Positions 1 to 64,000 of a stretch of DNA of 64,000 bases are shown piece by piece. The notes under the pieces are model-generated. The model saw nothing but the letters and a program-made list of their open reading frames with translations. It was not told where the DNA came from and ran no database searches. Source of the DNA: a virus. Taxonomy: Duplodnaviria > Caudoviricetes. The first letter of the stretch is position 1. Each line of letters opens with the position of its first letter. The DNA lies in the IMG/VR virus record IMGVR_UViG_3300028186_000155; one strand, given 5' to 3'. Position numbers and translations under genes: made by a program.

Positions 1-286
1 GCAGCGTTTGGTTGAACTCGTTGAGGCCCATTTTCGAATTACGAATCGACTCGGTGTATTCACGAATTTTCTTTTCGTGCGAGTTGAGGGCACGCACACA
101 ATCCGCAATGGTGGTCAGGCTAGAATAGCCGCGCTGGCCGTGTGGGGGCGCGCTCCAAATGGCGCAAACCTGTAGGTGCAGTTCGTGTTCGATTTCACGG
201 GCTTTCTTCACAAACAGCTGCGCTTCCTCAAGCGTGGTTGCGTGTGAAATTTCCCGCGTCTTTTTGCCACCTTCACAGTGCACCAT
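1..286 (-). CDS. hypothetical protein, truncated by window edge (MVHCEGGKKTREISHA...)
   Basis: ATG at 286 overlaps the stop of 286..507 (TAATG); frame stays open to the window edge. Confidence 0.6.
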   Translation of the reverse strand, partial: MVHCEGGKKTREISHATTLEEAQLFVKKAREIEHELHLQVCAIWSAPPHGQRGYSSLTTIADCVRALNSHEKKIREYTESIRNSKMGLNEFNQTL

Positions 287-507
287 TAGCAGGTCGCTCG
301 ATGTGATTTGATGTACGTCACTTCCTTGCAGCCGGGGCACACGTGACGATAGCGCTGGCCGATAGGAATCACCATGCCAGTTGGCGGTCGGTGGCTCTGG
401 TGGAAGCACGGTTGTTTCTGGCTGAATTCTGGATCAGGTTCGAAGCCCGAACCGTCCCGGTTTTCCTGCATGATCATGGCGGCGATCAGATCGTTATCTT
501 CTGTCAT
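286..507 (-). CDS. small Cys/His-rich hypothetical protein (possible Zn binding)
   Basis: CxHxxHxPP...HxCPxC pattern. Confidence 0.65.
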   Translation of the reverse strand: MTEDNDLIAAMIMQENRDGSGFEPDPEFSQKQPCFHQSHRPPTGMVIPIGQRYRHVCPGCKEVTYIKSHRATC

Positions 508-521
508 TTTTCATTGTTCCT

Positions 522-1028
522 TTACGATTCCCAAATGTCAGCCGGGGCAATGTCACCACCGGTAAACATGCAGGTCATGAGAGCCGGAATCTGCGCATAC
601 AGCTTTGGATTCATTTGATCAAAATGTACGCAATGCAAAACGCGCAATTTCTCGTAGGCCATACGGGCCGCCCCGTTCTGTGCCACGTTAAACTGCTCAA
701 CAGCATCACTTGGAATGCACACAGAAAACCAACCTTTTTCGAACATTTCATGCGTCTTGCGCACAAGGTTGGCCAGTGCCTGTTGCTGCCACGGACTATC
801 TGGATTTTCAGGCTCAGGGAAAACGATTTCTTCGACCGGCGATTTCTTACGGTAGGTCTTCAGTGTGAAATCTTTTGCCTTGCGTTCGCGGTAGCCGTAA
901 TTGGAATCAACGCTAGCTGAAACCTCTTTGCTATTCGACAGTTTGGTACGTTCCGCAATGTCAGCCTCGGCCTCTGCGCCGTCCTTGCCAACACGACGAA
1001 ACGAAACTTCTACGCCACAAAATTTCAT
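522..1028 (-). CDS. hypothetical protein
   Basis: 168-aa ORF; ATGA coupling with upstream gene. Confidence 0.75.
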   Translation of the reverse strand: MKFCGVEVSFRRVGKDGAEAEADIAERTKLSNSKEVSASVDSNYGYRERKAKDFTLKTYRKKSPVEEIVFPEPENPDSPWQQQALANLVRKTHEMFEKGWFSVCIPSDAVEQFNVAQNGAARMAYEKLRVLHCVHFDQMNPKLYAQIPALMTCMFTGGDIAPADIWES

Positions 1029-1384
1029 TCGCCCAGTACCTCCGAAAGAATGACAGACATGTCGAGTTTGTTTTCCATGGCGATGCCAATGGCTTGACTG
1101 AATTTCTCTTCGTCAGTCATTTTGTCGATTGGCTTTTCCGGGTTCTTGTATTTCTCGATTTGACGCTCGAAATATTTGATTTCCCGGTCGATGGCGCGGA
1201 TGTGCTCCAGAACCGATTTGATGGTCAGGCCCTTGGGCTGGATCGGCGCGGTGTTAACTTGCTCGCCGGTCGGCACGCTATAACGCAGATTGTTGAACTC
1301 GATTCTGCGTTCCTGTTTACGCTGTTCCAGCCGCTGGTAAACGTTGTGCAGAATGGCGATGTGCTGCTGTACGGTCAGGCTCAT
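1025..1384 (-). CDS. hypothetical coiled-coil protein
   Basis: start moved to MSLTVQQH (ATGA overlap, GGAG upstream). Confidence 0.7.
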   Translation of the reverse strand: MSLTVQQHIAILHNVYQRLEQRKQERRIEFNNLRYSVPTGEQVNTAPIQPKGLTIKSVLEHIRAIDREIKYFERQIEKYKNPEKPIDKMTDEEKFSQAIGIAMENKLDMSVILSEVLGE

Positions 1385-1950
1385 TGGGATTTCTCCACGA
1401 CGATTGTTTCCTCGATTTCGCACGGCACACACGTCATCCACGTGCCATAGATCAGCGAGGGTTTGAGGCCCAGTGCACCGGCCATTGTCTGGCCCAGCGA
1501 CATTGCCACGTCAAACGAAACACGGTCGCGAATAATCGAACGGCTCAGCCACTCACCGTCCTCGGTTTCCGTGTCGTGGTAGACGCTATAGAGCGCGTCT
1601 TTATCCGCGAATTCTAAGGCGTGCTCTTCGATGTAACCGTTCAGGTCAAATTCGGCAGCAATTTTCGCCACGATGTGGATTGGATTGGCACGTGCTCGGG
1701 TTTCGAGTTCGTCTTGCTGGGACAACTGGAAATGGGTAATCTTGCGGCGCATTTCCAGAATGTCTTCGCGGATCGTGAGGATGGCACGAATCGCCGCCTT
1801 CGAATCCGGGTGGTTGCCCACACGCAGCGCGATTGGATCGGGCTTGCCTCGGATCATCATCGAATATTGATCTACCAATTCTTTCAGCTGGATACCCAGC
1901 GCAGAATACAGCTGGTTGAGACGGGAAATACTCAGATTAGGTTCCGACAT
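1381..1950 (-). CDS. hypothetical protein
   Basis: 189-aa ORF in operon; AGGA upstream. Confidence 0.75.
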   Translation of the reverse strand: MSEPNLSISRLNQLYSALGIQLKELVDQYSMMIRGKPDPIALRVGNHPDSKAAIRAILTIREDILEMRRKITHFQLSQQDELETRARANPIHIVAKIAAEFDLNGYIEEHALEFADKDALYSVYHDTETEDGEWLSRSIIRDRVSFDVAMSLGQTMAGALGLKPSLIYGTWMTCVPCEIEETIVVEKSQ

Positions 1951-2248
1951 TTTTCAGTCCTTTGCGCATTTTTTCAGCGCGTCGTTTTTGCCCTTCCCGG
2001 TCGCGGATGCTTTGATTCGGGGCAGGCCAGATAACAGGCAGGTGACGCACCAGATTGAAAAACTTCCGGTGCTCGATTTCCAACACGTCAGCCACGTGAG
2101 TGCGACTGTAGCCCTGTGATGCCAGTTCGCGACAACGCAATACCAAACACCCGACTACACCGCACTGGCAAACGTCTATCGCCCCCGTTTTTGGGTTCGG
2201 GCCGTGGCCTTCGGTTTGAAACGATAGTTGGTTTTGTAAATTGACCAT
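1937..2248 (-). CDS. hypothetical protein, possible HTH
   Basis: GYSRTHVADVLEI resembles an HTH; start uncertain. Confidence 0.5.
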   Translation of the reverse strand: MVNLQNQLSFQTEGHGPNPKTGAIDVCQCGVVGCLVLRCRELASQGYSRTHVADVLEIEHRKFFNLVRHLPVIWPAPNQSIRDREGQKRRAEKMRKGLKNVGT

Positions 2249-2306
2249 ACGGTTACACCCAAAGGCAGACAGTGCATGAAAAGGAGAAACAATGCAAACA
2301 GGTGAA

Positions 2307-2597
2307 TCATTCGGTGGTATCCACGCAGGTGTAAGTAACGGCAAAGCCGTTGATCAGGCTTTCTTTGACGACGGTTACTGCATCTTTTTTGGAGTCGCTA
2401 CGGCGCGTAATTTTCACGTCGTCTTTGCCGTCCATATAGGCAAAGCCCTGCGTCTCGAAATAGCGGTCGCGCACCCGTACACACGTGGCTTGATCGGGGA
2501 ATGGTTGCATGCCCTGTGCAACACTAGGCACACCCACATTGAGCGGCGCCTTGAAGCTAACCAGCGTGAAGAGAATTGCGCCTGCCCAATTATCCAT
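2307..2597 (-). CDS. hypothetical protein
   Basis: ORF in operon, start at MDNW. Confidence 0.55.
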   Translation of the reverse strand: MDNWAGAILFTLVSFKAPLNVGVPSVAQGMQPFPDQATCVRVRDRYFETQGFAYMDGKDDVKITRRSDSKKDAVTVVKESLINGFAVTYTCVDTTE

Positions 2598-2847
2598 TTT
2601 CCGAAACCACCAGATCCACAGTGTATCCAAGGTTAGCGGCGAACATCACCAGCCGGGCGAACGGAATGTTGCCCTTGCCGCTAACCACCGAGTAAAGGTC
2701 GATCTTCGAAATGTCGTACAGCTTCTGGATTTCCGGTGCCTGCAAACCGAGTGTCATCAGCTTGGCTTGGCATGCAGAAATCAGCTGCGCCTGCATTTCT
2801 TGCACCGCGATGCGGCCACGGTCCAGATCAACTTTTTGCTTTGCCAT
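2590..2847 (-). CDS. XRE-family HTH DNA-binding protein
   Basis: ...LYSVVSGKGNIPFARLVMFAANLGYTVDLVV resembles the C-terminus of XRE/HigA-type HTH proteins; AAGGA upstream of MAKQ. Confidence 0.6.
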   Translation of the reverse strand: MAKQKVDLDRGRIAVQEMQAQLISACQAKLMTLGLQAPEIQKLYDISKIDLYSVVSGKGNIPFARLVMFAANLGYTVDLVVSENG

Positions 2848-3208
2848 ATTGAATTCCTTGAAGTTCCTGTAAGAGACGTATGTGGACGGTTTCGAGTCGT
2901 TCGCCACATATATCGTTTACAGTTTTCAGGAAGTCTTGCAATTCATCCAGTACCGTGAGGATTTCCACCGACAGGTCGGACCAGCGTTGATTGCCGCCCA
3001 GCGTCAATTCCAATTCAGGCCTACGTGTTAGGCCGGGGATAGAATGGCGCACGTGAGTTTCGTCAACATCGATTTGAGAAACGGCGAAACTTTCACGCGA
3101 TACGTGCACCTTGTGGCGCAGAACGGCAACGCGGCGGAACAGTTCCTGTGCGTAGGCCTGCCGTTCCATTGGCATCATGTCCTCGATTTCTTTCCGGCTG
3201 TATCTCAC
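2828..3208 (-). CDS. hypothetical protein
   Basis: ORF in operon, GTGA coupling. Confidence 0.7.
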   Translation of the reverse strand: MRYSRKEIEDMMPMERQAYAQELFRRVAVLRHKVHVSRESFAVSQIDVDETHVRHSIPGLTRRPELELTLGGNQRWSDLSVEILTVLDELQDFLKTVNDICGERLETVHIRLLQELQGIQYGKAKS

Positions 3209-3648
3209 TGGTCAGACTCCCCCAGTTGCTGCCAGAACCAGCGCGCAGGTTTTTCTGCATCGTCCACGTTGTACACGCGCCAATTCATGTTAAGCAGACC
3301 AATCGGCGTGCCCGGCTCAACATCTTGGAAATCTACGCTGGCGCGGAACAGGAAACGCGGTGCCGAACCATCCTTCGGATAGCCCTCAATACGGAACAGG
3401 TTGGAAACTTTCACGTGAACGGTGTAGGCCAGTTCGTGATAGTTTTCCGTAACGGTTTTGTAGAAACGTTTGCGCAGCCAGAAGTCGTATTCACCATCTT
3501 CCAGACGCGCTAGGTCTTCGGGGTGGACGCGGACCCACTCGTAACCGTTGTTCACGAACTCGGCAAAGATTTCATTTTTTCCGAGAGCGTTTGGAAGATC
3601 GAACACGTCGTCCAGACTTAGCGGCTTGTGGTGGTTTTTTCTCAGCAT
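3205..3648 (-). CDS. hypothetical protein
   Basis: 147-aa ORF, GAGG upstream. Confidence 0.7.
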   Translation of the reverse strand: MLRKNHHKPLSLDDVFDLPNALGKNEIFAEFVNNGYEWVRVHPEDLARLEDGEYDFWLRKRFYKTVTENYHELAYTVHVKVSNLFRIEGYPKDGSAPRFLFRASVDFQDVEPGTPIGLLNMNWRVYNVDDAEKPARWFWQQLGESDQ

Positions 3649-4126
3649 ATTGTTTCAGCCTCGTTTCTTGTACGATAAGTTCAACAAATCTTACGGGTTC
3701 GCGGTGGTACATAATGAGGTCCATGATTTCGGCCCCACTTGCGAACACTTTCGACACGCCATCCAGAGGATCAATTGCTTCAGAACGCACAGACTCAACA
3801 CGGCGCAGCATACGCCACGCAGCCTTACGCACGGCCAATGCAGTTCCGTGAATTTTTGCAGCCAACCCCACAACCAAAATGGCGTGGTGTGTATCAACCG
3901 GCGCCGGGTCAGGCTTTTTCGGATGCACCACAAAATGCACGTGGTAGCCAATCGACTTGCGCGGGAACGGAATGCGCTTCACAGGCATAGGCCGATAGGT
4001 CAGGTCTTCGTCAATTTCGAACCAGACGAAAAAACCTGTTGGGTAATACGGGATGTACGGGACGACAACAGGTGGAAAATCAGTAATGCTCTTCGGTTCC
4101 GGTTCCAGCAGTGCTTGCGCGTTCAT
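3572..4126 (-). CDS. hypothetical protein
   Basis: start moved to MNAQALL; overlaps both neighbours. Confidence 0.6.
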   Translation of the reverse strand: MNAQALLEPEPKSITDFPPVVVPYIPYYPTGFFVWFEIDEDLTYRPMPVKRIPFPRKSIGYHVHFVVHPKKPDPAPVDTHHAILVVGLAAKIHGTALAVRKAAWRMLRRVESVRSEAIDPLDGVSKVFASGAEIMDLIMYHREPVRFVELIVQETRLKQYAEKKPPQAAKSGRRVRSSKRSRKK

Positions 4127-4400
4127 CCAACAAATCCCACAACGGTTTAAAATCGGTATCTTGTTGCGCGGTTCGCGCTTGGTCCAGCGCTGCGCGTACA
4201 TTCGGGTCTAGCCCGTCTTTGCCTAGCCATTTGAACAACGCAACTTCCAGCCGGTGCAGCCCATTGGCCTTACGGCAGAAAGCATCATTCATGTCTTGAA
4301 TTTGCTGCTTCTGGTGTGATGCGTAATGCTTGTCACCCGTAGCATTTGAACGGTCGCCATTCGAGCGTTTCTTTTTCGGTCGGTCGTCTGTGTTGTCCAT
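4080..4400 (-). CDS. hypothetical protein
   Basis: AAGGA SD upstream. Confidence 0.7.
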   Translation of the reverse strand: MDNTDDRPKKKRSNGDRSNATGDKHYASHQKQQIQDMNDAFCRKANGLHRLEVALFKWLGKDGLDPNVRAALDQARTAQQDTDFKPLWDLLDERASTAGTGTEEHY

Positions 4401-4409
4401 AACAGTCCT

Positions 4410-4793
4410 TTACAGAAATTGAATATCAAACACGAATTCGTCGTGTGCTCGCCATTCATCCGCTACGGCGTAGAGGCTGGGCAGCATAGCTTCCTTTTTG
4501 AAAATATCAGGAACCCAAGCCAGAAATGCCCGGCTCACCTCATGCCCATTTGGAATCGGTTTAGCCACAATGAACAGTACGTTATTTTGGTAGCCACACG
4601 CCTGCTTGCTGTATGGCTCTAATTTCACCAACGAATCATCGCGCACCAGTTTCAGTTTCGACACTTGGCTAGGGGTTAGCAGGTCGCGCCCCTTTAGCCA
4701 ATCCAAGGAATCGCGTAGGCTTTTGCGTGTAGTTTTCCACGCCAAATATTCAGCGGCATCCATTTGTTGCCCGTAGGAAATTCCGTTGCGCAT
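4410..4793 (-). CDS. hypothetical protein
   Basis: GAGG SD upstream. Confidence 0.75.
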   Translation of the reverse strand: MRNGISYGQQMDAAEYLAWKTTRKSLRDSLDWLKGRDLLTPSQVSKLKLVRDDSLVKLEPYSKQACGYQNNVLFIVAKPIPNGHEVSRAFLAWVPDIFKKEAMLPSLYAVADEWRAHDEFVFDIQFL

Positions 4794-4799
4794 AAGGCC

Positions 4800-5216
4800 T
4801 CACGATTCCCATTGTTGAATGGCATTCAACGGATGACTCATGCGCCCTTTGAACACCGGCATATTCAGCGTGACCAGCGCGTTAACTTGACGTTTGGTTT
4901 CCACCTGATCGCAGCAGCCGGAATGTTTGGACTCGACCAGACCGTCCACAGTTTCGCTGTAGACAAACCGGGCGCTTTCACGCCAGATTCCGGGCACCAT
5001 CAAATGCATTTTGTCACCTAGCGGATCATGCAGGGCTTTCTTGCGTTCGCAGCGCAGCAGCCAGAAGGTTTCGCCGTCGATTTGGTGGCTGATCAGGAAG
5101 GCGGCGATATCATCATCGCTGTATTGCAGGCCGAATTGTTTCACGCAGTTATCAAACGCTTCTTTATGGCTGAAACCCAAAACCAAACGACCGTAACCTG
5201 CTTGAACTTCACTCAT
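4800..5216 (-). CDS. hypothetical protein
   Basis: ATGA coupling. Confidence 0.75.
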   Translation of the reverse strand: MSEVQAGYGRLVLGFSHKEAFDNCVKQFGLQYSDDDIAAFLISHQIDGETFWLLRCERKKALHDPLGDKMHLMVPGIWRESARFVYSETVDGLVESKHSGCCDQVETKRQVNALVTLNMPVFKGRMSHPLNAIQQWES

Positions 5217-5815
5217 GCTTGTTGCTCCTGTTGTTGGTCCAAAGTGTGCAGCAAACCAGCCGCTTTCAGCTTACGAATTTCGCTCAGCGATTTACCATAT
5301 TTCGCGGCCAGTTCTTTCACTGTACCTTCGGGCGCTGGTTTGTGCTGGCTCAGGAATTGCTCGCGCTGTTCAGCCTTCTTTTGTTCAGCACGTTTCTGAT
5401 CGGCTCGCAGGCTTTCACGCCAGTCTTGCATACCGAGCACTGTAGGCTTGTTCGGCACGCGCATAAGCTGGCCGATTTGTTCCATGGTGGCTTGGTCTAT
5501 GAAAGGCAAAATTGCCTCGACTTGTTTGGTCACAGCTTCCTGCGCCCAATCCTTCGCTTCGTTGAGCAAAGACGTGGCCAGATCACCGAAAATAAACCCA
5601 GCGTCTTCCAGCGAATTCAGATCAACATGGCGCTCATGGATCGAATGGAAAAAGCACATACGCACTTCCAGATCAGCTAGGCCGGTCAGCAGGTCACGCG
5701 CATATTTGAATTTCTTTTCGTATGAATCCAGATACAGCATGTAACCGATGCGGGTGCGCTGCTCGATTGGGTAGTCTGCGAAAGGGCTACGGGTTTGTTC
5801 TTGATGTTGCATCAC
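5213..5815 (-). CDS. hypothetical protein with C-terminal HTH-like segment
   Basis: TVKELAAKYGKSLSEIRKLKAAG. Confidence 0.7.
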   Translation of the reverse strand: MMQHQEQTRSPFADYPIEQRTRIGYMLYLDSYEKKFKYARDLLTGLADLEVRMCFFHSIHERHVDLNSLEDAGFIFGDLATSLLNEAKDWAQEAVTKQVEAILPFIDQATMEQIGQLMRVPNKPTVLGMQDWRESLRADQKRAEQKKAEQREQFLSQHKPAPEGTVKELAAKYGKSLSEIRKLKAAGLLHTLDQQQEQQA

Positions 5816-5824
5816 AACTTCCTT

Positions 5825-6577
5825 TTATTTAACTCGTTTGGTTCCAGACTTTTTCTTAGTCTTAGTCTTGGAGAATTCACGCTCCACCTCAGCCAACATT
5901 TCCAGCCAGTCCAAGGTGCTCACCCATTCCTGCCCTTGTTCGTCACCGAAACGAATGTGGCTCACGCTGCGTTCCAGAATGGCGGCGCAAATGTTGTGGG
6001 CCGCGCTCACGTACAGCTGTTGCACATCGATAGTAGGCAGTGGCGAGCGCAGTGGGCTTTCGCCTTCTGGACTTTTGATCCAAATCGGCTGCTGTTGCAG
6101 GAAATCTACGTTGTCACCTTCGATTTCCACATGTACAGGGAAACCGCCGAAAATACGTTCCAATGCAGCCTTTGCCATTTGACCGGTCAACGCGGGCAAA
6201 TCTGGTTCTTTGTCAGGATCGACAATGGCATGCAACGTCAGTTCTACCCAGCGATCATCGAAGTCACGCTTGATTTCGGCTTTCAGCGTCAAATCGATAA
6301 CGCTACGCTCGGTGCGTACCTCGTTGAGGTTGACCATCAGGCCCCCGATTTTATCCGCCAGAACTTCACGGAAAATTTCTTCGGGTTTTGCCGAACGCAT
6401 CAGCCCTTCGATCAGGTTGTGTCCGTTGGCATTGCGAATCGGCAACGACACTACGCCTTCGAGGCCGTCGAGGAAATGTTCAACACCGATTTCAACCGAA
6501 CGGACCTTGATCGATTTCGGCTCGGACTTTTTCACTTTCTCTTTGTAAGACTTTGCGGCTTTGACTGTGCTGGGCAT
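5825..6577 (-). CDS. hypothetical protein
   Basis: 250-aa ORF, TAATG coupling. Confidence 0.75.
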   Translation of the reverse strand: MPSTVKAAKSYKEKVKKSEPKSIKVRSVEIGVEHFLDGLEGVVSLPIRNANGHNLIEGLMRSAKPEEIFREVLADKIGGLMVNLNEVRTERSVIDLTLKAEIKRDFDDRWVELTLHAIVDPDKEPDLPALTGQMAKAALERIFGGFPVHVEIEGDNVDFLQQQPIWIKSPEGESPLRSPLPTIDVQQLYVSAAHNICAAILERSVSHIRFGDEQGQEWVSTLDWLEMLAEVEREFSKTKTKKKSGTKRVK

Positions 6578-6840
6578 TACACGTTTCCTGTGTTGTAGTT
6601 GAGGACCAGCAGGGCAGTGCAGGCGATGGATACGGCAACCGTGATCACGCGCACCACCGCCCGATGAATTCGGCTCTGTCGCTGCTTGTCAGCGTATGAA
6701 AGGGACAGAGACGCTACGATAAACACAATCATCAGGCCGAGCACAACTTGCGAAGTATTCAGCCCAATTTGTTCGTGCAAGATTTTGTCAGTGTGGGCCG
6801 ATGTTGTGATACCCACGTGACTGGAATTCGTTTGTGTCAT
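6577..6840 (-). CDS. small membrane protein (2 TM)
   Basis: two hydrophobic stretches. Confidence 0.65.
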   Translation of the reverse strand: MTQTNSSHVGITTSAHTDKILHEQIGLNTSQVVLGLMIVFIVASLSLSYADKQRQSRIHRAVVRVITVAVSIACTALLVLNYNTGNV

Positions 6841-6843
6841 TTC

Positions 6844-8034
6844 TTACTTAACCCCGACCCATTCTTTCAGTTTTGCATCCCACATTTTGGTGTTCTTTGG
6901 CGACATGATAATCGCCTTCCCTTGTTGGTAGACGCACCAGCCGCCTTTGGAGAAGTTGATAATCCACGGGCTGGTGCTCGATTCACGAACGTAAAGTTTC
7001 CGTACTCGCATAACCTGTTTCTCGATGCAGATGTTTTGACGTTGAATTTCAACCGCACCGGTCTTCAGACGTGTGAGGATTTGCACAAGGTAGCAACCCT
7101 CCGTCATCCGCACCGATGGCAGTTCACCCGGTTTATAGCGACGATAGTCTGCGACCACAACACGCGATTCGGATGCACCTGCGTGAATGCTTTCGCTATT
7201 GTCTAGGTTTGCGTACAGCGGGTGATCCCCGTAATTTGTCCGCAAAAATCCAACGTTTACCGGCGTCCGATCAAACAGGCCGGTGAAATAAACTCCGTAC
7301 TCGGAAGCAATCTGGTTAGCGCTGCGGAAAAAGCCGGTGTAAGCGTTGTTTGCCGCCGCGTTCACGTCCGGTAAATCCGGCCCGTGGTCCGTGATCAGAA
7401 TTACGCCGCTTCCTGCTTCGCGATAGGCCACCATTGCAGCCACAGCCGCATCGGTGAAACGCCCGGTTGGTGTGCCGTAGTCCGAGGACATGACCAGCAC
7501 CGCGCAGTAGCTTTCCAATTCGGACAATGTGGGATTTAACACATCCCCATAATCCGAACGATCCTTGAACGTCGGCACATAGCCAGCGATGGCGAACAGG
7601 CGCGTAAACGACGTGCGGAAGCTGGTTGATTCGCTGCCCTTCACGCTGTAGTTCTGGCCTTCGACCTGATCGCCAAGGATCAACACCTTGTTATTGCCTG
7701 CCGCCTTTTTCGTTTGGTTGGCCACGAAATTGAGGGCGTTGTAGAGATATTTGTAGGCGCCGGTTAGTCCAGCAAACACCGTGCCTTCGGCTGGCGCCCC
7801 GACGTTGTAAAACTTCGGAAAGCCGCCGTCATAAACCACGTTGCCCCGGCCATCCTGCGTGACAGCAATGAACGGGTTTGGTGGGTTCAGCGTGTCATAC
7901 GCCACATATTCAGAATATGTCGGCATAAGGCCGTTGACTGTGAACATGACGAAATCAACTTGTGGCGTCGTATTCCATTCGACCAGCAGCGGTTCGCCGT
8001 AAGTGCCTGCGGGATACGTGAGGCTTACTTGCAT
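6844..8034 (-). CDS. hypothetical protein, possibly virion-associated, alpha/beta domain
   Basis: 396 aa; YDGGFPKFYN and GSGVILITDHG motifs, which I recall from large myovirus proteins (unverified). Confidence 0.6.
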   Translation of the reverse strand: MQVSLTYPAGTYGEPLLVEWNTTPQVDFVMFTVNGLMPTYSEYVAYDTLNPPNPFIAVTQDGRGNVVYDGGFPKFYNVGAPAEGTVFAGLTGAYKYLYNALNFVANQTKKAAGNNKVLILGDQVEGQNYSVKGSESTSFRTSFTRLFAIAGYVPTFKDRSDYGDVLNPTLSELESYCAVLVMSSDYGTPTGRFTDAAVAAMVAYREAGSGVILITDHGPDLPDVNAAANNAYTGFFRSANQIASEYGVYFTGLFDRTPVNVGFLRTNYGDHPLYANLDNSESIHAGASESRVVVADYRRYKPGELPSVRMTEGCYLVQILTRLKTGAVEIQRQNICIEKQVMRVRKLYVRESSTSPWIINFSKGGWCVYQQGKAIIMSPKNTKMWDAKLKEWVGVK

Positions 8035-8052
8035 TTTAAAACCTTTTGAATT

Positions 8053-8361
8053 TTATGGAACGTAATCTGCCTCCCATAGATCGAGTTCGCGCATAACGTC
8101 GCCCCACTGCGGGTTGAAATTTCCCTTGGGCAACACGCACGATTCGAACACGTGGCAGAGTTCGATAATGTTGGTGACGACTCGCGTCAAATCGTAACGG
8201 GTTTCTACGGCCAGCGAACCACCTTCGAGCGCATAGGCCGTCATGGTTTCCTTGGCCCCTGAATGCAGGTCATACAGGAAAACATTGCGGTTGCGGTCGT
8301 AGTGGATTTCTACGTCAACGCCGAGCCGGATAAGGCGTTCAATCAGAGGATGGATTTTCAT
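8053..8361 (-). CDS. hypothetical protein
   Basis: AAGGA SD. Confidence 0.7.
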   Translation of the reverse strand: MKIHPLIERLIRLGVDVEIHYDRNRNVFLYDLHSGAKETMTAYALEGGSLAVETRYDLTRVVTNIIELCHVFESCVLPKGNFNPQWGDVMRELDLWEADYVP

Positions 8362-8803
8362 CGCTGCTTCCTTCTGGTTTACAGTTTTCTTCAGTGCGGC
8401 GAATCCGCGTAATTATCGGAGTGATTCGCTCGCGTTGTTGCGCACGCCGCTTGTGGACCGTTGACAGAATAATTTCCTCTGACAATTTTAGGTGCCAGTC
8501 AGTGCAAGGCCAGCGGTCATGGTCCGCGTGATCGTTGCGGGGTACGCCGTATTGGTTGATTGTGCCGGAATGGCGGCCCTTATCGTCAAAGGCGCGCCAG
8601 CGGATGTTTTCCGGGGGAATGTGCCCCAGTGCCACGGCCAGTCGGAACGCGTCAAACGCCAGCGTGTTCGACAAGTGGATTTTGGCCTCGGTGTCGGGTC
8701 CGTAGTAGCGAGCAGGCAAAGAAATCGCCTCGGAATCCGAAAGTGCGTAGGCCCCGTGTTCCAGATCGGGGGAGCCGGGTAGGTGTAGATACAGAGTGAT
8801 CAC
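8339..8803 (-). CDS. hypothetical protein
   Basis: GGAG SD, GTG start. Confidence 0.7.
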   Translation of the reverse strand: MITLYLHLPGSPDLEHGAYALSDSEAISLPARYYGPDTEAKIHLSNTLAFDAFRLAVALGHIPPENIRWRAFDDKGRHSGTINQYGVPRNDHADHDRWPCTDWHLKLSEEIILSTVHKRRAQQRERITPIITRIRRTEENCKPEGSSDENPSSD

Positions 8804-8963
8804 GATTCAGTAACTCCACGTTTAGGAAATGTTCGGCTTGGCCAAGTTCCTCAAAGAAACGGCGGTTGCAGACCACGCCATACTGGATTTGGTCAATTGT
8901 GAATTTGCGACTGGTTTTCGTAACGTATTCACTGACCCGGATGTTTTTCAGATCGTCACTCAC
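8652..8963 (-). CDS. hypothetical protein
   Basis: GTG start overlapping upstream stop (GTGA); 3' end overlaps the next gene by ~150 nt. Confidence 0.45.
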   Translation of the reverse strand: MSDDLKNIRVSEYVTKTSRKFTIDQIQYGVVCNRRFFEELGQAEHFLNVELLNRDHSVSTPTRLPRSGTRGLRTFGFRGDFFACSLLRTRHRGQNPLVEHAGV

Positions 8964-9370
8964 GAATATTTCGTGGACATACTCAGACGGCCCGATACGG
9001 TAAGCAGTGTGCCGGGCTTCACGTGCTTGATCAAACTGATGCACGACCCGAGCACGTTGCAGAAATTGCGAACGGTATTTTCGTTGCCACGGCCAGAGCC
9101 ATCGTAGCTCTTTTTTATTTGGCGTTTCTGCACTTGTTGCAGCATGCACAGTAGTGACTCCTTTTCATGTGCTGGGTAACTTTTTTCGAGGCCTGTATTC
9201 AAATTACGGAGAACGGTACTGTCACGATATTCAATGACAATGTACTGGATTTTTCTGTGACCATCACGCGGCTCGAAGCGGAACTCTTGAGTACCCGCGT
9301 GACGGGTGCGCAGAACGCGGTGATGCGGTAGGGCGTGTTTCAGATCGTTGAAGATTTTCGAGTAGAGCAC
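8960..9370 (-). CDS. hypothetical protein
   Basis: 136-aa ORF. Confidence 0.6.
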   Translation of the reverse strand: MLYSKIFNDLKHALPHHRVLRTRHAGTQEFRFEPRDGHRKIQYIVIEYRDSTVLRNLNTGLEKSYPAHEKESLLCMLQQVQKRQIKKSYDGSGRGNENTVRNFCNVLGSCISLIKHVKPGTLLTVSGRLSMSTKYS

Positions 9371-9395
9371 AGGTGAATTCCCTTTCCAGTTTCCG

Positions 9396-9641
9396 TCAAA
9401 TGCGGGTTACATGAATGCTGATAATGTCGTCGGGGTTAATGTGGTCTTCACCCTCGGTGGTCATGTGCTCATACAGCGTTTCGCCCGCCATGCGCAGCAC
9501 TTCGTTAATCGGGTGCGGTATGTAGGTGCCTGCTGCATCATGCGACGGATAGGTGCGAGCCAGTTCGGTATCTTTGCAGCCACCTTTTACGGCTTGCACG
9601 CACACCACGCGGAAATGCGGTTCACGTCGTTCATTGGTCAT
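9396..9641 (-). CDS. hypothetical protein
   Basis: GAGGA SD. Confidence 0.7.
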   Translation of the reverse strand: MTNERREPHFRVVCVQAVKGGCKDTELARTYPSHDAAGTYIPHPINEVLRMAGETLYEHMTTEGEDHINPDDIISIHVTRI

Positions 9642-9651
9642 GGATTTTTCC

Positions 9652-10041
9652 TCAGAGGCTTACTGGAATGCCCGCCGCAATTTCTGCGCGGCGAACGTCG
9701 TCCTGCGTCAGAGTTTTATGCAGGGTTTTTGTGACGAAGAAACAGAAAACGTCGCTGGCCTCAAGTTCACCGTTGGCCAACATTTCTTGCAGCGCTTGGT
9801 TGCCACGCTCGATCACGTTGGACACTGGATCGGGGATATAACGCCCGTCAATGTCGAAGGCTTCCAGCGTGGATGCCAGTTCGATTTCGGATTGCCCGTC
9901 AAACATTTTGCTGAAGAGTTTCACGGTGGCGCGATACTGATCCTCATGCCACGTTTTCGATTGCTGGCGTTTCAGGTTTGCATCACGCGCCGCTTCTACC
10001 GCCAGACGCAGATCGTCAACCGTTGGATTTTCTTTGCTCAT
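9652..10041 (-). CDS. hypothetical protein
   Basis: TAATG coupling. Confidence 0.75.
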   Translation of the reverse strand: MSKENPTVDDLRLAVEAARDANLKRQQSKTWHEDQYRATVKLFSKMFDGQSEIELASTLEAFDIDGRYIPDPVSNVIERGNQALQEMLANGELEASDVFCFFVTKTLHKTLTQDDVRRAEIAAGIPVSL

Positions 10042-10463
10042 TATCGGATTCCATAATCGTAGGCTTTCAACCGGCCTTGCCGGTCGTACCCAACTTGTGC
10101 ACAGTCCACGGAATCAACCCACACAGGCAGATTCCTTGGGCGTTTAACGTCATGGTGTAGGCGCTGCAAACGTTCCTGCATAACACAGCAGAAACCCATA
10201 AACTCGACACGACGGCTACGGGCCTTTGTAGGGCCACGGTGACGGCCTTCGTAATTGTTGTCAGCTTCGCCATTCAGGCTACGCGGAAACTTGAGCACAA
10301 AACCGCGACCGGTAGAGAACACCAGACGATTGCGCCCGGCGTCGATTGGCCTTCCGTATTTGCGGGCCAAAATCTGTAGGGCTTCGTCGGCCTTGGCGCT
10401 CAGTTCAGGATTATCTGCAAACACTTTAGGCAGCAAAATATATCGACCTACACCTCGATTCAT
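10041..10463 (-). CDS. minimal protein-kinase-like fold protein
   Basis: GRNRLV (Gly loop), VLK, NxxE, D-x-x-Q-V-G...G...YDYG in kinase subdomain order; start moved to MNRG. Confidence 0.55.
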   Translation of the reverse strand: MNRGVGRYILLPKVFADNPELSAKADEALQILARKYGRPIDAGRNRLVFSTGRGFVLKFPRSLNGEADNNYEGRHRGPTKARSRRVEFMGFCCVMQERLQRLHHDVKRPRNLPVWVDSVDCAQVGYDRQGRLKAYDYGIR

Positions 10464-10464
10464 T

Positions 10465-11217
10465 TTAGTGCACCACGTGGCCCGGAACGTTGAGACGAAC
10501 CAGCGTGCGCTCGCAGTCGAACGCCACTGGCAGCGATTCATGGATAAACGAAACGTTACCCTGATAAACACGATTTGGCAGCATGATGATTTCTTGCATG
10601 TGGCTCAGGTCCAAATGCGTCACATCACCACCAATCGAAATCGGCCCGTCGAATTCCCCGATCAAGCCGCGACTCGCGCAAACGTTGGTCGCCAAAATGA
10701 TCGATTCGGGTTTGTCGTTGATATCGAAATACCAGCTAGGCGTCGGTGTATCCCAACGGCCTTTCAGGTAGGCGCTACGGTGCCCTTGGTGGCCACCAAT
10801 AGCTGCGATGGAACCGTGACGCGGTTGCGGATTGCTTGGGCCGTGGAAAGGTCGGGAAGGCTGGCCACCACCGTGCGCTGATTTGGTCATGTGAGAACCA
10901 CCGCCGTGACCGGGTTCTGGTGCAGGTTTAGAACCGTGCCCGCCACCACCGTGCGCCTGAATCATTGGGTGCCAATAACCATCGACGTGCAGGCCGGGGC
11001 GACGGTGCGTGACATTGGCCTTCACCGCTTTCTGATCGATCATCAAATAAATCGGCCCGTCAGTATCGACGCCGACCAACATTTGATCCACGGTTTCTTG
11101 CCAGCGTTTCAGGCTTTCAGGCAAACCCTGTTCCATGCGAAATTCGTGCATGTAAACACGCTCGCCCAAAAACGCAGGGAAATCTACAGAACCAACTTCA
11201 CGTGCTACTGAAATCAT
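10465..11217 (-). CDS. 2OG-Fe(II) dioxygenase-like protein with His/Gly-rich insert
   Basis: RRPGLHVDG (HxD) ... FIHESLP (distal H) ... RTLVRL. Confidence 0.65.
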   Translation of the reverse strand: MISVAREVGSVDFPAFLGERVYMHEFRMEQGLPESLKRWQETVDQMLVGVDTDGPIYLMIDQKAVKANVTHRRPGLHVDGYWHPMIQAHGGGGHGSKPAPEPGHGGGSHMTKSAHGGGQPSRPFHGPSNPQPRHGSIAAIGGHQGHRSAYLKGRWDTPTPSWYFDINDKPESIILATNVCASRGLIGEFDGPISIGGDVTHLDLSHMQEIIMLPNRVYQGNVSFIHESLPVAFDCERTLVRLNVPGHVVH

Positions 11218-11444
11218 TTCTTTTTCCTTGATTGTTGCCGCATTTTCTTTTTGATTTTGCGCTTTGCTCGCAGCTTTCTGGCACCGGGGCAGCCGTAACC
11301 GATCCGGTTAGAATTGCGCCCCGCTGTTCCACCAATTTCCCAGCGTGGTGAACTTTCGGTGATTACCTTGGGCATTGCAGATTGTGCCATCTGCGCAGCC
11401 AACGCCAGCGCCGAGAAATGCCCAAGGATGGAAACGCGCTTCAC
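11214..11444 (-). CDS. small basic protein, KKMRQQSRKKK-tail family
   Basis: Lys/Arg-rich C-terminus shared with 13084..13320. Confidence 0.7.
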   Translation of the reverse strand: MKRVSILGHFSALALAAQMAQSAMPKVITESSPRWEIGGTAGRNSNRIGYGCPGARKLRAKRKIKKKMRQQSRKKK

Positions 11445-11671
11445 AGCAGCGCCTCAGCCGATGCAATCACAGGAATAAAACTCGCAGGAACATTCACGTT
11501 GTTATTTAACAGTCCGGCTTGTTCGTTGGCTGTGCCTTCATGTCGCCAGTGCATTGCGTATTTCCCCTTGGGAGTAGTGACCACAACTGACTGCGCAATT
11601 TTGGCCACGTATTCACCAGAACGATTCTCGCGAATCAGCCACATGGTTTCTGTTTTCTGTTCGTTACTCAC
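11441..11671 (-). CDS. hypothetical protein
   Basis: GTGA coupling; resembles C-terminal module of 11668..12312. Confidence 0.65.
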   Translation of the reverse strand: MSNEQKTETMWLIRENRSGEYVAKIAQSVVVTTPKGKYAMHWRHEGTANEQAGLLNNNVNVPASFIPVIASAEALL

Positions 11672-12312
11672 CGGAAAGCCCGCCCTGTTACCTCGCCTTT
11701 GTTGCCAGCGTGAAGCAAAACGACCGTGATCCCGTAGCGTGTCGATTGCGGCCCTCGCAGCGAATCACGAACTTGCAACGCCAAATCACGCCCGGTAATC
11801 AGCATTGCACGGTCCAACGATTCATCGGTGCGGATATCCGGGCCAACCAGCGCAGTGATGTAGCGATTGTGGTGATTGTCGCAAATCGCGTACAGCGCTG
11901 TGTCTTCTGCTTCTGGCTCTGCTTCTTTTTCGAAGGCTGGGCGACGGAAATTATATTCACCTTCAGCGCTACCCGGCACGCGTACAAAACCGTTACGCAG
12001 CAAAACTTCGCGCAGCATTTCGTTGTGCACCTGATCTACCCACATGGCGTCGTAGCCCAGTGTGTGACACTGCGCAACAAAGTGCACCAGAAAATCACGG
12101 AACAAACCTTGCCCGCGTTTTGCTGGGTCTACATCGACACGGGACAGCACCATTGCGTTTTCCCACACGTTGGTGCCGGGCACTATGCGATTGTTGGCCC
12201 GCACGTAAACCACAATGCCTTCCTCGCTCACAAACTCTTTCGAGCGTGGGAATTTCTGGCCTTTGCGTTCCTCGAAAAACGCGTAGAGTTCTTGGTAGAA
12301 TTTATGGCTCAT
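11668..12312 (-). CDS. GNAT-family acetyltransferase with C-terminal extra module
   Basis: VLSRVDVDPAKRGQGLF motif A; NEMLREVLLRNGF. Confidence 0.75.
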   Translation of the reverse strand: MSHKFYQELYAFFEERKGQKFPRSKEFVSEEGIVVYVRANNRIVPGTNVWENAMVLSRVDVDPAKRGQGLFRDFLVHFVAQCHTLGYDAMWVDQVHNEMLREVLLRNGFVRVPGSAEGEYNFRRPAFEKEAEPEAEDTALYAICDNHHNRYITALVGPDIRTDESLDRAMLITGRDLALQVRDSLRGPQSTRYGITVVLLHAGNKGEVTGRAFR

Positions 12313-12890
12313 ATTTCACCTCGCTGTTGTGCCTTCAGCACCTTTTGCAAAAATGCCCGTTTCCGGCGTTGTAGGATTACCCGCACCGCGTCACCGTAAT
12401 AAGGCTGCGGCAGGTCTTTCAATTTCCCGGCCCGCGCCAATTCGGCGTTGGTGTCTTTGAGTTCCTTTTCCCCGAACGTGCAGTCAGGAACGAAAATCAG
12501 ATTGCGTTCGAAGAAATGTTCCGATCCGGGGTAGCCTTCGTAAGCACTGATAACGCGCCGGTCGTAATTCTCGAAATCACGCAGGCGGCTGATCAACGCA
12601 GAACCTACGCCCTGCCTGCGATTTTCCGGTTTCACGTAAAGCTGAATGTGGCTGCGGTTTATTTCGTAAACCAGCGCCCCGTAAAACGTCCAGTGTGGGA
12701 AATATGCGCTGCCCTTTTCCAACTCACAGGCAACCACCACCAAAACCTTGCGGCCCTTATTGGTGCCGGTTTCGGCCACACGTTCCCACACGCCCAGCAG
12801 TTCGTCGCCACGATCATCGTAGATGCGCTGGTGCAGCAGCTGTTTGGCCAGACTACGCAAATCGTTTCCCTGATAAACCACGTAGCGCAT
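12309..12890 (-). CDS. GNAT-family acetyltransferase
   Basis: LYVKPENRRQGVGSALI motif A; start moved to MRYVVY (TAATG, GGAAG SD). Confidence 0.75.
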   Translation of the reverse strand: MRYVVYQGNDLRSLAKQLLHQRIYDDRGDELLGVWERVAETGTNKGRKVLVVVACELEKGSAYFPHWTFYGALVYEINRSHIQLYVKPENRRQGVGSALISRLRDFENYDRRVISAYEGYPGSEHFFERNLIFVPDCTFGEKELKDTNAELARAGKLKDLPQPYYGDAVRVILQRRKRAFLQKVLKAQQRGEI

Positions 12891-13087
12891 TAACGCTTCC
12901 TCGCCTTGCGTGCTGCCTTGTTTTTGACTTTGCGTTTTGCACGTGCCTTGGCGGCACCCGGTGCACCGCGCCCGCTGGTGGTGATACGGCCCGGATGTGG
13001 ATAGCCAGCAGGGTGTAGCAGCTTGCCAACTTCCTTGCCGATTTTTGCCGTGGTGGTCATCATTTGCATTGCTTGGGTCAGCGTCAC
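12890..13087 (-). CDS. small basic protein
   Basis: PGAAKARAKRKVKNKAARKARKR tail, similar to 11214..11444. Confidence 0.65.
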   Translation of the reverse strand: MTLTQAMQMMTTTAKIGKEVGKLLHPAGYPHPGRITTSGRGAPGAAKARAKRKVKNKAARKARKR

Positions 13088-13320
13088 TTTTTCTTCCTCG
13101 ATTGCTGGCGCATTTTCTTACGCGCTTTGCGTTTGTCCTTGGCCTTTTGTGCCTTGCGCATTTCGTCAATGCCGATTGGTTGAGGGGCGCGGCTGTCGTA
13201 ACCGGGTAGACTGGCACCAGCACGCATAATACGCGTGTCGCCCATAAGACGTTCACGGGTGGTCGGTGGCATGCGTTCCAGTTCGCTGCTCATGAGTGCA
13301 TCAAACAAATCATTTTTCAT
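13084..13320 (-). CDS. small basic protein, KKMRQQSRKKK-tail family
   Basis: C-terminal 11 aa identical to 11214..11444. Confidence 0.7.
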   Translation of the reverse strand: MKNDLFDALMSSELERMPPTTRERLMGDTRIMRAGASLPGYDSRAPQPIGIDEMRKAQKAKDKRKARKKMRQQSRKKK

Positions 13321-14050
13321 TGGCAGGCCTCGCTTCGTTGCTAACAGGAATATCGTGGGTCAGGATGTACACATACGGCATACGGAAACTTTTGCCACGC
13401 GTTTTGATTGTCACTTGATTTGGCAGCAGGCTGCTAATCGGTCCATCAAGGGCTTTCATACCGAAAATGCTTTTGCACGAACGCCCGTTGATAATGGTCG
13501 CCAGTTTCAGCGTTTCGCCAATGTGCAATTCATTGTCAATTTCGGTCGAGTAGTGGGCCGGGCGATTCATCACCGAATACACCAGCTTGAGGAACGTGGC
13601 GTTTGGTGCAAAATAGATATCGTGTTCCAGATCGTGCCACAGGCAATAGGAGCCACGCGGCTGCATAGGGACCGCCAACTGGTGGCGCCCTTCGAAAACG
13701 TCTTGTAGGCCCGCGCTAATGGCTTCAGGGCCTCCCAAGGATTCGAGTGTGCTGGTGCGCAGCAAAGCGTACAGCTTGCGCCCCTGCATGAATGGGGTCA
13801 TATAACGAACGTCGCCGGGGTGGCGGTATTCGTCCGGTTCGAAACGTGGACGGCAATTCAGAACCACAAGCGAATAGGGTTCTTTTTCCAGCATATCGCG
13901 TTGTGTACGCATCCAGCTGAAACCCACGGCGCCACAGTCATATTCGCTGCTGCCCATGATATCGTAGTTAACCAGTTCGGTAAGGCCTTGGCCGCGTTTG
14001 AGTTCGTCATAGCGGAAGGCGGCGCGGTGAATCAGTCGTGGTCGGTACAT
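13310..14050 (-). CDS. hypothetical protein
   Basis: 246 aa; AAGGA SD; MGSSEYDCGA motif. Confidence 0.75.
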   Translation of the reverse strand: MYRPRLIHRAAFRYDELKRGQGLTELVNYDIMGSSEYDCGAVGFSWMRTQRDMLEKEPYSLVVLNCRPRFEPDEYRHPGDVRYMTPFMQGRKLYALLRTSTLESLGGPEAISAGLQDVFEGRHQLAVPMQPRGSYCLWHDLEHDIYFAPNATFLKLVYSVMNRPAHYSTEIDNELHIGETLKLATIINGRSCKSIFGMKALDGPISSLLPNQVTIKTRGKSFRMPYVYILTHDIPVSNEARPANEK

Positions 14051-14065
14051 TTTGATGGTCCTTGA

Positions 14066-14485
14066 TTAAGGTCGTTTTTGATCGGTGGCTGAATCGTCAG
14101 GTATTTCAATTTCGTCATCGTCTTCGAGGTCTTCTGGATCGATAGGCGTTGACGGTACAACAGTTGTGAATTTTCCACGGATAATCCAGCGGCCATATCC
14201 GAGGAACTGATCGCCGTGAACGGAGGTCAGAGATTCGCCTGCGCTCCAGCCCATGAAATGCCACCACGAATTAAAGAACCAGCGAAAACGAAATTTGTGC
14301 TGGGTGTTGCGGTAGGTGGCGCACTTGCGTTTGAAGCGATGGAAATCGATTGCCAGCACGAAACCTTTGACAATTTCCAACAGGAACATTCCCAGCGTGC
14401 ACAGCAGGGCCAGCGTAACAAGGGTGCCGCATAGCATTAGCCAACCATGCAGCCAAGGTTTATCGGCCAGATAATCGAATAGCAT
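14066..14485 (-). CDS. membrane protein
   Basis: N-terminal TM, acidic tail. Confidence 0.7.
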   Translation of the reverse strand: MLFDYLADKPWLHGWLMLCGTLVTLALLCTLGMFLLEIVKGFVLAIDFHRFKRKCATYRNTQHKFRFRWFFNSWWHFMGWSAGESLTSVHGDQFLGYGRWIIRGKFTTVVPSTPIDPEDLEDDDEIEIPDDSATDQKRP

Positions 14486-14488
14486 GGC

Positions 14489-14806
14489 TCAACCCTCTTT
14501 GCTTGGGATTGTGTTCGGGTGCTGGTTCACCGATTGAATGTTGAACCGTTCTTGCCGAATGATCGCGTCGGGGTCAAACGTCGGGTCAGGGTGTTTGATG
14601 TAGGACATAAAGCGCTCTACAGCCACCACCGGGATCGTTTCACCAAAAGGGATTTTGTCGGTGCAAACCAAAATCTTTTCGATGGTAGCTTTGCGCAATC
14701 GCGCTTCGCGGTCGTTGAACTGTTTGCGCCAGATGTAGGCGAACACCATCAGCAGGAACACGAAGCCCGGCCCTACCACGATTAGGTCTTTCTGGAACTC
14801 AGTCAT
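14489..14806 (-). CDS. single-TM membrane protein
   Basis: N-terminal hydrophobic helix followed by WRKQ. Confidence 0.7.
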   Translation of the reverse strand: MTEFQKDLIVVGPGFVFLLMVFAYIWRKQFNDREARLRKATIEKILVCTDKIPFGETIPVVAVERFMSYIKHPDPTFDPDAIIRQERFNIQSVNQHPNTIPSKEG

Positions 14807-14827
14807 TTTTCATTGTACCTATGTGGA

Positions 14828-14852
14828 AGGGGGGACCGATATGGCTCCCCCT
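14828..14852 (-). terminator. GC-rich hairpin after stop of 14858 gene (weak terminator-like)
   Basis: GGGGGA...TCCCCC stem; poor U tract. Confidence 0.4.
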
Positions 14853-14857
14853 AGAAT

Positions 14858-15862
14858 TTACGCAGTGCGTTGTTTGCGGCGCATATCGGCGGCTTGTCGC
14901 TTGGAAATGCCGTCCGGGTAGCCGGGGCCTGCGACGATACGCTTATCATCGATCAGGATATTTACCGGGGTGCCCAGCAGGTCTTCCAACGCGTCTTCGC
15001 AGTGCTGCGCCGTGCGTCTATTTTCCACCAGCTTTTGCAGGAATTCACGCAGTGTCGATTCGTTCAGGTGTTCAAACTTGAACGGGGTTTCCGGTTTCTC
15101 TTCGTCTTCAATCCCTTCGGAATCAGGATCGACGGTAATGAGTGTTTCCACGCCCAATTCGGACGTGATCAGGTTTTCCAGATCCTCTTCAAGGATCATC
15201 CACGTGAAGCTGTTTTCGAGTTCTTTCAATTGCGCCTGCACCAGCTGAATGCGGCGGTATTTTTCGAAACACTCGTAAACGTATTCACGATGGTTGAGGG
15301 TAACGTCATCCTCGGCAATCATCCGCGCAATCTTGCACATCACATCAGGCCATTCCTGATCCAGCTGCATTTCGTGGCGGATGTGATCGATGCAGGCCAC
15401 CAGCGGGCCACGCAGCGTGACAGATTTGCTCGGGTTTTTATGCTCATGCAGAATTTGCACGCGCTCGCCCGTGAGTTCGAAAATCACAGCTTCGACGGTT
15501 TCGATGCGGTACGTGGTGAAGTCCTGCATCCCATAATCGCAAAGCTGCTTTTCGTTTTCCAGCCGGTCAGCAGCACGCGGTTTGTGGCCATGCTGTGTAT
15601 CACCCTCCAGCCATTCGCTGCGGAAATAGGCACCGAGCGATTCGTCGCCTTCCATCCATTTGGAAACCGACAGCATTTCGTCAATGACCGCGTGCCACGT
15701 CTGCAACTTCCAATCGTTGGTATCGAGTTCAACGCCCGGTGCTTCCAAAAGAGCGCCGCCATGCGCGGTTGCGTTGTGAACCGCAATCATGAATTTGCGC
15801 GGACCCATATCGACCAACATTTGGCCGACCAGCTTTTCCGCCAACTCTAAGCGCTTGCCCAT
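14858..15862 (-). CDS. hypothetical acidic protein
   Basis: 334 aa; first gene after leader cassette copy 1. Confidence 0.75.
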   Translation of the reverse strand: MGKRLELAEKLVGQMLVDMGPRKFMIAVHNATAHGGALLEAPGVELDTNDWKLQTWHAVIDEMLSVSKWMEGDESLGAYFRSEWLEGDTQHGHKPRAADRLENEKQLCDYGMQDFTTYRIETVEAVIFELTGERVQILHEHKNPSKSVTLRGPLVACIDHIRHEMQLDQEWPDVMCKIARMIAEDDVTLNHREYVYECFEKYRRIQLVQAQLKELENSFTWMILEEDLENLITSELGVETLITVDPDSEGIEDEEKPETPFKFEHLNESTLREFLQKLVENRRTAQHCEDALEDLLGTPVNILIDDKRIVAGPGYPDGISKRQAADMRRKQRTA

Positions 15863-15866
15863 TCTC

Positions 15867-15952
15867 AAACTTCCTTAATTGCGTGAGTGTGAATGTAACG
15901 GCCATAGCAAAGGCCAGCCGCCACACTACCATTCGTCGGGTTGCCTTGTCAA
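15867..15952 (-). promoter_or_regulatory. sigma70-type promoter + hairpin + conserved leader, copy 1
   Basis: TTGACA-N18-TAGTGT; leader ACACTCACGCAATTAAGGAAGTTT. Confidence 0.75.
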
Positions 15953-15960
15953 TCAGGCGG

Positions 15961-16260
15961 TTAGCCCGCGTAGCACTGGCGCAGGGCCACAGCGGGGCTA
16001 TCGGTCGTTACGCGTATGCAGGTGCCCGTATCTGCATAGAAGCGGCTAACGGTGTTCCCTAGCGTGCCTTTGGCGTGCTGGATCAACGCCTTTTGCTTGC
16101 CGTTGAACCACACGGCCAGATCCCAGCTGTGAACGGCCTCGGTGACGCTCACAATGAAACCGCGTTCAATTGCAGCCCGTTCGGTTTGCTTGATTACGTG
16201 CGGTGCACTGTCTGGCGTTTTATTCGGGGTTGGTGCCTTCGGTTTTGATTGGCGTGCCAT
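15961..16260 (-). CDS. hypothetical protein
   Basis: GAGGA SD. Confidence 0.7.
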   Translation of the reverse strand: MARQSKPKAPTPNKTPDSAPHVIKQTERAAIERGFIVSVTEAVHSWDLAVWFNGKQKALIQHAKGTLGNTVSRFYADTGTCIRVTTDSPAVALRQCYAG

Positions 16261-16771
16261 ATTCGGTTTCCTCTACGTTCCTCATTGCCCTAATAAATTC
16301 GGGGCGTATCTCACTCAGTGCCTTAACAAAATAGGCCTGTTCAATATCTCCCACGAAATGCCCGATCATAAATGACCCGTCGCCCTGTACTTCGATATTG
16401 AGATAGCTGGTGCTGCCTTTGGAAATGTGGGCAATTTCGATTTCACCACAACTGCCCATGAACAACAGCGGGTGATTGATTCCATGCTGGCGCAAATACT
16501 CGATAACCTGAAGGGCTTCGGCCACCGTTTTTTGATCGGGTGCGCCTTTGGCACTGCCGCCATCCCAACCGGGTTCACTGGTCAGAAATAATTCCAACCG
16601 TTCCCATTGCGTGCTACTTAGCGAAATAGTCTGCGGGCTGTTCAAGGTATTCAACCTTTTCTTTGAGTTCGCGGATGTACGCGTTCTTTTCTGCCAGCAG
16701 CTGTTCCAGATGGATAGCGTGCTGGCGCTGGCGTTCGTAACGGGCTTTCCAACGGTGGTGTGCCCGCACAA
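16220..16771 (-). CDS. hypothetical protein (true start probably near 16650)
   Basis: C-terminal part protein-like (EPGWDGGSA...); N-terminus overlaps neighbour. Confidence 0.55.
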   Translation of the reverse strand: MCGHTTVGKPVTNASASTLSIWNSCWQKRTRTSANSKKRLNTLNSPQTISLSSTQWERLELFLTSEPGWDGGSAKGAPDQKTVAEALQVIEYLRQHGINHPLLFMGSCGEIEIAHISKGSTSYLNIEVQGDGSFMIGHFVGDIEQAYFVKALSEIRPEFIRAMRNVEETEYGTPIKTEGTNPE

Positions 16772-16883
16772 AACGGGCGTTCATTTTATCCCAAATATGA
16801 TCGCCGGGCGCTTTGCTCAACAGACGCGCTGCGCGCATGATCATGGCGACCGAGGTAGAACGCCCGTGGTAATGAGTTTTCAT
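16614..16883 (-). CDS. hypothetical coiled-coil protein
   Basis: ATGA coupling, GAGG SD. Confidence 0.65.
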   Translation of the reverse strand: MKTHYHGRSTSVAMIMRAARLLSKAPGDHIWDKMNARFVRAHHRWKARYERQRQHAIHLEQLLAEKNAYIRELKEKVEYLEQPADYFAK

Positions 16884-17704
16884 CGTTCTAGTGCCTCGCA
16901 TTGTTCGGCCCACGTTTGCGGCTGTCCCATCAGGCGAGCCAGCATACCGCTCAAGAATTCACGATGTTCATCCTGTTTGAAGTCCACCATTTTCGGGAAT
17001 TGGAAAGCAACCAATTGATCCCATACCCATTTGGCGAAATCCTCTTCTTTCTGGTTGGTTTCCGGCTGCATGGCCCAATCATACAGACGCATGACCGTTG
17101 CATATTCCTCGATGTGTTCCATACGGGATTCCACACCATGATATTGCTCGATGTGGACAACCGGCATGCCCCCGCGCCGCTCGCTCAGTGCACGCAGTTG
17201 CAGCGCAATAAACATGTAGCGGAATGTTTGGCGGCGTCTTTTTGCAGGATCGATGTGTTTTACTGCGTGCATGGAGCCAATGACGGAACGGTACATTTCA
17301 CGCGGGTCAAAACAGCGATCAACCACAGATTGCAAATGGACACGCCAGTTGCAGGTCGAGTCGTGGTAGCCGAATGGAGTGTAGATCGTTTCGTAGGCCA
17401 CCAATTCAGAACGCGCCAGCTTACGCAGGAATTTTTGTGCCGAAAAAACACGCACATCACATTCCTTGCCCATGAACATCATTTTGCCGCTGAACGAATC
17501 GCGCGGCCAGCGGAAATAATCGTAATCTACATCGTGGCCAACAATCGTGAAATCGTGATCGGAATCTTCGACATTGGTGCCCCATGCCATGCTGCCGGTT
17601 TCGCTGATCAGCAGCGGTTGAATTCCCAGCTGTTCCACTTCGACCACAAGCTGATACATTTGGTCTTCGGTCAACGGCGATTTGATGTGTGGTTTGATCG
17701 TCAT
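16880..17704 (-). CDS. DNA polymerase beta superfamily nucleotidyltransferase (YcgL/RlaP-like)
   Basis: [18 protein letters not shown] = GS...DxD signature; start at MTIKPH (ATGA overlap). Confidence 0.75.
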
Positions 17705-18051
17705 TCTTCTTTCACCGTTTGCAACGTCATTTTCGGGAACACTGCTGCCAGCGCCGCGTAGGCCGCTAGGCTTGAATGTCTTGAGGCCATACGCGATTTG
17801 ACCGAGGTCAGATTTCCCTTTTCGTCCACTTGGAAAATTTCTTCCGCTGGATTCCGGTACGCGGCTGGAATCGTTTCGCATTCCAGTTTGATGGCGACGT
17901 AGCCCTGCACTTTGAACGCATTGTCCACCAGATACGCGATGTACCGGTGCAGCTGTTCGGGCGTCACAATTTTCTTCGAGTGAAGGGCCGCCAGTTCCGC
18001 AATCTTTCGTAGGGATGCCGCGTGCGGATAAAGCAGCACATAATTGTTCAT
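17701..18051 (-). CDS. hypothetical protein
   Basis: GAGGA SD; ATGA coupling to the nucleotidyltransferase. Confidence 0.65.
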
Positions 18052-18195
18052 TTTTCGGTTCCTCTTTCGGAATCAATCTAACGTCTTCGACAACGATCCA
18101 GCCGTACCAGCGCTTGGAAATGGAATAGGTGCCGTTGCCACCGTTATCGTTTAGGCGCCTCATTTCACGGACGGCACTTTCGTAACTGAACAGCA

Positions 18196-19020
18196 TCAGT
18201 CTTTATCGAGGTCGATGTGGAAATAACGGCACAGGCCTTCCAACGAACCTTTGTGCTGAATTACTTCTTTTTCATCGCCCAGTAACGTGAAGTGCGCCAC
18301 CAGCTGATCATGTGGTTCCGAAATCGGGAACGGATCTACAATGGCCACCAGATTGGCTACGCTGATCGCACCGTCAACCATGACTGCGCGGCAGGATTCT
18401 CTGGTCAGTTTGCGAATTTCCGGCGAGTCTACGTGAATGGCCATCATCCAGATATCGCTAACGGTGTAAATTCCGTCGCGGAAATCTTCGTAGCCTTCCG
18501 AGTCTGGCGCCACTTTGAAAATGTGGACCGCTGCGCCTTCACCGTCCAGCGAAGGGCCGACATATTCCAGACGCATACCCACAAACAAATCGACGTAGTT
18601 TTCATCGATCATGTTGAAGGCGCGAACCTCACGGCCAACTATGTAACGCTGCTGGGTCAGACGCAGCATGGGGCGTGCGCACGTATCCGAGAAATTGTTG
18701 AGCAAAGTGCTCACCATATCGAACGGCCCCGGATTGGCATCGCGGGTTTGCAGCATGCTCGAATTGAGCGTGTTTTCGTCGGCATATCCTCGCGAAGAAA
18801 TACCCAGCGATTCGGAGTGGCCGTAGCACGTCACCGGATAGCCCGACGAACAGAAACCTGCGCCCACGACTTTTACGTCCTCAGTGGTCGTATCGTAGGT
18901 GCAGGCAATGCAGATTTGCATGTGTTCCGCAACGTCGGCGTGGGTCAGTGCATCATGGTGCATCAGGCCGACTTCGAACGTCATGTCGCTTTTGGTGATT
19001 TGGAAAATTTCGTATTTCAT
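18196..19020 (-). CDS. hypothetical protein
   Basis: 274 aa, ATGA coupling. Confidence 0.75.
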   Translation of the reverse strand: MKYEIFQITKSDMTFEVGLMHHDALTHADVAEHMQICIACTYDTTTEDVKVVGAGFCSSGYPVTCYGHSESLGISSRGYADENTLNSSMLQTRDANPGPFDMVSTLLNNFSDTCARPMLRLTQQRYIVGREVRAFNMIDENYVDLFVGMRLEYVGPSLDGEGAAVHIFKVAPDSEGYEDFRDGIYTVSDIWMMAIHVDSPEIRKLTRESCRAVMVDGAISVANLVAIVDPFPISEPHDQLVAHFTLLGDEKEVIQHKGSLEGLCRYFHIDLDKD

Positions 19021-19475
19021 TTTGCTTTGGCCTTTATGCGATAGACTGTGCTGATCATGTATTGATCGTAGGGGCCTGAATGCCGGGTTTCCAGATGGTC
19101 ACGGCAGGCCTTCGCCTCTTCGAGATTGTGCCAGCGTTGTGCAACGTTTATGTTAGACGCGAACAATGGCTGATCGGCCATGACTTTCACGTACTGTTGC
19201 GTATGCAATTCCTGAATGATGAACCACGGTTTGTTTAGCGGTCTATCAAACACCCATGCGCCCAACCGGGAACCGGGCCACAACGGAGCGGCACAAATCG
19301 CAATCCACGGCATTTGCAACAACATCAGAAACGTCGAGAAATTCGAATTGGGTCCGGGCCATTTGTCGGCGTGGATTTCGTAAATGAGGTAGCCCAGTGC
19401 AATGGCCACGTAGAGCGTGGACCAGCCGATCAACCACCACGCTTTGCGGCTAATGGATTTGAGGTAGTTAATCAT
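19017..19475 (-). CDS. membrane protein (2 TM) with soluble C-terminal module
   Basis: two hydrophobic helices. Confidence 0.7.
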   Translation of the reverse strand: MINYLKSISRKAWWLIGWSTLYVAIALGYLIYEIHADKWPGPNSNFSTFLMLLQMPWIAICAAPLWPGSRLGAWVFDRPLNKPWFIIQELHTQQYVKVMADQPLFASNINVAQRWHNLEEAKACRDHLETRHSGPYDQYMISTVYRIKAKAK

Positions 19476-19674
19476 TTGTGAAATTCCGTTCGATTAGGAC
19501 ACGTGTTTCCTGATTGATTGCCGCGTAAGGAATCAGCATCATGGACAGCACGAAGGTCATAACGAAAATGCGTGGCCAATCTTTCTTTACAGTTGGATCG
19601 TGCAGGCCGAACAGCACAACGAAAATGCAAATCGTCGGGAACAAAACCCACAAAACGGTCAACAAATCTTTCAT
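19468..19674 (-). CDS. small membrane protein (2 TM)
   Basis: hydrophobicity. Confidence 0.65.
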   Translation of the reverse strand: MKDLLTVLWVLFPTICIFVVLFGLHDPTVKKDWPRIFVMTFVLSMMLIPYAAINQETRVLIERNFTND

Positions 19675-20372
19675 AGCGGCGCCTTGACTGGTGACTGGTT
19701 ACGGTCGTGCAGATCGGTACGGGCCACCACGATTTCACGGCGACCAAAACCGAGGCTCCAGATTTCTCGGTGTGCCTTGAACATGCCGTCGCCTTCTTTC
19801 ATCTTGATTGCCAGCCGCTCGGCAGGATTTACGATGTTGTAGAAATAAACCGATTCTTTGTCACCGAGTGTTGGGTTTTTCACGACAGCCACGAAGTAGC
19901 GGTAGCCGAAGCGATACAGGCCTTCGCCAACAATTTGCTTAGGGAACGCTTCAGCGTAGCCGGGATGGAGCACGCTATAGAACTTGCGATTTTCACGTTC
20001 TGCAATTTCAGCCGCTTCAACTTCGTCTTTCTTCCAGCCATGGAAGAGGCCGTCGCATTCACCCGGATCGACGGAATCTGCGAGACATTTGTCGATCACA
20101 GATTCGAAATTGTCCATGTAGATTTTCTTGGCGACTGCGCGGCCTGCTTCGGTGTAGAAACTTTCTTCGCTGTCACCGCCGTGCACGTAGCGAGTAATAA
20201 GGTGGACGTTTTGGTTGCCGTTCACGTCAGCACCGTAATACCGCACAATGCCGTAGTCACCTTCCTCGTTGTCCACCAATTCGTAATCGTCGTGGTTGGA
20301 ATCCAGCGAGTTTTCCCAATTTTCGATCAGTTCGTTAAGTGGGTATTGATAATCCAATCGTACTTCGAGCAT
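19671..20372 (-). CDS. hypothetical protein
   Basis: AAGGA SD. Confidence 0.75.
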   Translation of the reverse strand: MLEVRLDYQYPLNELIENWENSLDSNHDDYELVDNEEGDYGIVRYYGADVNGNQNVHLITRYVHGGDSEESFYTEAGRAVAKKIYMDNFESVIDKCLADSVDPGECDGLFHGWKKDEVEAAEIAERENRKFYSVLHPGYAEAFPKQIVGEGLYRFGYRYFVAVVKNPTLGDKESVYFYNIVNPAERLAIKMKEGDGMFKAHREIWSLGFGRREIVVARTDLHDRNQSPVKAPL

Positions 20373-20374
20373 GT

Positions 20375-20701
20375 TCAGTTCCTTTGATCGGTGATGATGT
20401 TGCGCAGCGCCTCGACGGCCCGGCCATATTTGGTTACGCGGCTGAAGCGACCTTGCGAATATTCGCGGTCGAGATATTCAACCAGAATCTTGGCGTTTTC
20501 ACGCAGCTTTTCGCTTTCAAGCAACAGCGGTGAAACCAGTTCGTTGACCACCTGATCGATGCCATTTTCGTGAGCGTCTTTAATCAACTCTTCACGCTTG
20601 TTACCGCCCACATCGTATTGGTGCGGGTGGTACGTCGGCCACGACAATTCACGCTTAGCCACCTGCGACCGCAACCAACCTTTCCGCTTTTTCACGTCCA
20701 T
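20375..20701 (-). CDS. hypothetical protein
   Basis: TAATG coupling. Confidence 0.7.
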   Translation of the reverse strand: MDVKKRKGWLRSQVAKRELSWPTYHPHQYDVGGNKREELIKDAHENGIDQVVNELVSPLLLESEKLRENAKILVEYLDREYSQGRFSRVTKYGRAVEALRNIITDQRN

Positions 20702-20886
20702 TAAAAACCGCCTTGCAGCATTTGTTGTGCCCTGTGCATGGCCCGAAGCACTTCACCTTTTGGGCTGTAGCGCTTACGTTCCATTTGCTTTTCGAGTTCT
20801 TGCAGCAGCACGGCCATCACCTCGGCCATTTCTTCTTTCTCGGCTGCGTTTTCCAGCAGGCCCGTCATGATTCCGCCCATGTGCAT
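20701..20886 (-). CDS. hypothetical protein
   Basis: GAGGA SD. Confidence 0.65.
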   Translation of the reverse strand: MHMGGIMTGLLENAAEKEEMAEVMAVLLQELEKQMERKRYSPKGEVLRAMHRAQQMLQGGF

Positions 20887-20896
20887 TTTGTGATCC

Positions 20897-21286
20897 TCAG
20901 TACCAACGTGGGTTCCAGCCTTCGAGGCGATCTTTCAACTTTTTCAGATCAGCTTCGTGCATGTTTTCGGCCACGGCAATCTGGTAAAGTTTCTCACGCA
21001 TTTCATCGACCTTTTTGATACGCGCTTTCCATTCCGGCGAACGCTGGCACATGGAATCCTGTTCGATACGAATCAGGTTTGGGGTGTACGAAAATTTCGT
21101 GCCGCAATCAAACTGGATGCTGGTGTTCCACTGGCCGCTGCAATGCTGCGAATGCTGGCGGTACTCTTTGACTTTGGTGCACGCGCAGTACGGGCAGTTG
21201 GGAATGTTGCGGGCATCGCGAACGTCCTTGTAAAAATCACGAACTTGGACGGGGTTCATTTCGTTGAATTCGTTGAATGCTTGCAT
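20897..21286 (-). CDS. hypothetical protein with Cys cluster
   Basis: CPYC...HC...CG...C. Confidence 0.7.
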   Translation of the reverse strand: MQAFNEFNEMNPVQVRDFYKDVRDARNIPNCPYCACTKVKEYRQHSQHCSGQWNTSIQFDCGTKFSYTPNLIRIEQDSMCQRSPEWKARIKKVDEMREKLYQIAVAENMHEADLKKLKDRLEGWNPRWY

Positions 21287-21301
21287 GACTTTTCCTTGTA
21301 C

Positions 21302-21568
21302 CTAGCGTTTGTTTGCCAGTTCGCGTAGCATGGGCGCAGACCAGCGGGAAGTAATGAACTCGCAGCACCGGGCAATTTGGCCGTCAGTGGTGCCGGGATA
21401 ATAACGTTCGATTTCGGAACGTATGAATGTCGCTTTCGACTTTGGATATCGACGCACCAGATTGATAACGGCGCGGATAATTTCGAAATCGTCATCCGAC
21501 AAATCGGGTTCGGGGTCAGGCTGGTTGACGTACACAATGCCTCGACCTTTTGTGTGTATTTTTCCCAT
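21302..21568 (-). CDS. hypothetical protein
   Basis: GAGGA SD. Confidence 0.7.
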   Translation of the reverse strand: MGKIHTKGRGIVYVNQPDPEPDLSDDDFEIIRAVINLVRRYPKSKATFIRSEIERYYPGTTDGQIARCCEFITSRWSAPMLRELANKR

Positions 21569-21613
21569 CGTTTTTCCTCGAAGGGCGCCCCGTCAGGAAC
21601 GCCCTGTTGCTCG

Positions 21614-22213
21614 TTATTGCGCAGCAGGTGCCGCTGGTTTACGCGATGGCAGATCGTACAGGCCTTGGTCACGCCCGGTGCGGAACGATTCTTCGGCTTT
21701 GTCGTTCATCAGTGGCGCGTAATCGTCTTGCGTGCCCTTACAGCCGATTTTCAGGTCGGCCAGATCAAAGGTGTTGATCACCAGCTTGTTAGGCTGCTTA
21801 CCGCGATAGGTACACGATACCTGTTTGCGGTCGGTCATCATCTTTTCTTCACGCAGGAATTTCTCACGGCCCTGATCGATCAGGTTCACGATCTTTTCCG
21901 CCAGCGCGTTGGACGGCGCAATGTTGTTTTCTTGCAGGAACAGCATGGTAGCTTTCAGGCCATCAGCACCGGAACGCAGCTTGATTTGCTCGTTCACAGT
22001 TTTCTGGATATTTTCAACCGAAATATCCTGAACGCCGATTGCTTCTTTGATCTTCTGGCTGATGTTCGACAGCGTGGCCTTACGGCTGTTGTTCGCTGCG
22101 ACAATCCCCTCTTCCTGTGTCACCAACGTGTTGTTGATGTTCACAACCCAAACCAGACCGATTGCCAGCAGGCCGATCAACATCCACATGGGGCTAATTT
22201 TTGGTGCGGTCAA
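21614..22213 (-). CDS. LemA-like membrane-anchored helical protein
   Basis: N-terminal TM then NNTLVTQEEGI; helical body; P-N-x-L near C-terminus as in LemA. Confidence 0.6.
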   Translation of the reverse strand: MTAPKISPMWMLIGLLAIGLVWVVNINNTLVTQEEGIVAANNSRKATLSNISQKIKEAIGVQDISVENIQKTVNEQIKLRSGADGLKATMLFLQENNIAPSNALAEKIVNLIDQGREKFLREEKMMTDRKQVSCTYRGKQPNKLVINTFDLADLKIGCKGTQDDYAPLMNDKAEESFRTGRDQGLYDLPSRKPAAPAAQ

Positions 22214-22243
22214 CTTGGTGCTTCCTTTTCAGTTTTTCAGGGA

Positions 22244-23329
22244 TTAGAAATAGCCGTGGCGTCGGTACATACCTCTGTAACCGGCAGACCAACGCTCACT
22301 CAGTTTGTTTACAGTTATCCAGACGATGGCAGCGATGGCAATCAACGACAGAACGATCAACCACATTGGCGGCGTATATTCGTCTTTGAGGAAATCGTAA
22401 CGGCCAAGGTCTTCACGCTGGAACAGCGCCAGCGAACCGTCGATAGAATCGATGATGGTTGGTACGCTGATAGGGCCTTTCTGTTGTATCAGCGCTTCGT
22501 GTGCGTTCACGAAAAGCGCGGTGGTGAAAGCGCGGCCACTTTTGTCAATCTTTTCGTCTGCCGACCGGCTGAATGCCCAAGCGTGAATCGTGCGGCATTC
22601 GTCGTTCACACCGAGGAACAAAACAGCATCGTTTTTCTTGCCACCATTCCACTTCGACGCCACGGCGTTGACGAACTGATTCCAGTTGGTTTTGGGGCCA
22701 ACCACAATCACGCTCACGTTAACCCCGTGCATTGGTCCCCAACGCTTCTGCGCCACCGACAAGAAATGCGACAGGCCGCGCTGATCCATGCAGGGCGTAT
22801 TCGAGAAACCGCGACTCACTTTGAAGCCCGAATAAATATGCGGATACGCAGGCAGCCAGCCTTGGTATTCCTCGGCAGACGTGCGATCAACCATCACCGA
22901 TTGGTCGCTAACGTTTTGGTAATTCATGAAACGCTGCGTGCTGGCGTATGGATCACCGATTTGCGCCTGCGAGTAAATGGCCGGGGCACGGATGGATTGC
23001 GACGTGTGTTCGCTGTAGTAATCGCCGTAATCGCTGATCACATCCCAGCGCCAGCGCGGGATTTCCCGGCTACACGTTTTGGTATTTCCGTGCGAGTCTT
23101 TGCCGCAGTCGTAATACTCGGTATCAGGATCGTAAACGCGCTGTTTCTTTGCGACAGATCCACTGATGATTTCCGTATCGGACGCCTGCCAATACATCGG
23201 CCCGTAATACAGCGCCAGACTGGCCGCAATGCCCGCCAAGAAACCGCAACCGGTGGCCGCCCAGTCCTTGACATGTAGGTTGCAGTAAACAGCAGCCAGC
23301 AACGCCACCGAAATATAAGCGTAGATCAT
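22244..23329 (-). CDS. membrane protein with TPM-like extracytoplasmic domain
   Basis: N- and C-terminal TMs; KWNGGKKNDAVLFLGV motif; adjacent to LemA-like gene. Confidence 0.6.
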   Translation of the reverse strand: MIYAYISVALLAAVYCNLHVKDWAATGCGFLAGIAASLALYYGPMYWQASDTEIISGSVAKKQRVYDPDTEYYDCGKDSHGNTKTCSREIPRWRWDVISDYGDYYSEHTSQSIRAPAIYSQAQIGDPYASTQRFMNYQNVSDQSVMVDRTSAEEYQGWLPAYPHIYSGFKVSRGFSNTPCMDQRGLSHFLSVAQKRWGPMHGVNVSVIVVGPKTNWNQFVNAVASKWNGGKKNDAVLFLGVNDECRTIHAWAFSRSADEKIDKSGRAFTTALFVNAHEALIQQKGPISVPTIIDSIDGSLALFQREDLGRYDFLKDEYTPPMWLIVLSLIAIAAIVWITVNKLSERWSAGYRGMYRRHGYF

Positions 23330-23616
23330 TATGGTTGTCCCTTACTTTCCATGTGCGCAAGGCTCAGCTTAACTTCGGCCCATGGCATGAAAGTTGCGTC
23401 TTTCACGTCGGTGGAATCTTCCGGCATACGCACGATCAATTCGTAGCGGAACCCGTATTTGTCCGGGCAGTAACCGGCGATCAGGTTGTCGAAAACATCC
23501 GTGGAAAACATCGGAGGAAAACCTGCGTCGAGTAGCGCGTAGGCAATGGCGATGCAATCCGGGCCGGTCAGCAAGTCTTTTTCAATCGACCACGGCCACG
23601 CAAGATTCTCAATCAT
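23329..23616 (-). CDS. hypothetical protein
   Basis: ORF in operon. Confidence 0.65.
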   Translation of the reverse strand: MIENLAWPWSIEKDLLTGPDCIAIAYALLDAGFPPMFSTDVFDNLIAGYCPDKYGFRYELIVRMPEDSTDVKDATFMPWAEVKLSLAHMESKGQP

Positions 23617-24337
23617 TTTCATAGACCTTGAAATTTTCGTTGATGTAGCGAACGAAATCATAAATGCCTTCGTCGCCGTCGAATTCGATGTTGATCCAGT
23701 ATTCGTTCTGGTGTGAACCGTATTCCAGACACGGTTTAGATTTGGCGCGGCGTGCCAGTGCTTCGGGTTCTTGCGTGAACACGTGGTGCACCAGCCAATG
23801 GATCAGATCCGGGTGTGCGTGAACACCGCGAATTTCCAAACCAACTTTGTCACGCTGCACAATCGTTGGCCAGAATTGCGGGCGGCCATTTACCAGACGC
23901 TGTTCGATCAGTTTACGCGGGTACGCCATGTAACCATGCAGCGCCACGACTGGCACCCCACCGTCAACCTCGCGGTAGTCACCAACGGAGCGGCCCAATT
24001 CACAATCGAAAATGTGATTGTCTTCAGAGTAGGCAAGGCGATCAATCAGTTCCTCGCCAACACCGAGGCCACGGAAAATCGAATGGCATTGCTCGGTGAT
24101 TTCGTCGCCTTTTATGAAGTCGCGAACGTCGAACACTTTAGGCCCATAGGGTTCTGGCAAATTGTCATAGGCCACAACATCCATTTGCTCATAACCACCA
24201 ACAAACGCCACGTACCACCCAGTTTTGCGCTCGCTGTTCGGGTGGCCATAATACGCTTTGCACACGGTGCCTTGCGTGGTGGTTACGATGTAGTGGCCGT
24301 ATTCTTCAGGCTCACCAAATTTCCATTGGGCAATCAT
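23609..24337 (-). CDS. hypothetical protein, N-terminal DUF551-like segment
   Basis: WK..PEE...VVAYDNLPEPY. Confidence 0.7.
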   Translation of the reverse strand: MIAQWKFGEPEEYGHYIVTTTQGTVCKAYYGHPNSERKTGWYVAFVGGYEQMDVVAYDNLPEPYGPKVFDVRDFIKGDEITEQCHSIFRGLGVGEELIDRLAYSEDNHIFDCELGRSVGDYREVDGGVPVVALHGYMAYPRKLIEQRLVNGRPQFWPTIVQRDKVGLEIRGVHAHPDLIHWLVHHVFTQEPEALARRAKSKPCLEYGSHQNEYWINIEFDGDEGIYDFVRYINENFKVYEND

Positions 24338-25125
24338 GGTTTCACCTCTTCAAACAGCAGGCCCTGTTCGGCCAGACAATCTTTGATTTGATCCAAGAAA
24401 ATACGGCGGGTAGTGTTGAACCTGTGATGAATATCCGGGTTGTGCGCAGCAGGCAGCTTGATGGTACGCGGCTCACGCTTTTCACGGGCGTGCACCATCG
24501 CCTTGTAAATTTCGCTAATGGCTTGCTTTGCGTGGTGTTTGGCATCCGCTTCGGATTGGTCGGAATTGCCTTCGAAATTTACGTCAGGTTCAGTGTCAAA
24601 GAACCGACCCAGCGCATTCAGCGCCGCACGTTCCATATCATCGGTGATTTGGTAGAGGAAAGGTGCATCCCATTCACGCTGCACAATATCGCCCGTGACG
24701 CCGGTCAGATTCTCTAGCTGCTGGTGCAGATCGTGCAGTTTGTCTTGCAGTTCATCAGCATGCGTTTTGATGATGCCTTTGGCCCGGATTTCGACAGCCT
24801 TTTCGAAGTTGGCAAAGTTGGCGCGGGCCAGCTTGTCTTCGTACATGCGATTGGCGAAATACGAACAGACTTTTTCGAAATCTGCGAACACAATTCGGCG
24901 GCCATTGAGCGTGATGCTGATTTGCATTGCGTCCGCGTCCCAGCCCGGCGTGTCCACAACTTCGCGCAGGTCGTCTTTCGACATGCCTTCAAGCAGCATG
25001 TGCGAAAGCCAAGTCGGGAAACCTTCGGCGTTACGGTCCAGATGCTTGTCAAAACTCAGGATTTCAAATTTGCCATTCTCATGGGCGATATCGATTGGCG
25101 ATTTGCTGCTGTCCTTGCTGCTCAT
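24334..25125 (-). CDS. hypothetical protein
   Basis: 263 aa, ATGA coupling. Confidence 0.75.
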   Translation of the reverse strand: MSSKDSSKSPIDIAHENGKFEILSFDKHLDRNAEGFPTWLSHMLLEGMSKDDLREVVDTPGWDADAMQISITLNGRRIVFADFEKVCSYFANRMYEDKLARANFANFEKAVEIRAKGIIKTHADELQDKLHDLHQQLENLTGVTGDIVQREWDAPFLYQITDDMERAALNALGRFFDTEPDVNFEGNSDQSEADAKHHAKQAISEIYKAMVHAREKREPRTIKLPAAHNPDIHHRFNTTRRIFLDQIKDCLAEQGLLFEEVKP

Positions 25126-25655
25126 TTGAAGAGGGCCTGTAGTCGGAAATTTTGGTTAACCAGTCGGTTTGCGAACTGGTGATAGTCTGCTTCATCGAGG
25201 CAGGCATGGGCGATTAGGCACATGCGCTCCACGTCGTCGGCTACCATGACGCGGCGACCGCTGCCATGTGCCCACACGCTAAACATTTGGTTCACGTAGG
25301 AGTTGAATACGCGGCTCAATTCGTCAATTGCTGCGTAGCGTTTTGCCGGATCGACAGGCAGCCGGATTTCGGCGCCCATAAATTCGAATGACGGCAATTC
25401 TTTGCAGCGCATGAGATAGCCTTCCCACATGTACTGCACCGGCATAGGTTCGTAGGTGCCAGTAGTGTCACGGCGCCAGTTATGCACGGTCAGTTGCGCT
25501 TCGAAATCTTTGCGGAATTCTTCTTCACGTTCCGCCACACGCTTGCGCAGTTTGCCGATGATGCGTTGGCGCGCGTCTTCTTTCTTTTTCTCATGTGCCG
25601 CTTGTGCTGCGCGGTATTCTTCAGGGCTACCCAAAATGTCTTCGATTGTGCTCAC
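25122..25655 (-). CDS. hypothetical protein
   Basis: GAGGA SD, GTG start. Confidence 0.75.
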   Translation of the reverse strand: MSTIEDILGSPEEYRAAQAAHEKKKEDARQRIIGKLRKRVAEREEEFRKDFEAQLTVHNWRRDTTGTYEPMPVQYMWEGYLMRCKELPSFEFMGAEIRLPVDPAKRYAAIDELSRVFNSYVNQMFSVWAHGSGRRVMVADDVERMCLIAHACLDEADYHQFANRLVNQNFRLQALFK

Positions 25656-25689
25656 GACGTTTTCCTCAGTTTTTCCAATGTTTACAGAT

Positions 25690-26409
25690 TTAGTAATCGG
25701 TTGGCAGTCTCTTCACGTACTGCACCATGTGCTCAATAGTACGGAACTTGTAGCCGTCTTCGTCCGAAATTTCACAGGCGAATTCGTCTTCGAGGCGCAT
25801 GATCATTTCGATTTGATCGAGCGAATCCATGTGGCCCCATTCTTCCAGATCCGTGTCCAGTGTTAGCGCGTTGGCTTCATCTACAGACACGCTGGATTGT
25901 TCCACCACCATTTCGAAAATCTTGTTGGTGATTTGGTCGCCCCAGTCACGCAATTTGCCACGGCGCGAAATGGTGCCAGATTTTTGCGGCAAGTCTTTTG
26001 GTCGCCAGTTTGCAACCTGTTCCGCCACAGGTTCCGTCACAACCATTTGATCAGCGCGAATCACGGCGCGGGTGCCGGGCGGTGCTGGTTTGGCTTGCCC
26101 TTGTGGGAAGTGTTCCCGTGCTAATTCGATGGCTTTACGCAGGTCCGGTTGCGGATCGAAACGCTGGTGGTGCCACATGATTTCCGTGGTGCCGTTCGGA
26201 TGGCCATTGATCGACAGGCCGGTGTAGGAAAGCCTTGCTTGTTTTTCCAGATAATCGATACGATCCGAATCTGCAAAAGCCATTGCTACTTTGACAGCCA
26301 GCACATTATTTTCCATGGCTTGGCCGTAGTCGTCAAAACTGTTTGGGAAATATTCACGCAGAATGCGCAGCACTCTGGCTTGTTCATGCTCGGTCAGTTT
26401 GTTGGTCAT
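25690..26409 (-). CDS. fusion protein with C-terminal acyl carrier protein (phosphopantetheine-binding) domain
   Basis: GHMDSLDQIEMIMRLEDEFACEISDEDGYKFRTIEHMVQYV aligns with AcpP [41 protein letters not shown]. Confidence 0.8.
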   Translation of the reverse strand: MTNKLTEHEQARVLRILREYFPNSFDDYGQAMENNVLAVKVAMAFADSDRIDYLEKQARLSYTGLSINGHPNGTTEIMWHHQRFDPQPDLRKAIELAREHFPQGQAKPAPPGTRAVIRADQMVVTEPVAEQVANWRPKDLPQKSGTISRRGKLRDWGDQITNKIFEMVVEQSSVSVDEANALTLDTDLEEWGHMDSLDQIEMIMRLEDEFACEISDEDGYKFRTIEHMVQYVKRLPTDY

Positions 26410-26720
26410 TTCATCAGCTTCCGAATCAGGTAGGAATTACGAACGTTCCGGGCCACGACTTTGTATTGTGAGCGTTTCGGAACTGGTATCACTTTGCCGA
26501 ATGCATCGTGGTGACGCCAATCGGTGCGCATTCGAGTCAGGCCACACAAACCCCACTCGCGGCGCAGTTGAAAGCCTGCATACCAGTAGCCGCTGAACAG
26601 GTGAACGCCGGGACCGTCTACGTTCATTACCTTTGCCTCTTGGCGCGTAACGTTGTGTGCCAAGTAATACTGGCGGCCCGGTTCTGGCAGTTTAATAATG
26701 GTCCGTGGGCGCATGTTCAT
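26406..26720 (-). CDS. hypothetical protein
   Basis: ATGA coupling. Confidence 0.65.
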   Translation of the reverse strand: MNMRPRTIIKLPEPGRQYYLAHNVTRQEAKVMNVDGPGVHLFSGYWYAGFQLRREWGLCGLTRMRTDWRHHDAFGKVIPVPKRSQYKVVARNVRNSYLIRKLMK

Positions 26721-26962
26721 TTCCAGAAATATTTGGCCGGGTATTTACGTTCGGTTTTGTTCTGCGCTTCGACCGCGTAGAACAGTCGCGCCAGATCGGT
26801 ATGGGCCAGTGGCATGTTGTCCATCATGCGTTGACGCAGCGCCTTATCTACGGGGCCGTTAATGTGGCCGTGGCCATCGAATAGGCAATCGCCTTTCATG
26901 CCTTGGCGCAGGTTGCCATTGTCGTCAAAAATGATATCGATAGTGCTGCGTTCCATGCCCAC
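26717..26962 (-). CDS. hypothetical protein
   Basis: GAGGA SD. Confidence 0.65.
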   Translation of the reverse strand: MGMERSTIDIIFDDNGNLRQGMKGDCLFDGHGHINGPVDKALRQRMMDNMPLAHTDLARLFYAVEAQNKTERKYPAKYFWK

Positions 26963-26964
26963 GG

Positions 26965-27183
26965 TTAGTTCCTCAAGTTGATTTCGTAAATGTTGTTCTG
27001 GTCAATCTCGCCAGAGGCCACACGCTTTTTCAGTTGGGTCAGTGCATGTTCCATCAGATCGATGGTGGACATGCCGTGGTTTTCGGTGGAAGCCAACGGC
27101 GCCACTTCAGGCTTGCCGGTTTGTTTGCTCAGGTGTTTCATGAAAACAACGCGCATCAGTTTCCCTCGGGTTTGACGGGCCAA
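26965..27183 (-). CDS. hypothetical protein
   Basis: ORF in operon; start may be the internal MRVVF. Confidence 0.6.
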   Translation of the reverse strand: MARQTRGKLMRVVFMKHLSKQTGKPEVAPLASTENHGMSTIDLMEHALTQLKKRVASGEIDQNNIYEINLRN

Positions 27184-27479
27184 ACTTTATGACCGGTGTC
27201 GATATAAACGTCGAAACCAACAGGGTTAGCTTCGGTCAATTCCTGCGCACATTTGACGGCTTCGTCGTAGCTGTTAAACGTGGTGTTGTGCCGCCCGGCA
27301 AACGACGTGTATTGCAGCGCGGGGCCGGTGTAGGAGAATCCGCTAAAGGCTCGCGAACTCTTCACCACCAACCACTGCGGGGCGTTGCAGTCAGGGCAGC
27401 GGTCGCCGTCGTACCCATCCGGGCGCAGGCAGCCGATTTCCCCATGGTCGTTGCAGGTTTCACAATTTGGTTTATTCAT
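27156..27479 (-). CDS. hypothetical protein with N-terminal CxxC..CxxC finger
   Basis: CETCNDHG...CPDC. Confidence 0.7.
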   Translation of the reverse strand: MNKPNCETCNDHGEIGCLRPDGYDGDRCPDCNAPQWLVVKSSRAFSGFSYTGPALQYTSFAGRHNTTFNSYDEAVKCAQELTEANPVGFDVYIDTGHKVWPVKPEGN

Positions 27480-27801
27480 CTTGATCGGCCATCCCCGGCA
27501 TGTCGGCAGTACGCGCCGAATCCACCGTGCAGTCGTCGTTCACCAGATAGAAACTGAATTTCGCCCACTCGCTATCCGACAAATGCGGTTTGATTTCGCG
27601 GGCGATATTTTCAAGCTGGCGCACCACTTCGTGACGACGCGGCGTGTTAGCTTGATGCGTGTCGCGTACCGCCAGTTCCCAGCATCCTAGTACCCAGTGC
27701 AGGTTTTCCAACGCGGCTTGGCGCCCCGGTTGACCTTGGACTGGAATTTGAAACCCGAAGAAATCGGGAATTTGAATGGTGATTGCTTTTTTCACAGCCA
27801 T
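27472..27801 (-). CDS. hypothetical protein, paralog of 28654..28986
   Basis: QIPDFF..IPV...AL.NL.WV..CW shared. Confidence 0.75.
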   Translation of the reverse strand: MAVKKAITIQIPDFFGFQIPVQGQPGRQAALENLHWVLGCWELAVRDTHQANTPRRHEVVRQLENIAREIKPHLSDSEWAKFSFYLVNDDCTVDSARTADMPGMADQDE

Positions 27802-28185
27802 TTAGCGATGCCCCTTTTGAGTTCTGGATCGTTTATCGACGGATTGCAGCGCATCACGGACAACGCCCAGCGGGGCACCTGTGATTTTGCAAATCTCTGC
27901 GTGATTTAGGCCAAGCTTAAACGCCAGTCGAATTGTGGCAGCCAGCGCGAACACAGGCGTGATTTCATCCACTAGGCCCGCATCGGGTTTTTCATTGTCC
28001 CCTAGTAGATCGCTCAGCATGTCGCGCAGTTCGGTTAGCGATTTACGATCAGTGGAAAATACGGTGCTAACCCCGCCTACCCCGCAATTGACCAGAAATT
28101 CGTCGCGGCTGTCTCGGCGTTCGTTCGCTGCGAAATGTGCCTGCGCATATGCGTTGCCGATCAGGCTCAATTTTACTTCGGGCAT
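27802..28185 (-). CDS. hypothetical protein with C-terminal HTH-like segment
   Basis: GLNHAEICKITGAPLGVVRDAL. Confidence 0.7.
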   Translation of the reverse strand: MPEVKLSLIGNAYAQAHFAANERRDSRDEFLVNCGVGGVSTVFSTDRKSLTELRDMLSDLLGDNEKPDAGLVDEITPVFALAATIRLAFKLGLNHAEICKITGAPLGVVRDALQSVDKRSRTQKGHR

Positions 28186-28643
28186 TATTGCGCTTCCTTG
28201 GGTTTGGTTACGATTCGCATCATGTTGGTGAACTCGAAACCGGAATCATATTCACAGCGGTAAACGATCAGGCGCCAGCTGCTGGTTTTCTCGGCCAGAT
28301 CACCACCGGTCAGGGATTGGTCGATTGCGGTCAGCGTGGAATTCAGCAAATCCCGCATGCGGAATGTGTTTGAGAAATCCCCGGTCGCCGTGTCGTACCA
28401 AACTGCTTTTTCGTTCGGACGAACAATGGTTTTCACCCATTCATCTACAGCAGCGCGCCACAGATCCGGGCACGATTCCTCGCGGTCGATATTGGTCCAG
28501 CCATCGGGCGGCTGTTCGCCCTTGTGCTCATACGGGTGCCAATAGGTGCTGGAAACATACTCGCCGTCTGCGTCGAATTTTTCGTATTCGTATGCGTAGA
28601 TCGGCAACAGTCTGCGCACCGCATCCCAGTCGATATGGAACAT
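28185..28643 (-). CDS. hypothetical protein
   Basis: start moved to MFHIDW (AAGGAGG SD). Confidence 0.75.
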   Translation of the reverse strand: MFHIDWDAVRRLLPIYAYEYEKFDADGEYVSSTYWHPYEHKGEQPPDGWTNIDREESCPDLWRAAVDEWVKTIVRPNEKAVWYDTATGDFSNTFRMRDLLNSTLTAIDQSLTGGDLAEKTSSWRLIVYRCEYDSGFEFTNMMRIVTKPKEAQ

Positions 28644-28653
28644 AGAAACCTCC

Positions 28654-28986
28654 TTAATCCAGATCGTAGGCGCGGCCCGTGTCTGCATCCAACAAACCGT
28701 GGCACAACTCGTCCCATTCGTTTTCAGTGAGGTGTGGTTTGAGTTCGTTGTAAACGTTCTGGATTTTTTCGTTGGTTTCCACACGACGCGGCGCGCCTTT
28801 GGAATACCCGCCCGTTTCTTTGCTACCGATGATGCCTTTCAGCCAGCAGTTGAAAACCCAGCGCAGGTTGGTCAATGCATGTTCGCGCTCTTCGCCCTGC
28901 TTGACGGGAATTCCGATTTCGAAAAAATCAGGAATCTGCACACGGATCATGGTGCCGTTAACGTCGGTATAAATCGAAGTGGACAT
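28654..28986 (-). CDS. hypothetical protein, paralog of 27472..27801
   Basis: shared motif; GAGG SD. Confidence 0.75.
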   Translation of the reverse strand: MSTSIYTDVNGTMIRVQIPDFFEIGIPVKQGEEREHALTNLRWVFNCWLKGIIGSKETGGYSKGAPRRVETNEKIQNVYNELKPHLTENEWDELCHGLLDADTGRAYDLD

Positions 28987-29017
28987 AACGAAGGCCTCGA
29001 AATAAAAGGTGATGGTC

Positions 29018-29057
29018 TAAAGAAAATAAAGGTGCACGTTTTTAGACAGAACGTGCA
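29018..29057 (-). terminator. putative intrinsic terminator
   Basis: TGCACGTT/AACGTGCA stem followed by CCTTTATTTTCTTT. Confidence 0.55.
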
Positions 29058-29070
29058 AACTGTTTATGGA

Positions 29071-29478
29071 TTACAGCGCGTCGCGCATTGCTTTCAGTTC
29101 AGCTGGCGACAGCTTGGCCAGTTCGGCGGTTTCCGCAGTTTCGATCAGGCGATCCAGCTGCTCGCGTTTCGCAGCCTTGTTGTTCTCTGCGACCTTCGCT
29201 TCGTTCTCGGCCTGCTTGGTGTCGATGATGTGTTTCACGATATCGAATTTGAGTTGCAGCACTTCGTCTTTCTTCGCGGATTTCACGAAGCTGGTGGTGC
29301 CCTGTGCTTCGATTTTCTGGTGCAGTTCGACCGCGATTTGATCGAGGTTAACACGATCCGATTTCGGGGTCAGTGGCAGGCCCCACAGGTCTTCCACCGA
29401 GATATTGCCACGGGTGGTTTCGAAACGCAGTTTCAGGCGGGAAGCTTGTTCGAAAATGTTGGTGGTTACTTGAGTCAT
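29071..29478 (-). CDS. conserved phage protein (partner of upstream YfaP-like gene)
   Basis: IFEQASRLKLRF...GNISVEDLWGLPL...LKFDIVKHII, a family I recall next to the upstream gene in other phages. Confidence 0.75.
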   Translation of the reverse strand: MTQVTTNIFEQASRLKLRFETTRGNISVEDLWGLPLTPKSDRVNLDQIAVELHQKIEAQGTTSFVKSAKKDEVLQLKFDIVKHIIDTKQAENEAKVAENNKAAKREQLDRLIETAETAELAKLSPAELKAMRDAL

Positions 29479-29510
29479 GGTATTTTCCTTTTTTCAGTTT
29501 GGTTTGTTGA

Positions 29511-31574
29511 TTAGAACTTGATGGTGAATGCGCGGTTGATGGTGCCTTTCACGCGCACTTGAATGTCGTTACGCTCGCTCATGGAGAAGCCGATGCCCGA
29601 CAGCTGTTCATCTGCATAAGGTGCGCGCATTTGCGAACCCAGCAGTTCCATTACCTTGCGGTGTTTGCTCAGATCGGCAGTCAGGTATTCGTTGTAGAAA
29701 CCGCGTGCAGAATCCGGGTTTTTGCAGCCCTTCAGAACGAAGATCAGGTGTTCGTGGCCAACCTCTTTTTCGTTCCAGAAGTTTGGCGAACGGGTGATCA
29801 GATCGACCGGGGTCCAGCCTTCGGTTTGGATGCCCCACTCTTCACGCGGGACGCCAGCGCCAGCGGTGAAACCTTCGACCGTGATTTCGCCCTTTTTATC
29901 GACAATCAGTTGGCCCACAACAACGCGACCGCGCAGATCCTTCGGATGTTCGAAGGTGTAAATCTGGCCCAAGATTTCCACCTGCACTTCGAAACCAATG
30001 TCGTGAGTTTTGCGCTTGGTGAATTGGTTCACTTCGATGGAGTAGGTGCCCGGTTCAATGTCACGCTTTTTGGTCCAGAAAATGTTTTCTACAGGATTTT
30101 TATCATCCTTTGGACCCCATGCGTTCATGTCCACATCGAGTTCACCGCCCAACGCTTGCTTGTCGCTGTACGAGATTTCTTGACCGTAACCACCACGGCC
30201 TTTACGCACGCTCAGGTCGAGGTCGTCGGCGTTGTGCCACGACAGCGAAATACGCACTTCACCTTCGACGTTGCCACCTGCCTTTTTCACGCGCTCTTTG
30301 ATGCCGTTGGTTACGTCGCCGTTGTAGCTCCAGCAGAAACCGTTTTCCCACTTGAACAGCGGCGGGGCATCGGCATGCACCTGTGCAGTCAGGGAAACCA
30401 GACGTGGTACGTGGCGGTTCTGCATGAACACTTCGAGCGAATCGATTTTCGGCAGAACTTTTTGCACGAAATCTTTTGCCGACATTTCGGTCAGGCCGTC
30501 CAGTTTCGCACCGGCTTTGGCAGTCGGTTTGATTTGGTCCAGCGCGCCGCCCAGCAGTTTCGGTTGTACAGAACCGTCAACGAACAGAACGTCGTTTACC
30601 GTGATATCTTCACGCACCGCATAACGGCGTGCCAGCGAATCTTCGATACCCAGTTTCGCGATGGTCTTTTTCGCATCGTCCAGCATGCGCTGTGTTACCA
30701 GTGCTTTCGGACGTTGGAAGTTTTCGCCAGAGGTTTTGTCTTCGTATTTCTTGACCGCAACTTCGAGGTCTTCGCCTTCGGTCAGATCCAGCAGCAGGGT
30801 GCCGAATACGCTGGAATGCACACGCGAACCCGGACCGGCGTTTTGCCACAGCCACAGTTCTTTTGCACGCTTGGTTTTCAGCGCGTTGTATTCACGCTTG
30901 GCGCGCATCAGCATCGCCAGTTTGTGCTTGTACTCTTCGCCCTTGTGCAGGTTGTCGGTATCGATCAGTTCGGCAACGATTTCGCAGGCTTCGTCGGAGA
31001 TTTCCAGAATGGAACGCTCCAGACCTTTCACGTCGTTGGTACGCTCACCAACGTAATCGCTTGGGTTGTTGCGCCACTGGTAAACGGCTGGCACTTCACC
31101 TACGAAGTGATGCCACGTTTCGCCGGTTTCGCCGTTGGTGGTACGGGCCGCGCCATACTTCGGTTCGCTCACAACGAACGGGCGGGCAATTTCCAGCTTT
31201 TTCACCAGCTTCGACATTTCGTCTGCAACGTGCTGGTAGATCGGATCATCGATCTTCACATCCCACACGGTGCTAACTTTGTTGCCATCGACGTAGACCA
31301 CGGCGCCCAAGTTGCGCACGAAGTTGCGGCAGGTGCTGCAATCGTGTTCGGTCTTTTCGCGGAAAATCGGGTTGGTGCCTTCAGGGAACGCAGCGAGGTA
31401 CGCGGCCCACAGTTTGTCGCCAGTGGACAGGCCTTCGAGAACTTCGCCGTCTTCGTCTACCGCATTAGGGAATTTGACGACGAAAACGTGCTTCTTTTGG
31501 CCAGCGTCTTTGCTCAGCATCGAAGCGAAAACGTGAGTGACTGCATGGCCGAAAGTTTTGAAATTGCTGCTCAT
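29511..31574 (-). CDS. large conserved phage protein with YfaP/DUF2135-like domain
   Basis: HDCSTCRNF, WHHF, SWHNADDLDL...LDVDMN...PVENIFW motifs; start moved to MSSNFK (AAGGA SD). Confidence 0.75.
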   Translation of the reverse strand: MSSNFKTFGHAVTHVFASMLSKDAGQKKHVFVVKFPNAVDEDGEVLEGLSTGDKLWAAYLAAFPEGTNPIFREKTEHDCSTCRNFVRNLGAVVYVDGNKVSTVWDVKIDDPIYQHVADEMSKLVKKLEIARPFVVSEPKYGAARTTNGETGETWHHFVGEVPAVYQWRNNPSDYVGERTNDVKGLERSILEISDEACEIVAELIDTDNLHKGEEYKHKLAMLMRAKREYNALKTKRAKELWLWQNAGPGSRVHSSVFGTLLLDLTEGEDLEVAVKKYEDKTSGENFQRPKALVTQRMLDDAKKTIAKLGIEDSLARRYAVREDITVNDVLFVDGSVQPKLLGGALDQIKPTAKAGAKLDGLTEMSAKDFVQKVLPKIDSLEVFMQNRHVPRLVSLTAQVHADAPPLFKWENGFCWSYNGDVTNGIKERVKKAGGNVEGEVRISLSWHNADDLDLSVRKGRGGYGQEISYSDKQALGGELDVDMNAWGPKDDKNPVENIFWTKKRDIEPGTYSIEVNQFTKRKTHDIGFEVQVEILGQIYTFEHPKDLRGRVVVGQLIVDKKGEITVEGFTAGAGVPREEWGIQTEGWTPVDLITRSPNFWNEKEVGHEHLIFVLKGCKNPDSARGFYNEYLTADLSKHRKVMELLGSQMRAPYADEQLSGIGFSMSERNDIQVRVKGTINRAFTIKF

Positions 31575-31617
31575 TTGAACTTCCTTTTTAGTGCGGGTCT
31601 TCCGCGTTAGAAACAGA

Positions 31618-31992
31618 TTAGCGACGGCGGCGAATGAATTCGAGTTCAGAGCGGAAAGCGTCTTCCCACAAATCCGCGTTACGTGGATCGCGTTCGTCAA
31701 GGTACGGGTTATTCAGCATCGCATCTTCGATGCCTTCCTGCGCCATCATTTTCCCCAATTGCGCCGGGGTGTATTCGTGCAATTCGTGCTCACGAATATA
31801 CAGGATGGTTACGTTGCTCGGGCCGCGCTTCACCTGCGCATGATCACAGATCGGGTCAATGATGTTGCTCAGTTCCGGCCCGTGTGCCCATACGGTGAAA
31901 GTGCTTTCCAGAACTTGGGTCATTACACCGTTGACTGGGGTGCTCACTTTTGCCGTTACATCAAAGCGGCGTTTGGCCTTGGTGAATTTCAC
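31618..31992 (-). CDS. hypothetical protein
   Basis: GGAGG SD, GTG start. Confidence 0.7.
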   Translation of the reverse strand: MKFTKAKRRFDVTAKVSTPVNGVMTQVLESTFTVWAHGPELSNIIDPICDHAQVKRGPSNVTILYIREHELHEYTPAQLGKMMAQEGIEDAMLNNPYLDERDPRNADLWEDAFRSELEFIRRRR

Positions 31993-31993
31993 T

Positions 31994-32206
31994 TTAACTG
32001 CCTCCGTTAATTTTCATCATCAGGCGATCCCACAGATCGCGTGGCCGGTCGTGGCTGCTGAATTCAACATAGCGCACTTCGTCCAGCCCGAATTTTGCCA
32101 CGGTGCCAACTTCCACGTCTTCGATTGCGTGGGTCATTGCGGTGGCGATGTTTTGGCCGATTTTTGGTTCAAATCGACCGTCGCGAATTTCGTATGCTCG
32201 TTCCAT
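31994..32206 (-). CDS. hypothetical protein
   Basis: start moved to MERAYE (GAGGA SD). Confidence 0.65.
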   Translation of the reverse strand: MERAYEIRDGRFEPKIGQNIATAMTHAIEDVEVGTVAKFGLDEVRYVEFSSHDRPRDLWDRLMMKINGGS

Positions 32207-32237
32207 CTTTATTTCCTCGGTTTTCCTCAACTTACGG

Positions 32238-32972
32238 TCAAGGGTGTTGCAGATGTAGTTCGTGTTTTTCCATAGGGCAGGCAAGGCCGGGATGGATCGA
32301 TCCCATCATGTTCAGCATTTGCCCAGCGTAAAACGCACGGTAAATTTGTTGGTGCTCGATAGCGTTCAGCAGTTCAAAATCGTGGCCGAGATATTCGTTT
32401 TCTTTGTAGCCAACGCTTTCCATCGCGGTGCGTACCCGGTCGGCGTGGTTCGTGATGCCCACCAAATCGGCGCCGTCGATGTAAATCAGGAATTGTTGGA
32501 ACAGATCAGCAGCCAACGGCCCGTGTGGTTGCACCACGCTTTTCGGATTGGTCGCCCAGTCGTTAGGCAAGCTGCCAACGTCGGTTAACCACTGCGCGCA
32601 TAGGCCCTCGATCTTGTTTACAGTTTCGTCCAGCTGCCTTTGCTTATCGACAGCACGGCGGGCGGATTCGGCTTCGCGTGCTGCGTACTCAGGCGATGCC
32701 ACCCATTCGGCACGGCGTTTATCACTCATTTCCTGATACCGGGCGCACGCCTGTTCGACGGTATCCCCTCCGATCAAGGGCACGGACAAATCGTTGAATT
32801 TGAGGAAGCCGCACGTGTTACCGTGGCCATGCAGTTTGGTTTTATACACCAGCTGCCCCAAAGCCGACGAAATAGCGTTGGAAATGTGCGAACCTGCATG
32901 TGCAGCGAAGTAGTAAACGGATTTGCTGTTTTCTATCGCGTGGCGTTCGATGTATGCGTCTTGGCCCATCAT
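32238..32972 (-). CDS. hypothetical protein
   Basis: 244 aa, ATGA coupling. Confidence 0.75.
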   Translation of the reverse strand: MMGQDAYIERHAIENSKSVYYFAAHAGSHISNAISSALGQLVYKTKLHGHGNTCGFLKFNDLSVPLIGGDTVEQACARYQEMSDKRRAEWVASPEYAAREAESARRAVDKQRQLDETVNKIEGLCAQWLTDVGSLPNDWATNPKSVVQPHGPLAADLFQQFLIYIDGADLVGITNHADRVRTAMESVGYKENEYLGHDFELLNAIEHQQIYRAFYAGQMLNMMGSIHPGLACPMEKHELHLQHP

Positions 32973-33169
32973 CTGATTGGATTCCGTTGAAGGTCTATAC
33001 GAAGCGCTGCGTTTTTGCGGCGCTCTTCGAAGATTTCAAAACCGTGCTTCTCGCGGTGGTCGCCCAGCGGGAACCGAGAACCAGTTCGCTGCATGCGCAC
33101 TTCAGCCGCCTGCAAAATGGCTTTGACCACCGTGTCGTAAAATTCGTAATCTGCTTCGGCGCCGGTCAT
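32969..33169 (-). CDS. hypothetical protein
   Basis: GGAGG SD, TAATG coupling. Confidence 0.65.
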   Translation of the reverse strand: MTGAEADYEFYDTVVKAILQAAEVRMQRTGSRFPLGDHREKHGFEIFEERRKNAALRIDLQRNPIR

Positions 33170-33669
33170 TAATCCTCCACCGGAATTTCCATGATTTCGA
33201 AGTTGCGCAAATGGCCGTCAACCCCACGCTGTTTGTGGTAAACCTTGGCAGCGTAGGCCGTGACTTCATCCGGGCGCAAATACACAGGCAACCACGTGTG
33301 GAATTCTTCGGTTACGTCTTCAGGCCTTTGGTTCAGCCAGTCGCGGAAACTGCCTGCATCGACCCCCGGTTGGCGTTGCGGATATGCCACCAGAAAACCG
33401 CGATATTGCACATGCGGATCAGACGGGCAAAAACCATCAGCCTCACACGAAAGCAGCCACGCATATTCCCAATACTTGCGACGGTCTGCCGAGAACTTTT
33501 TGTGGGCCGGATCGTGCACCGTCATATCCAGCAAATAGCCTTCCGCCTGTTGCGCCAGTTCGATAAGTTCATCGACCGTCATTTCGCCCAGTTCACGGCG
33601 CAGCATTTTGAGGCGCAGCGGTTCCAGCGTGGTGATAAAACCTTTCTCTGCAATTGGCATTATTTCCAC
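33169..33669 (-). CDS. hypothetical protein
   Basis: ORF in operon. Confidence 0.7.
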   Translation of the reverse strand: MEIMPIAEKGFITTLEPLRLKMLRRELGEMTVDELIELAQQAEGYLLDMTVHDPAHKKFSADRRKYWEYAWLLSCEADGFCPSDPHVQYRGFLVAYPQRQPGVDAGSFRDWLNQRPEDVTEEFHTWLPVYLRPDEVTAYAAKVYHKQRGVDGHLRNFEIMEIPVED

Positions 33670-34058
33670 CCGTATACTGCTGGATAAGAACCGCTGGTGA
33701 TGCGGCCCATTTCGTTGGCGTAATACAGAACAACCAGATCAGAACCCCATGAGGCTTCGAGGGCGTGAATCAGATTTACCAACGGCTCTTTCAGATGCTC
33801 ACGCAGCGCCCCGTTAGCATCAAACAGGAAATGGGCTACACGAATATGCTCTTCGGTTCCGCGCTGGCCTTCGGTGCCAATATCTTCCAGCCGGTAATCG
33901 GTGTAATACGGATCGAATTTCGTGGTGAACATGCCTTTGTGATCGAACAGGCTACAGAAATGACGCACCGTGTGACCACGCATTTCCTCAAGGCAGCTAC
34001 GGTCGCGCCGGTAATCGTCAAAATACGCAACAATTTCTTGTGGTGTTGGGACACTCAT
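33660..34058 (-). CDS. hypothetical protein
   Basis: AAGGA SD, ATGA coupling. Confidence 0.7.
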   Translation of the reverse strand: MSVPTPQEIVAYFDDYRRDRSCLEEMRGHTVRHFCSLFDHKGMFTTKFDPYYTDYRLEDIGTEGQRGTEEHIRVAHFLFDANGALREHLKEPLVNLIHALEASWGSDLVVLYYANEMGRITSGSYPAVYGWK

Positions 34059-34441
34059 TTGCGATTCCTTTTCGGCAAGATGCCGATGCTAAACGAAAAC
34101 GTCAGGCAGGTTATATTCCAGCAGCACGCTTTGACCACTGAATGTTCGATAAAACCGATTGCGAAAAGCTGGTTGTTGCGATTGCCTTTCGGGTCCGTGA
34201 TGTAGATCCACGTATGCGAGATTTTGAATCGCAAATAAAGCCTGCCGACCGCACCTTCAAGCGCCGGGTGATCAAGCGTGTGGCTGGCACAGGCAAACAT
34301 CATGTTTAGGCCCATAAACCCCATGAACACAACCCACCACCAGCTTTCCAGATGCTCATTCACAATCGAATAGGCGACAACGTGAATCAGCGTGATTGTC
34401 AGCCCGATTAAGATCAGCAAATTTCGAAACGTGCGATCCAT
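34055..34441 (-). CDS. membrane protein
   Basis: two N-terminal TMs; AAGGA SD. Confidence 0.7.
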   Translation of the reverse strand: MDRTFRNLLILIGLTITLIHVVAYSIVNEHLESWWWVVFMGFMGLNMMFACASHTLDHPALEGAVGRLYLRFKISHTWIYITDPKGNRNNQLFAIGFIEHSVVKACCWNITCLTFSFSIGILPKRNRK

Positions 34442-34442
34442 T

Positions 34443-35324
34443 TTAGTCCTTGAGCGAAACCAGCTGAATTGCCAACGGATAACGATGGCCGTTAGTCACG
34501 TCAACAATGTGGCCATGCTTGATGTTTTCCAGCGCTTCGTCGTTGGCCAACAAAACGTCGCCGCAACTAATGGCTAGTGCGTGCATGTCGATGTTATTGC
34601 AATCGAGTACGCGCCGATCATCAGGCAGCAACAGCATAGCGGTAGTGAGCGCCGATTGTTCGTTCTCGCCAGTTACCGCGTTGAGCATCAGCGCATGCGT
34701 AAAGCCCCTGCGCCAGCTTACACGACGCCCCGACAGCGCAACCGGCAGGAAGCTACGGCCTGTCATCAGTCGGATGCGTGGGCCGGGCCGCTGTTCGTCT
34801 ACGGGCCGTTTGCCTTTGCGTGGTTTGGTGCCGACTGGGCGCATATCCACGCTGTTGACGTGAAACGACAGGGTGTAACCGAGGGCCAACATGCGGTCAA
34901 TAACCATCTGGTTAAACGCCATGTGATCGGCTGGCCACACAGTTGCAATGTTGCGGAATTGTGCGGGCCAAATCTTCAGGTAAGGCTCGCCCTTTTCGGC
35001 GTAGATTTGAACAAGGCGCGTTGCCAGATTTTCTACCAGCTTCGGCCATTGGTCTTCGGGAACATTCGTCACCGGAATTTTCGAGACGTAGACAGCAGCG
35101 GCCCCGATGTGGATTTTGTAGCCACGCTCGGTCAGGAATTCGCGCAAGGCCTGCTTGCCGGTATTCTTTACAATGTCGATCCCGAAATCGGTTGCCATTG
35201 CGTTCAGCTGCTGGCGCATGATGCGCAGCTTGGGATTTTCTGCTGCAACAAATTTGGCAATGACCGTCTCAGCGAAGTTGGTGAATTTCTCGCTGAATTC
35301 TACACGTGGCTTGTTAGTACGCAT
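34443..35324 (-). CDS. hypothetical protein
   Basis: start moved to MRTNKP. Confidence 0.75.
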   Translation of the reverse strand: MRTNKPRVEFSEKFTNFAETVIAKFVAAENPKLRIMRQQLNAMATDFGIDIVKNTGKQALREFLTERGYKIHIGAAAVYVSKIPVTNVPEDQWPKLVENLATRLVQIYAEKGEPYLKIWPAQFRNIATVWPADHMAFNQMVIDRMLALGYTLSFHVNSVDMRPVGTKPRKGKRPVDEQRPGPRIRLMTGRSFLPVALSGRRVSWRRGFTHALMLNAVTGENEQSALTTAMLLLPDDRRVLDCNNIDMHALAISCGDVLLANDEALENIKHGHIVDVTNGHRYPLAIQLVSLKD

Positions 35325-35604
35325 CTTGCGTTTCCTTTCCTCGGTTTTTCTCGTAGATTTTAGTGTGCAGCCAACTTGCTGCAACTATGGCGATGGCGGC
35401 GCTGGTTCCAGAAATGAACGAATACCACCAATCCCCTTTAATGAAAATCATTGCGTAGTTGCCGACCGCCAGCACCTCAAACACGTTCATCATGTACGAC
35501 GTGGCGGCCATGCTAATCCAGTTGTTGTGCAGCACGTTTTTGTACTGGAACCCTTTCAGGAAAACTGAAATGAACGTGATGCAGAAAGCGGTGACATAAA
35601 TCAA
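35314..35604 (-). CDS. small membrane protein (3 TM)
   Basis: FISVFLKGFQYKNV...; probable TTG start overlapping upstream stop. Confidence 0.6.
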   Translation of the reverse strand: MIYVTAFCITFISVFLKGFQYKNVLHNNWISMAATSYMMNVFEVLAVGNYAMIFIKGDWWYSFISGTSAAIAIVAASWLHTKIYEKNRGKETQDAY

Positions 35605-35921
35605 GATTTCCGTTTCCTTTTCTTGGGCAATGGCAGCCCGTGCGCCCGGCAAATAATCTGCATCAGCGAGTCACCGGGTTTCACCAAACCAGCTTCTGCA
35701 AACTGGTCGTAATTGTCGAGCAAACGATGCTTGAAAACGTTAATGGCCTTGCTGCGCGCATTTTCGCGATCCTGCTTCAAGTTCCACAGGTCGTCTTCGG
35801 TTTCCTGTTCGACGCGCTGCGCCCAGCTTTTACGCTTTGGCTTGGTCGGTGCGTAATGCGTGCAACCCATGCCAAGGCTGTTTGCAACGCGCATCATCAT
35901 GCCACCAAATGCGCCGCCCAT
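35601..35921 (-). CDS. hypothetical protein
   Basis: TAATG coupling. Confidence 0.7.
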   Translation of the reverse strand: MGGAFGGMMMRVANSLGMGCTHYAPTKPKRKSWAQRVEQETEDDLWNLKQDRENARSKAINVFKHRLLDNYDQFAEAGLVKPGDSLMQIICRAHGLPLPKKRKRKS

Positions 35922-36346
35922 TACAGCATGCCTTCGGGCAGTTTGATCGGGTAGGTTGCGCAGTGGTCATACGGCGCAGGAAACTCGATAGCCGGGTGCC
36001 AGTAGCCTCTGCCGTCAATGCCCGGCTGGCGGTTCGCGTTGAGCCATTCCAGCGCCCTTGTTTCCATGTGGTGCACGTTGGTGCTGATGATGCCCACGTT
36101 AACCGACTCATGGCCCCCTTCGGTCAGAACACAAACCGAGAAAATACCGACACAAACCAGCCCGCCGTATTGGCACATTTGCCAACTCAAATCGGGGTCA
36201 GCAAACAGCACAGGTTCCGGGCAATAGTTCTGGCGGAATTCGTGCAGAAAATCTTCCAGCTTTTCACCATCCGGGCCAAAGCCCTTTTTGATCGGCAGCC
36301 GGTGGATATCGTAAGTCAGGCTAAACGAATCAATTACAGTCGGCAT
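35921..36346 (-). CDS. hypothetical protein
   Basis: GAGGA SD. Confidence 0.7.
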   Translation of the reverse strand: MPTVIDSFSLTYDIHRLPIKKGFGPDGEKLEDFLHEFRQNYCPEPVLFADPDLSWQMCQYGGLVCVGIFSVCVLTEGGHESVNVGIISTNVHHMETRALEWLNANRQPGIDGRGYWHPAIEFPAPYDHCATYPIKLPEGML

Positions 36347-36748
36347 TTATTCATCCTCGCCAGTGCCGGGGATATCGCCGCATTCCTCTTCGGCGCAATC
36401 CTCACATTCGATTTGATCGACGCGCACACCGTGTTTACAGGTTTGTTCCTCGGCACAGTCGTCGCAGTCGCGAGGATCACGCAGGTGGCCGCACAGTTCC
36501 GATTCAGGGCCGACAGGGTGCCAGTGGTTGAAATCGCGCTGGGCTTCAGCCTGTTCGATCAGGCGGTCAGCGCGGGCGCCACATTCGTGACATTCCGATT
36601 CGTAGACGCCGTGCTCGCAATGGCTATCGTCATCGCATTCGGCGCGCATTTTCTGCTCTTCGATTTCGTCGCAGGTTTCGCAGTAATCGTCATCGTTTTT
36701 GAGGACGACGCCATGTTTGCAGGTGTAGGTATTTTGGTCAGCAGACAT
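36347..36748 (-). CDS. acidic protein with four CxH-x(6-8)-CxxC repeats (putative Zn binding)
   Basis: CKHG..CETC, CEHG..CHEC, CGHL..CDDC, CKHG..CEDC. Confidence 0.75.
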   Translation of the reverse strand: MSADQNTYTCKHGVVLKNDDDYCETCDEIEEQKMRAECDDDSHCEHGVYESECHECGARADRLIEQAEAQRDFNHWHPVGPESELCGHLRDPRDCDDCAEEQTCKHGVRVDQIECEDCAEEECGDIPGTGEDE

Positions 36749-36762
36749 TGTAGATTCTCACA

Positions 36763-36813
36763 CCGGTTTCATTTCCAATGGGCACCGCCTGATGCCCATT
36801 AAAAACTAGCTGG
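36763..36813 (-). repeat. structured intergenic RNA element, copy 1
   Basis: ccagCTA gtttttaatgggcatc AGGC ggtgcccattggaaat GAAA ccgg. Confidence 0.7.
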
Positions 36814-37009
36814 GGAGAATGTCTGTGTTTTCTTTTCGGAAGGCCTTCACATGCTGCTTGAAGGTTTTATTGACACGCCGTTCCAGTTCAGCGATTTCGT
36901 TGAACTCTTCGGCACCGTTGGCAAGATCGAAACTGCTACTGACCACATCGCGGGCGCCTTGCACCGCTTGGCCATTAAAGCTCGACAGATGATTGCGGAG
37001 ATTGTTCAT
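36806..37009 (-). CDS. hypothetical protein
   Basis: GAGGA SD. Confidence 0.65.
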   Translation of the reverse strand: MNNLRNHLSSFNGQAVQGARDVVSSSFDLANGAEEFNEIAELERRVNKTFKQHVKAFRKENTDILPS

Positions 37010-37037
37010 AATTTCCTCGGTTTTTCCTCAGTGTTTC

Positions 37038-37481
37038 TCATTTGGTGTAGGTGCCGGTTCCGTATCGGCTTTCCCACCGGGTTTTCTTGCGGTTTTCCTC
37101 GGCCTCGGCAAAACGTGTTTCTGCCTCAGCAATGCGCTTGCGTTCCAGCGCCGTGTAACAACCCCGTTCCATCCGATTGCAGTAGCGCTGTGCCTGCCTC
37201 GCGGTGCGGAACATCCGGTGAAAGCTGATGGTCAGCATATCGTCGCTGATTAGGCTTTCAATCCACACCACGCGTTCACGCAGATTGTTTATGCCGCCCT
37301 CGGCACACTCAAAGCCCCATTGCGGTTTGTTGAAATACGGCGAATAGAACGGCTTAGGTCGGTTCAGGATGTTTACAGTATCGCACCACGCCACGTTTTT
37401 GCTCGGGTCCGAGTGTGGGAACACGAATGCATGGTAGACCGTTTTGCCCTGCCGGAAATCCTTTAAGCGAAGCTTGGCCAT
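37038..37481 (-). CDS. hypothetical protein, paralog of 38559..39050
   Basis: DFRQGKTVY...F.T...A.RY..RM..GC.T..E. Confidence 0.75.
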   Translation of the reverse strand: MAKLRLKDFRQGKTVYHAFVFPHSDPSKNVAWCDTVNILNRPKPFYSPYFNKPQWGFECAEGGINNLRERVVWIESLISDDMLTISFHRMFRTARQAQRYCNRMERGCYTALERKRIAEAETRFAEAEENRKKTRWESRYGTGTYTK

Positions 37482-37484
37482 TGT

Positions 37485-37904
37485 TCAATATCCGTATTGT
37501 TGCATGCGTTTGCGCATGATTTGTTCGAAGGTGCGTTGCTCGAAATGGGTCAGCTGGTGATTGTCCATTCGCGCCTTGTAGATTTCCGCATCTTCCCGAT
37601 TGGTAAAAGTGCGGCACAGGTTGTAGGTGTTCGGGATGATACCGGCGTCACGCAATGACATGTCGGTCACGACTTTGTTTCGCTTGCCGTCCCGGCGCAC
37701 GCCTACATGGTGCGCATACCAACGGTCGTTATTGAACAGCTTGGGCAGGCTGCGCACTTCGACCGTGGAAATTCGCGTGGGTTGTAGGCGGTCAAACGAC
37801 ACGCCCACGATGAACAGAATGGCGCCCGGCACAACATCCACCATGGTGGCCCTTGGGCCTTCCATATGGCGCGGCTGCTGGTAGAAACCGACGATATTAT
37901 TCAT
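37485..37904 (-). CDS. hypothetical protein, distant member of the same family
   Basis: RTFTNREDAEIYKARMDNHQLTHFE. Confidence 0.7.
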   Translation of the reverse strand: MNNIVGFYQQPRHMEGPRATMVDVVPGAILFIVGVSFDRLQPTRISTVEVRSLPKLFNNDRWYAHHVGVRRDGKRNKVVTDMSLRDAGIIPNTYNLCRTFTNREDAEIYKARMDNHQLTHFEQRTFEQIMRKRMQQYGY

Positions 37905-38562
37905 TTACAGTTTCCCCTACTTGCAGATGGCGCGGGAATTCGCGATTGCGCTTCACGGCCTCGGGGCTGAAATGTGTGTCGTACAGCGACGGCTTGCGCT
38001 CCAGCACCATATACAGATCAGCAATGTAATGCTCCAATTGATGATCAGGATATTTCGTTTTGTTCACCATCAGCTTACCGTTGATTTGGTAGGCCTTCGA
38101 AGCGAAACGCCACGTATGCGGCAGGGTATCGCCACCGCACAGCATTGCGTTGAATCCTACGGCCATCAGCAGCGGCCTTTGACCTTTGTCTGGATCTACG
38201 GGCAAGTTGGTTTCAACGTGCGTGAATTGCATGTCGAAGCGCTTGGCGTGATCTTCCATGATCGGCAGGGCTTCAGGCGGTGCCAAGAAGATAACGCGGT
38301 CAGTGCCTTCTGCGCTTTGGTGGAATGTGCGGCCCCGGTTGTCTAAGTATTCCTGTCCGTGATCAGGGCCATCCACGTTCGGAATGAAACCGCCGATGGA
38401 AATATACAGCTTTTGTTCTGCACCTTTGAACGGAACCAGCTTTTGCAGTTCAAGGCGCATCAGCTGATATGCCAGCACGTTGGCGTCGTGCAGTGTGTCG
38501 AGGTAGAAATTCAGCAGACGCTCGCCTTCGACTTCGTGAGTCAGCAAAAATGTTTTTCTCAT
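37897..38562 (-). CDS. hypothetical protein
   Basis: GGAG SD, ATGA coupling. Confidence 0.75.
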   Translation of the reverse strand: MRKTFLLTHEVEGERLLNFYLDTLHDANVLAYQLMRLELQKLVPFKGAEQKLYISIGGFIPNVDGPDHGQEYLDNRGRTFHQSAEGTDRVIFLAPPEALPIMEDHAKRFDMQFTHVETNLPVDPDKGQRPLLMAVGFNAMLCGGDTLPHTWRFASKAYQINGKLMVNKTKYPDHQLEHYIADLYMVLERKPSLYDTHFSPEAVKRNREFPRHLQVGETVNE

Positions 38563-39050
38563 TGCGCATTCTCCACAGCGTTTTCAACTTCGTCGTAATA
38601 GGCAGCGGCTGCCTCTTCGTATTCCTGATCGCCATACATGCTATCAGATTCGTCCATCATTTCGCGCATGGCGCGGTAACGTGCGGCGCGTTCGTGCTCA
38701 ACCTTTGTCATGCACCCGCTGGCAATGCGGTCCATATGACGCTTGGCTGCGCTGTAGGAATTGAAGCAACCGTGATTGGTTTGCGGCCACAGTTTGTCAC
38801 CCGGCGCCTTAACGCCGAATGTGGTCAAAAAGAATTTATCCGGTTCCCAATTACCCCAAATCGTATTGCGGGTCATGGTAGGAACTACCACGCCGATATC
38901 GGTGTGCATGTAGGGTTTGCCGGTCACGAAATGTTTGGTGATCCAGCCTGCCCATTGTTCGCCTGCAACCGATTTGCACGACGGGTCAAAGGCGTGCACC
39001 GTGTAAACCGTGGCACCTTGGCGCAGATCGGAAAACTTCGTTTTACTCAT
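38559..39050 (-). CDS. hypothetical protein, paralog of 37038..37481
   Basis: DLRQGATVY...FNSYSAAKRHMDRIASGCMTKVE. Confidence 0.75.
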   Translation of the reverse strand: MSKTKFSDLRQGATVYTVHAFDPSCKSVAGEQWAGWITKHFVTGKPYMHTDIGVVVPTMTRNTIWGNWEPDKFFLTTFGVKAPGDKLWPQTNHGCFNSYSAAKRHMDRIASGCMTKVEHERAARYRAMREMMDESDSMYGDQEYEEAAAAYYDEVENAVENAQ

Positions 39051-39484
39051 TTCAAAATCCTTTGATTGGGCAGGTGAATTATCGCGCTGCTGTTTTCTTG
39101 CAGTAGCTCTTCAATGATTAGCCATTCGTCCCGGCGTTCGCGGTCGCCTTCGCATTCACTGTGCAGCGTAAACATGTAGGTGCCGCTCGGGTAATCGGGC
39201 CGGTACACTTGGATTTTCGTGATCCAGTAATCCCATACCACCAGCCCAACCTGAAACCCGGCGAACGGCAACAGAAATTCGGTTTTCCATGTCTCGTTGG
39301 CAAAGCGTACCGAACCATTTTTGGCTACGATGCGCTGGCCGTAATAAACGATACCGTCAGGCGATTTCGCGTCGGGGTCGCGCTTGGTGTTACGCACGTC
39401 GCGGATGTGGCCCCACTCTTTCAGCTGTTTGCACTTTTCCACTTCTTTGTCGTAATCAAGCGAAAAACCCGACGTGAAATTCAT
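39047..39484 (-). CDS. hypothetical protein
   Basis: ORF in operon. Confidence 0.7.
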   Translation of the reverse strand: MNFTSGFSLDYDKEVEKCKQLKEWGHIRDVRNTKRDPDAKSPDGIVYYGQRIVAKNGSVRFANETWKTEFLLPFAGFQVGLVVWDYWITKIQVYRPDYPSGTYMFTLHSECEGDRERRDEWLIIEELLQENSSAIIHLPNQRILK

Positions 39485-39486
39485 GA

Positions 39487-40179
39487 CTAGCCCTGCGGAT
39501 AATATTGCGGATTATTTGCCATGCACTCGGCAAACCATTCGAGGATCGCGCTGTACCGCTGCGCCGTGGTTTCCACACACTGCATCAGGCGTTCACGATC
39601 TTCAGCCACTGGCGCGTAAATGCCCGGCCAGTCGAAGCCTATTTCAGAGTACCGAATGGATCGGGAAAACCCGTTCAGGTGCACAACCGCAATCCGGTCT
39701 TTTTCCACGCGGAAAGATTCGACTTCCCACAGGCAATAGACGCGGAACTGGTCGCGCTCTGATCCAAGGTGGCCATGCGAGAAACGGTCTTCATGGGAAA
39801 GCACCTGTGCGGCCCGTGCAAGCGTTACAGACTCTTTGAGTTCTGGCGGGTAGCGGTCGGGCCATACGTGCCTGTAACAGCGCACAATCGGCTCACAGCG
39901 CGTCACAGCAGCCATGATGCTTTGCACTTCACGCAGCGTCGATTCTTCGTCGTACTCTTCGACAAACGCGCCAAAGAACTTTTGCAGTTCGCTAGGCGTA
40001 CCCTCGATAAACGATGCGCCGTAGAAGTTGAACGGGCTACCGGTGAAACCCGGTGCTTGGGCCAGCAGGTCTTTACGGTATTCGTACATGTGACCAACGT
40101 TCGAACTGAAAAAGCTGTGAGGCACACCGTCTTTGATCCAACCGCCCGCCGACAAATCGACAATGATTTTAGAGGTCAT
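39487..40179 (-). CDS. hypothetical protein
   Basis: start moved to MTSKII (GGAGG SD). Confidence 0.75.
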   Translation of the reverse strand: MTSKIIVDLSAGGWIKDGVPHSFFSSNVGHMYEYRKDLLAQAPGFTGSPFNFYGASFIEGTPSELQKFFGAFVEEYDEESTLREVQSIMAAVTRCEPIVRCYRHVWPDRYPPELKESVTLARAAQVLSHEDRFSHGHLGSERDQFRVYCLWEVESFRVEKDRIAVVHLNGFSRSIRYSEIGFDWPGIYAPVAEDRERLMQCVETTAQRYSAILEWFAECMANNPQYYPQG

Positions 40180-40496
40180 TCCACAGCCTCCCACACCATC
40201 ATATAACCCGGCAGGATATTCGCATAGCTGATGGCCGTCACGAATTCCAACAGCTTGACCACCGCTTGATGCACAGCCAATTTGCTGTCATAGCGGCTGT
40301 GCTGCGTGGCCTCGAAAACTAGCTGGTCGTAAAGCTGCTTGAACAGGTCTTGAAACATGCTCATAGGCATTTCGATTTTCTGGCCGGGCTGGATTTTGAA
40401 AGCCGCGTGGCCGGTGAATTTCGAAATCAGTTCGACTTCGGACGACGACAGCAGATTGCTGAATTTTTCTTGCGGGCATTGCAGTTGAAACATCAT
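40176..40496 (-). CDS. hypothetical protein
   Basis: GAGGA SD. Confidence 0.7.
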   Translation of the reverse strand: MMFQLQCPQEKFSNLLSSSEVELISKFTGHAAFKIQPGQKIEMPMSMFQDLFKQLYDQLVFEATQHSRYDSKLAVHQAVVKLLEFVTAISYANILPGYMMVWEAVE

Positions 40497-40526
40497 GGCG
40501 ATTTCCTCAGTTTTTCCGTCGGTTGC

Positions 40527-40886
40527 TCAGTATGTCGCGTGGCGGGGCAACTCTTCAACTTTCCACACCAGCGGTTTCCATGGAACGAAATTCGCCCGCT
40601 CCATTTTATCCAGCAAGATCATTACCAGCAGCCCGGCCTGATAAATCTGTATCTTGTCAGCGGTTGTAACTGTTTTGCTGTCCAGCATGACGGCAAAGCC
40701 GTCGTGGGCATCGCGCAGCCAATGCATAAAGCTGGCGGCGGTGCAGGTCATTTGCTCGCCGGAATCAAGCGTAAACGGAGTTTTCACAGGCTGGTTTTTC
40801 GGAGGCCGTGCGAACTTGCAAACCTGCGCGTATTGCTCGGCGGTCCAGATGGAAAGTACCTTGCCGTCTGCGTCTACCAATTGCAT
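40527..40886 (-). CDS. hypothetical protein
   Basis: TAATG coupling. Confidence 0.7.
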   Translation of the reverse strand: MQLVDADGKVLSIWTAEQYAQVCKFARPPKNQPVKTPFTLDSGEQMTCTAASFMHWLRDAHDGFAVMLDSKTVTTADKIQIYQAGLLVMILLDKMERANFVPWKPLVWKVEELPRHATY

Positions 40887-41236
40887 TATTCAACCCCGTC
40901 AAATTGTCGTGCTGCACTCGACAGCAGTTCTTTGATTTCCGCAGCTGGGCGCGTGTAGTCCAGCGGCACGAATTCTTCGCCTTTCAACACGGTGCATTCA
41001 ACTGTGACTTTTACGCCTACTTCCATGCGCTCCAGTTCGCGCTTGTAATGCCCTTGGCCCCGGATGAATTCGGCGGCATGCCAAACGTTGCCATTGGTGG
41101 TCATACCCGAAGGCATCACCACACCGTAGCCGGGCCAGTACAGAATGTTTACAGTTCTGTCTTTGACCTGCCCAACCTTGACGGTGACGGTGCCGATCAG
41201 GTGTTCCCGCGTTTTGTCGATTGGTTTATTTGCCAT
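40886..41236 (-). CDS. hypothetical protein
   Basis: start moved to MANKPI. Confidence 0.65.
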   Translation of the reverse strand: MANKPIDKTREHLIGTVTVKVGQVKDRTVNILYWPGYGVVMPSGMTTNGNVWHAAEFIRGQGHYKRELERMEVGVKVTVECTVLKGEEFVPLDYTRPAAEIKELLSSAARQFDGVE

Positions 41237-41696
41237 CGGGAACCGCCCTGATTTCGTCAGGCGTGTAAACCACACCGAATTTTTCTTGAACGTGCAACAT
41301 TGCGCAGGCCATGATTGCCGCCTGAATCGCAGTGGCGGCCCCGGTGTGGTGTTCTGACTTCTGCACCTGCACCCGCACACTATGTTCGTCATTCGACGCA
41401 GCCACATAACGTTGGCCACCAATCGTTTCGAATTTCGTGCTGATATTCAGCAGCGATTGCACAGCCATGGTATCCACGCCAGTGCGGAATGGATCGAACG
41501 TGGTTGGGCAGCGGTTATCGAACTTCACGTGTGGCAGCGGTTTAATCGGGCGATACATACAGCCGATTTCCGTGTCGTTCTCATAACGCCATTCACCATC
41601 GGGGAAAGGCTCGTAACCCAGCATCTTTGCCAGTTGAACCGAAACCGGATTGGTCGTTTGGGTTTTGATGAACGTAAAGGAGGTGAATTTTTTCAC
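41226..41696 (-). CDS. hypothetical protein
   Basis: GTGA coupling. Confidence 0.7.
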   Translation of the reverse strand: MKKFTSFTFIKTQTTNPVSVQLAKMLGYEPFPDGEWRYENDTEIGCMYRPIKPLPHVKFDNRCPTTFDPFRTGVDTMAVQSLLNISTKFETIGGQRYVAASNDEHSVRVQVQKSEHHTGAATAIQAAIMACAMLHVQEKFGVVYTPDEIRAVPDGK

Positions 41697-42670
41697 GGCA
41701 TGGTTCCATATGCGGCTTTGTATTTATCGGCGGTTTCTTCGTAGGTGTATTGCATCACCAGCACAGCATAGGCCGCCGACACGCGTTGTACGTCGATGCC
41801 TTCGGGCGTCAGCGCAATATATTGCTTCGTGTGGCCCATCATTTTTTCCTGCACTAGTCCGCAATTCATCATGCGGCGCAGGCAGCGGTTTGCGTTCACC
41901 CGCGACATGCCCACATTGCCAACCAAAATGCGGCGGCACGTCACACCGTTTTTGACAAGGTGCTGATGCAGCGTTTGGTGGCGGGTGTCGGAAACCGTGG
42001 CGTTCTTGTCCAGCGCTTCCAGCAGCTTTTCGATCAAGCGTTGGTTGCTTTGGCCGAACTCCAACGCATTTGCCAATTGCGCCACTGGCGGCACGTTTGG
42101 GGCCTCTTCGCGGGCGTCTTGTCGGGCGATCCGGTCGTCAACGGTTTCGGCTGCACGCTGCACCTTGTGTTGGTGCATGGGGTCCATTTCCGCGTCAATC
42201 TCGCGCTGCAAACGATTGTTGAGCACACGCCCATAGGCGGTCAGTTTTTTGAACTGTTCACGGGTAGCGCCGCCCCCGGTGTTCCCCGCCATCAGGTGGA
42301 TGAAAACGCGCAGGATTTCGAGCGCTTCTTTGAAATCCTGCTCCTGAATTTTATTCCACTCGTTTTTGATCGTGCGGTCGCCCAGTTCCTTGCGGCCCGC
42401 TTGGCGACGTTCGGCCTGTGCCGCTTTGTGGTGGTCGGCTTCGTATTCGTAGGTTTTTACGTGTGCCACGGTTTTGTGATCGGGCTTGCCGATAACTTTC
42501 TTGCTGGTGTACAGCCACACGATGGCCCCCGAATGGGCAGCATAAACAACACTAGCGATCCGCTGGCCGGTCGCAAGGTCCAGCAGGTCTACGCCAGTGT
42601 CATCGATGCACACCATTTGATTGGGGAACATTTGGCGAATGTCACGGCGATTCATGTTTGCCATTTTCAT
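41693..42670 (-). CDS. protein with C-terminal winged-helix (MarR-like) domain
   Basis: VGMSRVNANRCLRRMMNCGLV...YIALTPEG. Confidence 0.65.
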   Translation of the reverse strand: MKMANMNRRDIRQMFPNQMVCIDDTGVDLLDLATGQRIASVVYAAHSGAIVWLYTSKKVIGKPDHKTVAHVKTYEYEADHHKAAQAERRQAGRKELGDRTIKNEWNKIQEQDFKEALEILRVFIHLMAGNTGGGATREQFKKLTAYGRVLNNRLQREIDAEMDPMHQHKVQRAAETVDDRIARQDAREEAPNVPPVAQLANALEFGQSNQRLIEKLLEALDKNATVSDTRHQTLHQHLVKNGVTCRRILVGNVGMSRVNANRCLRRMMNCGLVQEKMMGHTKQYIALTPEGIDVQRVSAAYAVLVMQYTYEETADKYKAAYGTMP

Positions 42671-43092
42671 GCTGTGATTTCCTTTCGAGTGCGAGGTTTA
42701 GGCCAGACCATTTCAGGCAGGTCTTCCTCTAGCGGGCCGTCATAGATTGGGTTGGTTGCCTTGAGACTTTGGAGCTTGGCGAGCAATACGCGATTGGTGG
42801 TAAAGCGCATGCCTAGCGAGCGATACAAGGCGATTGCTGGCGCGTTGTCCGGGTAGACCAGCAAACGCATTTGTTGCTGTTCCCACATGCGCACGTGGCG
42901 CAGCAGGCGGCGCATAATCCCCTTGCGCCGATAGTTGTCGAAAGTCGAGACGCCGTGAATTGCGACGTAGCCGTCAAACTGCACGACTTCCAAATACGCG
43001 GCATAGGCGCCGTTGTACATCAGCCGGTACTCTTGAATCTGCGCAGATTCCTTACTCGGTATGCGCTCGATTTTGATTACGCAATTTTCCAT
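42667..43092 (-). CDS. GNAT-family acetyltransferase (RimI-like)
   Basis: VSTFDNYRRKGIMRRLL; LLVYPDNAPAIALYRSLGM. Confidence 0.8.
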   Translation of the reverse strand: MENCVIKIERIPSKESAQIQEYRLMYNGAYAAYLEVVQFDGYVAIHGVSTFDNYRRKGIMRRLLRHVRMWEQQQMRLLVYPDNAPAIALYRSLGMRFTTNRVLLAKLQSLKATNPIYDGPLEEDLPEMVWPKPRTRKEITA

Positions 43093-43102
43093 TTTATTGC
43101 TC

Positions 43103-43155
43103 GCTGGTTTCACTCGGATACGCACCATTCTAGATGCGTATCGAAGTTAATCAGC
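43103..43155 (-). repeat. structured intergenic RNA element, copy 2
   Basis: gctgATTA acttcgatacgcatc TAGAAT ggtgcgtatccgagt GAAA ccagc. Confidence 0.75.
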
Positions 43156-43702
43156 TTTCAGTTTTTACCATGACGATTGGCGTTGCGGGTTTCGGCACGA
43201 TACGGAAATCATGCGCGAATTGCTCACTGTGCATTTGGCCCAAGTAGAAGGCAGCGTGCAGCATGTTGCGCCCGTGGGTTTGGATATCGCCAGTGCGTGC
43301 CTCGGGCGTATCCGGGTCGAATGTGATTTCGAAACGGTAATCGGCGCCCGGATCATTCGGGTCATGGTCGTGGTTGATTTCGACCATTTCACGTACCGCA
43401 TTTTCCTGCTGTTCTGCCCAGCTATGAATGTCGTTCCAGCCCAGTTGCAGCAGCAGATAAACAGGCTCCACGAATTCAGCAGGCACCACGCTTTCTACGG
43501 CTTGACGCATGGTCAGCCGGTAGAACTGTTTGTGGTCAACCACGTTGAGGTAATAGTAGGGCTTGCCTTCCTCTTTTTCGCGCTCCCAATCGGCATCGCA
43601 TTTGGCTTGCGCTTTCTCGCTGGCTGCACGGTCGAAAGAGTCTTCGTGTGCTTTGGCAGCGGCACGGATGAATGCAGCGAATTGCAGTGCTTGAAGTTCC
43701 AT
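43151..43702 (-). CDS. hypothetical protein
   Basis: start moved to MELQAL (GAGGA SD). Confidence 0.75.
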   Translation of the reverse strand: MELQALQFAAFIRAAAKAHEDSFDRAASEKAQAKCDADWEREKEEGKPYYYLNVVDHKQFYRLTMRQAVESVVPAEFVEPVYLLLQLGWNDIHSWAEQQENAVREMVEINHDHDPNDPGADYRFEITFDPDTPEARTGDIQTHGRNMLHAAFYLGQMHSEQFAHDFRIVPKPATPIVMVKTES

Positions 43703-43757
43703 CGTTTTTCCTCGGTTTTTCAAAATGGGTTAGGGCGCACTAGGCGCCCCACAGGTT

Positions 43758-44216
43758 TCAACGGTTAATGAAATGGCCGTTGGCATCGCACCGGCTGAAG
43801 ATGCTGGTTTTCTTGCCGTCGATTTCCACTTTCTGTTCCCGCATGACTTTGTGCGGGTCCAGTCCGTAAATGAAATTGTCTACGCGGAATTCGATACGCG
43901 ACCATGGCCGGGTGTTGTGTTCCTCCCACGCCACGATTGCATCCCGCAGGCTGGCGAAGTCATCGCTGTATTTGCAATTTTCTTCGTCGCCGTCCCAGTT
44001 GCCAGCTACAACGCCGTAGGGGAATGCACCTTTCGCGAATTCCTCCAGCGATTCTTTTGGAACCGCGTTCGCACGGTTCGCAAGATCGATCACACCTTTC
44101 AGGAATTCCGTCTCGGTCAAAACGCCCGATGCGTACTGCACCGACAATTCAGAAACTGCGTTGTTGGTTTCGCGGTTGAAAGTCAGGATGGTGATCAGCG
44201 CTTGTTTGTGGTCCAT
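43758..44216 (-). CDS. hypothetical protein
   Basis: start moved to MDHKQA (GAGGA SD). Confidence 0.75.
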   Translation of the reverse strand: MDHKQALITILTFNRETNNAVSELSVQYASGVLTETEFLKGVIDLANRANAVPKESLEEFAKGAFPYGVVAGNWDGDEENCKYSDDFASLRDAIVAWEEHNTRPWSRIEFRVDNFIYGLDPHKVMREQKVEIDGKKTSIFSRCDANGHFINR

Positions 44217-44253
44217 GGTTCGATCCTCGTTGGGTCCAGAAAAGGGAAGCGTC

Positions 44254-44340
44254 AAACTTCCCTAAAAGTGTGAGCGTCTAACTTGCAGGCACAGTTGCCC
44301 GAAGAGGTTTCATTGTACCTATGGGCCGACGAACGGTCAA
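44254..44340 (-). promoter_or_regulatory. sigma70-type promoter + hairpin + conserved leader, copy 2
   Basis: TTGACC-N17-TACAAT; GGGCA-ACTG-TGCCT hairpin; ACGCTCACACTTTTAGGGAAGTTT. Confidence 0.8.
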
Positions 44341-44345
44341 CCGTC

Positions 44346-44786
44346 CTACAGCGGCCTCTTACAGCACGGGCAGCGCTCCACGCCCTTTACGGTGGTCCCT
44401 ATAGGCTTACGGCCTTTGTGCAGGAACAGGCCCACGCGGTGCGCCCCTGAATAGTCCACAGGCATGCCCGACACATAGGGAGCGCGCAGGGCAGCCAATG
44501 ACGCACGGGTGTTCGGTGTGGCGCCAAGGCCGGGGCCTAGTACCCGTGCTGAATCTTTATCAAGGCACAACGGGCCACGCGGTTTTTCTTCGTCTGGTTT
44601 CTTGCGGTGCCAGATTCCGCCTGCACGTTGTTTTGCGTCGTCGCGCAATTCTCGCAGAATGGTAGCGGCGCCGGGATAACCATCGCGCTCAAGTTCCTTA
44701 ATGCACACGGCCAAACGGCCTACAGTGATTTCTGAAACCAGTTCGTAGCCACCTTCGACCACGCGTTGAAAGAAATAACGGTCCAT
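44346..44786 (-). CDS. hypothetical protein
   Basis: start moved to MDRYFF (AGGA SD); C-terminal CPCC. Confidence 0.7.
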   Translation of the reverse strand: MDRYFFQRVVEGGYELVSEITVGRLAVCIKELERDGYPGAATILRELRDDAKQRAGGIWHRKKPDEEKPRGPLCLDKDSARVLGPGLGATPNTRASLAALRAPYVSGMPVDYSGAHRVGLFLHKGRKPIGTTVKGVERCPCCKRPL

Positions 44787-44793
44787 ATATTTC

Positions 44794-45462
44794 CTATGCA
44801 GTTTTGAAAGCCAGATGATCTTTATCAACCCACACCCCGTGACGGGCAGCCAGATATTCAATCGTGTTGTGTTTGCCGTCGATCATCGACCGGGGATCTA
44901 CCACGACCACCGAATCAATCTCCGGTGCGTAGAATTCCACGGTTTTCAGCAGACGCGCCAGATCAAAACCGATCACCATTTCAGCGGCAGGCGTGCGCGG
45001 GTGCAGGAACAGAACCTGCTGGCGTGCCTGCCCAACCAGATACAGGCCGCGCAAATTACCGACCGTGATTTCCATGTCCTCGTTTATTTTCAGGTCGGGT
45101 TCATTTTTCACCATGGGCACCACACCCACGGTACGTCCATTGCGCAGGAACGCCGCCACGTAATCTAGCCAGCGCACATTATTGGTAATGTGGTTTTTGA
45201 TTCCGTGCCGGTAATTGAAACTGATATCAGGGTCGCGCAGCATCACGCCGTAATCCAGACGGTTTTTGAACGCGCCCCAAATCAGGGCTGGTGCATACAG
45301 CCAAATTCGCCAGCGTGGCAGGTGGTAAATCTTGGCGGCCTTGAGGTGGTAGTAAAAGCCGACCATGGCACCGAGGAACCACGGGATCTTTTTTGCCACC
45401 AGCAACAAACAGAAAAGGGCACACAACACCAACGGCGTGAGCACCCAAAAATTAATTGCCAT
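44794..45462 (-). CDS. membrane-anchored hypothetical protein
   Basis: N-terminal TM; AAGGAG SD. Confidence 0.75.
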   Translation of the reverse strand: MAINFWVLTPLVLCALFCLLLVAKKIPWFLGAMVGFYYHLKAAKIYHLPRWRIWLYAPALIWGAFKNRLDYGVMLRDPDISFNYRHGIKNHITNNVRWLDYVAAFLRNGRTVGVVPMVKNEPDLKINEDMEITVGNLRGLYLVGQARQQVLFLHPRTPAAEMVIGFDLARLLKTVEFYAPEIDSVVVVDPRSMIDGKHNTIEYLAARHGVWVDKDHLAFKTA

Positions 45463-45473
45463 GGTTTTCTCCT

Positions 45474-45821
45474 TTAGGCCAAAACGTACACGCCGCTTTT
45501 GAGGATTTCGATAATGTGGCGGCGCTCCATTAGCGCAACGCCATTTTCGGTTTTTCGCAGGTGGTGGATGTACTGCTGATAAATCAGGTCAGGCACAGCC
45601 TTGACCACGAAATCGTCTGCACCGTCTTCCTCCAGTTCCTTGCACAGGCGCCGCACTTCCTCTTCGTACTCAAACTGGCGGCTGCTCAGAGTTTGCAGGT
45701 GCACTAGACTGGAACCGCTCTGGTAGTCGTGCACGAACACACATTCCACGCCGCCGACCAGCACGTGCTGCTGATCTACTAAATCATTTACAGTTTCGGG
45801 ATGGTCCAGAAGTTCGATCAT
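45474..45821 (-). CDS. hypothetical protein
   Basis: ATGA coupling. Confidence 0.7.
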   Translation of the reverse strand: MIELLDHPETVNDLVDQQHVLVGGVECVFVHDYQSGSSLVHLQTLSSRQFEYEEEVRRLCKELEEDGADDFVVKAVPDLIYQQYIHHLRKTENGVALMERRHIIEILKSGVYVLA

Positions 45822-46003
45822 TTCTTAGGCCTCAGTTCACGCGCACGCTGCAAAAACGTATCGCGATCAATTTTGTATTCGTTGGCCGCCATGATGAACC
45901 CGTGACGGCGTGTGCGCAGGTAATGCCGGTGTGAATAAACGGCCCAGTGAATGCAGCCGTAATAATTGTGTTCCCTTACCCACTCAGGATCAGTTTTGTA
46001 CAT
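45818..46003 (-). CDS. hypothetical protein
   Basis: AAGGAAGG SD. Confidence 0.6.
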
Positions 46004-46241
46004 CGGTCGCCTTCCTTTTGAAGGGCCGTTCGTTATCCTGATTTTTGAACCAATCCATTAATTGCGATTTCGGGTAGCGATTGGCTCGCATGTTGGAGCC
46101 GAACCGCGATGTGATATTCGAGGCGCCCGGATCACGAATAGTCACCGGGCTTTTCGCCATGCGTTCGCGCAACGCCTTCACCGAGACGCCTGCATGTTCC
46201 GCCAGTTCCGCCAGACTCCAAATTGGTTCACGTGCTTTCAT
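45990..46241 (-). CDS. HTH DNA-binding protein (excisionase/MerR-like)
   Basis: [20 protein letters not shown]...[11 protein letters not shown]; start moved to MKAREP. Confidence 0.65.
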
Positions 46242-46245
46242 CTGC

Positions 46246-46614
46246 TTAGCCCTTCGTTGCTTGCTTGCGCGTCGAGTTTGCGCGGGTGAATTCTTTTTTG
46301 AAGCTCCAGCCGAAAACGCCCCACCAGTAGGCGCCACCAATCGACTCATTATCAAGGGTGCTGTTAATCAGGTGCCAGAACCACAGGTCAAACCAGAACG
46401 CACGCAGCAGCCTTTTGAAAGTTTTCCAGATCGGCACGCCAGCTTTCCAGTAGACGACGGTTTCCCACAGGCCATGCGACAACCCACGCGCCAGCGGCCT
46501 AGCTGCCAGCGCCAGCATGATAGGGAACACCACAAAGCCCGTGATGAAACAGGCAGCGATATACCAGTAGGGGAACAGGCCGAAAAAGTATTCTACAGTG
46601 AGATATTTTTCCAT
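46246..46614 (-). CDS. membrane protein
   Basis: start moved to MEKYLT (GAGGA SD); hydrophobic and Trp-rich. Confidence 0.7.
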
Positions 46615-46625
46615 GCGGGTAGTCC

Positions 46626-46841
46626 TCAGTAGGAAAGTTCGGTTTCGCCGTCGTCGGGGAAATACAGGTTGCGGGTGTGGTTGTAGCAGCAGGCACGCGC
46701 CCAAACATTTTCTTCGGGGAAGTCGCGGGCCTCCGGGTCGTCTTGGAAATTGATATCGTAGGACAGCGTATAATCGCCGTCCACCATTTCGAGGCTGGCA
46801 TAGGTGCTGCCAGTAATTTCGATTACCTTGAAGTCGAACAT
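46626..46841 (-). CDS. small acidic hypothetical protein
   Basis: start moved to MFDFKV (GGAG SD). Confidence 0.65.
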   Translation of the reverse strand: MFDFKVIEITGSTYASLEMVDGDYTLSYDINFQDDPEARDFPEENVWARACCYNHTRNLYFPDDGETELSY

Positions 46842-46843
46842 AT

Positions 46844-47047
46844 TCACTCCGTCAGTGCTTGACACACAATGCAGCGTTGCGCCGTGGGGTGCGCCTTCAG
46901 CCGGGCGGCCCCTATAGGTTCGTCGCAGTCGATACAATCGGTGCGTGGTGGTCCTGCGAGCGATTTACGCGCCCGGTAAATTTCCAGCGCTATGGAATTT
47001 TCCATTTCCTTTTCCATGTCGCCGTCACGTGCCCAACCTACAGCCAT
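46844..47047 (-). CDS. TraR/DksA C4-type zinc finger protein (YbiI-like)
   Basis: MAVGWARDG N-terminus; CIDCDEPIGAARL..P...RCIVCQ. Confidence 0.85.
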   Translation of the reverse strand: MAVGWARDGDMEKEMENSIALEIYRARKSLAGPPRTDCIDCDEPIGAARLKAHPTAQRCIVCQALTE

Positions 47048-47060
47048 AATTTGTACTCCG

Positions 47061-47112
47061 GTGTTTCATCCTGTTGCGCACTCAAGAGAATGCGCAGCAG
47101 TGATTATTCCAC
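47061..47112 (-). repeat. structured intergenic RNA element, copy 3
   Basis: gtgGAATA atcactgctgcgcattc TCTT gagtgcgcaacaggat GAAA cac. Confidence 0.7.
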
Positions 47113-47415
47113 AGCGGGCAAAGGATCAGGTTCGCGGTCGATGATGTACCAGCTAACTTCGTTGGCGGTCCATACAGTGCCGTCTTCAGAAGCCTGCAAT
47201 TTATTGTGCATTACCTCAGTCACCCAGCACGGGCGTGGCTCAGCCCCATTGGTGCGGCTGAATTCATCGCCTTGTTGGCTGTTGATTTCGGCGGCACGTT
47301 TGTAAAACGACGCTTCGTCTTTCGCCACCAGATAGCCGTCCGGGCGGTCGCCCCAGCCGCGTTCGAATTCGGTCACGCCGCGAAAGAACGCCGGGAATTT
47401 AACTTGCTCGGTCAT
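47104..47415 (-). CDS. hypothetical protein
   Basis: AAGGAG SD; EFERGWGDRPDG motif. Confidence 0.75.
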   Translation of the reverse strand: MTEQVKFPAFFRGVTEFERGWGDRPDGYLVAKDEASFYKRAAEINSQQGDEFSRTNGAEPRPCWVTEVMHNKLQASEDGTVWTANEVSWYIIDREPDPLPAVE

Positions 47416-47424
47416 AATGTCTCC

Positions 47425-47748
47425 TTAATTTGGCCGGGCTTTGTTTTTTAGGTACTGCGCCATTTGCTGCGGATCGTTGTCGAGCAAAGCAGCGGTTTCA
47501 TCAAATTCCGCGTCCGACACGATAATGCCGCCTTCGGCTTCGAATTCAGCGCGGTTGCAAACGCCGTATTCATTACCACGGAATTTCAACAGGAACAGGC
47601 CGTGCGGCTTCAGCATGTCACGCAGCTTGGCGGCCACGTCTTCGACGGTTTCACCGCTAAGCATCGCGTCGTCAAAAGCGATGATGTATTTCCCCTGCTG
47701 GTCGTGCAGGTCTACCAGTTGATGCAGCAAATCTTCGCGGTCGATCAT
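47425..47748 (-). CDS. hypothetical protein
   Basis: GGAG SD. Confidence 0.7.
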   Translation of the reverse strand: MIDREDLLHQLVDLHDQQGKYIIAFDDAMLSGETVEDVAAKLRDMLKPHGLFLLKFRGNEYGVCNRAEFEAEGGIIVSDAEFDETAALLDNDPQQMAQYLKNKARPN

Positions 47749-47752
47749 GTCG

Positions 47753-48088
47753 TTACTCCACTTTTACCCATGGGCGCAAAACGTAGCGCTCTTTCAAATA
47801 TTTCAGCCAGTCTTTAGCCGTGTCGCCACTGGCCAGAACCTCGCCGTTTTTCTCCAGCTTGAAACCAATGGTCGTGGTTCCAAGTTTGTGCGTGAATGAG
47901 GCGTGCCCAAACACTTCGGAATTTTGATACAGCAGGAAAACGACGGTCGTTGCATCCTGCTCGGTGTCGTAGTGGCTTTCGAGTGCCGCACCGTGCAATT
48001 TCGATACGTCGATAAAGTGGTTGCGCACCACCTGCGTCAGGTTGGCTATGCGTGATGCACGGGGGTGTTGCCGGTCGTGAATTTCCAT
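47753..48088 (-). CDS. hypothetical protein
   Basis: start moved to MEIHDR (TGATG coupling). Confidence 0.7.
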   Translation of the reverse strand: MEIHDRQHPRASRIANLTQVVRNHFIDVSKLHGAALESHYDTEQDATTVVFLLYQNSEVFGHASFTHKLGTTTIGFKLEKNGEVLASGDTAKDWLKYLKERYVLRPWVKVE

Positions 48089-48672
48089 CACTTCGCCTTT
48101 TTCTTTTTCCGTTTGCGGTTGCCGTGGCAATCCACAAGGCCCGCCAGTTGATCGTCGGCGTCCCGTGTATCGATGTTGAACGCTTCGAGCATTGCGCGGT
48201 TCATCACCTCGGGATAACCATCGACGTTTATTTCCATCGTCGGCTCTTCCGAGAACAGCGCAGATGCCACGATGGCTGAAACCTGATCCATCAGGAAATC
48301 AATCATGCCGTCGTTTTCGTCGTAGAGGACAGTGGCGCGTTGCTCTTCGTTCAATTCCGCGAACGTCGCCGGGAACTCAGGATAAAAGAATGGCGTATAG
48401 TTTTTCGCCACGTGATCTTGAGCCTGTTCAGGCGTCCATTTACTTTCGTAGAACGGCTGCCATGTGTTGTTGTGCAGCACCTGCACCGTGACGCCCACCG
48501 ATGCCACGATATCCACCGAAATGCGGACGTGTGGCTGGCCACCTTTCAGCAGGATAACGGCTAGGTCGCCATCACGTTTTACTTTGGTGCCGCACTCGCT
48601 GCGCAGGCCGCCGATGCAGGCCTCTGGAAATTTGTAAGGTTTCATTTGTTGTTCCTCGGGTGTCAGTTTCAT
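48088..48672 (-). CDS. hypothetical protein
   Basis: start may be the internal MKPYKF (GAGGA SD). Confidence 0.7.
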   Translation of the reverse strand: MKLTPEEQQMKPYKFPEACIGGLRSECGTKVKRDGDLAVILLKGGQPHVRISVDIVASVGVTVQVLHNNTWQPFYESKWTPEQAQDHVAKNYTPFFYPEFPATFAELNEEQRATVLYDENDGMIDFLMDQVSAIVASALFSEEPTMEINVDGYPEVMNRAMLEAFNIDTRDADDQLAGLVDCHGNRKRKKKKAK

Positions 48673-48713
48673 TGTGCCTGCGCACCAGCTAGATGCGCAG
48701 AACCAATTAGCTG
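48664..48713 (-). repeat. structured intergenic RNA element, copy 4
   Basis: cagCTA attggttctgcgcatc TAGCT ggtgcgcaggcacaat GAAA ctg. Confidence 0.8.
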
Positions 48714-48989
48714 TCAGTCTTCGACCGTTTCATCCGGGTGCAACAAGCCCTGCGATTTCAGAGCCTTTTTGAATTCGAGGAAGCCGATGCCATTCACGCA
48801 CTTGTCGCCGTGCACCATGGTGACGACGAAATAATCGCCTTCGTCCACGGTGAAAGTGCAGACCAGCTGATTTTTACCAGCGCGGCGCTCTTCTACGCTG
48901 TATAGTTGCACGTTCCCGAAGCTGTTGATCAGTGCCACGTGATTTACGTCAGCGAAAAGCGATTTAACGGTGTTTGTCATTTTCCACAT
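48714..48989 (-). CDS. hypothetical protein
   Basis: GAGGA SD. Confidence 0.7.
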   Translation of the reverse strand: MWKMTNTVKSLFADVNHVALINSFGNVQLYSVEERRAGKNQLVCTFTVDEGDYFVVTMVHGDKCVNGIGFLEFKKALKSQGLLHPDETVED

Positions 48990-49011
48990 TTTTGAATCCT
49001 CGTTGGGTCGT

Positions 49012-49062
49012 CAGTTTTACCGTGCCTGCACACTCCTTAGAATGTGCAGAACCGATTAGCTG
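49012..49062 (-). repeat. structured intergenic RNA element, copy 5
   Basis: cagCTA atcggttctgcacattc TAAG gagtgtgcaggcacggt AAAA ctg. Confidence 0.8.
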
Positions 49063-49491
49063 TTATTCGGAAATTACGCGCATGCCGTAATGGTCGCTGT
49101 TGCCTTTGCGGTAGAACTCAACGACGCGGCCATGCATGCGGATTTTCTGGCCGGGTTTCAGCAGCACCATTTCCCAGCGTGCGCGATTGTGGCCGACGAT
49201 GGAAGATGCGCAATTGTTCACCCAGTACAGTTCGTGCTTGCGCTCGGTGCATTGCGCTTCAGCCGCTACCGGGTCTTCGTTGTACTCCATCGCGTAATAG
49301 GCGCTGCAATTCGGCGCGACTTCAGGATACAGCGTGCCGTGGCGCATGGATTCTTTAGCCACGCAGAAACGCAGGCCGGGCTGGCCGATACCGTCACCCA
49401 TCGAACCGAAAGGCAGGTCGAGGATTTCTTGGTTCAGGTCTACAACGTCGAAAGCTGGAACGGATTTTACGAGGGTTTTGGTAGCGGTCAT
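49063..49491 (-). CDS. hypothetical protein
   Basis: AGGAG SD. Confidence 0.75.
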   Translation of the reverse strand: MTATKTLVKSVPAFDVVDLNQEILDLPFGSMGDGIGQPGLRFCVAKESMRHGTLYPEVAPNCSAYYAMEYNEDPVAAEAQCTERKHELYWVNNCASSIVGHNRARWEMVLLKPGQKIRMHGRVVEFYRKGNSDHYGMRVISE

Positions 49492-49527
49492 TTTGTGGCT
49501 CCTGATAAGGATCGTTTTGGTTTGGTA

Positions 49528-49578
49528 CAGCTTCGTTTCATATGCGCACCGTTCTAGATGCGCAGAAAAAACTCACTG
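49528..49578 (-). repeat. structured intergenic RNA element, copy 6
   Basis: cagTGA gttttttctgcgcatc TAGAAC ggtgcgcatatgaaac GAAG ctg. Confidence 0.75.
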
Positions 49579-49722
49579 GTCAATCTTTGTGGCACCGCGT
49601 GGCTTCGGGGCGTTTTTCTTGCGGCGCCATTCAACGTAAACGAAGGCGCCCATGATTGCGAGAACCGAGGCCAGCACGGCGATTTCTTTAACGTGGCCGA
49701 TGGTAGTAGTTGCGTATTCCAT
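49573..49722 (-). CDS. 49-aa single-TM protein (not in ORF track)
   Basis: MEYATTTIGHVKEIAVLASVLAIMGAFVYVEWRRKKNAPKPRGATKIDQ; TAAGGA SD. Confidence 0.65.
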   Translation of the reverse strand: MEYATTTIGHVKEIAVLASVLAIMGAFVYVEWRRKKNAPKPRGATKIDQ

Positions 49723-49734
49723 TGTAGCGGTTCC

Positions 49735-49965
49735 TTATTTGGCGTTGGCGGTGATGTTGGACAGGGTAGCGGTGATGTTGTGCTGGTGCTGCTGGGGAAT
49801 GAAGGTTGCGATGATGCGGCCAATCTGGAAATCAGACTGCGCGCTGGCAATTGCTGCTGCCTCGCTTACTTCGATCACCGGGAAGGTCACGCGCTTGTTT
49901 GCAGTGGCCTTGGTTTCGGTGTTGGTGAAAGTGGCGGTGGCCGAGATTTCGAAAACGCGTTTCAT
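49735..49965 (-). CDS. hypothetical protein
   Basis: start moved to MKRVFE (AGGAG SD, ATGA). Confidence 0.65.
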   Translation of the reverse strand: MKRVFEISATATFTNTETKATANKRVTFPVIEVSEAAAIASAQSDFQIGRIIATFIPQQHQHNITATLSNITANAK

Positions 49966-50177
49966 TGTTGTTGCTCCTGAATTTTGTTGAGTAGGGTTTT
50001 GCCTTCGCTGATCCACTGATCCAGCGTCAGGTCGGTTAAGCGGCACACGGCGTCAACGCTGTGCGTCTCATAAACGTTGTTGGCCGGGTCGTCATACGTG
50101 AAATAGAAGTAACCCGAACCTTTGTACAGCGTCAGTTTATCCGAACCCAGCGCTTTAATGATTGTGGTGGTTCTCAT
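49962..50177 (-). CDS. hypothetical protein
   Basis: ATGA coupling. Confidence 0.7.
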   Translation of the reverse strand: MRTTTIIKALGSDKLTLYKGSGYFYFTYDDPANNVYETHSVDAVCRLTDLTLDQWISEGKTLLNKIQEQQQ

Positions 50178-50326
50178 TTGCTGATCCCTTTGCGGAAGCG
50201 GCGGGCTGCGTCAGAAACCAGTTGTTCGCGTTCGGCTTCGGCTTTGCGGATATCGGAATCCCAATTCCAAGTGGCGGCTTTGGGGGCGTAAGCGGATTTG
50301 CGTTTGGCAGTCGATGCGTAGGCCAT
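50174..50326 (-). CDS. 50-aa protein (not in ORF track)
   Basis: MAYASTAKRKSAYAPKAATWNWDSDIRKAEAEREQLVSDAARRFRKGISK; directly after leader copy 3. Confidence 0.7.
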   Translation of the reverse strand: MAYASTAKRKSAYAPKAATWNWDSDIRKAEAEREQLVSDAARRFRKGISK

Positions 50327-50330
50327 TTTT

Positions 50331-50417
50331 AAACTTCCCTAATTGCGTGAGTGGGAGATTAGCGGGCAGCCAATCTCTAGGTGGCCCAAAGGTATCAAAG
50401 GCCTGTTAGGGAGTCAA
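50331..50417 (-). promoter_or_regulatory. sigma70-type promoter + hairpin + conserved leader, copy 3
   Basis: TTGACT-N17-TACCTT with TGn; GAGATTGGC-TGCCC-GCTAATCTC; CACTCACGCAATTAGGGAAGTTT. Confidence 0.8.
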
Positions 50418-50515
50418 CACCTTTCGTTTGGGCCAGTGGCTATGCCTCTGTACGCGCATACGCGCACGCATGCGTATAAAGAAGCAGTGGCCAGCCCACC
50501 GGGCGCCAGAAACGC

Positions 50516-50549
50516 AAAAGGCCCCGCCAGCGCGAACTGGGGAGCCTTT
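50516..50549 (-). terminator. intrinsic terminator
   Basis: AAGGCTCC-CCAG...CTGG-c-GGGGCCTT stem followed by TTGCGTTT. Confidence 0.65.
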
Positions 50550-50553
50550 AGGG

Positions 50554-50964
50554 TCAATCGGGATATGTGATGGTCCAGCGCCCAGCCTTGGAATCGAATT
50601 CAACCACACCCAGTCTCGGGGCAACGGTCGGTTTCGGCTCCTTACGTGGTTTCGGTATGTCCCACTCGTTGCGAATCTTCCCGTACTGGATTCGCGTGGC
50701 ATCGGGCTTAGCGCGGCTGCTTTCCAAAACGCGCACGTAATCTTTCAGGCGCATGTTTTCTGCCTTGAGGGAATACGCGTTCTGCTTGAATCCGCGCAGT
50801 GTCTCTTGTTGCTTGTGGTTGGCAATCTCCAGCTGTGAAACCCGGACGCTGTATTTGTGGCCCTCCTTTTCCGCTTCCAGAAATTTGCGGCGCCACACAA
50901 ACGACGACCACACCATAATGCCCAGCGCCACCAGCAGAATAATTACCGGCCATTGCCCATTCAT
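50554..50964 (-). CDS. single-TM coiled-coil protein, tandem paralog 1
   Basis: MWSSFVWRRKF-type TM end; C-terminal G.V.FD.K.GRW.IT. Confidence 0.75.
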   Translation of the reverse strand: MNGQWPVIILLVALGIMVWSSFVWRRKFLEAEKEGHKYSVRVSQLEIANHKQQETLRGFKQNAYSLKAENMRLKDYVRVLESSRAKPDATRIQYGKIRNEWDIPKPRKEPKPTVAPRLGVVEFDSKAGRWTITYPD

Positions 50965-51338
50965 GTTATGTGCCACCTGCCAGACTTGATATCAAATGTG
51001 ACCATTCCCAAATGCGGCCCATCGCAAGGTTGATCAGGCACGCCATAAATACCTGCCTTGTGATCTAGCCGGTCATCGGTCTTTACGCGGCTGCCCTCTA
51101 GCGTGCGTACATATTGACGTAGCAAAATGTTTTGCGCTTTGAATTCCCTGTTACTCTGTTTGAATTCGTCCACTTCATTTTTGAGCCTGTGCCAATTGCC
51201 CCGAACGTGAGCAAGATCAGTGCGCAATCCATCAGCCTCATTAGATACGCGCATAAACTTGCGGCGCCAAACAAAAGAAGACCACATCATAACGCCGAGC
51301 ATCACCAGCGTAAGAATTAACGGCCAATCAGCATTCAT
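50961..51338 (-). CDS. single-TM coiled-coil protein, tandem paralog 2
   Basis: WSSFVWRRKF; LGMVTFDIKSGRWHIT. Confidence 0.75.
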   Translation of the reverse strand: MNADWPLILTLVMLGVMMWSSFVWRRKFMRVSNEADGLRTDLAHVRGNWHRLKNEVDEFKQSNREFKAQNILLRQYVRTLEGSRVKTDDRLDHKAGIYGVPDQPCDGPHLGMVTFDIKSGRWHIT

Positions 51339-51607
51339 GTTACGCGCCAGCCTCCAGTCTTTTTGCACAGTTCGAAAGTAGCGCCCACCTGTTCCTGTTC
51401 CTTGGGCGTATCGTACTTGGAGCGGAATTTGTGCAGGTGACGCAATTGCAGGTTTTCTACTTCCAGCAGCATTGCTTTCGCTTCGGCTGCCTGCACACGG
51501 CGGCGCATGGCGGTTATGCGTTCGTATTGTTTCACCGACAGCATAACCATGAACATGCAGGCGCCAATTAAAAACACGGTGCCGATTTGTGACCCGGTAA
51601 TGGTCAT
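51335..51607 (-). CDS. single-TM coiled-coil protein, tandem paralog 3
   Basis: start MTITGS (AGGAGG SD); FELCKKTGGWRVT. Confidence 0.7.
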   Translation of the reverse strand: MTITGSQIGTVFLIGACMFMVMLSVKQYERITAMRRRVQAAEAKAMLLEVENLQLRHLHKFRSKYDTPKEQEQVGATFELCKKTGGWRVT

Positions 51608-51615
51608 GGTGCCTC

Positions 51616-52008
51616 CTACGAATGGCAGTCGATTTTTACGCGGGCGTTGGTGGCTGCTGCGGCCTGTTCCATCGCCGGGCGCATATGGTCGGCATTCTTG
51701 GCACACGCAGGCTCGGCGTATTCTTTGCCGTAGAACTGCGCCAGTGCGAAACCGTCGCACTGTTCGTTCTCCGTGCCCTGCGCCGCGCACACTTTGAAAT
51801 TCAGTGTGGCCAGCACGGGCAACTTACTTTCGGGCATGCCGCTTTTGCAGCTAAAGGTTCCTGTGCGCTTTTCTTTAAGCGCAGATTCCTGCATGCCGTC
51901 ACGATTGTAATTGCACATGAAAGCAGCTTGCGCCGTGAAGAAATCTGCGACACGCACTTCCTTGCACGGTTGACCAGCCAGACAAATATTCAGCATCAGC
52001 GAAAGCAT
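51616..52008 (-). CDS. Cys-patterned protein with internal duplication
   Basis: two ~55-65 aa units, each with four Cys. Confidence 0.7.
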   Translation of the reverse strand: MLSLMLNICLAGQPCKEVRVADFFTAQAAFMCNYNRDGMQESALKEKRTGTFSCKSGMPESKLPVLATLNFKVCAAQGTENEQCDGFALAQFYGKEYAEPACAKNADHMRPAMEQAAAATNARVKIDCHS

Positions 52009-52026
52009 TTTATGTTCCTTAGACCA

Positions 52027-52599
52027 TTAGGCCAGTGTGATTACTTTTTTGTTGTCGCTGCCACGTGTGTCGTTCAGCCATTTGACTGCGCGCTTCACGT
52101 AGCGTTTGAAGTCACCGACGTTTTCACAGTCGATATAGTCGTGGTCGTTTTCCGGGGTGGCGATGCGCTGAAGTTTGAAACGGCTTTTCGGATAACGCAC
52201 TTTCCATTGGAACGACAACGGCAGGTCGTAGGCATCAGGTTCCATACCGCGACCATAACTGAAGTCGATTTCGTGGCCTGCGTTGGTTTTAAACGTGAAG
52301 CACCAGCCATATTGCACCGGCCCGAAAACGCCTTCATGTTCCACACTGGAAACGATGGCGCCCAGTTGTTCGGCTGCGGCTTTTAGTCGCGCAATGATTT
52401 TTTCTTGGCGTTTGAATTCTGCGTCGATACGGACAATCAGTTCGGCCAAGGAAATTTCCCGATGCTGCGCCGCCTGCAACATGCGCAAATGGTTATGTGC
52501 CGCTTGGAAAACTTCTTCGGCGTTGGCCAGCATTTGATCGTGTTGCGCGTCCCATGCGAAGCCGGTGGCAGGGATTTCAATTTTCTTTGCGCGTGCCAT
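52027..52599 (-). CDS. hypothetical protein
   Basis: GAGGA SD. Confidence 0.75.
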   Translation of the reverse strand: MARAKKIEIPATGFAWDAQHDQMLANAEEVFQAAHNHLRMLQAAQHREISLAELIVRIDAEFKRQEKIIARLKAAAEQLGAIVSSVEHEGVFGPVQYGWCFTFKTNAGHEIDFSYGRGMEPDAYDLPLSFQWKVRYPKSRFKLQRIATPENDHDYIDCENVGDFKRYVKRAVKWLNDTRGSDNKKVITLA

Positions 52600-52601
52600 G
52601 T

Positions 52602-53078
52602 TTATTCCTCTTCCGCTGGTTCGTAGCGGTAAATGGTAATCAGGTGGTGAGTGACGCCGTTGCGCACTTCGGTTTTCTTACCGTAGCCACCGCTGTACAT
52701 CCAGCCGTCAGCAACACGATTTGGCGGCAGCTTCGGTTCCTCGTCCCAAGCTTTTTTCGGCTGCGCCCTGATCCAAATTTCTTTGGTCACTTTACCCAAG
52801 CCGAAATATTCCGCGCTCTGTTCGAATTCCCACTGGGCGCGAATTTCTGCGCGGTTGCCCATTGCAGCCATCAGGCCACCGGCAGGAATGGTGATGGTGC
52901 CGAACGAACGCGACGACCGATCACAGATAACACGAATTTCGAGATTGAAATCTATGTCGCTGTTGTGGTCAGGGCGGTGCAGCGCGTAATCAATTTCACG
53001 CCGGTTAATATTGATGCGCACCGGGTAAAGCTTTTTGATTTCGGCAGGCACCGTGATTTCATTTTCAGGTTTACGCAT
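52602..53078 (-). CDS. hypothetical protein
   Basis: start moved to MRKPEN (GAGGA SD). Confidence 0.7.
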   Translation of the reverse strand: MRKPENEITVPAEIKKLYPVRININRREIDYALHRPDHNSDIDFNLEIRVICDRSSRSFGTITIPAGGLMAAMGNRAEIRAQWEFEQSAEYFGLGKVTKEIWIRAQPKKAWDEEPKLPPNRVADGWMYSGGYGKKTEVRNGVTHHLITIYRYEPAEEE

Positions 53079-53085
53079 ACAATCC

Positions 53086-53709
53086 TCACAGGTAAGCGTA
53101 AGCGTCGAGTTCCGGCAATTTTTCATCGCGCTTGAATCGGCGCATGGTCCACAAAGCGGTTTGAATTCGCCCCTCGTCGTGCAGCAAATTCACCGGGTAG
53201 ATTTCCAGCGGTGGCCGGTAGGTGCGGCGCAGCGCGTCCATTGGATCGCGCACAGCAGGCCCCGAATAAACCACCATCACTTCTTTGCTCGCCATGATGA
53301 ACCGGATAACGAAACCGTGAGTCATCATCGCCAGCGAGAAATCATCAAACGTTTTACCTTCGCACGGGAAACCATCCACGTTCGGATAATCGAACCGGGG
53401 TTTCTCTGTATTTACAGTTTCGACCTCAACCACGGTTTCAATTTCACCCGCCGTTTCAGTTTCACGCATACGGGCCAACGCCCGCTCTTCAGCAGTGAAC
53501 GGGATATCCCGCACAGGCGTTTGATTTGCAGCGTTCCAGAAACCGCCCGGCTCTTCGTCGGTGGTGATTTCCGAAATATCCAGATCGGGCAAGGCGCGTT
53601 CAACGCTATCAGCCTTTTCCAGTTTGGTAATGCGCCACAAAGCATAAACGCACAGCACCACCAAAATGCCCAGCACCGCAAAGAACAATTTGATATGCAG
53701 CGTATCCAT
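53086..53709 (-). CDS. single-TM membrane-anchored protein
   Basis: N-terminal TM; GGAG SD. Confidence 0.75.
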   Translation of the reverse strand: MDTLHIKLFFAVLGILVVLCVYALWRITKLEKADSVERALPDLDISEITTDEEPGGFWNAANQTPVRDIPFTAEERALARMRETETAGEIETVVEVETVNTEKPRFDYPNVDGFPCEGKTFDDFSLAMMTHGFVIRFIMASKEVMVVYSGPAVRDPMDALRRTYRPPLEIYPVNLLHDEGRIQTALWTMRRFKRDEKLPELDAYAYL

Positions 53710-53739
53710 TTGCTACTCCCATCGACTTTTTCAAGGTCG

Positions 53740-53778
53740 AAAAATAACCCCCTTTGAACTGGTCGCCGGGGGTTTATT
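53740..53778 (-). terminator. intrinsic terminator
   Basis: AACCCCC...GGGGGTT stem followed by ATTTTT, after the 508-aa gene. Confidence 0.65.
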
Positions 53779-53796
53779 GGTTTGGGTACTGCCGAG

Positions 53797-55323
53797 TTAC
53801 AGCGCGTTGAACTCGGCAATGGTCATGGTGTTGGCGTAGGTCGGTTGGCCGTCGTTCATGTAGATCAGATCGAGAGGCAAACCGGCGTGACCTTCGGCGG
53901 CAGATACTGCGGTCGAAACACCGTCACGTTTCACGATACGCAGCACCGAAACGATTTTCGATTTTGCGCCCTTCGTTACGCGTACCCCCAGTTCCTTGAT
54001 TTCGTCGCGGGTAGGCTTAACGGTGGTGCCTTTCTTTGCAGTGCCCTTGCCTTCAGCGGCTGCGAAATTCAGGCGTGGAGCCTTGCCGTTTACTTCCTGT
54101 GCCGCTTGCTTGGCTGGGGCCTTGCGGGTGTTCTCGGCAGACTTTGCACCGGCTTTAGCGTTGGTCGAAGCTACACCGGCCTTTTCCATGGCGCCGGAAA
54201 TCAGGGCCAAATCAGAAACGCGGAACTTGCCTTTCACTTCGATGATTGCGGCCAGTGGTACACGCTTGCCGCTGGTGGTGATTACCACGCGTTCGTCGGT
54301 TTCTTTGACGCGCATGATTTTCTCAACCTGTTCCAGCTTGCGGCCATCCATGAAACCTTTGGCGCGCAATTCGGTGGTGCTGATTGCCTTGTGGGCAGGT
54401 GCTGCATTTACTACGGCCTTGGTGGTCGGGGCCTTTGGCGCAGGCTGCGAAGTTTCTTTGTGCTGTGCAGCCGATTTTTCGAGGCCGTGGTTTTTGACCA
54501 TGCGACCTTTGCGAGTGGTGGAAATCTTGGTGGTGAGGTGCTTCCAAGGCTGTGCGGATTCCTCGAATGCGCGCACGTCTTTCAGCGACATATCATCGTA
54601 GGCCCACACTGCTTTGTCCTTCATGGTGACAAACAGCGTTTTGGTGTTGCGGTCGTACTGGGCGCCAGTCAACTGGGTGCTGGTTTTGACTTTCAGGTCG
54701 CGGATTGGGAACACGCGGCCTTCGGTGGCGCTGGCAGCGGCCTTACCGGCGTTTTTGGTGCTGGCCGGGGTTTCGGTCGGGAAATCTTCCTGCTCGACTG
54801 CTGGGGCCTTCGCTGGGGCTTTGGAACCACCTTTTACTGGGGCAGCAGGGGCAGCGGTGTATTTGTCCACCAGATCCAGCTTAACGCGCAGGTTGCCGCG
54901 ATTGTTGAATTCCAGATCGGCAGCGGCGATTTTGCTGCCCTTGTCGGTAACGACAGTGCGCACGCCAGCGATGTTCGAAATACGCAGCACCTTTTCTTTG
55001 CTGCGACCGATCATCAGTTCACCAGCTTCGCGGATGGCGCCGGATTTCAGTTCTACCGCGTCAGCTTTCGGCGCTGGGGCAGCTTTGCCAGCCGGGGCCT
55101 TGGTTTCGGTCGCTTTCGGCGCTGGGGTGCCAGCAGCGGCTTGCTTGGCTTTGAAATCCTTCAGCCAGCTGTTCAGTTCGCGATAGGTAACGCCGTTACC
55201 GATATCGTCACCGAGTTTGTACAGCGGGGCGCCGGTTTCTTTTTTGTGTTGCTTGTTACGCTCGATCAGCGATTCAGCAGCAGCAACCAGCAGGGCAGTT
55301 TGAGTGTGGATTACGTTGGTCAT
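53797..55323 (-). CDS. Lys/Ala/Pro-rich multidomain protein with central KTSC domain and three repeated beta domains
   Basis: STQLTGAQYDRNTKTLFVTMKDKAVWAYDDM = KTSC pattern; PAPKA linkers. Confidence 0.75.
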   Translation of the reverse strand: MTNVIHTQTALLVAAAESLIERNKQHKKETGAPLYKLGDDIGNGVTYRELNSWLKDFKAKQAAAGTPAPKATETKAPAGKAAPAPKADAVELKSGAIREAGELMIGRSKEKVLRISNIAGVRTVVTDKGSKIAAADLEFNNRGNLRVKLDLVDKYTAAPAAPVKGGSKAPAKAPAVEQEDFPTETPASTKNAGKAAASATEGRVFPIRDLKVKTSTQLTGAQYDRNTKTLFVTMKDKAVWAYDDMSLKDVRAFEESAQPWKHLTTKISTTRKGRMVKNHGLEKSAAQHKETSQPAPKAPTTKAVVNAAPAHKAISTTELRAKGFMDGRKLEQVEKIMRVKETDERVVITTSGKRVPLAAIIEVKGKFRVSDLALISGAMEKAGVASTNAKAGAKSAENTRKAPAKQAAQEVNGKAPRLNFAAAEGKGTAKKGTTVKPTRDEIKELGVRVTKGAKSKIVSVLRIVKRDGVSTAVSAAEGHAGLPLDLIYMNDGQPTYANTMTIAEFNAL

Positions 55324-55328
55324 GATCT

Positions 55329-55415
55329 AACTTCCTATAAAGTGTGAGTGTCAAACTTAGTCGGCGTGGTTGCCGATTGGATTTCAGAATGCCATTAGAG
55401 GCGCGTGCGTGTCAA
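55329..55415 (-). promoter_or_regulatory. sigma70-type promoter + hairpin + conserved leader, copy 4
   Basis: TTGACA-N18-CATTCT with TGn; TCGGC/GCCGA hairpin; ACACTCACACTTTATAGGAAGTT. Confidence 0.75.
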
Positions 55416-55702
55416 CGGCTTTTGCGTCGGGTTTCGTTTAGGACCGGGCGAATCTGCAATGCCGGGTCGTTGTTGTACAGGATTCCGTCCGCACCAATGT
55501 AGGTTCCGGGCGCAACGTGCCAAACCTGCATGTGCGGTTCCAGCTTCCTGCGCGGGCCGCCCTCAACTTTCGAAAGCGCTTCCTTGATGGTTTCGCCCCG
55601 GCCCCACTCCCCGAAATCCACGACGATGAATTGTGTTAGCGCCGGGTCGAGGTTGGCGGGGGTTTCGATTTCCGTTTTCGAGACGGCAGCTTTGCGTGCC
55701 AT
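55412..55702 (-). CDS. hypothetical protein
   Basis: GGAG SD; WGRGETIKEAL. Confidence 0.7.
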   Translation of the reverse strand: MARKAAVSKTEIETPANLDPALTQFIVVDFGEWGRGETIKEALSKVEGGPRRKLEPHMQVWHVAPGTYIGADGILYNNDPALQIRPVLNETRRKSR

Positions 55703-55731
55703 GGTTCGTACTCCATTTGGGTTTGTGGTTT

Positions 55732-55781
55732 CAGTGCAGCCAGCTTGCGCACCATTCTAGATGCGCAAACGGGTTTACCTG
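55732..55781 (-). repeat. structured intergenic RNA element, copy 7
   Basis: cagGTA aacccgtttgcgcatc TAGAAT ggtgcgcaagctggct GCA ctg. Confidence 0.75.
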
Positions 55782-56183
55782 TCAGGCGATGTTTCTGGTG
55801 GTGCGTGGTTCAATGTGCGGCACCACTTCACGTTCCAGCACCGTGGATAGAAGTTCAGCGGCTGCGTTTGCTGCGTGAACGTAAACCGCGTCACCTTTTG
55901 TACGCGTGGCAAAATACGTGCAGCCTTCCAAACATTCCGCCAGCGCTTCGGCCTGTTCCGGCGTCTGAATGCAAACGGCAATCAAGTGGCCGTTGCTGCT
56001 GGTAAACAGCGTGTCGAAAAACTCGATAGCCTTTTCCAGCGCCTCAACGTCTAGAGGATGTTCGCGCCCTTCGTTGAAAAGGGCGTCCAGTTCATCAAGC
56101 GCCATTTCCGCCAGAATAGAAAGGCGATGAATGAAAATTACGCGCTGGTGTAGCGTCAGGATCAGTTTCTGCGGGTAAGCCAT
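55782..56183 (-). CDS. hypothetical protein
   Basis: GGAG SD. Confidence 0.7.
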   Translation of the reverse strand: MAYPQKLILTLHQRVIFIHRLSILAEMALDELDALFNEGREHPLDVEALEKAIEFFDTLFTSSNGHLIAVCIQTPEQAEALAECLEGCTYFATRTKGDAVYVHAANAAAELLSTVLEREVVPHIEPRTTRNIA

Positions 56184-56185
56184 TA

Positions 56186-56536
56186 TTAGTGCTCCGATTG
56201 TGGAATGTGGCTAAAGATGCCGGGGCCTTGTGCGCTGGGTTCCATGCGCAGGTTATTCAGACGGGCATAATCCACTTCGCGGGCGCAATAGGTACGCTCT
56301 TCAGAATCCTGCCCGAACGCAATGCTTTTGCGAACGGTGACAGTGCCGTCTTCGTTTACGGTGAAAGCCTGTTTGCCGAAAACCGGAAAGCCAATCACTG
56401 CGCGTTGGGTTTTGGCGTCGAGGCGAATTTCCTTACCTTCCAAATCTGACAGGCAGATGGTTTCAAAGAACGACAGCACGCCTGCGCTTTTTGGTACTGC
56501 CCAACTTTCGATTGCGGTGAATGCGATCCGGCTCAT
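56186..56536 (-). CDS. hypothetical protein
   Basis: start moved to MSRIAF, after leader copy 5. Confidence 0.7.
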   Translation of the reverse strand: MSRIAFTAIESWAVPKSAGVLSFFETICLSDLEGKEIRLDAKTQRAVIGFPVFGKQAFTVNEDGTVTVRKSIAFGQDSEERTYCAREVDYARLNNLRMEPSAQGPGIFSHIPQSEH

Positions 56537-56542
56537 GTTCCT

Positions 56543-56627
56543 AAACTTCCCTAATTCCGTGAGTGTCATTTTTGCAGGCACAGTTTGCCCGAGGCCCAAA
56601 CTTCTCAAATTCGGTTCCGGCTGTCAA
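56543..56627 (-). promoter_or_regulatory. sigma70-type promoter + hairpin + conserved leader, copy 5
   Basis: TTGACA-N17-GAAGTT (weak -10, TGn); GGGCA-AACTG-TGCCT; ACACTCACGGAATTAGGGAAGTTT. Confidence 0.7.
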
Positions 56628-56655
56628 GCGGCCAATGCAAAAACGGCGGCACCTC

Positions 56656-56853
56656 TTATACGCGTGTACGCGTGCGAGCGCGTTCCCGTTCCTGAAGTTC
56701 TGCCGTGTGCGCTTCGATTTGGCGGGCCGTGCGTTCGTAGATGCTGCCATGTACGCGGTCGCGCCAGATTTCAAAACAGATGCCGAGCGCACACACAAAC
56801 CAAAGTGCGATTGGTAGGCATTCGGGTGTGCTCAGTATGGTTTCGAGGATCAT
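56656..56853 (-). CDS. small single-TM protein
   Basis: hydrophobic helix; ATGA coupling. Confidence 0.55.
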   Translation of the reverse strand: MILETILSTPECLPIALWFVCALGICFEIWRDRVHGSIYERTARQIEAHTAELQERERARTRTRV

Positions 56854-57056
56854 GGTTTTGGTTCCCCATCAGGTTTTTGGTGCAGGTGCGCTTTCAACTG
56901 CGCTTCGTGTTCGGCAATCTGCCGTTCCTCTTCTGCCTGCCTTCTTTTCATCGCTGCGTACTCGTTGCGCATGTAAATGCCGAACAGGATAAGCAGTGTC
57001 ACCGCCAGAAAAATAATGCCAGCGAATACTATGTTGCGGATCGTCTCCAGTTCCAT
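56850..57056 (-). CDS. small single-TM coiled-coil protein
   Basis: start moved to MELETI (AGGAGG SD). Confidence 0.7.
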   Translation of the reverse strand: MELETIRNIVFAGIIFLAVTLLILFGIYMRNEYAAMKRRQAEEERQIAEHEAQLKAHLHQKPDGEPKP

Positions 57057-57069
57057 ATGCCCTCCTATG

Positions 57070-57092
57070 AAAAAGCCGGGACGTGCCCGGCT
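57070..57092 (-). terminator. intrinsic terminator
   Basis: AGCCGGG-CACGT-CCCGGCT followed by TTTT. Confidence 0.7.
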
Positions 57093-57110
57093 CATTTATT
57101 ACCGCTGGAA

Positions 57111-57569
57111 TTATTCTGTACCCAGCGGATATTTTGCGGTGTCGCGATTGGCCAGCCAGAATTTCAGCAGGGCCTCGGTATTTTCTACAACCGAGTTGCA
57201 CAGCGAATCGGGCTGAATGCGCGAACCCATCTGGTGATGAATAATGTGCGGGTCGAAAAGGTCGCATTGCGAGTTGTACACGTCTTCGAAAATCGAAGAG
57301 GCTGTGCAGTCGCTGCTGGTCCCCGGTTTGATGTTCATCAGGAACGGCAATTGCGTTTTGTAGGCCGTAATCTGCTGGCGCAATTCGTGGAGCGCCTGCA
57401 CCGTGATTTCTTCGCCGCCGTCCTTGATGAATGTGGCGGTGTCCAGAAATTCTGCAACGGCCATCAGGGCAGGCAGCTTTTCGCGGAACTTGGCGCTTTG
57501 CATGAATGCACGCACGCGGCCTTGCGCGCTGTCATAAATGCGCTGGGTGTCACCGATTGGTTTAGTCAT
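57111..57569 (-). CDS. hypothetical protein
   Basis: AAGGA SD. Confidence 0.7.
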   Translation of the reverse strand: MTKPIGDTQRIYDSAQGRVRAFMQSAKFREKLPALMAVAEFLDTATFIKDGGEEITVQALHELRQQITAYKTQLPFLMNIKPGTSSDCTASSIFEDVYNSQCDLFDPHIIHHQMGSRIQPDSLCNSVVENTEALLKFWLANRDTAKYPLGTE

Positions 57570-57813
57570 GGGGCTGGTCCTTTAGATAATCGTTAGCTTC
57601 GTGGAATTTTGCGAGCGGACGCCCGCACATTGCGCAGTAGTTGGAGCGGTAGCAAAAGCCGGGGTGCGGAACGGCAATCCGTTTGGTCTTTTCGTTCCAG
57701 TCCGCAATCACCTTCTGAAACGCGGTAGCCTTTTTCATCCAGTCGCGTTCGCAGATGGCGACGTTTTGAATTTCACCAACAATGCAGGTTCCGGGCTTAC
57801 ACTGTTTTGTCAT
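57562..57813 (-). CDS. small Cys-containing protein (possible Zn finger)
   Basis: C...C...CAMCG. Confidence 0.65.
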   Translation of the reverse strand: MTKQCKPGTCIVGEIQNVAICERDWMKKATAFQKVIADWNEKTKRIAVPHPGFCYRSNYCAMCGRPLAKFHEANDYLKDQPHD

Positions 57814-57997
57814 CGTCAGATTTTCCTGCGTGCTTGAGCACAGTCAAAATTAATTGGTGCTCGAAATCCATCTGCTGTTTGCGTGCCTTGTAGTGCATGT
57901 GCATTTTCCAGCAGCGCAGCGCTTCAGGGCCTACGACCAGCAGCACGACCAGCACAGGCACCGCGAACAGCAACCACTTGATTAATTCAGGCGTCAT
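57797..57997 (-). CDS. small single-TM protein
   Basis: N-terminal TM. Confidence 0.65.
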   Translation of the reverse strand: MTPELIKWLLFAVPVLVVLLVVGPEALRCWKMHMHYKARKQQMDFEHQLILTVLKHAGKSDDDKTV

Positions 57998-58580
57998 AAG
58001 CTACAGGTTCCTCGTAATCCAGCCCTTGGTTTCTGCAAAACTCTTTGTGTGTGATGGTCAGACGCAAAAGCTCGACAGGCTTATTTGTACCGGCGCCAAA
58101 ACTATTTGCCGTTTTAAGCATGTGGTCGCGATCAATCCGGCGCCTCAATTTCTGCGCCAGACGATCCCCAAATTCCGTTGCGTCTGGCAAACGTTCCAAC
58201 CACATATCAACGTACTCGGCGCCGCTTACATTATGCACCTGTTCGTAAATCGGTTCGTCATTGGCGCTGAAACCACTGGGCCACAAACGATTGGTCAGCA
58301 GTGCCCAGCGCAGGCGGTAGCCTTTCGGCACGTCGTGGGTGCGGTTGTCAGGGTCCATATAAATATGCGCCTCGATAAATTTCGGCGGCACGCTTTGCAT
58401 GTGGTCAGGTATCGCCAACACTTTCAGCGATTCGCGGCTTTTGCTTGCGTGGTCGAGTTCAGCCCACAACTTTTCCAGCAGCGTATCGACGTTGCAATTT
58501 TTGTCGCTCTGAATGTCGATGATGGCCTGCGCCAGTTTAATCACGACATTGTTTTTGTAGCCCATGATTTGGTCCTTCAA
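57987..58580 (-). CDS. hypothetical protein
   Basis: start may be MGYKNN (AAGGA SD). Confidence 0.7.
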   Translation of the reverse strand: MKDQIMGYKNNVVIKLAQAIIDIQSDKNCNVDTLLEKLWAELDHASKSRESLKVLAIPDHMQSVPPKFIEAHIYMDPDNRTHDVPKGYRLRWALLTNRLWPSGFSANDEPIYEQVHNVSGAEYVDMWLERLPDATEFGDRLAQKLRRRIDRDHMLKTANSFGAGTNKPVELLRLTITHKEFCRNQGLDYEEPVAYDA

Positions 58581-59059
58581 ACGGTGGTGAAGTGCTGGCG
58601 TGAGCCAAGGGCAAACGCGTTGTTAAATTCGGTCACGTCAATGTCATGGAACCGGTAAATGGCATTGCCGCCAGTGGTCAGTCCGAGTTGAACCGTGCTC
58701 CACTGCGAATCGCCCATGAGGCGATTTACAGCCTCTTCAATTTCAGGCTGGCGGAACTGGAATTTGGCGCCGGTTTCTTCCACCGGGCGTTGCACGTCAT
58801 GCTCAGGATTCATAATCGCAATGACGTTCATTTTGTCGTAGGTGAATTCCTGCCCTTCGTGGGTCAGGCGTACACATGCGACGTAAGGGCGGAAGCGCAG
58901 GTCTGCGAATTTGTCAGAAGAGCGCAGGTCGATTTTGGTATGGCACGTTTCGCCGCCGAACTCGAAAATGCGTTTCTGCAATTCGTCGTCATGCGCGATT
59001 AGCCACAAAATCATTTCGGTCGTTGGTTGGGTTTCAGACAGCACGGCGACGAAAAACAT
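58577..59059 (-). CDS. hypothetical protein
   Basis: GAGGA SD. Confidence 0.75.
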   Translation of the reverse strand: MFFVAVLSETQPTTEMILWLIAHDDELQKRIFEFGGETCHTKIDLRSSDKFADLRFRPYVACVRLTHEGQEFTYDKMNVIAIMNPEHDVQRPVEETGAKFQFRQPEIEEAVNRLMGDSQWSTVQLGLTTGGNAIYRFHDIDVTEFNNAFALGSRQHFTTV

Positions 59060-59082
59060 TGGTTGATCCTCAAATTAGTTTC

Positions 59083-59117
59083 CTACTGACAAAGCCCGCA
59101 CAGGGCGGGCTAAGTTT
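59083..59117 (-). terminator. repeated terminator-like element, copy A
   Basis: AGCCCGC-CCTGT-GCGGGCT-TTGTCAGTAG; 35 bp identical to 60289..60323. Confidence 0.7.
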
Positions 59118-59120
59118 GGG

Positions 59121-59354
59121 TCAGTGGGCGCGCTTACGGATGGTTTCCAGCAGCGGCATTTCATGCTCAACGAAAGTGTTTTGTTTGCGGTCCAGTGCGG
59201 CCACCACGTGGCCCCGTTCCGATTCGTCCACTGCCCACTCTAAGGTCGCGGTGGCGTAGGACATTAATTCCTGCGTGGTTTTGATTCCGCACCGCTCCAT
59301 CAGTTTCAGCAGGCGTGCGGCGGTGGCTTCGTCGGTGATGATTTCGTGTCGCAT
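59121..59354 (-). CDS. ribbon-helix-helix-like DNA-binding protein
   Basis: RLLKLMERCGIKTTQELMSYATATLEWAVDESERG; start moved to MRHEII (GGAG SD). Confidence 0.6.
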   Translation of the reverse strand: MRHEIITDEATAARLLKLMERCGIKTTQELMSYATATLEWAVDESERGHVVAALDRKQNTFVEHEMPLLETIRKRAH

Positions 59355-59367
59355 TTTATTTCTCCGG

Positions 59368-59565
59368 TCAGTGCTGTTTGATTTTCTTGATTCGCCACGT
59401 GTCGCACTTGGGGCAATGCGTGGTGTATTTGCGGTGATGAATATCGCCGCGCTTGCCCCGGTCGATTGCGGTAAAAGAACCATCGACCGCGCTAGACCAC
59501 AGCACGTCTTCGACCTTCACCAATTTGAAATTGTGACGGCACAGCAATTGGCGCAGCCAAATCAT
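59368..59565 (-). CDS. small protein with CxH..CxxC finger
   Basis: CRHNF...CPKC. Confidence 0.65.
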   Translation of the reverse strand: MIWLRQLLCRHNFKLVKVEDVLWSSAVDGSFTAIDRGKRGDIHHRKYTTHCPKCDTWRIKKIKQH

Positions 59566-59975
59566 TTTGCGTTCTCCAGAACGGCCACGCGCTTAGGAAT
59601 GCGGCGCGCTTTAGTTCCATCGGGCATGCGTACCCACACGTATTCAGAAAGGGCCGTAACGATCCCACAAAAGAGCGTAGAGCCGTTATTCAGGCCCACG
59701 GCCACAGTATCACCGAGCCTTATCAATTTACCGCGCACGTCGAGTGGAATAGGCGGTGTGTAATCCGGGTTCGCGTAACGCGTAACCAACGCCACCAATT
59801 GCTTTGTGTCGAGGTCGTTAACCAGCAGGCTAGAAATGAAACGGCCACGCTCGCCATTTACGAAAACGAACCAGCACCATTTTTTGCCGTCCTGATCCTT
59901 TTTCAACTTCAGGCCTTTCCGGTCCAGCAGCTTGTTCGCGTCAACAATTTTTGTGTGGCGTTCTTGGACGATCAT
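59562..59975 (-). CDS. hypothetical protein
   Basis: GAGG SD; C-terminal SH3/KOW-like DVRGKLIRLGDTV. Confidence 0.7.
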   Translation of the reverse strand: MIVQERHTKIVDANKLLDRKGLKLKKDQDGKKWCWFVFVNGERGRFISSLLVNDLDTKQLVALVTRYANPDYTPPIPLDVRGKLIRLGDTVAVGLNNGSTLFCGIVTALSEYVWVRMPDGTKARRIPKRVAVLENAK

Positions 59976-59982
59976 GCGAGCC

Positions 59983-60264
59983 TCAATTCTTTTTCAGGAT
60001 TTCTTCGATTTCGCCGCCCCACAAACCAATGTCGGGGATGCGTTGGCTATCGTGCGGCCAGCCTTCGCGCTGCGGCCCGTATTCTGTATCAGGGTCCATT
60101 TCTGCGCAGATCGTCGGCGGGCAATTTGCCCAGTACAGGATGCAAGTCACGGTGCCTTGGCCGGTCGATCCGTCGCGGCTTTTAATTCGGATGCGCGTGC
60201 CGGGCACAATATCTTGATCGCACCAGTTGAACGAAGGCAATTTGTTAGGGCGGTTATTGCTCAT
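59983..60264 (-). CDS. hypothetical protein
   Basis: AAGGA SD. Confidence 0.7.
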   Translation of the reverse strand: MSNNRPNKLPSFNWCDQDIVPGTRIRIKSRDGSTGQGTVTCILYWANCPPTICAEMDPDTEYGPQREGWPHDSQRIPDIGLWGGEIEEILKKN

Positions 60265-60288
60265 GCTGCAATTCCTTTGTCTGGTTTA

Positions 60289-60323
60289 CTACTGACAAAG
60301 CCCGCACAGGGCGGGCTAAGTTT
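60289..60323 (-). terminator. repeated terminator-like element, copy B
   Basis: 35 bp identical to 59083..59117. Confidence 0.7.
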
Positions 60324-60329
60324 TCGGGT

Positions 60330-60497
60330 TTAGACTTCTGATCCGTCTTCGGCTTCGCGTGGGGTCACGGATTTAATCGGCCCCATATGAGAAAACGAAC
60401 GTTGGATAAATTCGCGCACGTCCTGTTGATCGGTGCCGTACTCTTCCATTACTTCACCGCTTTCGAAAACCACGTCCCACAAAATCGACTGGCTCAT
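60330..60497 (-). CDS. 55-aa acidic protein (not in ORF track)
   Basis: MSQSILWDVVFESGEVMEEYGTDQQDVREFIQRSFSHMGPIKSVTPREAEDGSEV; AAGGAGG SD, TAATG coupling. Confidence 0.7.
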   Translation of the reverse strand: MSQSILWDVVFESGEVMEEYGTDQQDVREFIQRSFSHMGPIKSVTPREAEDGSEV

Positions 60498-61078
60498 TAG
60501 TTGGCCTCCTTATCAGCCGGGAATTCGTCTGCGCTGTCCGTGTCGTCTAGCAATTCGTCCTCGGCGCTTTCTGCGCTGGCCTCTGTGACGTTTTCAGGGC
60601 CTACCGCGATGTATGTAAGGGCCTCGGTGATCGAACGCGTAACGGCCTTGTCGCCGCCTACGTGATACGGCGTCAGGCTCGCCACGTTATCCAGATACGC
60701 CACCTCTTCGTAACCTGCCCAACCAGAATGGCGCCCGTCACTGCAAACCACGCGGTGACGGAAACCGGAGTCGTTCCAGTTTTGTGAGCCTTCTTTGGTT
60801 TCCACGTCGTAACGAATATCGTCAGACTCTTCGTCAGGGGCCAGACTGCGCTCGACCGCAATGGCTTCAGCAGCAGGGGCCAGAGCCACAATTTCATCCA
60901 CCGACAATTCCCAAAAAGATTTGGCAGTCAGTTCACGGAGGAAAACACGCTCGCCAACGTGGCGGAAGCAATAGCCGCGCCCGATAGGGGTGAATTGCAT
61001 TCCTTTGTAGTGCTCGGTTTTTTGCAGCGCTTCGCTAACTGCGTTGAGTTTGGTGTGGCGGTCTGCTTGAGTGCTCAT
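60497..61078 (-). CDS. hypothetical protein with acidic tail
   Basis: GAGGA SD. Confidence 0.75.
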   Translation of the reverse strand: MSTQADRHTKLNAVSEALQKTEHYKGMQFTPIGRGYCFRHVGERVFLRELTAKSFWELSVDEIVALAPAAEAIAVERSLAPDEESDDIRYDVETKEGSQNWNDSGFRHRVVCSDGRHSGWAGYEEVAYLDNVASLTPYHVGGDKAVTRSITEALTYIAVGPENVTEASAESAEDELLDDTDSADEFPADKEAN

Positions 61079-61101
61079 GTGTTCCTCGGTTTTCCGTTGG
61101 T

Positions 61102-61140
61102 TGGTTTACTACCGACAAACCCCGCACTAGGCGGGGTTAT
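61102..61140 (-). terminator. repeated terminator-like element, copy C (variant)
   Basis: AACCCCGC-CTAGT-GCGGGGTT-TGTCGGTAGTAAACC; compensatory G-C to C-G change. Confidence 0.65.
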
Positions 61141-61143
61141 TTG

Positions 61144-61329
61144 TCATTCTGGAATGCGTTTCCATTCACGATAAAATTCGGCTTCGGGAATCACTATGCG
61201 CTGACCGCTACGCACGTAATAAATGGCATCACCACACGCACCAACGCGCTGGCCTTTGTGGATGTTCACCTGCTGGCTAGTGGCGCTGCATTCGTAGCGC
61301 CCCAGCTTGCGTATACGGGTCAGTTTCAT
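61144..61329 (-). CDS. hypothetical protein
   Basis: start moved to MKLTRI (GAGG SD). Confidence 0.65.
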   Translation of the reverse strand: MKLTRIRKLGRYECSATSQQVNIHKGQRVGACGDAIYYVRSGQRIVIPEAEFYREWKRIPE

Positions 61330-61337
61330 TTTGCCCC

Positions 61338-61538
61338 TCACTCAAAATTGATTGCTGATACGCCGTTTACGCCAACCTGATACCGGTACGCCGGGCGACC
61401 GCCACGCGTATCGTACACGGTGTAAACCTCGCCTTCCTTTTCGACCACCTTGTGTTGGAGGTTGCTAAACGGGGCGCTGCTACCGTCCGCGAAGTCGATG
61501 ATCATGAATTGCGCTTTGATGATTTCTGCTTGGGCCAT
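61338..61538 (-). CDS. hypothetical protein
   Basis: AAGGAG SD. Confidence 0.7.
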   Translation of the reverse strand: MAQAEIIKAQFMIIDFADGSSAPFSNLQHKVVEKEGEVYTVYDTRGGRPAYRYQVGVNGVSAINFE

Positions 61539-61550
61539 TTGTGATGCTCC

Positions 61551-61778
61551 TTATTTCGAACGGCGGTCAAAAAGTTTTTTGGCGGCTTCCAGCGTCAGGT
61601 CTTTTTCGACGTAGCGCCAAGTCGAGACGTATTTGCCACGTACATAGTTAGTGCACAGCTTCCAAACGCCAAACGGTGCGTCGGGGTTTGCCAGCGAACC
61701 GTTGTCGCATTGCAGCGAGTAGGTAACGCCCTTGCTGTTTGTTTTGCGGTACACGATTTGCGCGCTGTGCAGTGCCAT
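61551..61778 (-). CDS. hypothetical protein
   Basis: directly after leader copy 6. Confidence 0.7.
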   Translation of the reverse strand: MALHSAQIVYRKTNSKGVTYSLQCDNGSLANPDAPFGVWKLCTNYVRGKYVSTWRYVEKDLTLEAAKKLFDRRSK

Positions 61779-61783
61779 GGCTC

Positions 61784-61871
61784 AAACTTCCCTAATTGCG
61801 TGAGTGTCTGTTTTGCGGGCAGCAGCTGCCCAACTGGCCCCAAAGGTATCAAAGCCCCCGCCAAAGGTCAA
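61784..61871 (-). promoter_or_regulatory. sigma70-type promoter + hairpin + conserved leader, copy 6
   Basis: TTGACC-N17-TACCTT with TGn; GGGCAG-CTG-CTGCCC; ACACTCACGCAATTAGGGAAGTTT. Confidence 0.8.
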
Positions 61872-61938
61872 CCATTGGCCGCGATGCCTTATCTACGCGG
61901 GCGTGTACACGCGTATAAGCAACGCAGGCGCCAGAAAC

Positions 61939-61965
61939 GACAAAGCCCGCACAGGGCGGGCTAAG
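61939..61965 (-). terminator. repeated terminator-like element, copy D
   Basis: 27 bp identical to the core of copies A and B. Confidence 0.7.
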
Positions 61966-61969
61966 GGAT

Positions 61970-62470
61970 TCAAAGGGCAACGACTTCTGTTATCACCGGG
62001 TGGCGGTTGTAGTGCTGGCTCACATGCTCAGCCAATTTGAAGTGGCGTCCATAAATGTCGAGGTGGCGTCCACGTTCAAATTTGACCTTGAACAGAGATT
62101 CATTGGCTAACGGCCCTTTTACAAACTTGAGGCCGTCCACAATTCTGACCCGTGCTTTTGCCTGCTCGACTTTCGCCCGGTAGAAATCAATGGTCGTATC
62201 GGCGTCCGTCACCGTTTGCAGCCCGGCAATAAATCCGGTGGTGTTGTGCATGAGGCGGCGCGCATTAATCGCCAGATCATAAATCGGCGTGTGCTCGAAT
62301 TCGCGCAGGGCCTTCAAAGCGGCATCCTGCAAAAACTCGGAATCGGCAACAGGCTTGCGATTTTCGATTGCCTGTAGAACCTGCGTCGGGATGCACAGCA
62401 GGTGTGCCAAATCCGATTGCTTGATGCGCAGGCGCTGGCGCCATTGCTGAATTTTTCGTCCGTCGTGCAT
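61970..62470 (-). CDS. XRE-family HTH protein
   Basis: IQQWRQRLRIKQSDLAHLLCIPTQVLQAIEN. Confidence 0.75.
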   Translation of the reverse strand: MHDGRKIQQWRQRLRIKQSDLAHLLCIPTQVLQAIENRKPVADSEFLQDAALKALREFEHTPIYDLAINARRLMHNTTGFIAGLQTVTDADTTIDFYRAKVEQAKARVRIVDGLKFVKGPLANESLFKVKFERGRHLDIYGRHFKLAEHVSQHYNRHPVITEVVAL

Positions 62471-62498
62471 TTTTCTTGTTCCGTGTGGCCTAGACGTG

Positions 62499-62524
62499 AA
62501 AAAGCCCCAGCTAGGCCGGGGCTT
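62499..62524 (-). terminator. intrinsic terminator
   Basis: AAGCCCCGG-CCTAG-CTGGGGCTT followed by TTT. Confidence 0.7.
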
Positions 62525-62535
62525 CTGTCAGTGGG

Positions 62536-62982
62536 TTACTCGGCTTTTGGCATACGGTGCAGATTCGCAACGCGTACCGCTTCTTTCGCTTCGTCTGCGG
62601 TCATACCCTCGGGCAATTGCAGCTTAACGATTTGTGGGCGGCGTTCGTTGGTTACAGGTGCACCCTCAATCAGGAAATTGTGATAAACGTCGTCATCTTC
62701 CCAAAAGTTGCCCTTCTGCCCCAATTTGACCAACACATAAATGTTGTCGCCGTACTCGCCAATCATCCAGTTGCCGAACTTGCGGTAGTACGGCTGGCCA
62801 TTCGGAATGTCGCAAACCTGCTCAGGGAACGCAGAACGACGCATGCGCGACAGCTTCAGCGATTTGAACAATTGGTTAATGTTGAAAACCGCACGTTCTT
62901 TGCCAGCAGCAATGGTTGCCTGCGTGATGGCGAAAACGGCTTCTTCGATTTTGTTCAGGTCTGCTTGATCGTGAGTGGACAT
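62536..62982 (-). CDS. hypothetical protein
   Basis: GGAG SD. Confidence 0.75.
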   Translation of the reverse strand: MSTHDQADLNKIEEAVFAITQATIAAGKERAVFNINQLFKSLKLSRMRRSAFPEQVCDIPNGQPYYRKFGNWMIGEYGDNIYVLVKLGQKGNFWEDDDVYHNFLIEGAPVTNERRPQIVKLQLPEGMTADEAKEAVRVANLHRMPKAE

Positions 62983-63078
62983 TTTGATTCTCCACTAGCC
63001 TTTAGGATTCACCGGGCGTTAGCGGGCTAGTATCACCGACGCCTAGTGTCTTGCTCTGTAGTGTTTACAGTTTTTCCG

Positions 63079-63282
63079 TCACTGCTTGACGTAGACCGTA
63101 ATGTCGTCGTCTTGCATAACGTATTCGTCACGAACTTGGCGAATGTAATCCGCATCATTGTCCGTTTCGATAATGATTTCCTCGGCACCGCCATTGGGCA
63201 GCTTGCGTAGCACAGCGGCGCTGATGCCATTCAAAACGGCAGGTGCCAATTGCACCAAACCGCGCAGGATTTCATTGCTCAT
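63079..63282 (-). CDS. hypothetical protein
   Basis: start moved to MSNEIL, after leader copy 7. Confidence 0.7.
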   Translation of the reverse strand: MSNEILRGLVQLAPAVLNGISAAVLRKLPNGGAEEIIIETDNDADYIRQVRDEYVMQDDDITVYVKQ

Positions 63283-63369
63283 AAACTTCCTAAATTTCGT
63301 GAGTGTCGGGGCTGCGGCCACACTGCGCCACAAGCCCCGGAGTATACCGCTTTAAGCCGCTTCGGTCAA
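63283..63369 (-). promoter_or_regulatory. sigma70-type promoter + hairpin + conserved leader, copy 7
   Basis: TTGACC-N17-TATACT; CGGGGCT...AGCCCCG hairpin; ACACTCACGAAATTTAGGAAGTTT. Confidence 0.8.
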
Positions 63370-63761
63370 ACCACCGGGCGCTCCCGCAACATGCGCCGTA
63401 GAGCGGCCCCGTAGCGGCGGGATACCGGGAACGTCTGGCCCCCGGTCAGGTGGGCGGTGAACAGGCCAGATGCAGGCAGACGGCGCACCTCGATCAGGTC
63501 GCTAAGACGGACGATGGTCGAACGGTGAATCTGCACGAATTCATCCGCGTATTCAGGTTTGGCGTGCAGAGCCATCAACGATTCATCCAGAATTGGCTGG
63601 CGGTCGGGTTCCCCGCGCAAATGCGCAATCACGTATTTTTGCGAAGCCTGAAACGCGATGATATCCGCATCATCGTATTCGATAACGGTCATGCCTATTT
63701 TGAAAACGTGTTGCTTTTTCACAGGCACCACATCAAACGGTACGTCGTCTTGCAGCTGCAT
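63366..63761 (-). CDS. stand-alone LytTR DNA-binding domain protein (AlgR-like)
   Basis: KYV...LDESLMAL...FVQIHRSTIV...PVSRR; no receiver domain. Confidence 0.85.
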   Translation of the reverse strand: MQLQDDVPFDVVPVKKQHVFKIGMTVIEYDDADIIAFQASQKYVIAHLRGEPDRQPILDESLMALHAKPEYADEFVQIHRSTIVRLSDLIEVRRLPASGLFTAHLTGGQTFPVSRRYGAALRRMLRERPVV

Positions 63762-63771
63762 GGTCAGTCCT

Positions 63772-64000
63772 TTAGGTTTTCAACAGCGCCAGCAAATCTT
63801 TGAGTTCGTTGGCAGCACGATCCGCCACGCCCTTTTGAACTGCCTTGCTGCTGGATTTGAAGTAAACGCCGACCGAACTGGCGCGATAATTCTGCACCTT
63901 TTCGATGAATTCACGGTCGGTGCCTTTGAAGTTTGGCCCCAGCGCCTTGATGATGAAACTGGTGTTAGGGCCGTATTGAACGGACACGCTGAATACGCAT
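63772..64000 (-). CDS. hypothetical protein, N-terminus probably outside window
   Basis: frame open to the window edge. Confidence 0.55.
   Translation of the reverse strand, partial: CVFSVSVQYGPNTSFIIKALGPNFKGTDREFIEKVQNYRASSVGVYFKSSSKAVQKGVADRAANELKDLLALLKT

Follow-up and report, generated by a model that had tools for sequence, protein, structure and literature searches.

The closest described systems to the locus presented here are the RNase III processing sites of phages T7 and T3 (R0.3, R0.5, R1, R1.1, and R1.3), which are irregular hairpins of ∼50 nt located between early genes, just past a stop codon. RNase III needs at least 11 bp from the distal box to the cut, makes full contact over ∼22 bp, and tolerates any terminal loop sequence and length (PMC1540722). 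The Escherichia coli enzyme is most stringent at distal box 2 and proximal box 2, the latter being A-U or U-A and never G-C or C-G (PMC1540722; PMC6212723). The rules further call for U-A at distal box 1, U-G at distal box 2, G-C at proximal box 1, and A-U at proximal boxes 3 and 4, without G-C or C-G at the last of these. C-G at distal box 1 is suboptimal in vitro, and cleavage in E. coli is slower with G-C at proximal box 4.

The hairpins described here share the size, irregularity, and placement of the T7 and T3 sites. They belong to a 314-kb Lu11/HRDY3-like jumbo phage, which is soil-derived and of the myovirus type, and they lie within the window, the 64,000-nucleotide stretch of DNA that was analyzed. 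An earlier note, made from the sequence alone, had placed seven copies on the mRNA strand by stop codons and ahead of the next gene. All seven were found at those places, in intergenic positions on the minus strand, which is the sense strand of a polycistronic gene block. Each of two covariance models built from the hairpins returned exactly these seven matches genome-wide, with a large gap to the next match. We infer that the seven hairpins are candidate host RNase III processing sites that would nick the early transcript 22 to 47 nt before the next start codon, a reading to which we assign a probability of roughly 85%. The hairpins, neighboring genes, and predicted promoters are as follows.

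36761..36814, minus strand: copy 1, predicted cut 36775/36774
43101..43156, minus strand: copy 2, predicted cut 43115/43114, G-C at proximal box 4
47057..47112, minus strand: copy 3, predicted cut 47071/47070, G-C at proximal box 4
48661..48715, minus strand: copy 4, predicted cut 48675/48674, within a 2x2 mismatch
49009..49064, minus strand: copy 5, predicted cut 49023/49022, next AUG at 48989
49525..49580, minus strand: copy 6, predicted cut 49539/49538, next AUG at 49491
55728..55783, minus strand: copy 7, predicted cut 55742/55741 on the 3' strand, wobble G at 55752, upstream stop ending at 55782, next AUG at 55702
42667..43092, minus strand: GNAT acetyltransferase gene, directly downstream of copy 2
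46844..47047, minus strand: DksA/TraR C4 zinc-finger gene, directly downstream of copy 3
48714..48989, minus strand: 91-aa gene, function unassigned, between copies 5 and 4
49063..49491, minus strand: 142-aa gene, function unassigned, between copies 6 and 5
44312..44340, minus strand: sigma-70-like promoter (consensus match only), predicted start upstream of copies 2 and 1
50389..50417, minus strand: sigma-70-like promoter (consensus match only), nearest predicted start upstream of copies 6, 5, 4, and 3
56599..56627, minus strand: sigma-70-like promoter (consensus match only, weak -10 hexamer), nearest predicted start upstream of copy 7

In 7/7 copies, the 5' basal strand contains or immediately follows a stop codon, and an AUG is found after the predicted cut in every copy at the distance given above; for copy 4 this AUG, at 48645, has a ribosome-binding site. 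The upstream stop codon makes the loop in copy 1 (UAG) and in copy 3 (UAA), and the latter precedes the DksA/TraR-like gene. The cap, the U-G wobble, the 4- to 6-nt loop, and the compensatory changes listed previously are as described in the seven copies. Folding z-scores against dinucleotide shuffles range from -3.3 to -5.8. As the earlier note had observed, the wobble pairs on the minus strand only, and the mRNA strand is the more stable one in every copy, by 0.8 to 9.0 kcal/mol. Three other assignments were considered and rejected. TAGAAT occurs in some loops without a correctly spaced -35 element and is missing in other copies, which does not support a promoter. For a hammerhead ribozyme, GAAA is present, the CUGANGA strand is absent, and Rfam is silent. 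With respect to an intrinsic terminator, no U tract follows any of the seven copies by sequence inspection, in line with the earlier note, and a terminator scan of 44001-64000 made no call at the five copies in that interval.

Conservation of the hairpin was examined in related phages. Five of them, including the cultured phages Lu11 (seven sites) and PaBG (three sites, at 18764-18818, 18322-18377, and 10416-10471), contain 28 further hairpins, giving 35 copies in six phages, and covariation across this family is clear. No copy was detected in Dickeya phage JA11 using one covariance model of the hairpins, and a loose pattern scan of viral contigs returned mostly chance matches. Copy 7, for instance, has orthologues in HRDY3, two IMG/VR phages, and Lu11. 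The hairpins are kept at the same gene boundaries while the flanking proteins drop to roughly 45 to 80% identity. Three cap pairs are invariant among the compared copies. The terminal loops vary in sequence across phages and range from 4 to 24 nt, with an insert of up to 24 nt in Lu11, and this freedom agrees with the loop independence of RNase III. Rfam searches returned no match in the window at the gathering score and, for the four copies within 46800-49800, none at E values up to 10.

Below the upper helix, the hairpin continues with a lower helix of 3 to 4 bp and a basal stem. The UA/GA internal loop emphasized in the earlier note is present, by a strict definition, in 5/7 copies of this genome; it is not invariant, being found in 18/35 copies across the six phages. 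The single copy described as having GA in place of UA (49528, copy 6) does exist; in this copy, the preceding 49-codon gene (49722-49573) terminates with UGA within the internal loop. An A-G mismatch closes the lower helix in 23/35 copies, and in one HRDY3 orthologue a 9-bp Watson-Crick helix replaces the UA/GA loop. Loop E and sarcin-ricin motifs contain tandem A-G and U-A pairs, and the hairpins resemble them in having UA opposite GA beside a helix. Unlike loop E, however, the arrangement is not in all copies, and it lies in the middle box of the lower half, where RNase III tolerates change.

To compare the upper helix with the published box rules, the register was counted from a T7-type cut and anchored on the U-G wobble; hence, the independent checks are the other box positions. 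Pair counts cover 30 copies that share ancestry, so a count of 30/30 does not represent 30 independent events. With this in mind, distal box 2 (-11) is U-G in 30/30 copies and in 3/3 held-out PaBG copies. Distal box 1 (-12) is U-A in 14/30 and C-G in 16/30; C-G occurs naturally at this position in T7 R0.3, T7 R1, T3 R1, and T3 R1.1, and the U-A/U-G distal box of copy 5 is that of T7 R1.1. Proximal box 2 (-5) is U-A in 26 copies and A-U in 4 of the 30; it is never G-C, though neighboring pairs exchange freely. Proximal box 1 (-6) is G-C in 24/30 and A-U in 6/30, with G-C in 6/7 copies of this genome. Agreement is poor toward the cut, where proximal box 3 is A-U in only 10/30 copies and proximal box 4 is G-C in 7/30, including the copies at 47061 and 43103; natural T3/T7 sites are mostly mismatched at proximal box 4. 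The pairs from -12 to -5 are formed in 30/30 copies, -4 in 22/30, and -3 in 23/30. The fixed arm of the hairpins corresponds to the ∼22-bp RNase III footprint. It should be noted that the box rules were derived from E. coli, and the phage host is probably a pseudomonad.

The same positions bear on a purely structural role, in which the hairpin would act as an exonuclease barrier, a pause site, or a factor-dependent terminator without RNase III. The stable fold directly after stop codons would suit such a role, as would the annotation of one phi15 look-alike as a terminator. A barrier, however, needs neither fixed pairs at -11, -10, -9, and -5 nor a fixed arm length, and a U tract is absent, which makes this reading very unlikely.

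Direct comparison with the T7 and T3 sites extends the likeness. The two groups have in common the CAUC/GGUG or CAUUC/GAGUG cap, U-G at -11, A-U at -10, C-G at -9, G-C at -6, a weak pair at -5, mismatches at the cut, and a free terminal loop. T7 R1.1 is similar in size, with a published 49-nt stem and symmetric boxes, and T3 R1.3 has the CAG/CUG basal stem, the 3x4 internal loop, and a 4-bp lower helix. The earlier note had proposed a cis-acting RNA structure on the mRNA strand and had drawn the comparison with T7 RNase III hairpins, with processing or stabilization as a role, and this was apt. Its suggestion that the element is of an undescribed kind did not hold, as the cap, wobble, and arm match the published RNase III distal box, proximal box, and footprint, and T3 R1.3 shares the architecture. 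There are also differences. The mid-stem of the hairpins is mostly GCGC/GCGC with U-A at -5, in place of G-G-U and A-U in T7/T3. The wobble at -11 is invariant in the hairpins, but is C-G in 5/11 T3/T7 sites. A UA/GA loop recurs in the lower half of the hairpins, and they occur in a 314-kb myovirus-type jumbo phage with no match to a gp0.7-like kinase (a search run without a positive control), where cleavage is predicted.

Model searches were carried out in both directions. A covariance model trained only on the hairpins of these phages was searched against 71 kb of T7-family DNA on both strands with filters off. The top five matches were T3 R1.1 (E 0.008), T3 R1.3, T7 R1.1, and two phi15 intergenic hairpins. 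For the T3 sites, the spans were those annotated in GenBank, and the position of T7 R1.1 was taken from a paper; the other T7 sites were located by sequence at what we take to be their positions. A pair model from the hairpins gave T7 R0.3 as its best match in the T7 genome and R1.1 as its second best, with the R1.1 match at nucleotide 5887 agreeing with the published position, and placed four annotated T3 sites on top. Filtered genome searches with the hairpin models returned no match in T7 or T3, and the putative annotated sites of gh-1 were not recovered by the hairpin model. In the reverse direction, a T3/T7-trained model scored positive in only one register along the hairpin. Permutation of the column order gave p values of 0.004 (the seven copies of this genome), 6e-4 (21 distinct copies), and 7.5e-5 (three PaBG copies held out). 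Genome-wide, copy 1 was the top match of the T3/T7-trained model, and the other copies ranked from 32 to 188.

The best match of the hairpin model outside these phages was an intergenic hairpin of the T7-like Pseudomonas putida phage phi15 (E 6e-4). The phi15 hairpins (2783-2838 and 1260-1314) lie between early genes, as here, are annotated as a terminator or carry no annotation, and have an upper helix nearly identical to that of two HRDY3/IMG copies. Look-alike hairpins also turn up in T7-like and temperate phages that are unrelated, and this distribution points toward a host factor. This bears on the possibility that an early phage protein binds the cap and the loop-E-like UA/GA loop to control translation, stability, or antitermination. 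Such a site would account for the unvarying cap pairs, for the frequency of the A-G closing mismatch and the UA/GA loop, and for retention of the family at the same gene boundaries despite divergent flanking proteins. The invariant pairs are, however, also the commonest in T3/T7 sites, and the analysis yielded no candidate protein. The loop has given way to Watson-Crick pairs or other bases in about half of the homologues, and because of this loss, binding of a phage protein at the UA/GA loop is clearly unlikely as the main role.

A further comparison was made with type I-C CRISPR repeats and RacrIC1 (PMC10651486), as a solitary repeat mimic (an RNA anti-CRISPR) could be cut by Cas5c into decoys. 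Both have a short G+C-rich stem, the stem core of the hairpins resembles CGC...GCG, a GAAAC-like run follows in many copies, and about 6/10 handle bases match after a shift of 3 to 5 nt. In a type I-C repeat unit, a 7-bp stem carrying a GU leader runs straight into an unpaired 11-nt handle. The comparison set consisted of 40 distinct 32-nt I-C-type repeats fetched from genomes, representing one repeat class. In this set, U-G occurred at the matching pair in 1/40 repeats, and the GU leader was found in 0/35 hairpin copies. The in-register handle identity was 2.4/10, which is the chance level, and the would-be handle is base-paired, covarying, and variable. The best identity was 11-16/27 non-loop positions (41-59%), whereas solitary CRISPR repeats are defined at ≥90% identity (PMC10651486). 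No Rfam CRISPR repeat matched, and we regard such mimicry as extremely unlikely.

The cluster of copies 6, 5, and 4, which bracket single genes as the earlier note had pointed out, could be reminiscent of an attC-like DNA recombination site for gene cassettes. Copies 5 and 4 are 80% identical, and gene-plus-hairpin units vary among relatives at this spot. The 142-aa gene is present in HRDY3 and IMGVR 3300045988_165726 and was not matched in the locus fetched from IMGVR 3300012277_000001. The 91-aa gene has no match at the equivalent place in HRDY3 or IMGVR 3300045988_165726, each of which has one hairpin fewer there. However, the wobble pairs form only on the mRNA strand and the top strand folds better, whereas attC is a bottom-strand hairpin with R''/R' cores and a cognate tyrosine recombinase. 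There is also no GTT-type core at the right end, and no tyrosine recombinase/integrase (PF00589) was matched in the genome. Sporadic homologous recombination among similar copies, in the absence of a dedicated system, would be enough to explain the single variable spot, and hardly any weight can be given to a cassette site.

Our current hypothesis is therefore that the hairpins are most likely an ordinary mRNA-processing signal and not a new kind of RNA. In this proposal, host RNA polymerase would transcribe the one-directional block of small genes from the sigma-70-like promoters, which are consensus matches. The early status of the transcripts is inferred from these host-type promoters and the small genes of unassigned function; no phage-encoded RNA polymerase beta subunit or RNase III was matched in the genome. 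The ∼50-nt hairpin, whose fold is supported by covariation, would form just past the stop codon. Following the published rules, an RNase III dimer would dock on the upper helix via the distal box (Y-R at -12, U-G at -11) and the proximal box (at -6, G-C or A-U; at -5, A-U or U-A), while the lower helix, internal loop, and basal stem would occupy the other half of the ∼22-bp valley. The enzyme is predicted to cut the 3' strand 11 nt past the wobble G. A single T7-like nick is probably favored over a double cut, given the frequent mismatches at the cut-site pairs and the irregular lower half. The upstream message would thus retain an exonuclease-resistant 3' hairpin, and the downstream message would gain a new 5' end ahead of its start codon. 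It is conceivable, if unlikely, that the hairpins are docking sites whose lower half forms a phage-controlled switch, such that an early phage protein, or a ribosome terminating on the embedded stop codon, at the UA/GA loop decides the cut at each junction and the enzyme binds without cutting wherever proximal box 4 is G-C.

The region is present in eight soil metatranscriptome runs as contigs, which cannot show RNA ends. In three runs, the flat depth (about 6-21) and the long contigs (up to 69-142 kb) make DNA carry-over likely. Contig breaks fall inside copy 4 in two runs (48669-48693 and 48696) and inside copy 2 in one (43149), with none at the predicted bonds and others elsewhere; as a sign of cleavage, the breaks in copies 4 and 2 are a weak hint at most.

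If the RNase III assignment is correct, T7-style processing would extend to jumbo phages of the Lu11/PaBG group, where literature searches returned no report of RNase III processing, and nucleotide-level cut predictions would apply to the two cultured phages, PaBG and Lu11. The 35 copies would provide a natural alignment of what are probably substrates of Pseudomonas RNase III, which suggests that the E. coli box rules hold in Pseudomonas and that selection on the U-G wobble is strong. The finding brings no new mechanism; it would be of use for annotation and would add modestly to the RNA biology of phages.

The window belongs to a complete virus record of 314,224 bp with direct terminal repeats, recovered from soil DNA. 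The nearest named relatives are the Pseudomonas phages HRDY3 (78% DNA identity across part of the region) and Lu11, which together with PaBG form one jumbo-phage group that uses the host RNA polymerase plus its own sigma factor (PMC7412058). The hairpin region consists of small, mostly unknown genes, all on the minus strand and running in a single direction, and we infer that this block is an early region. Contigs from RNA runs over it probably include DNA.

All seven hairpins described in the earlier note were present as claimed, and the observation of a repeated structured RNA element is confirmed. Each hairpin folds better than its own shuffles (z -3.3 to -5.8), and its mRNA strand folds more stably than the opposite strand. 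A whole-genome search with two covariance models returned these hairpins as the only full copies, and comparison of the hairpins to Rfam gave no match. An intergenic hairpin outside the window (G000:C1:255323-255342 of the whole phage genome, minus strand) has the upper half of the element and a weak lower half, and is a possible degenerate eighth site. In all seven copies a stop codon is found inside or just ahead of the 5' basal strand.

Hairpin copies, their stop codons, and 3'-strand cuts predicted from the T7-type register
55732, minus strand, copy 7: stop codon immediately before CAG; predicted cut 55742/1
49528, minus strand, copy 6: UGA stop codon provides the internal-loop GA; predicted cut 49539/8
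49012, minus strand, copy 5: stop codon immediately before CAG; predicted cut 49023/2
48664, minus strand, copy 4: stop codon immediately before CAG; predicted cut 48675/4
47061, minus strand, copy 3: UAA stop codon provides the internal-loop UA; predicted cut 47071/0
43103, minus strand, copy 2: stop codon within the basal stem; predicted cut 43115/4
36763, minus strand, copy 1: UAG stop codon provides the internal-loop UA; predicted cut 36775/4

Covariance models found seven copies each in HRDY3 and Lu11, six in IMGVR 3300012277_000001, three in PaBG, and five in the portion of IMGVR 3300045988_165726 examined; homologous hairpins mostly occupy the same gene boundaries. An alignment of 28 rows shows 95% pairing in the 10-bp upper helix, with both sides changed in 7 of its 10 pairs, and the observed covariation score was reached by no shuffle and no slid control, although these controls overstate the independence of the covariation because the copies share ancestry. 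RNAalifold predicted the same upper helix unaided. The lower helix of 3-4 bp also has two-sided changes (AUUG/CAAU, GUUU/AAAC, AACC/GGUU, UCC/GGA). In the Lu11 orthologue of copy 55732 (L013:1505-1578, equal to Lu11 5426-5499), the 24-nt loop is able to form its own small hairpin.

By every sequence test run, the hairpins largely qualify as a T7/T3-type RNase III signal, a reading to which we assign a probability of roughly 85%; two minor box positions fit loosely. The 3' strand of T7 and T3 sites reads R-G-U-G from -12 to -9 relative to the cut. With the hairpin cap set in this register, position -12 is C-G or U-A, and positions -11, -10, and -9 are U-G, A-U, and C-G, respectively, in 30/30 copies. 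Position -6 is G-C in 24/30 and A-U in 6/30 copies, and position -5 is U-A in 26/30 and A-U in 4/30. In vivo data revealed that A-U or U-A is strongly preferred where a conserved glutamine makes contact, and that G is preferred 11 nt from the cut (PMC6212723); these preferences, which we assigned to -5 and -11, agree with the hairpin pairs. The terminal loop is irrelevant to RNase III, and that of the hairpins is free, with an insert of up to 24 nt in Lu11. The fixed arm proposed earlier consists of ten upper pairs, two cut positions, and 3-4 lower pairs; adding the internal loop and basal stem gives the ~22 bp footprint of the RNase III dimer. T7 R1.1, a 49-nt stem, has the same design (PMC8708148). 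The earlier interpretation is partly supported: an RNA element like the T7/T3 RNase III hairpins is upheld, one of an undescribed kind is not. We found no literature report of RNase III signals for this phage group.

For the cross-tests, a covariance model from 28 jumbo-phage copies alone was run with filters off on both strands of T7, phi15, gh-1, and the left end of T3 (71 kb). The first three matches, with rough E-values, were phi15 2783-2838 (6e-4), T3 6003-6056 (0.008), and T3 6512-6567 (0.07), followed by phi15 1260-1314 and T7 5848-5901. GenBank labels the T3 matches R1.1 and R1.3, and the T7 match contains R1.1. T3 R1.3 resembles copy 48664 in its basal CAG/CUG, 3x4 loop, 4-bp lower helix, and 2x2 loop at the cut. 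Both phi15 hairpins (L029) are early, intergenic, and resemble RNase III sites; 2783-2838 carries a terminator annotation. A ten-pair model from the copies ranked R0.3, R1.1, and R1 at 1, 2, and 6 in the T7 genome, versus 128, 14, and 119 by pairing alone, but for the three T7 sites with C-G at -11 it fell behind a ranking by pairing only. In T3, it placed R1.1, R0.5, R1, and R1.3 on top. The reverse model, from eleven T3/T7 sites, ranked copy 36763 first in the whole phage genome and the other six at 32-188, all in the predicted register, the only one scoring >0 along the hairpin. With this model, the pair order outperformed random orders at p = 0.004 in the seven copies; 21 distinct upper halves gave p = 6e-4, and three PaBG copies outside training gave p = 7.5e-5.

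Look-alikes in small viral contigs (L033:6955-7009, L072:1695-1745, L034:8020-8074, L045:8027-8082, L112:7434-7488, and L040:2519-2573) lie directly after stop codons, three of them upstream of a phrog_1376 gene; their upper stem was selected by the search pattern, their lower pairing and position were not. None matched Rfam, and one contig is related to Pseudomonas phages MR13/MR15.

The UA/GA internal loop, claimed as a shared trait, is present in 18/35 copies by a strict rule and is not universal; an A-G closing mismatch is found in 23/35, and in HRDY3 the orthologue of copy 36763 replaces the loop with nine Watson-Crick pairs. This loop is the sole trait stronger in these hairpins than in T7. 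Judged from sequence, a protein-binding epitope would explain this pattern less well than non-canonical pairs that preserve a helix-like lower half at a place where RNase III is permissive.

Other hairpin-forming elements were compared and rejected. Relative to type I-C CRISPR repeats from 80 genomes, the copies have no GU leader, their would-be handle is off register and paired, identity reaches only 41-59% versus the 90% defining solitary repeats, and the hairpin wobble is almost never seen in real repeats. An attC site fails on strand, core, and recombinase, and a terminator on the missing U tract after the hairpins.

A second repeated element consists of a sigma-70-like promoter, then a short hairpin and the motif CACTCAC-N8-GGAAGTT. 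The motif has 12 genome matches with <=1 mismatch (reversed control, 0), five of them elsewhere in the genome. The element might function either as a DNA operator or as a leader RNA.

Sigma-70-like promoters and CACTCAC-N8-GGAAGTT motif matches, minus strand
Promoter 63369; motif 63305-63284
Promoter 61871; motif 61806-61785
Promoter 56627; motif 56565-56544
Promoter 55415; motif 55350-55329
Promoter 50417; motif 50353-50332
Promoter 44340; motif 44276-44255
Motif 15889-15868

Immediately downstream of one hairpin each are a DksA/TraR zinc-finger gene (46844-47047) and a GNAT acetyltransferase gene (42667-43092), plausible host-takeover genes. A 508-aa protein (53797-55323) has a weak KTSC-domain match under the Pfam cut-off. 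A 396-aa protein (6844-8034) is related to virion proteins of Noxifer-, RP12-, and phiPA3-like phages; Lu11 and PaBG are absent from the 30 matches listed, a possible exchange between jumbo phage groups. The gene-plus-hairpin units at 48661-49580 differ among relatives: at this locus, ORF 48714-48989 and one hairpin are missing from HRDY3 and IMGVR 3300045988_165726, and IMGVR 3300012277_000001 has this ORF and lacks 49063-49491. Hairpin copy 5 shares 80% identity with copy 4, and the variable genes near copies 4-6 may stem from ordinary recombination between similar copies.

The hairpins are established in fold, covariation, box identities, and position, and host RNase III would bind each and cut its 3' strand; no RNase III was found encoded in the phage genome. 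The two pairs at the predicted cut are formed in only 19/30 and 17/30 copies, versus ~90% paired at double-cut E. coli sites, and one nick is therefore more likely than a double cut. Such single nicks leave 3' hairpins that stabilize the upstream message (PMC3867540). Proximal box 4 is G-C in copies 47061 and 43103, an identity that slows cleavage 14-fold in a minimal E. coli substrate with binding unharmed, and therefore the sites may differ in efficiency. Following the nick, the upstream message would retain a stabilizing 3' hairpin and the downstream message would begin 22-47 nt ahead of its AUG.
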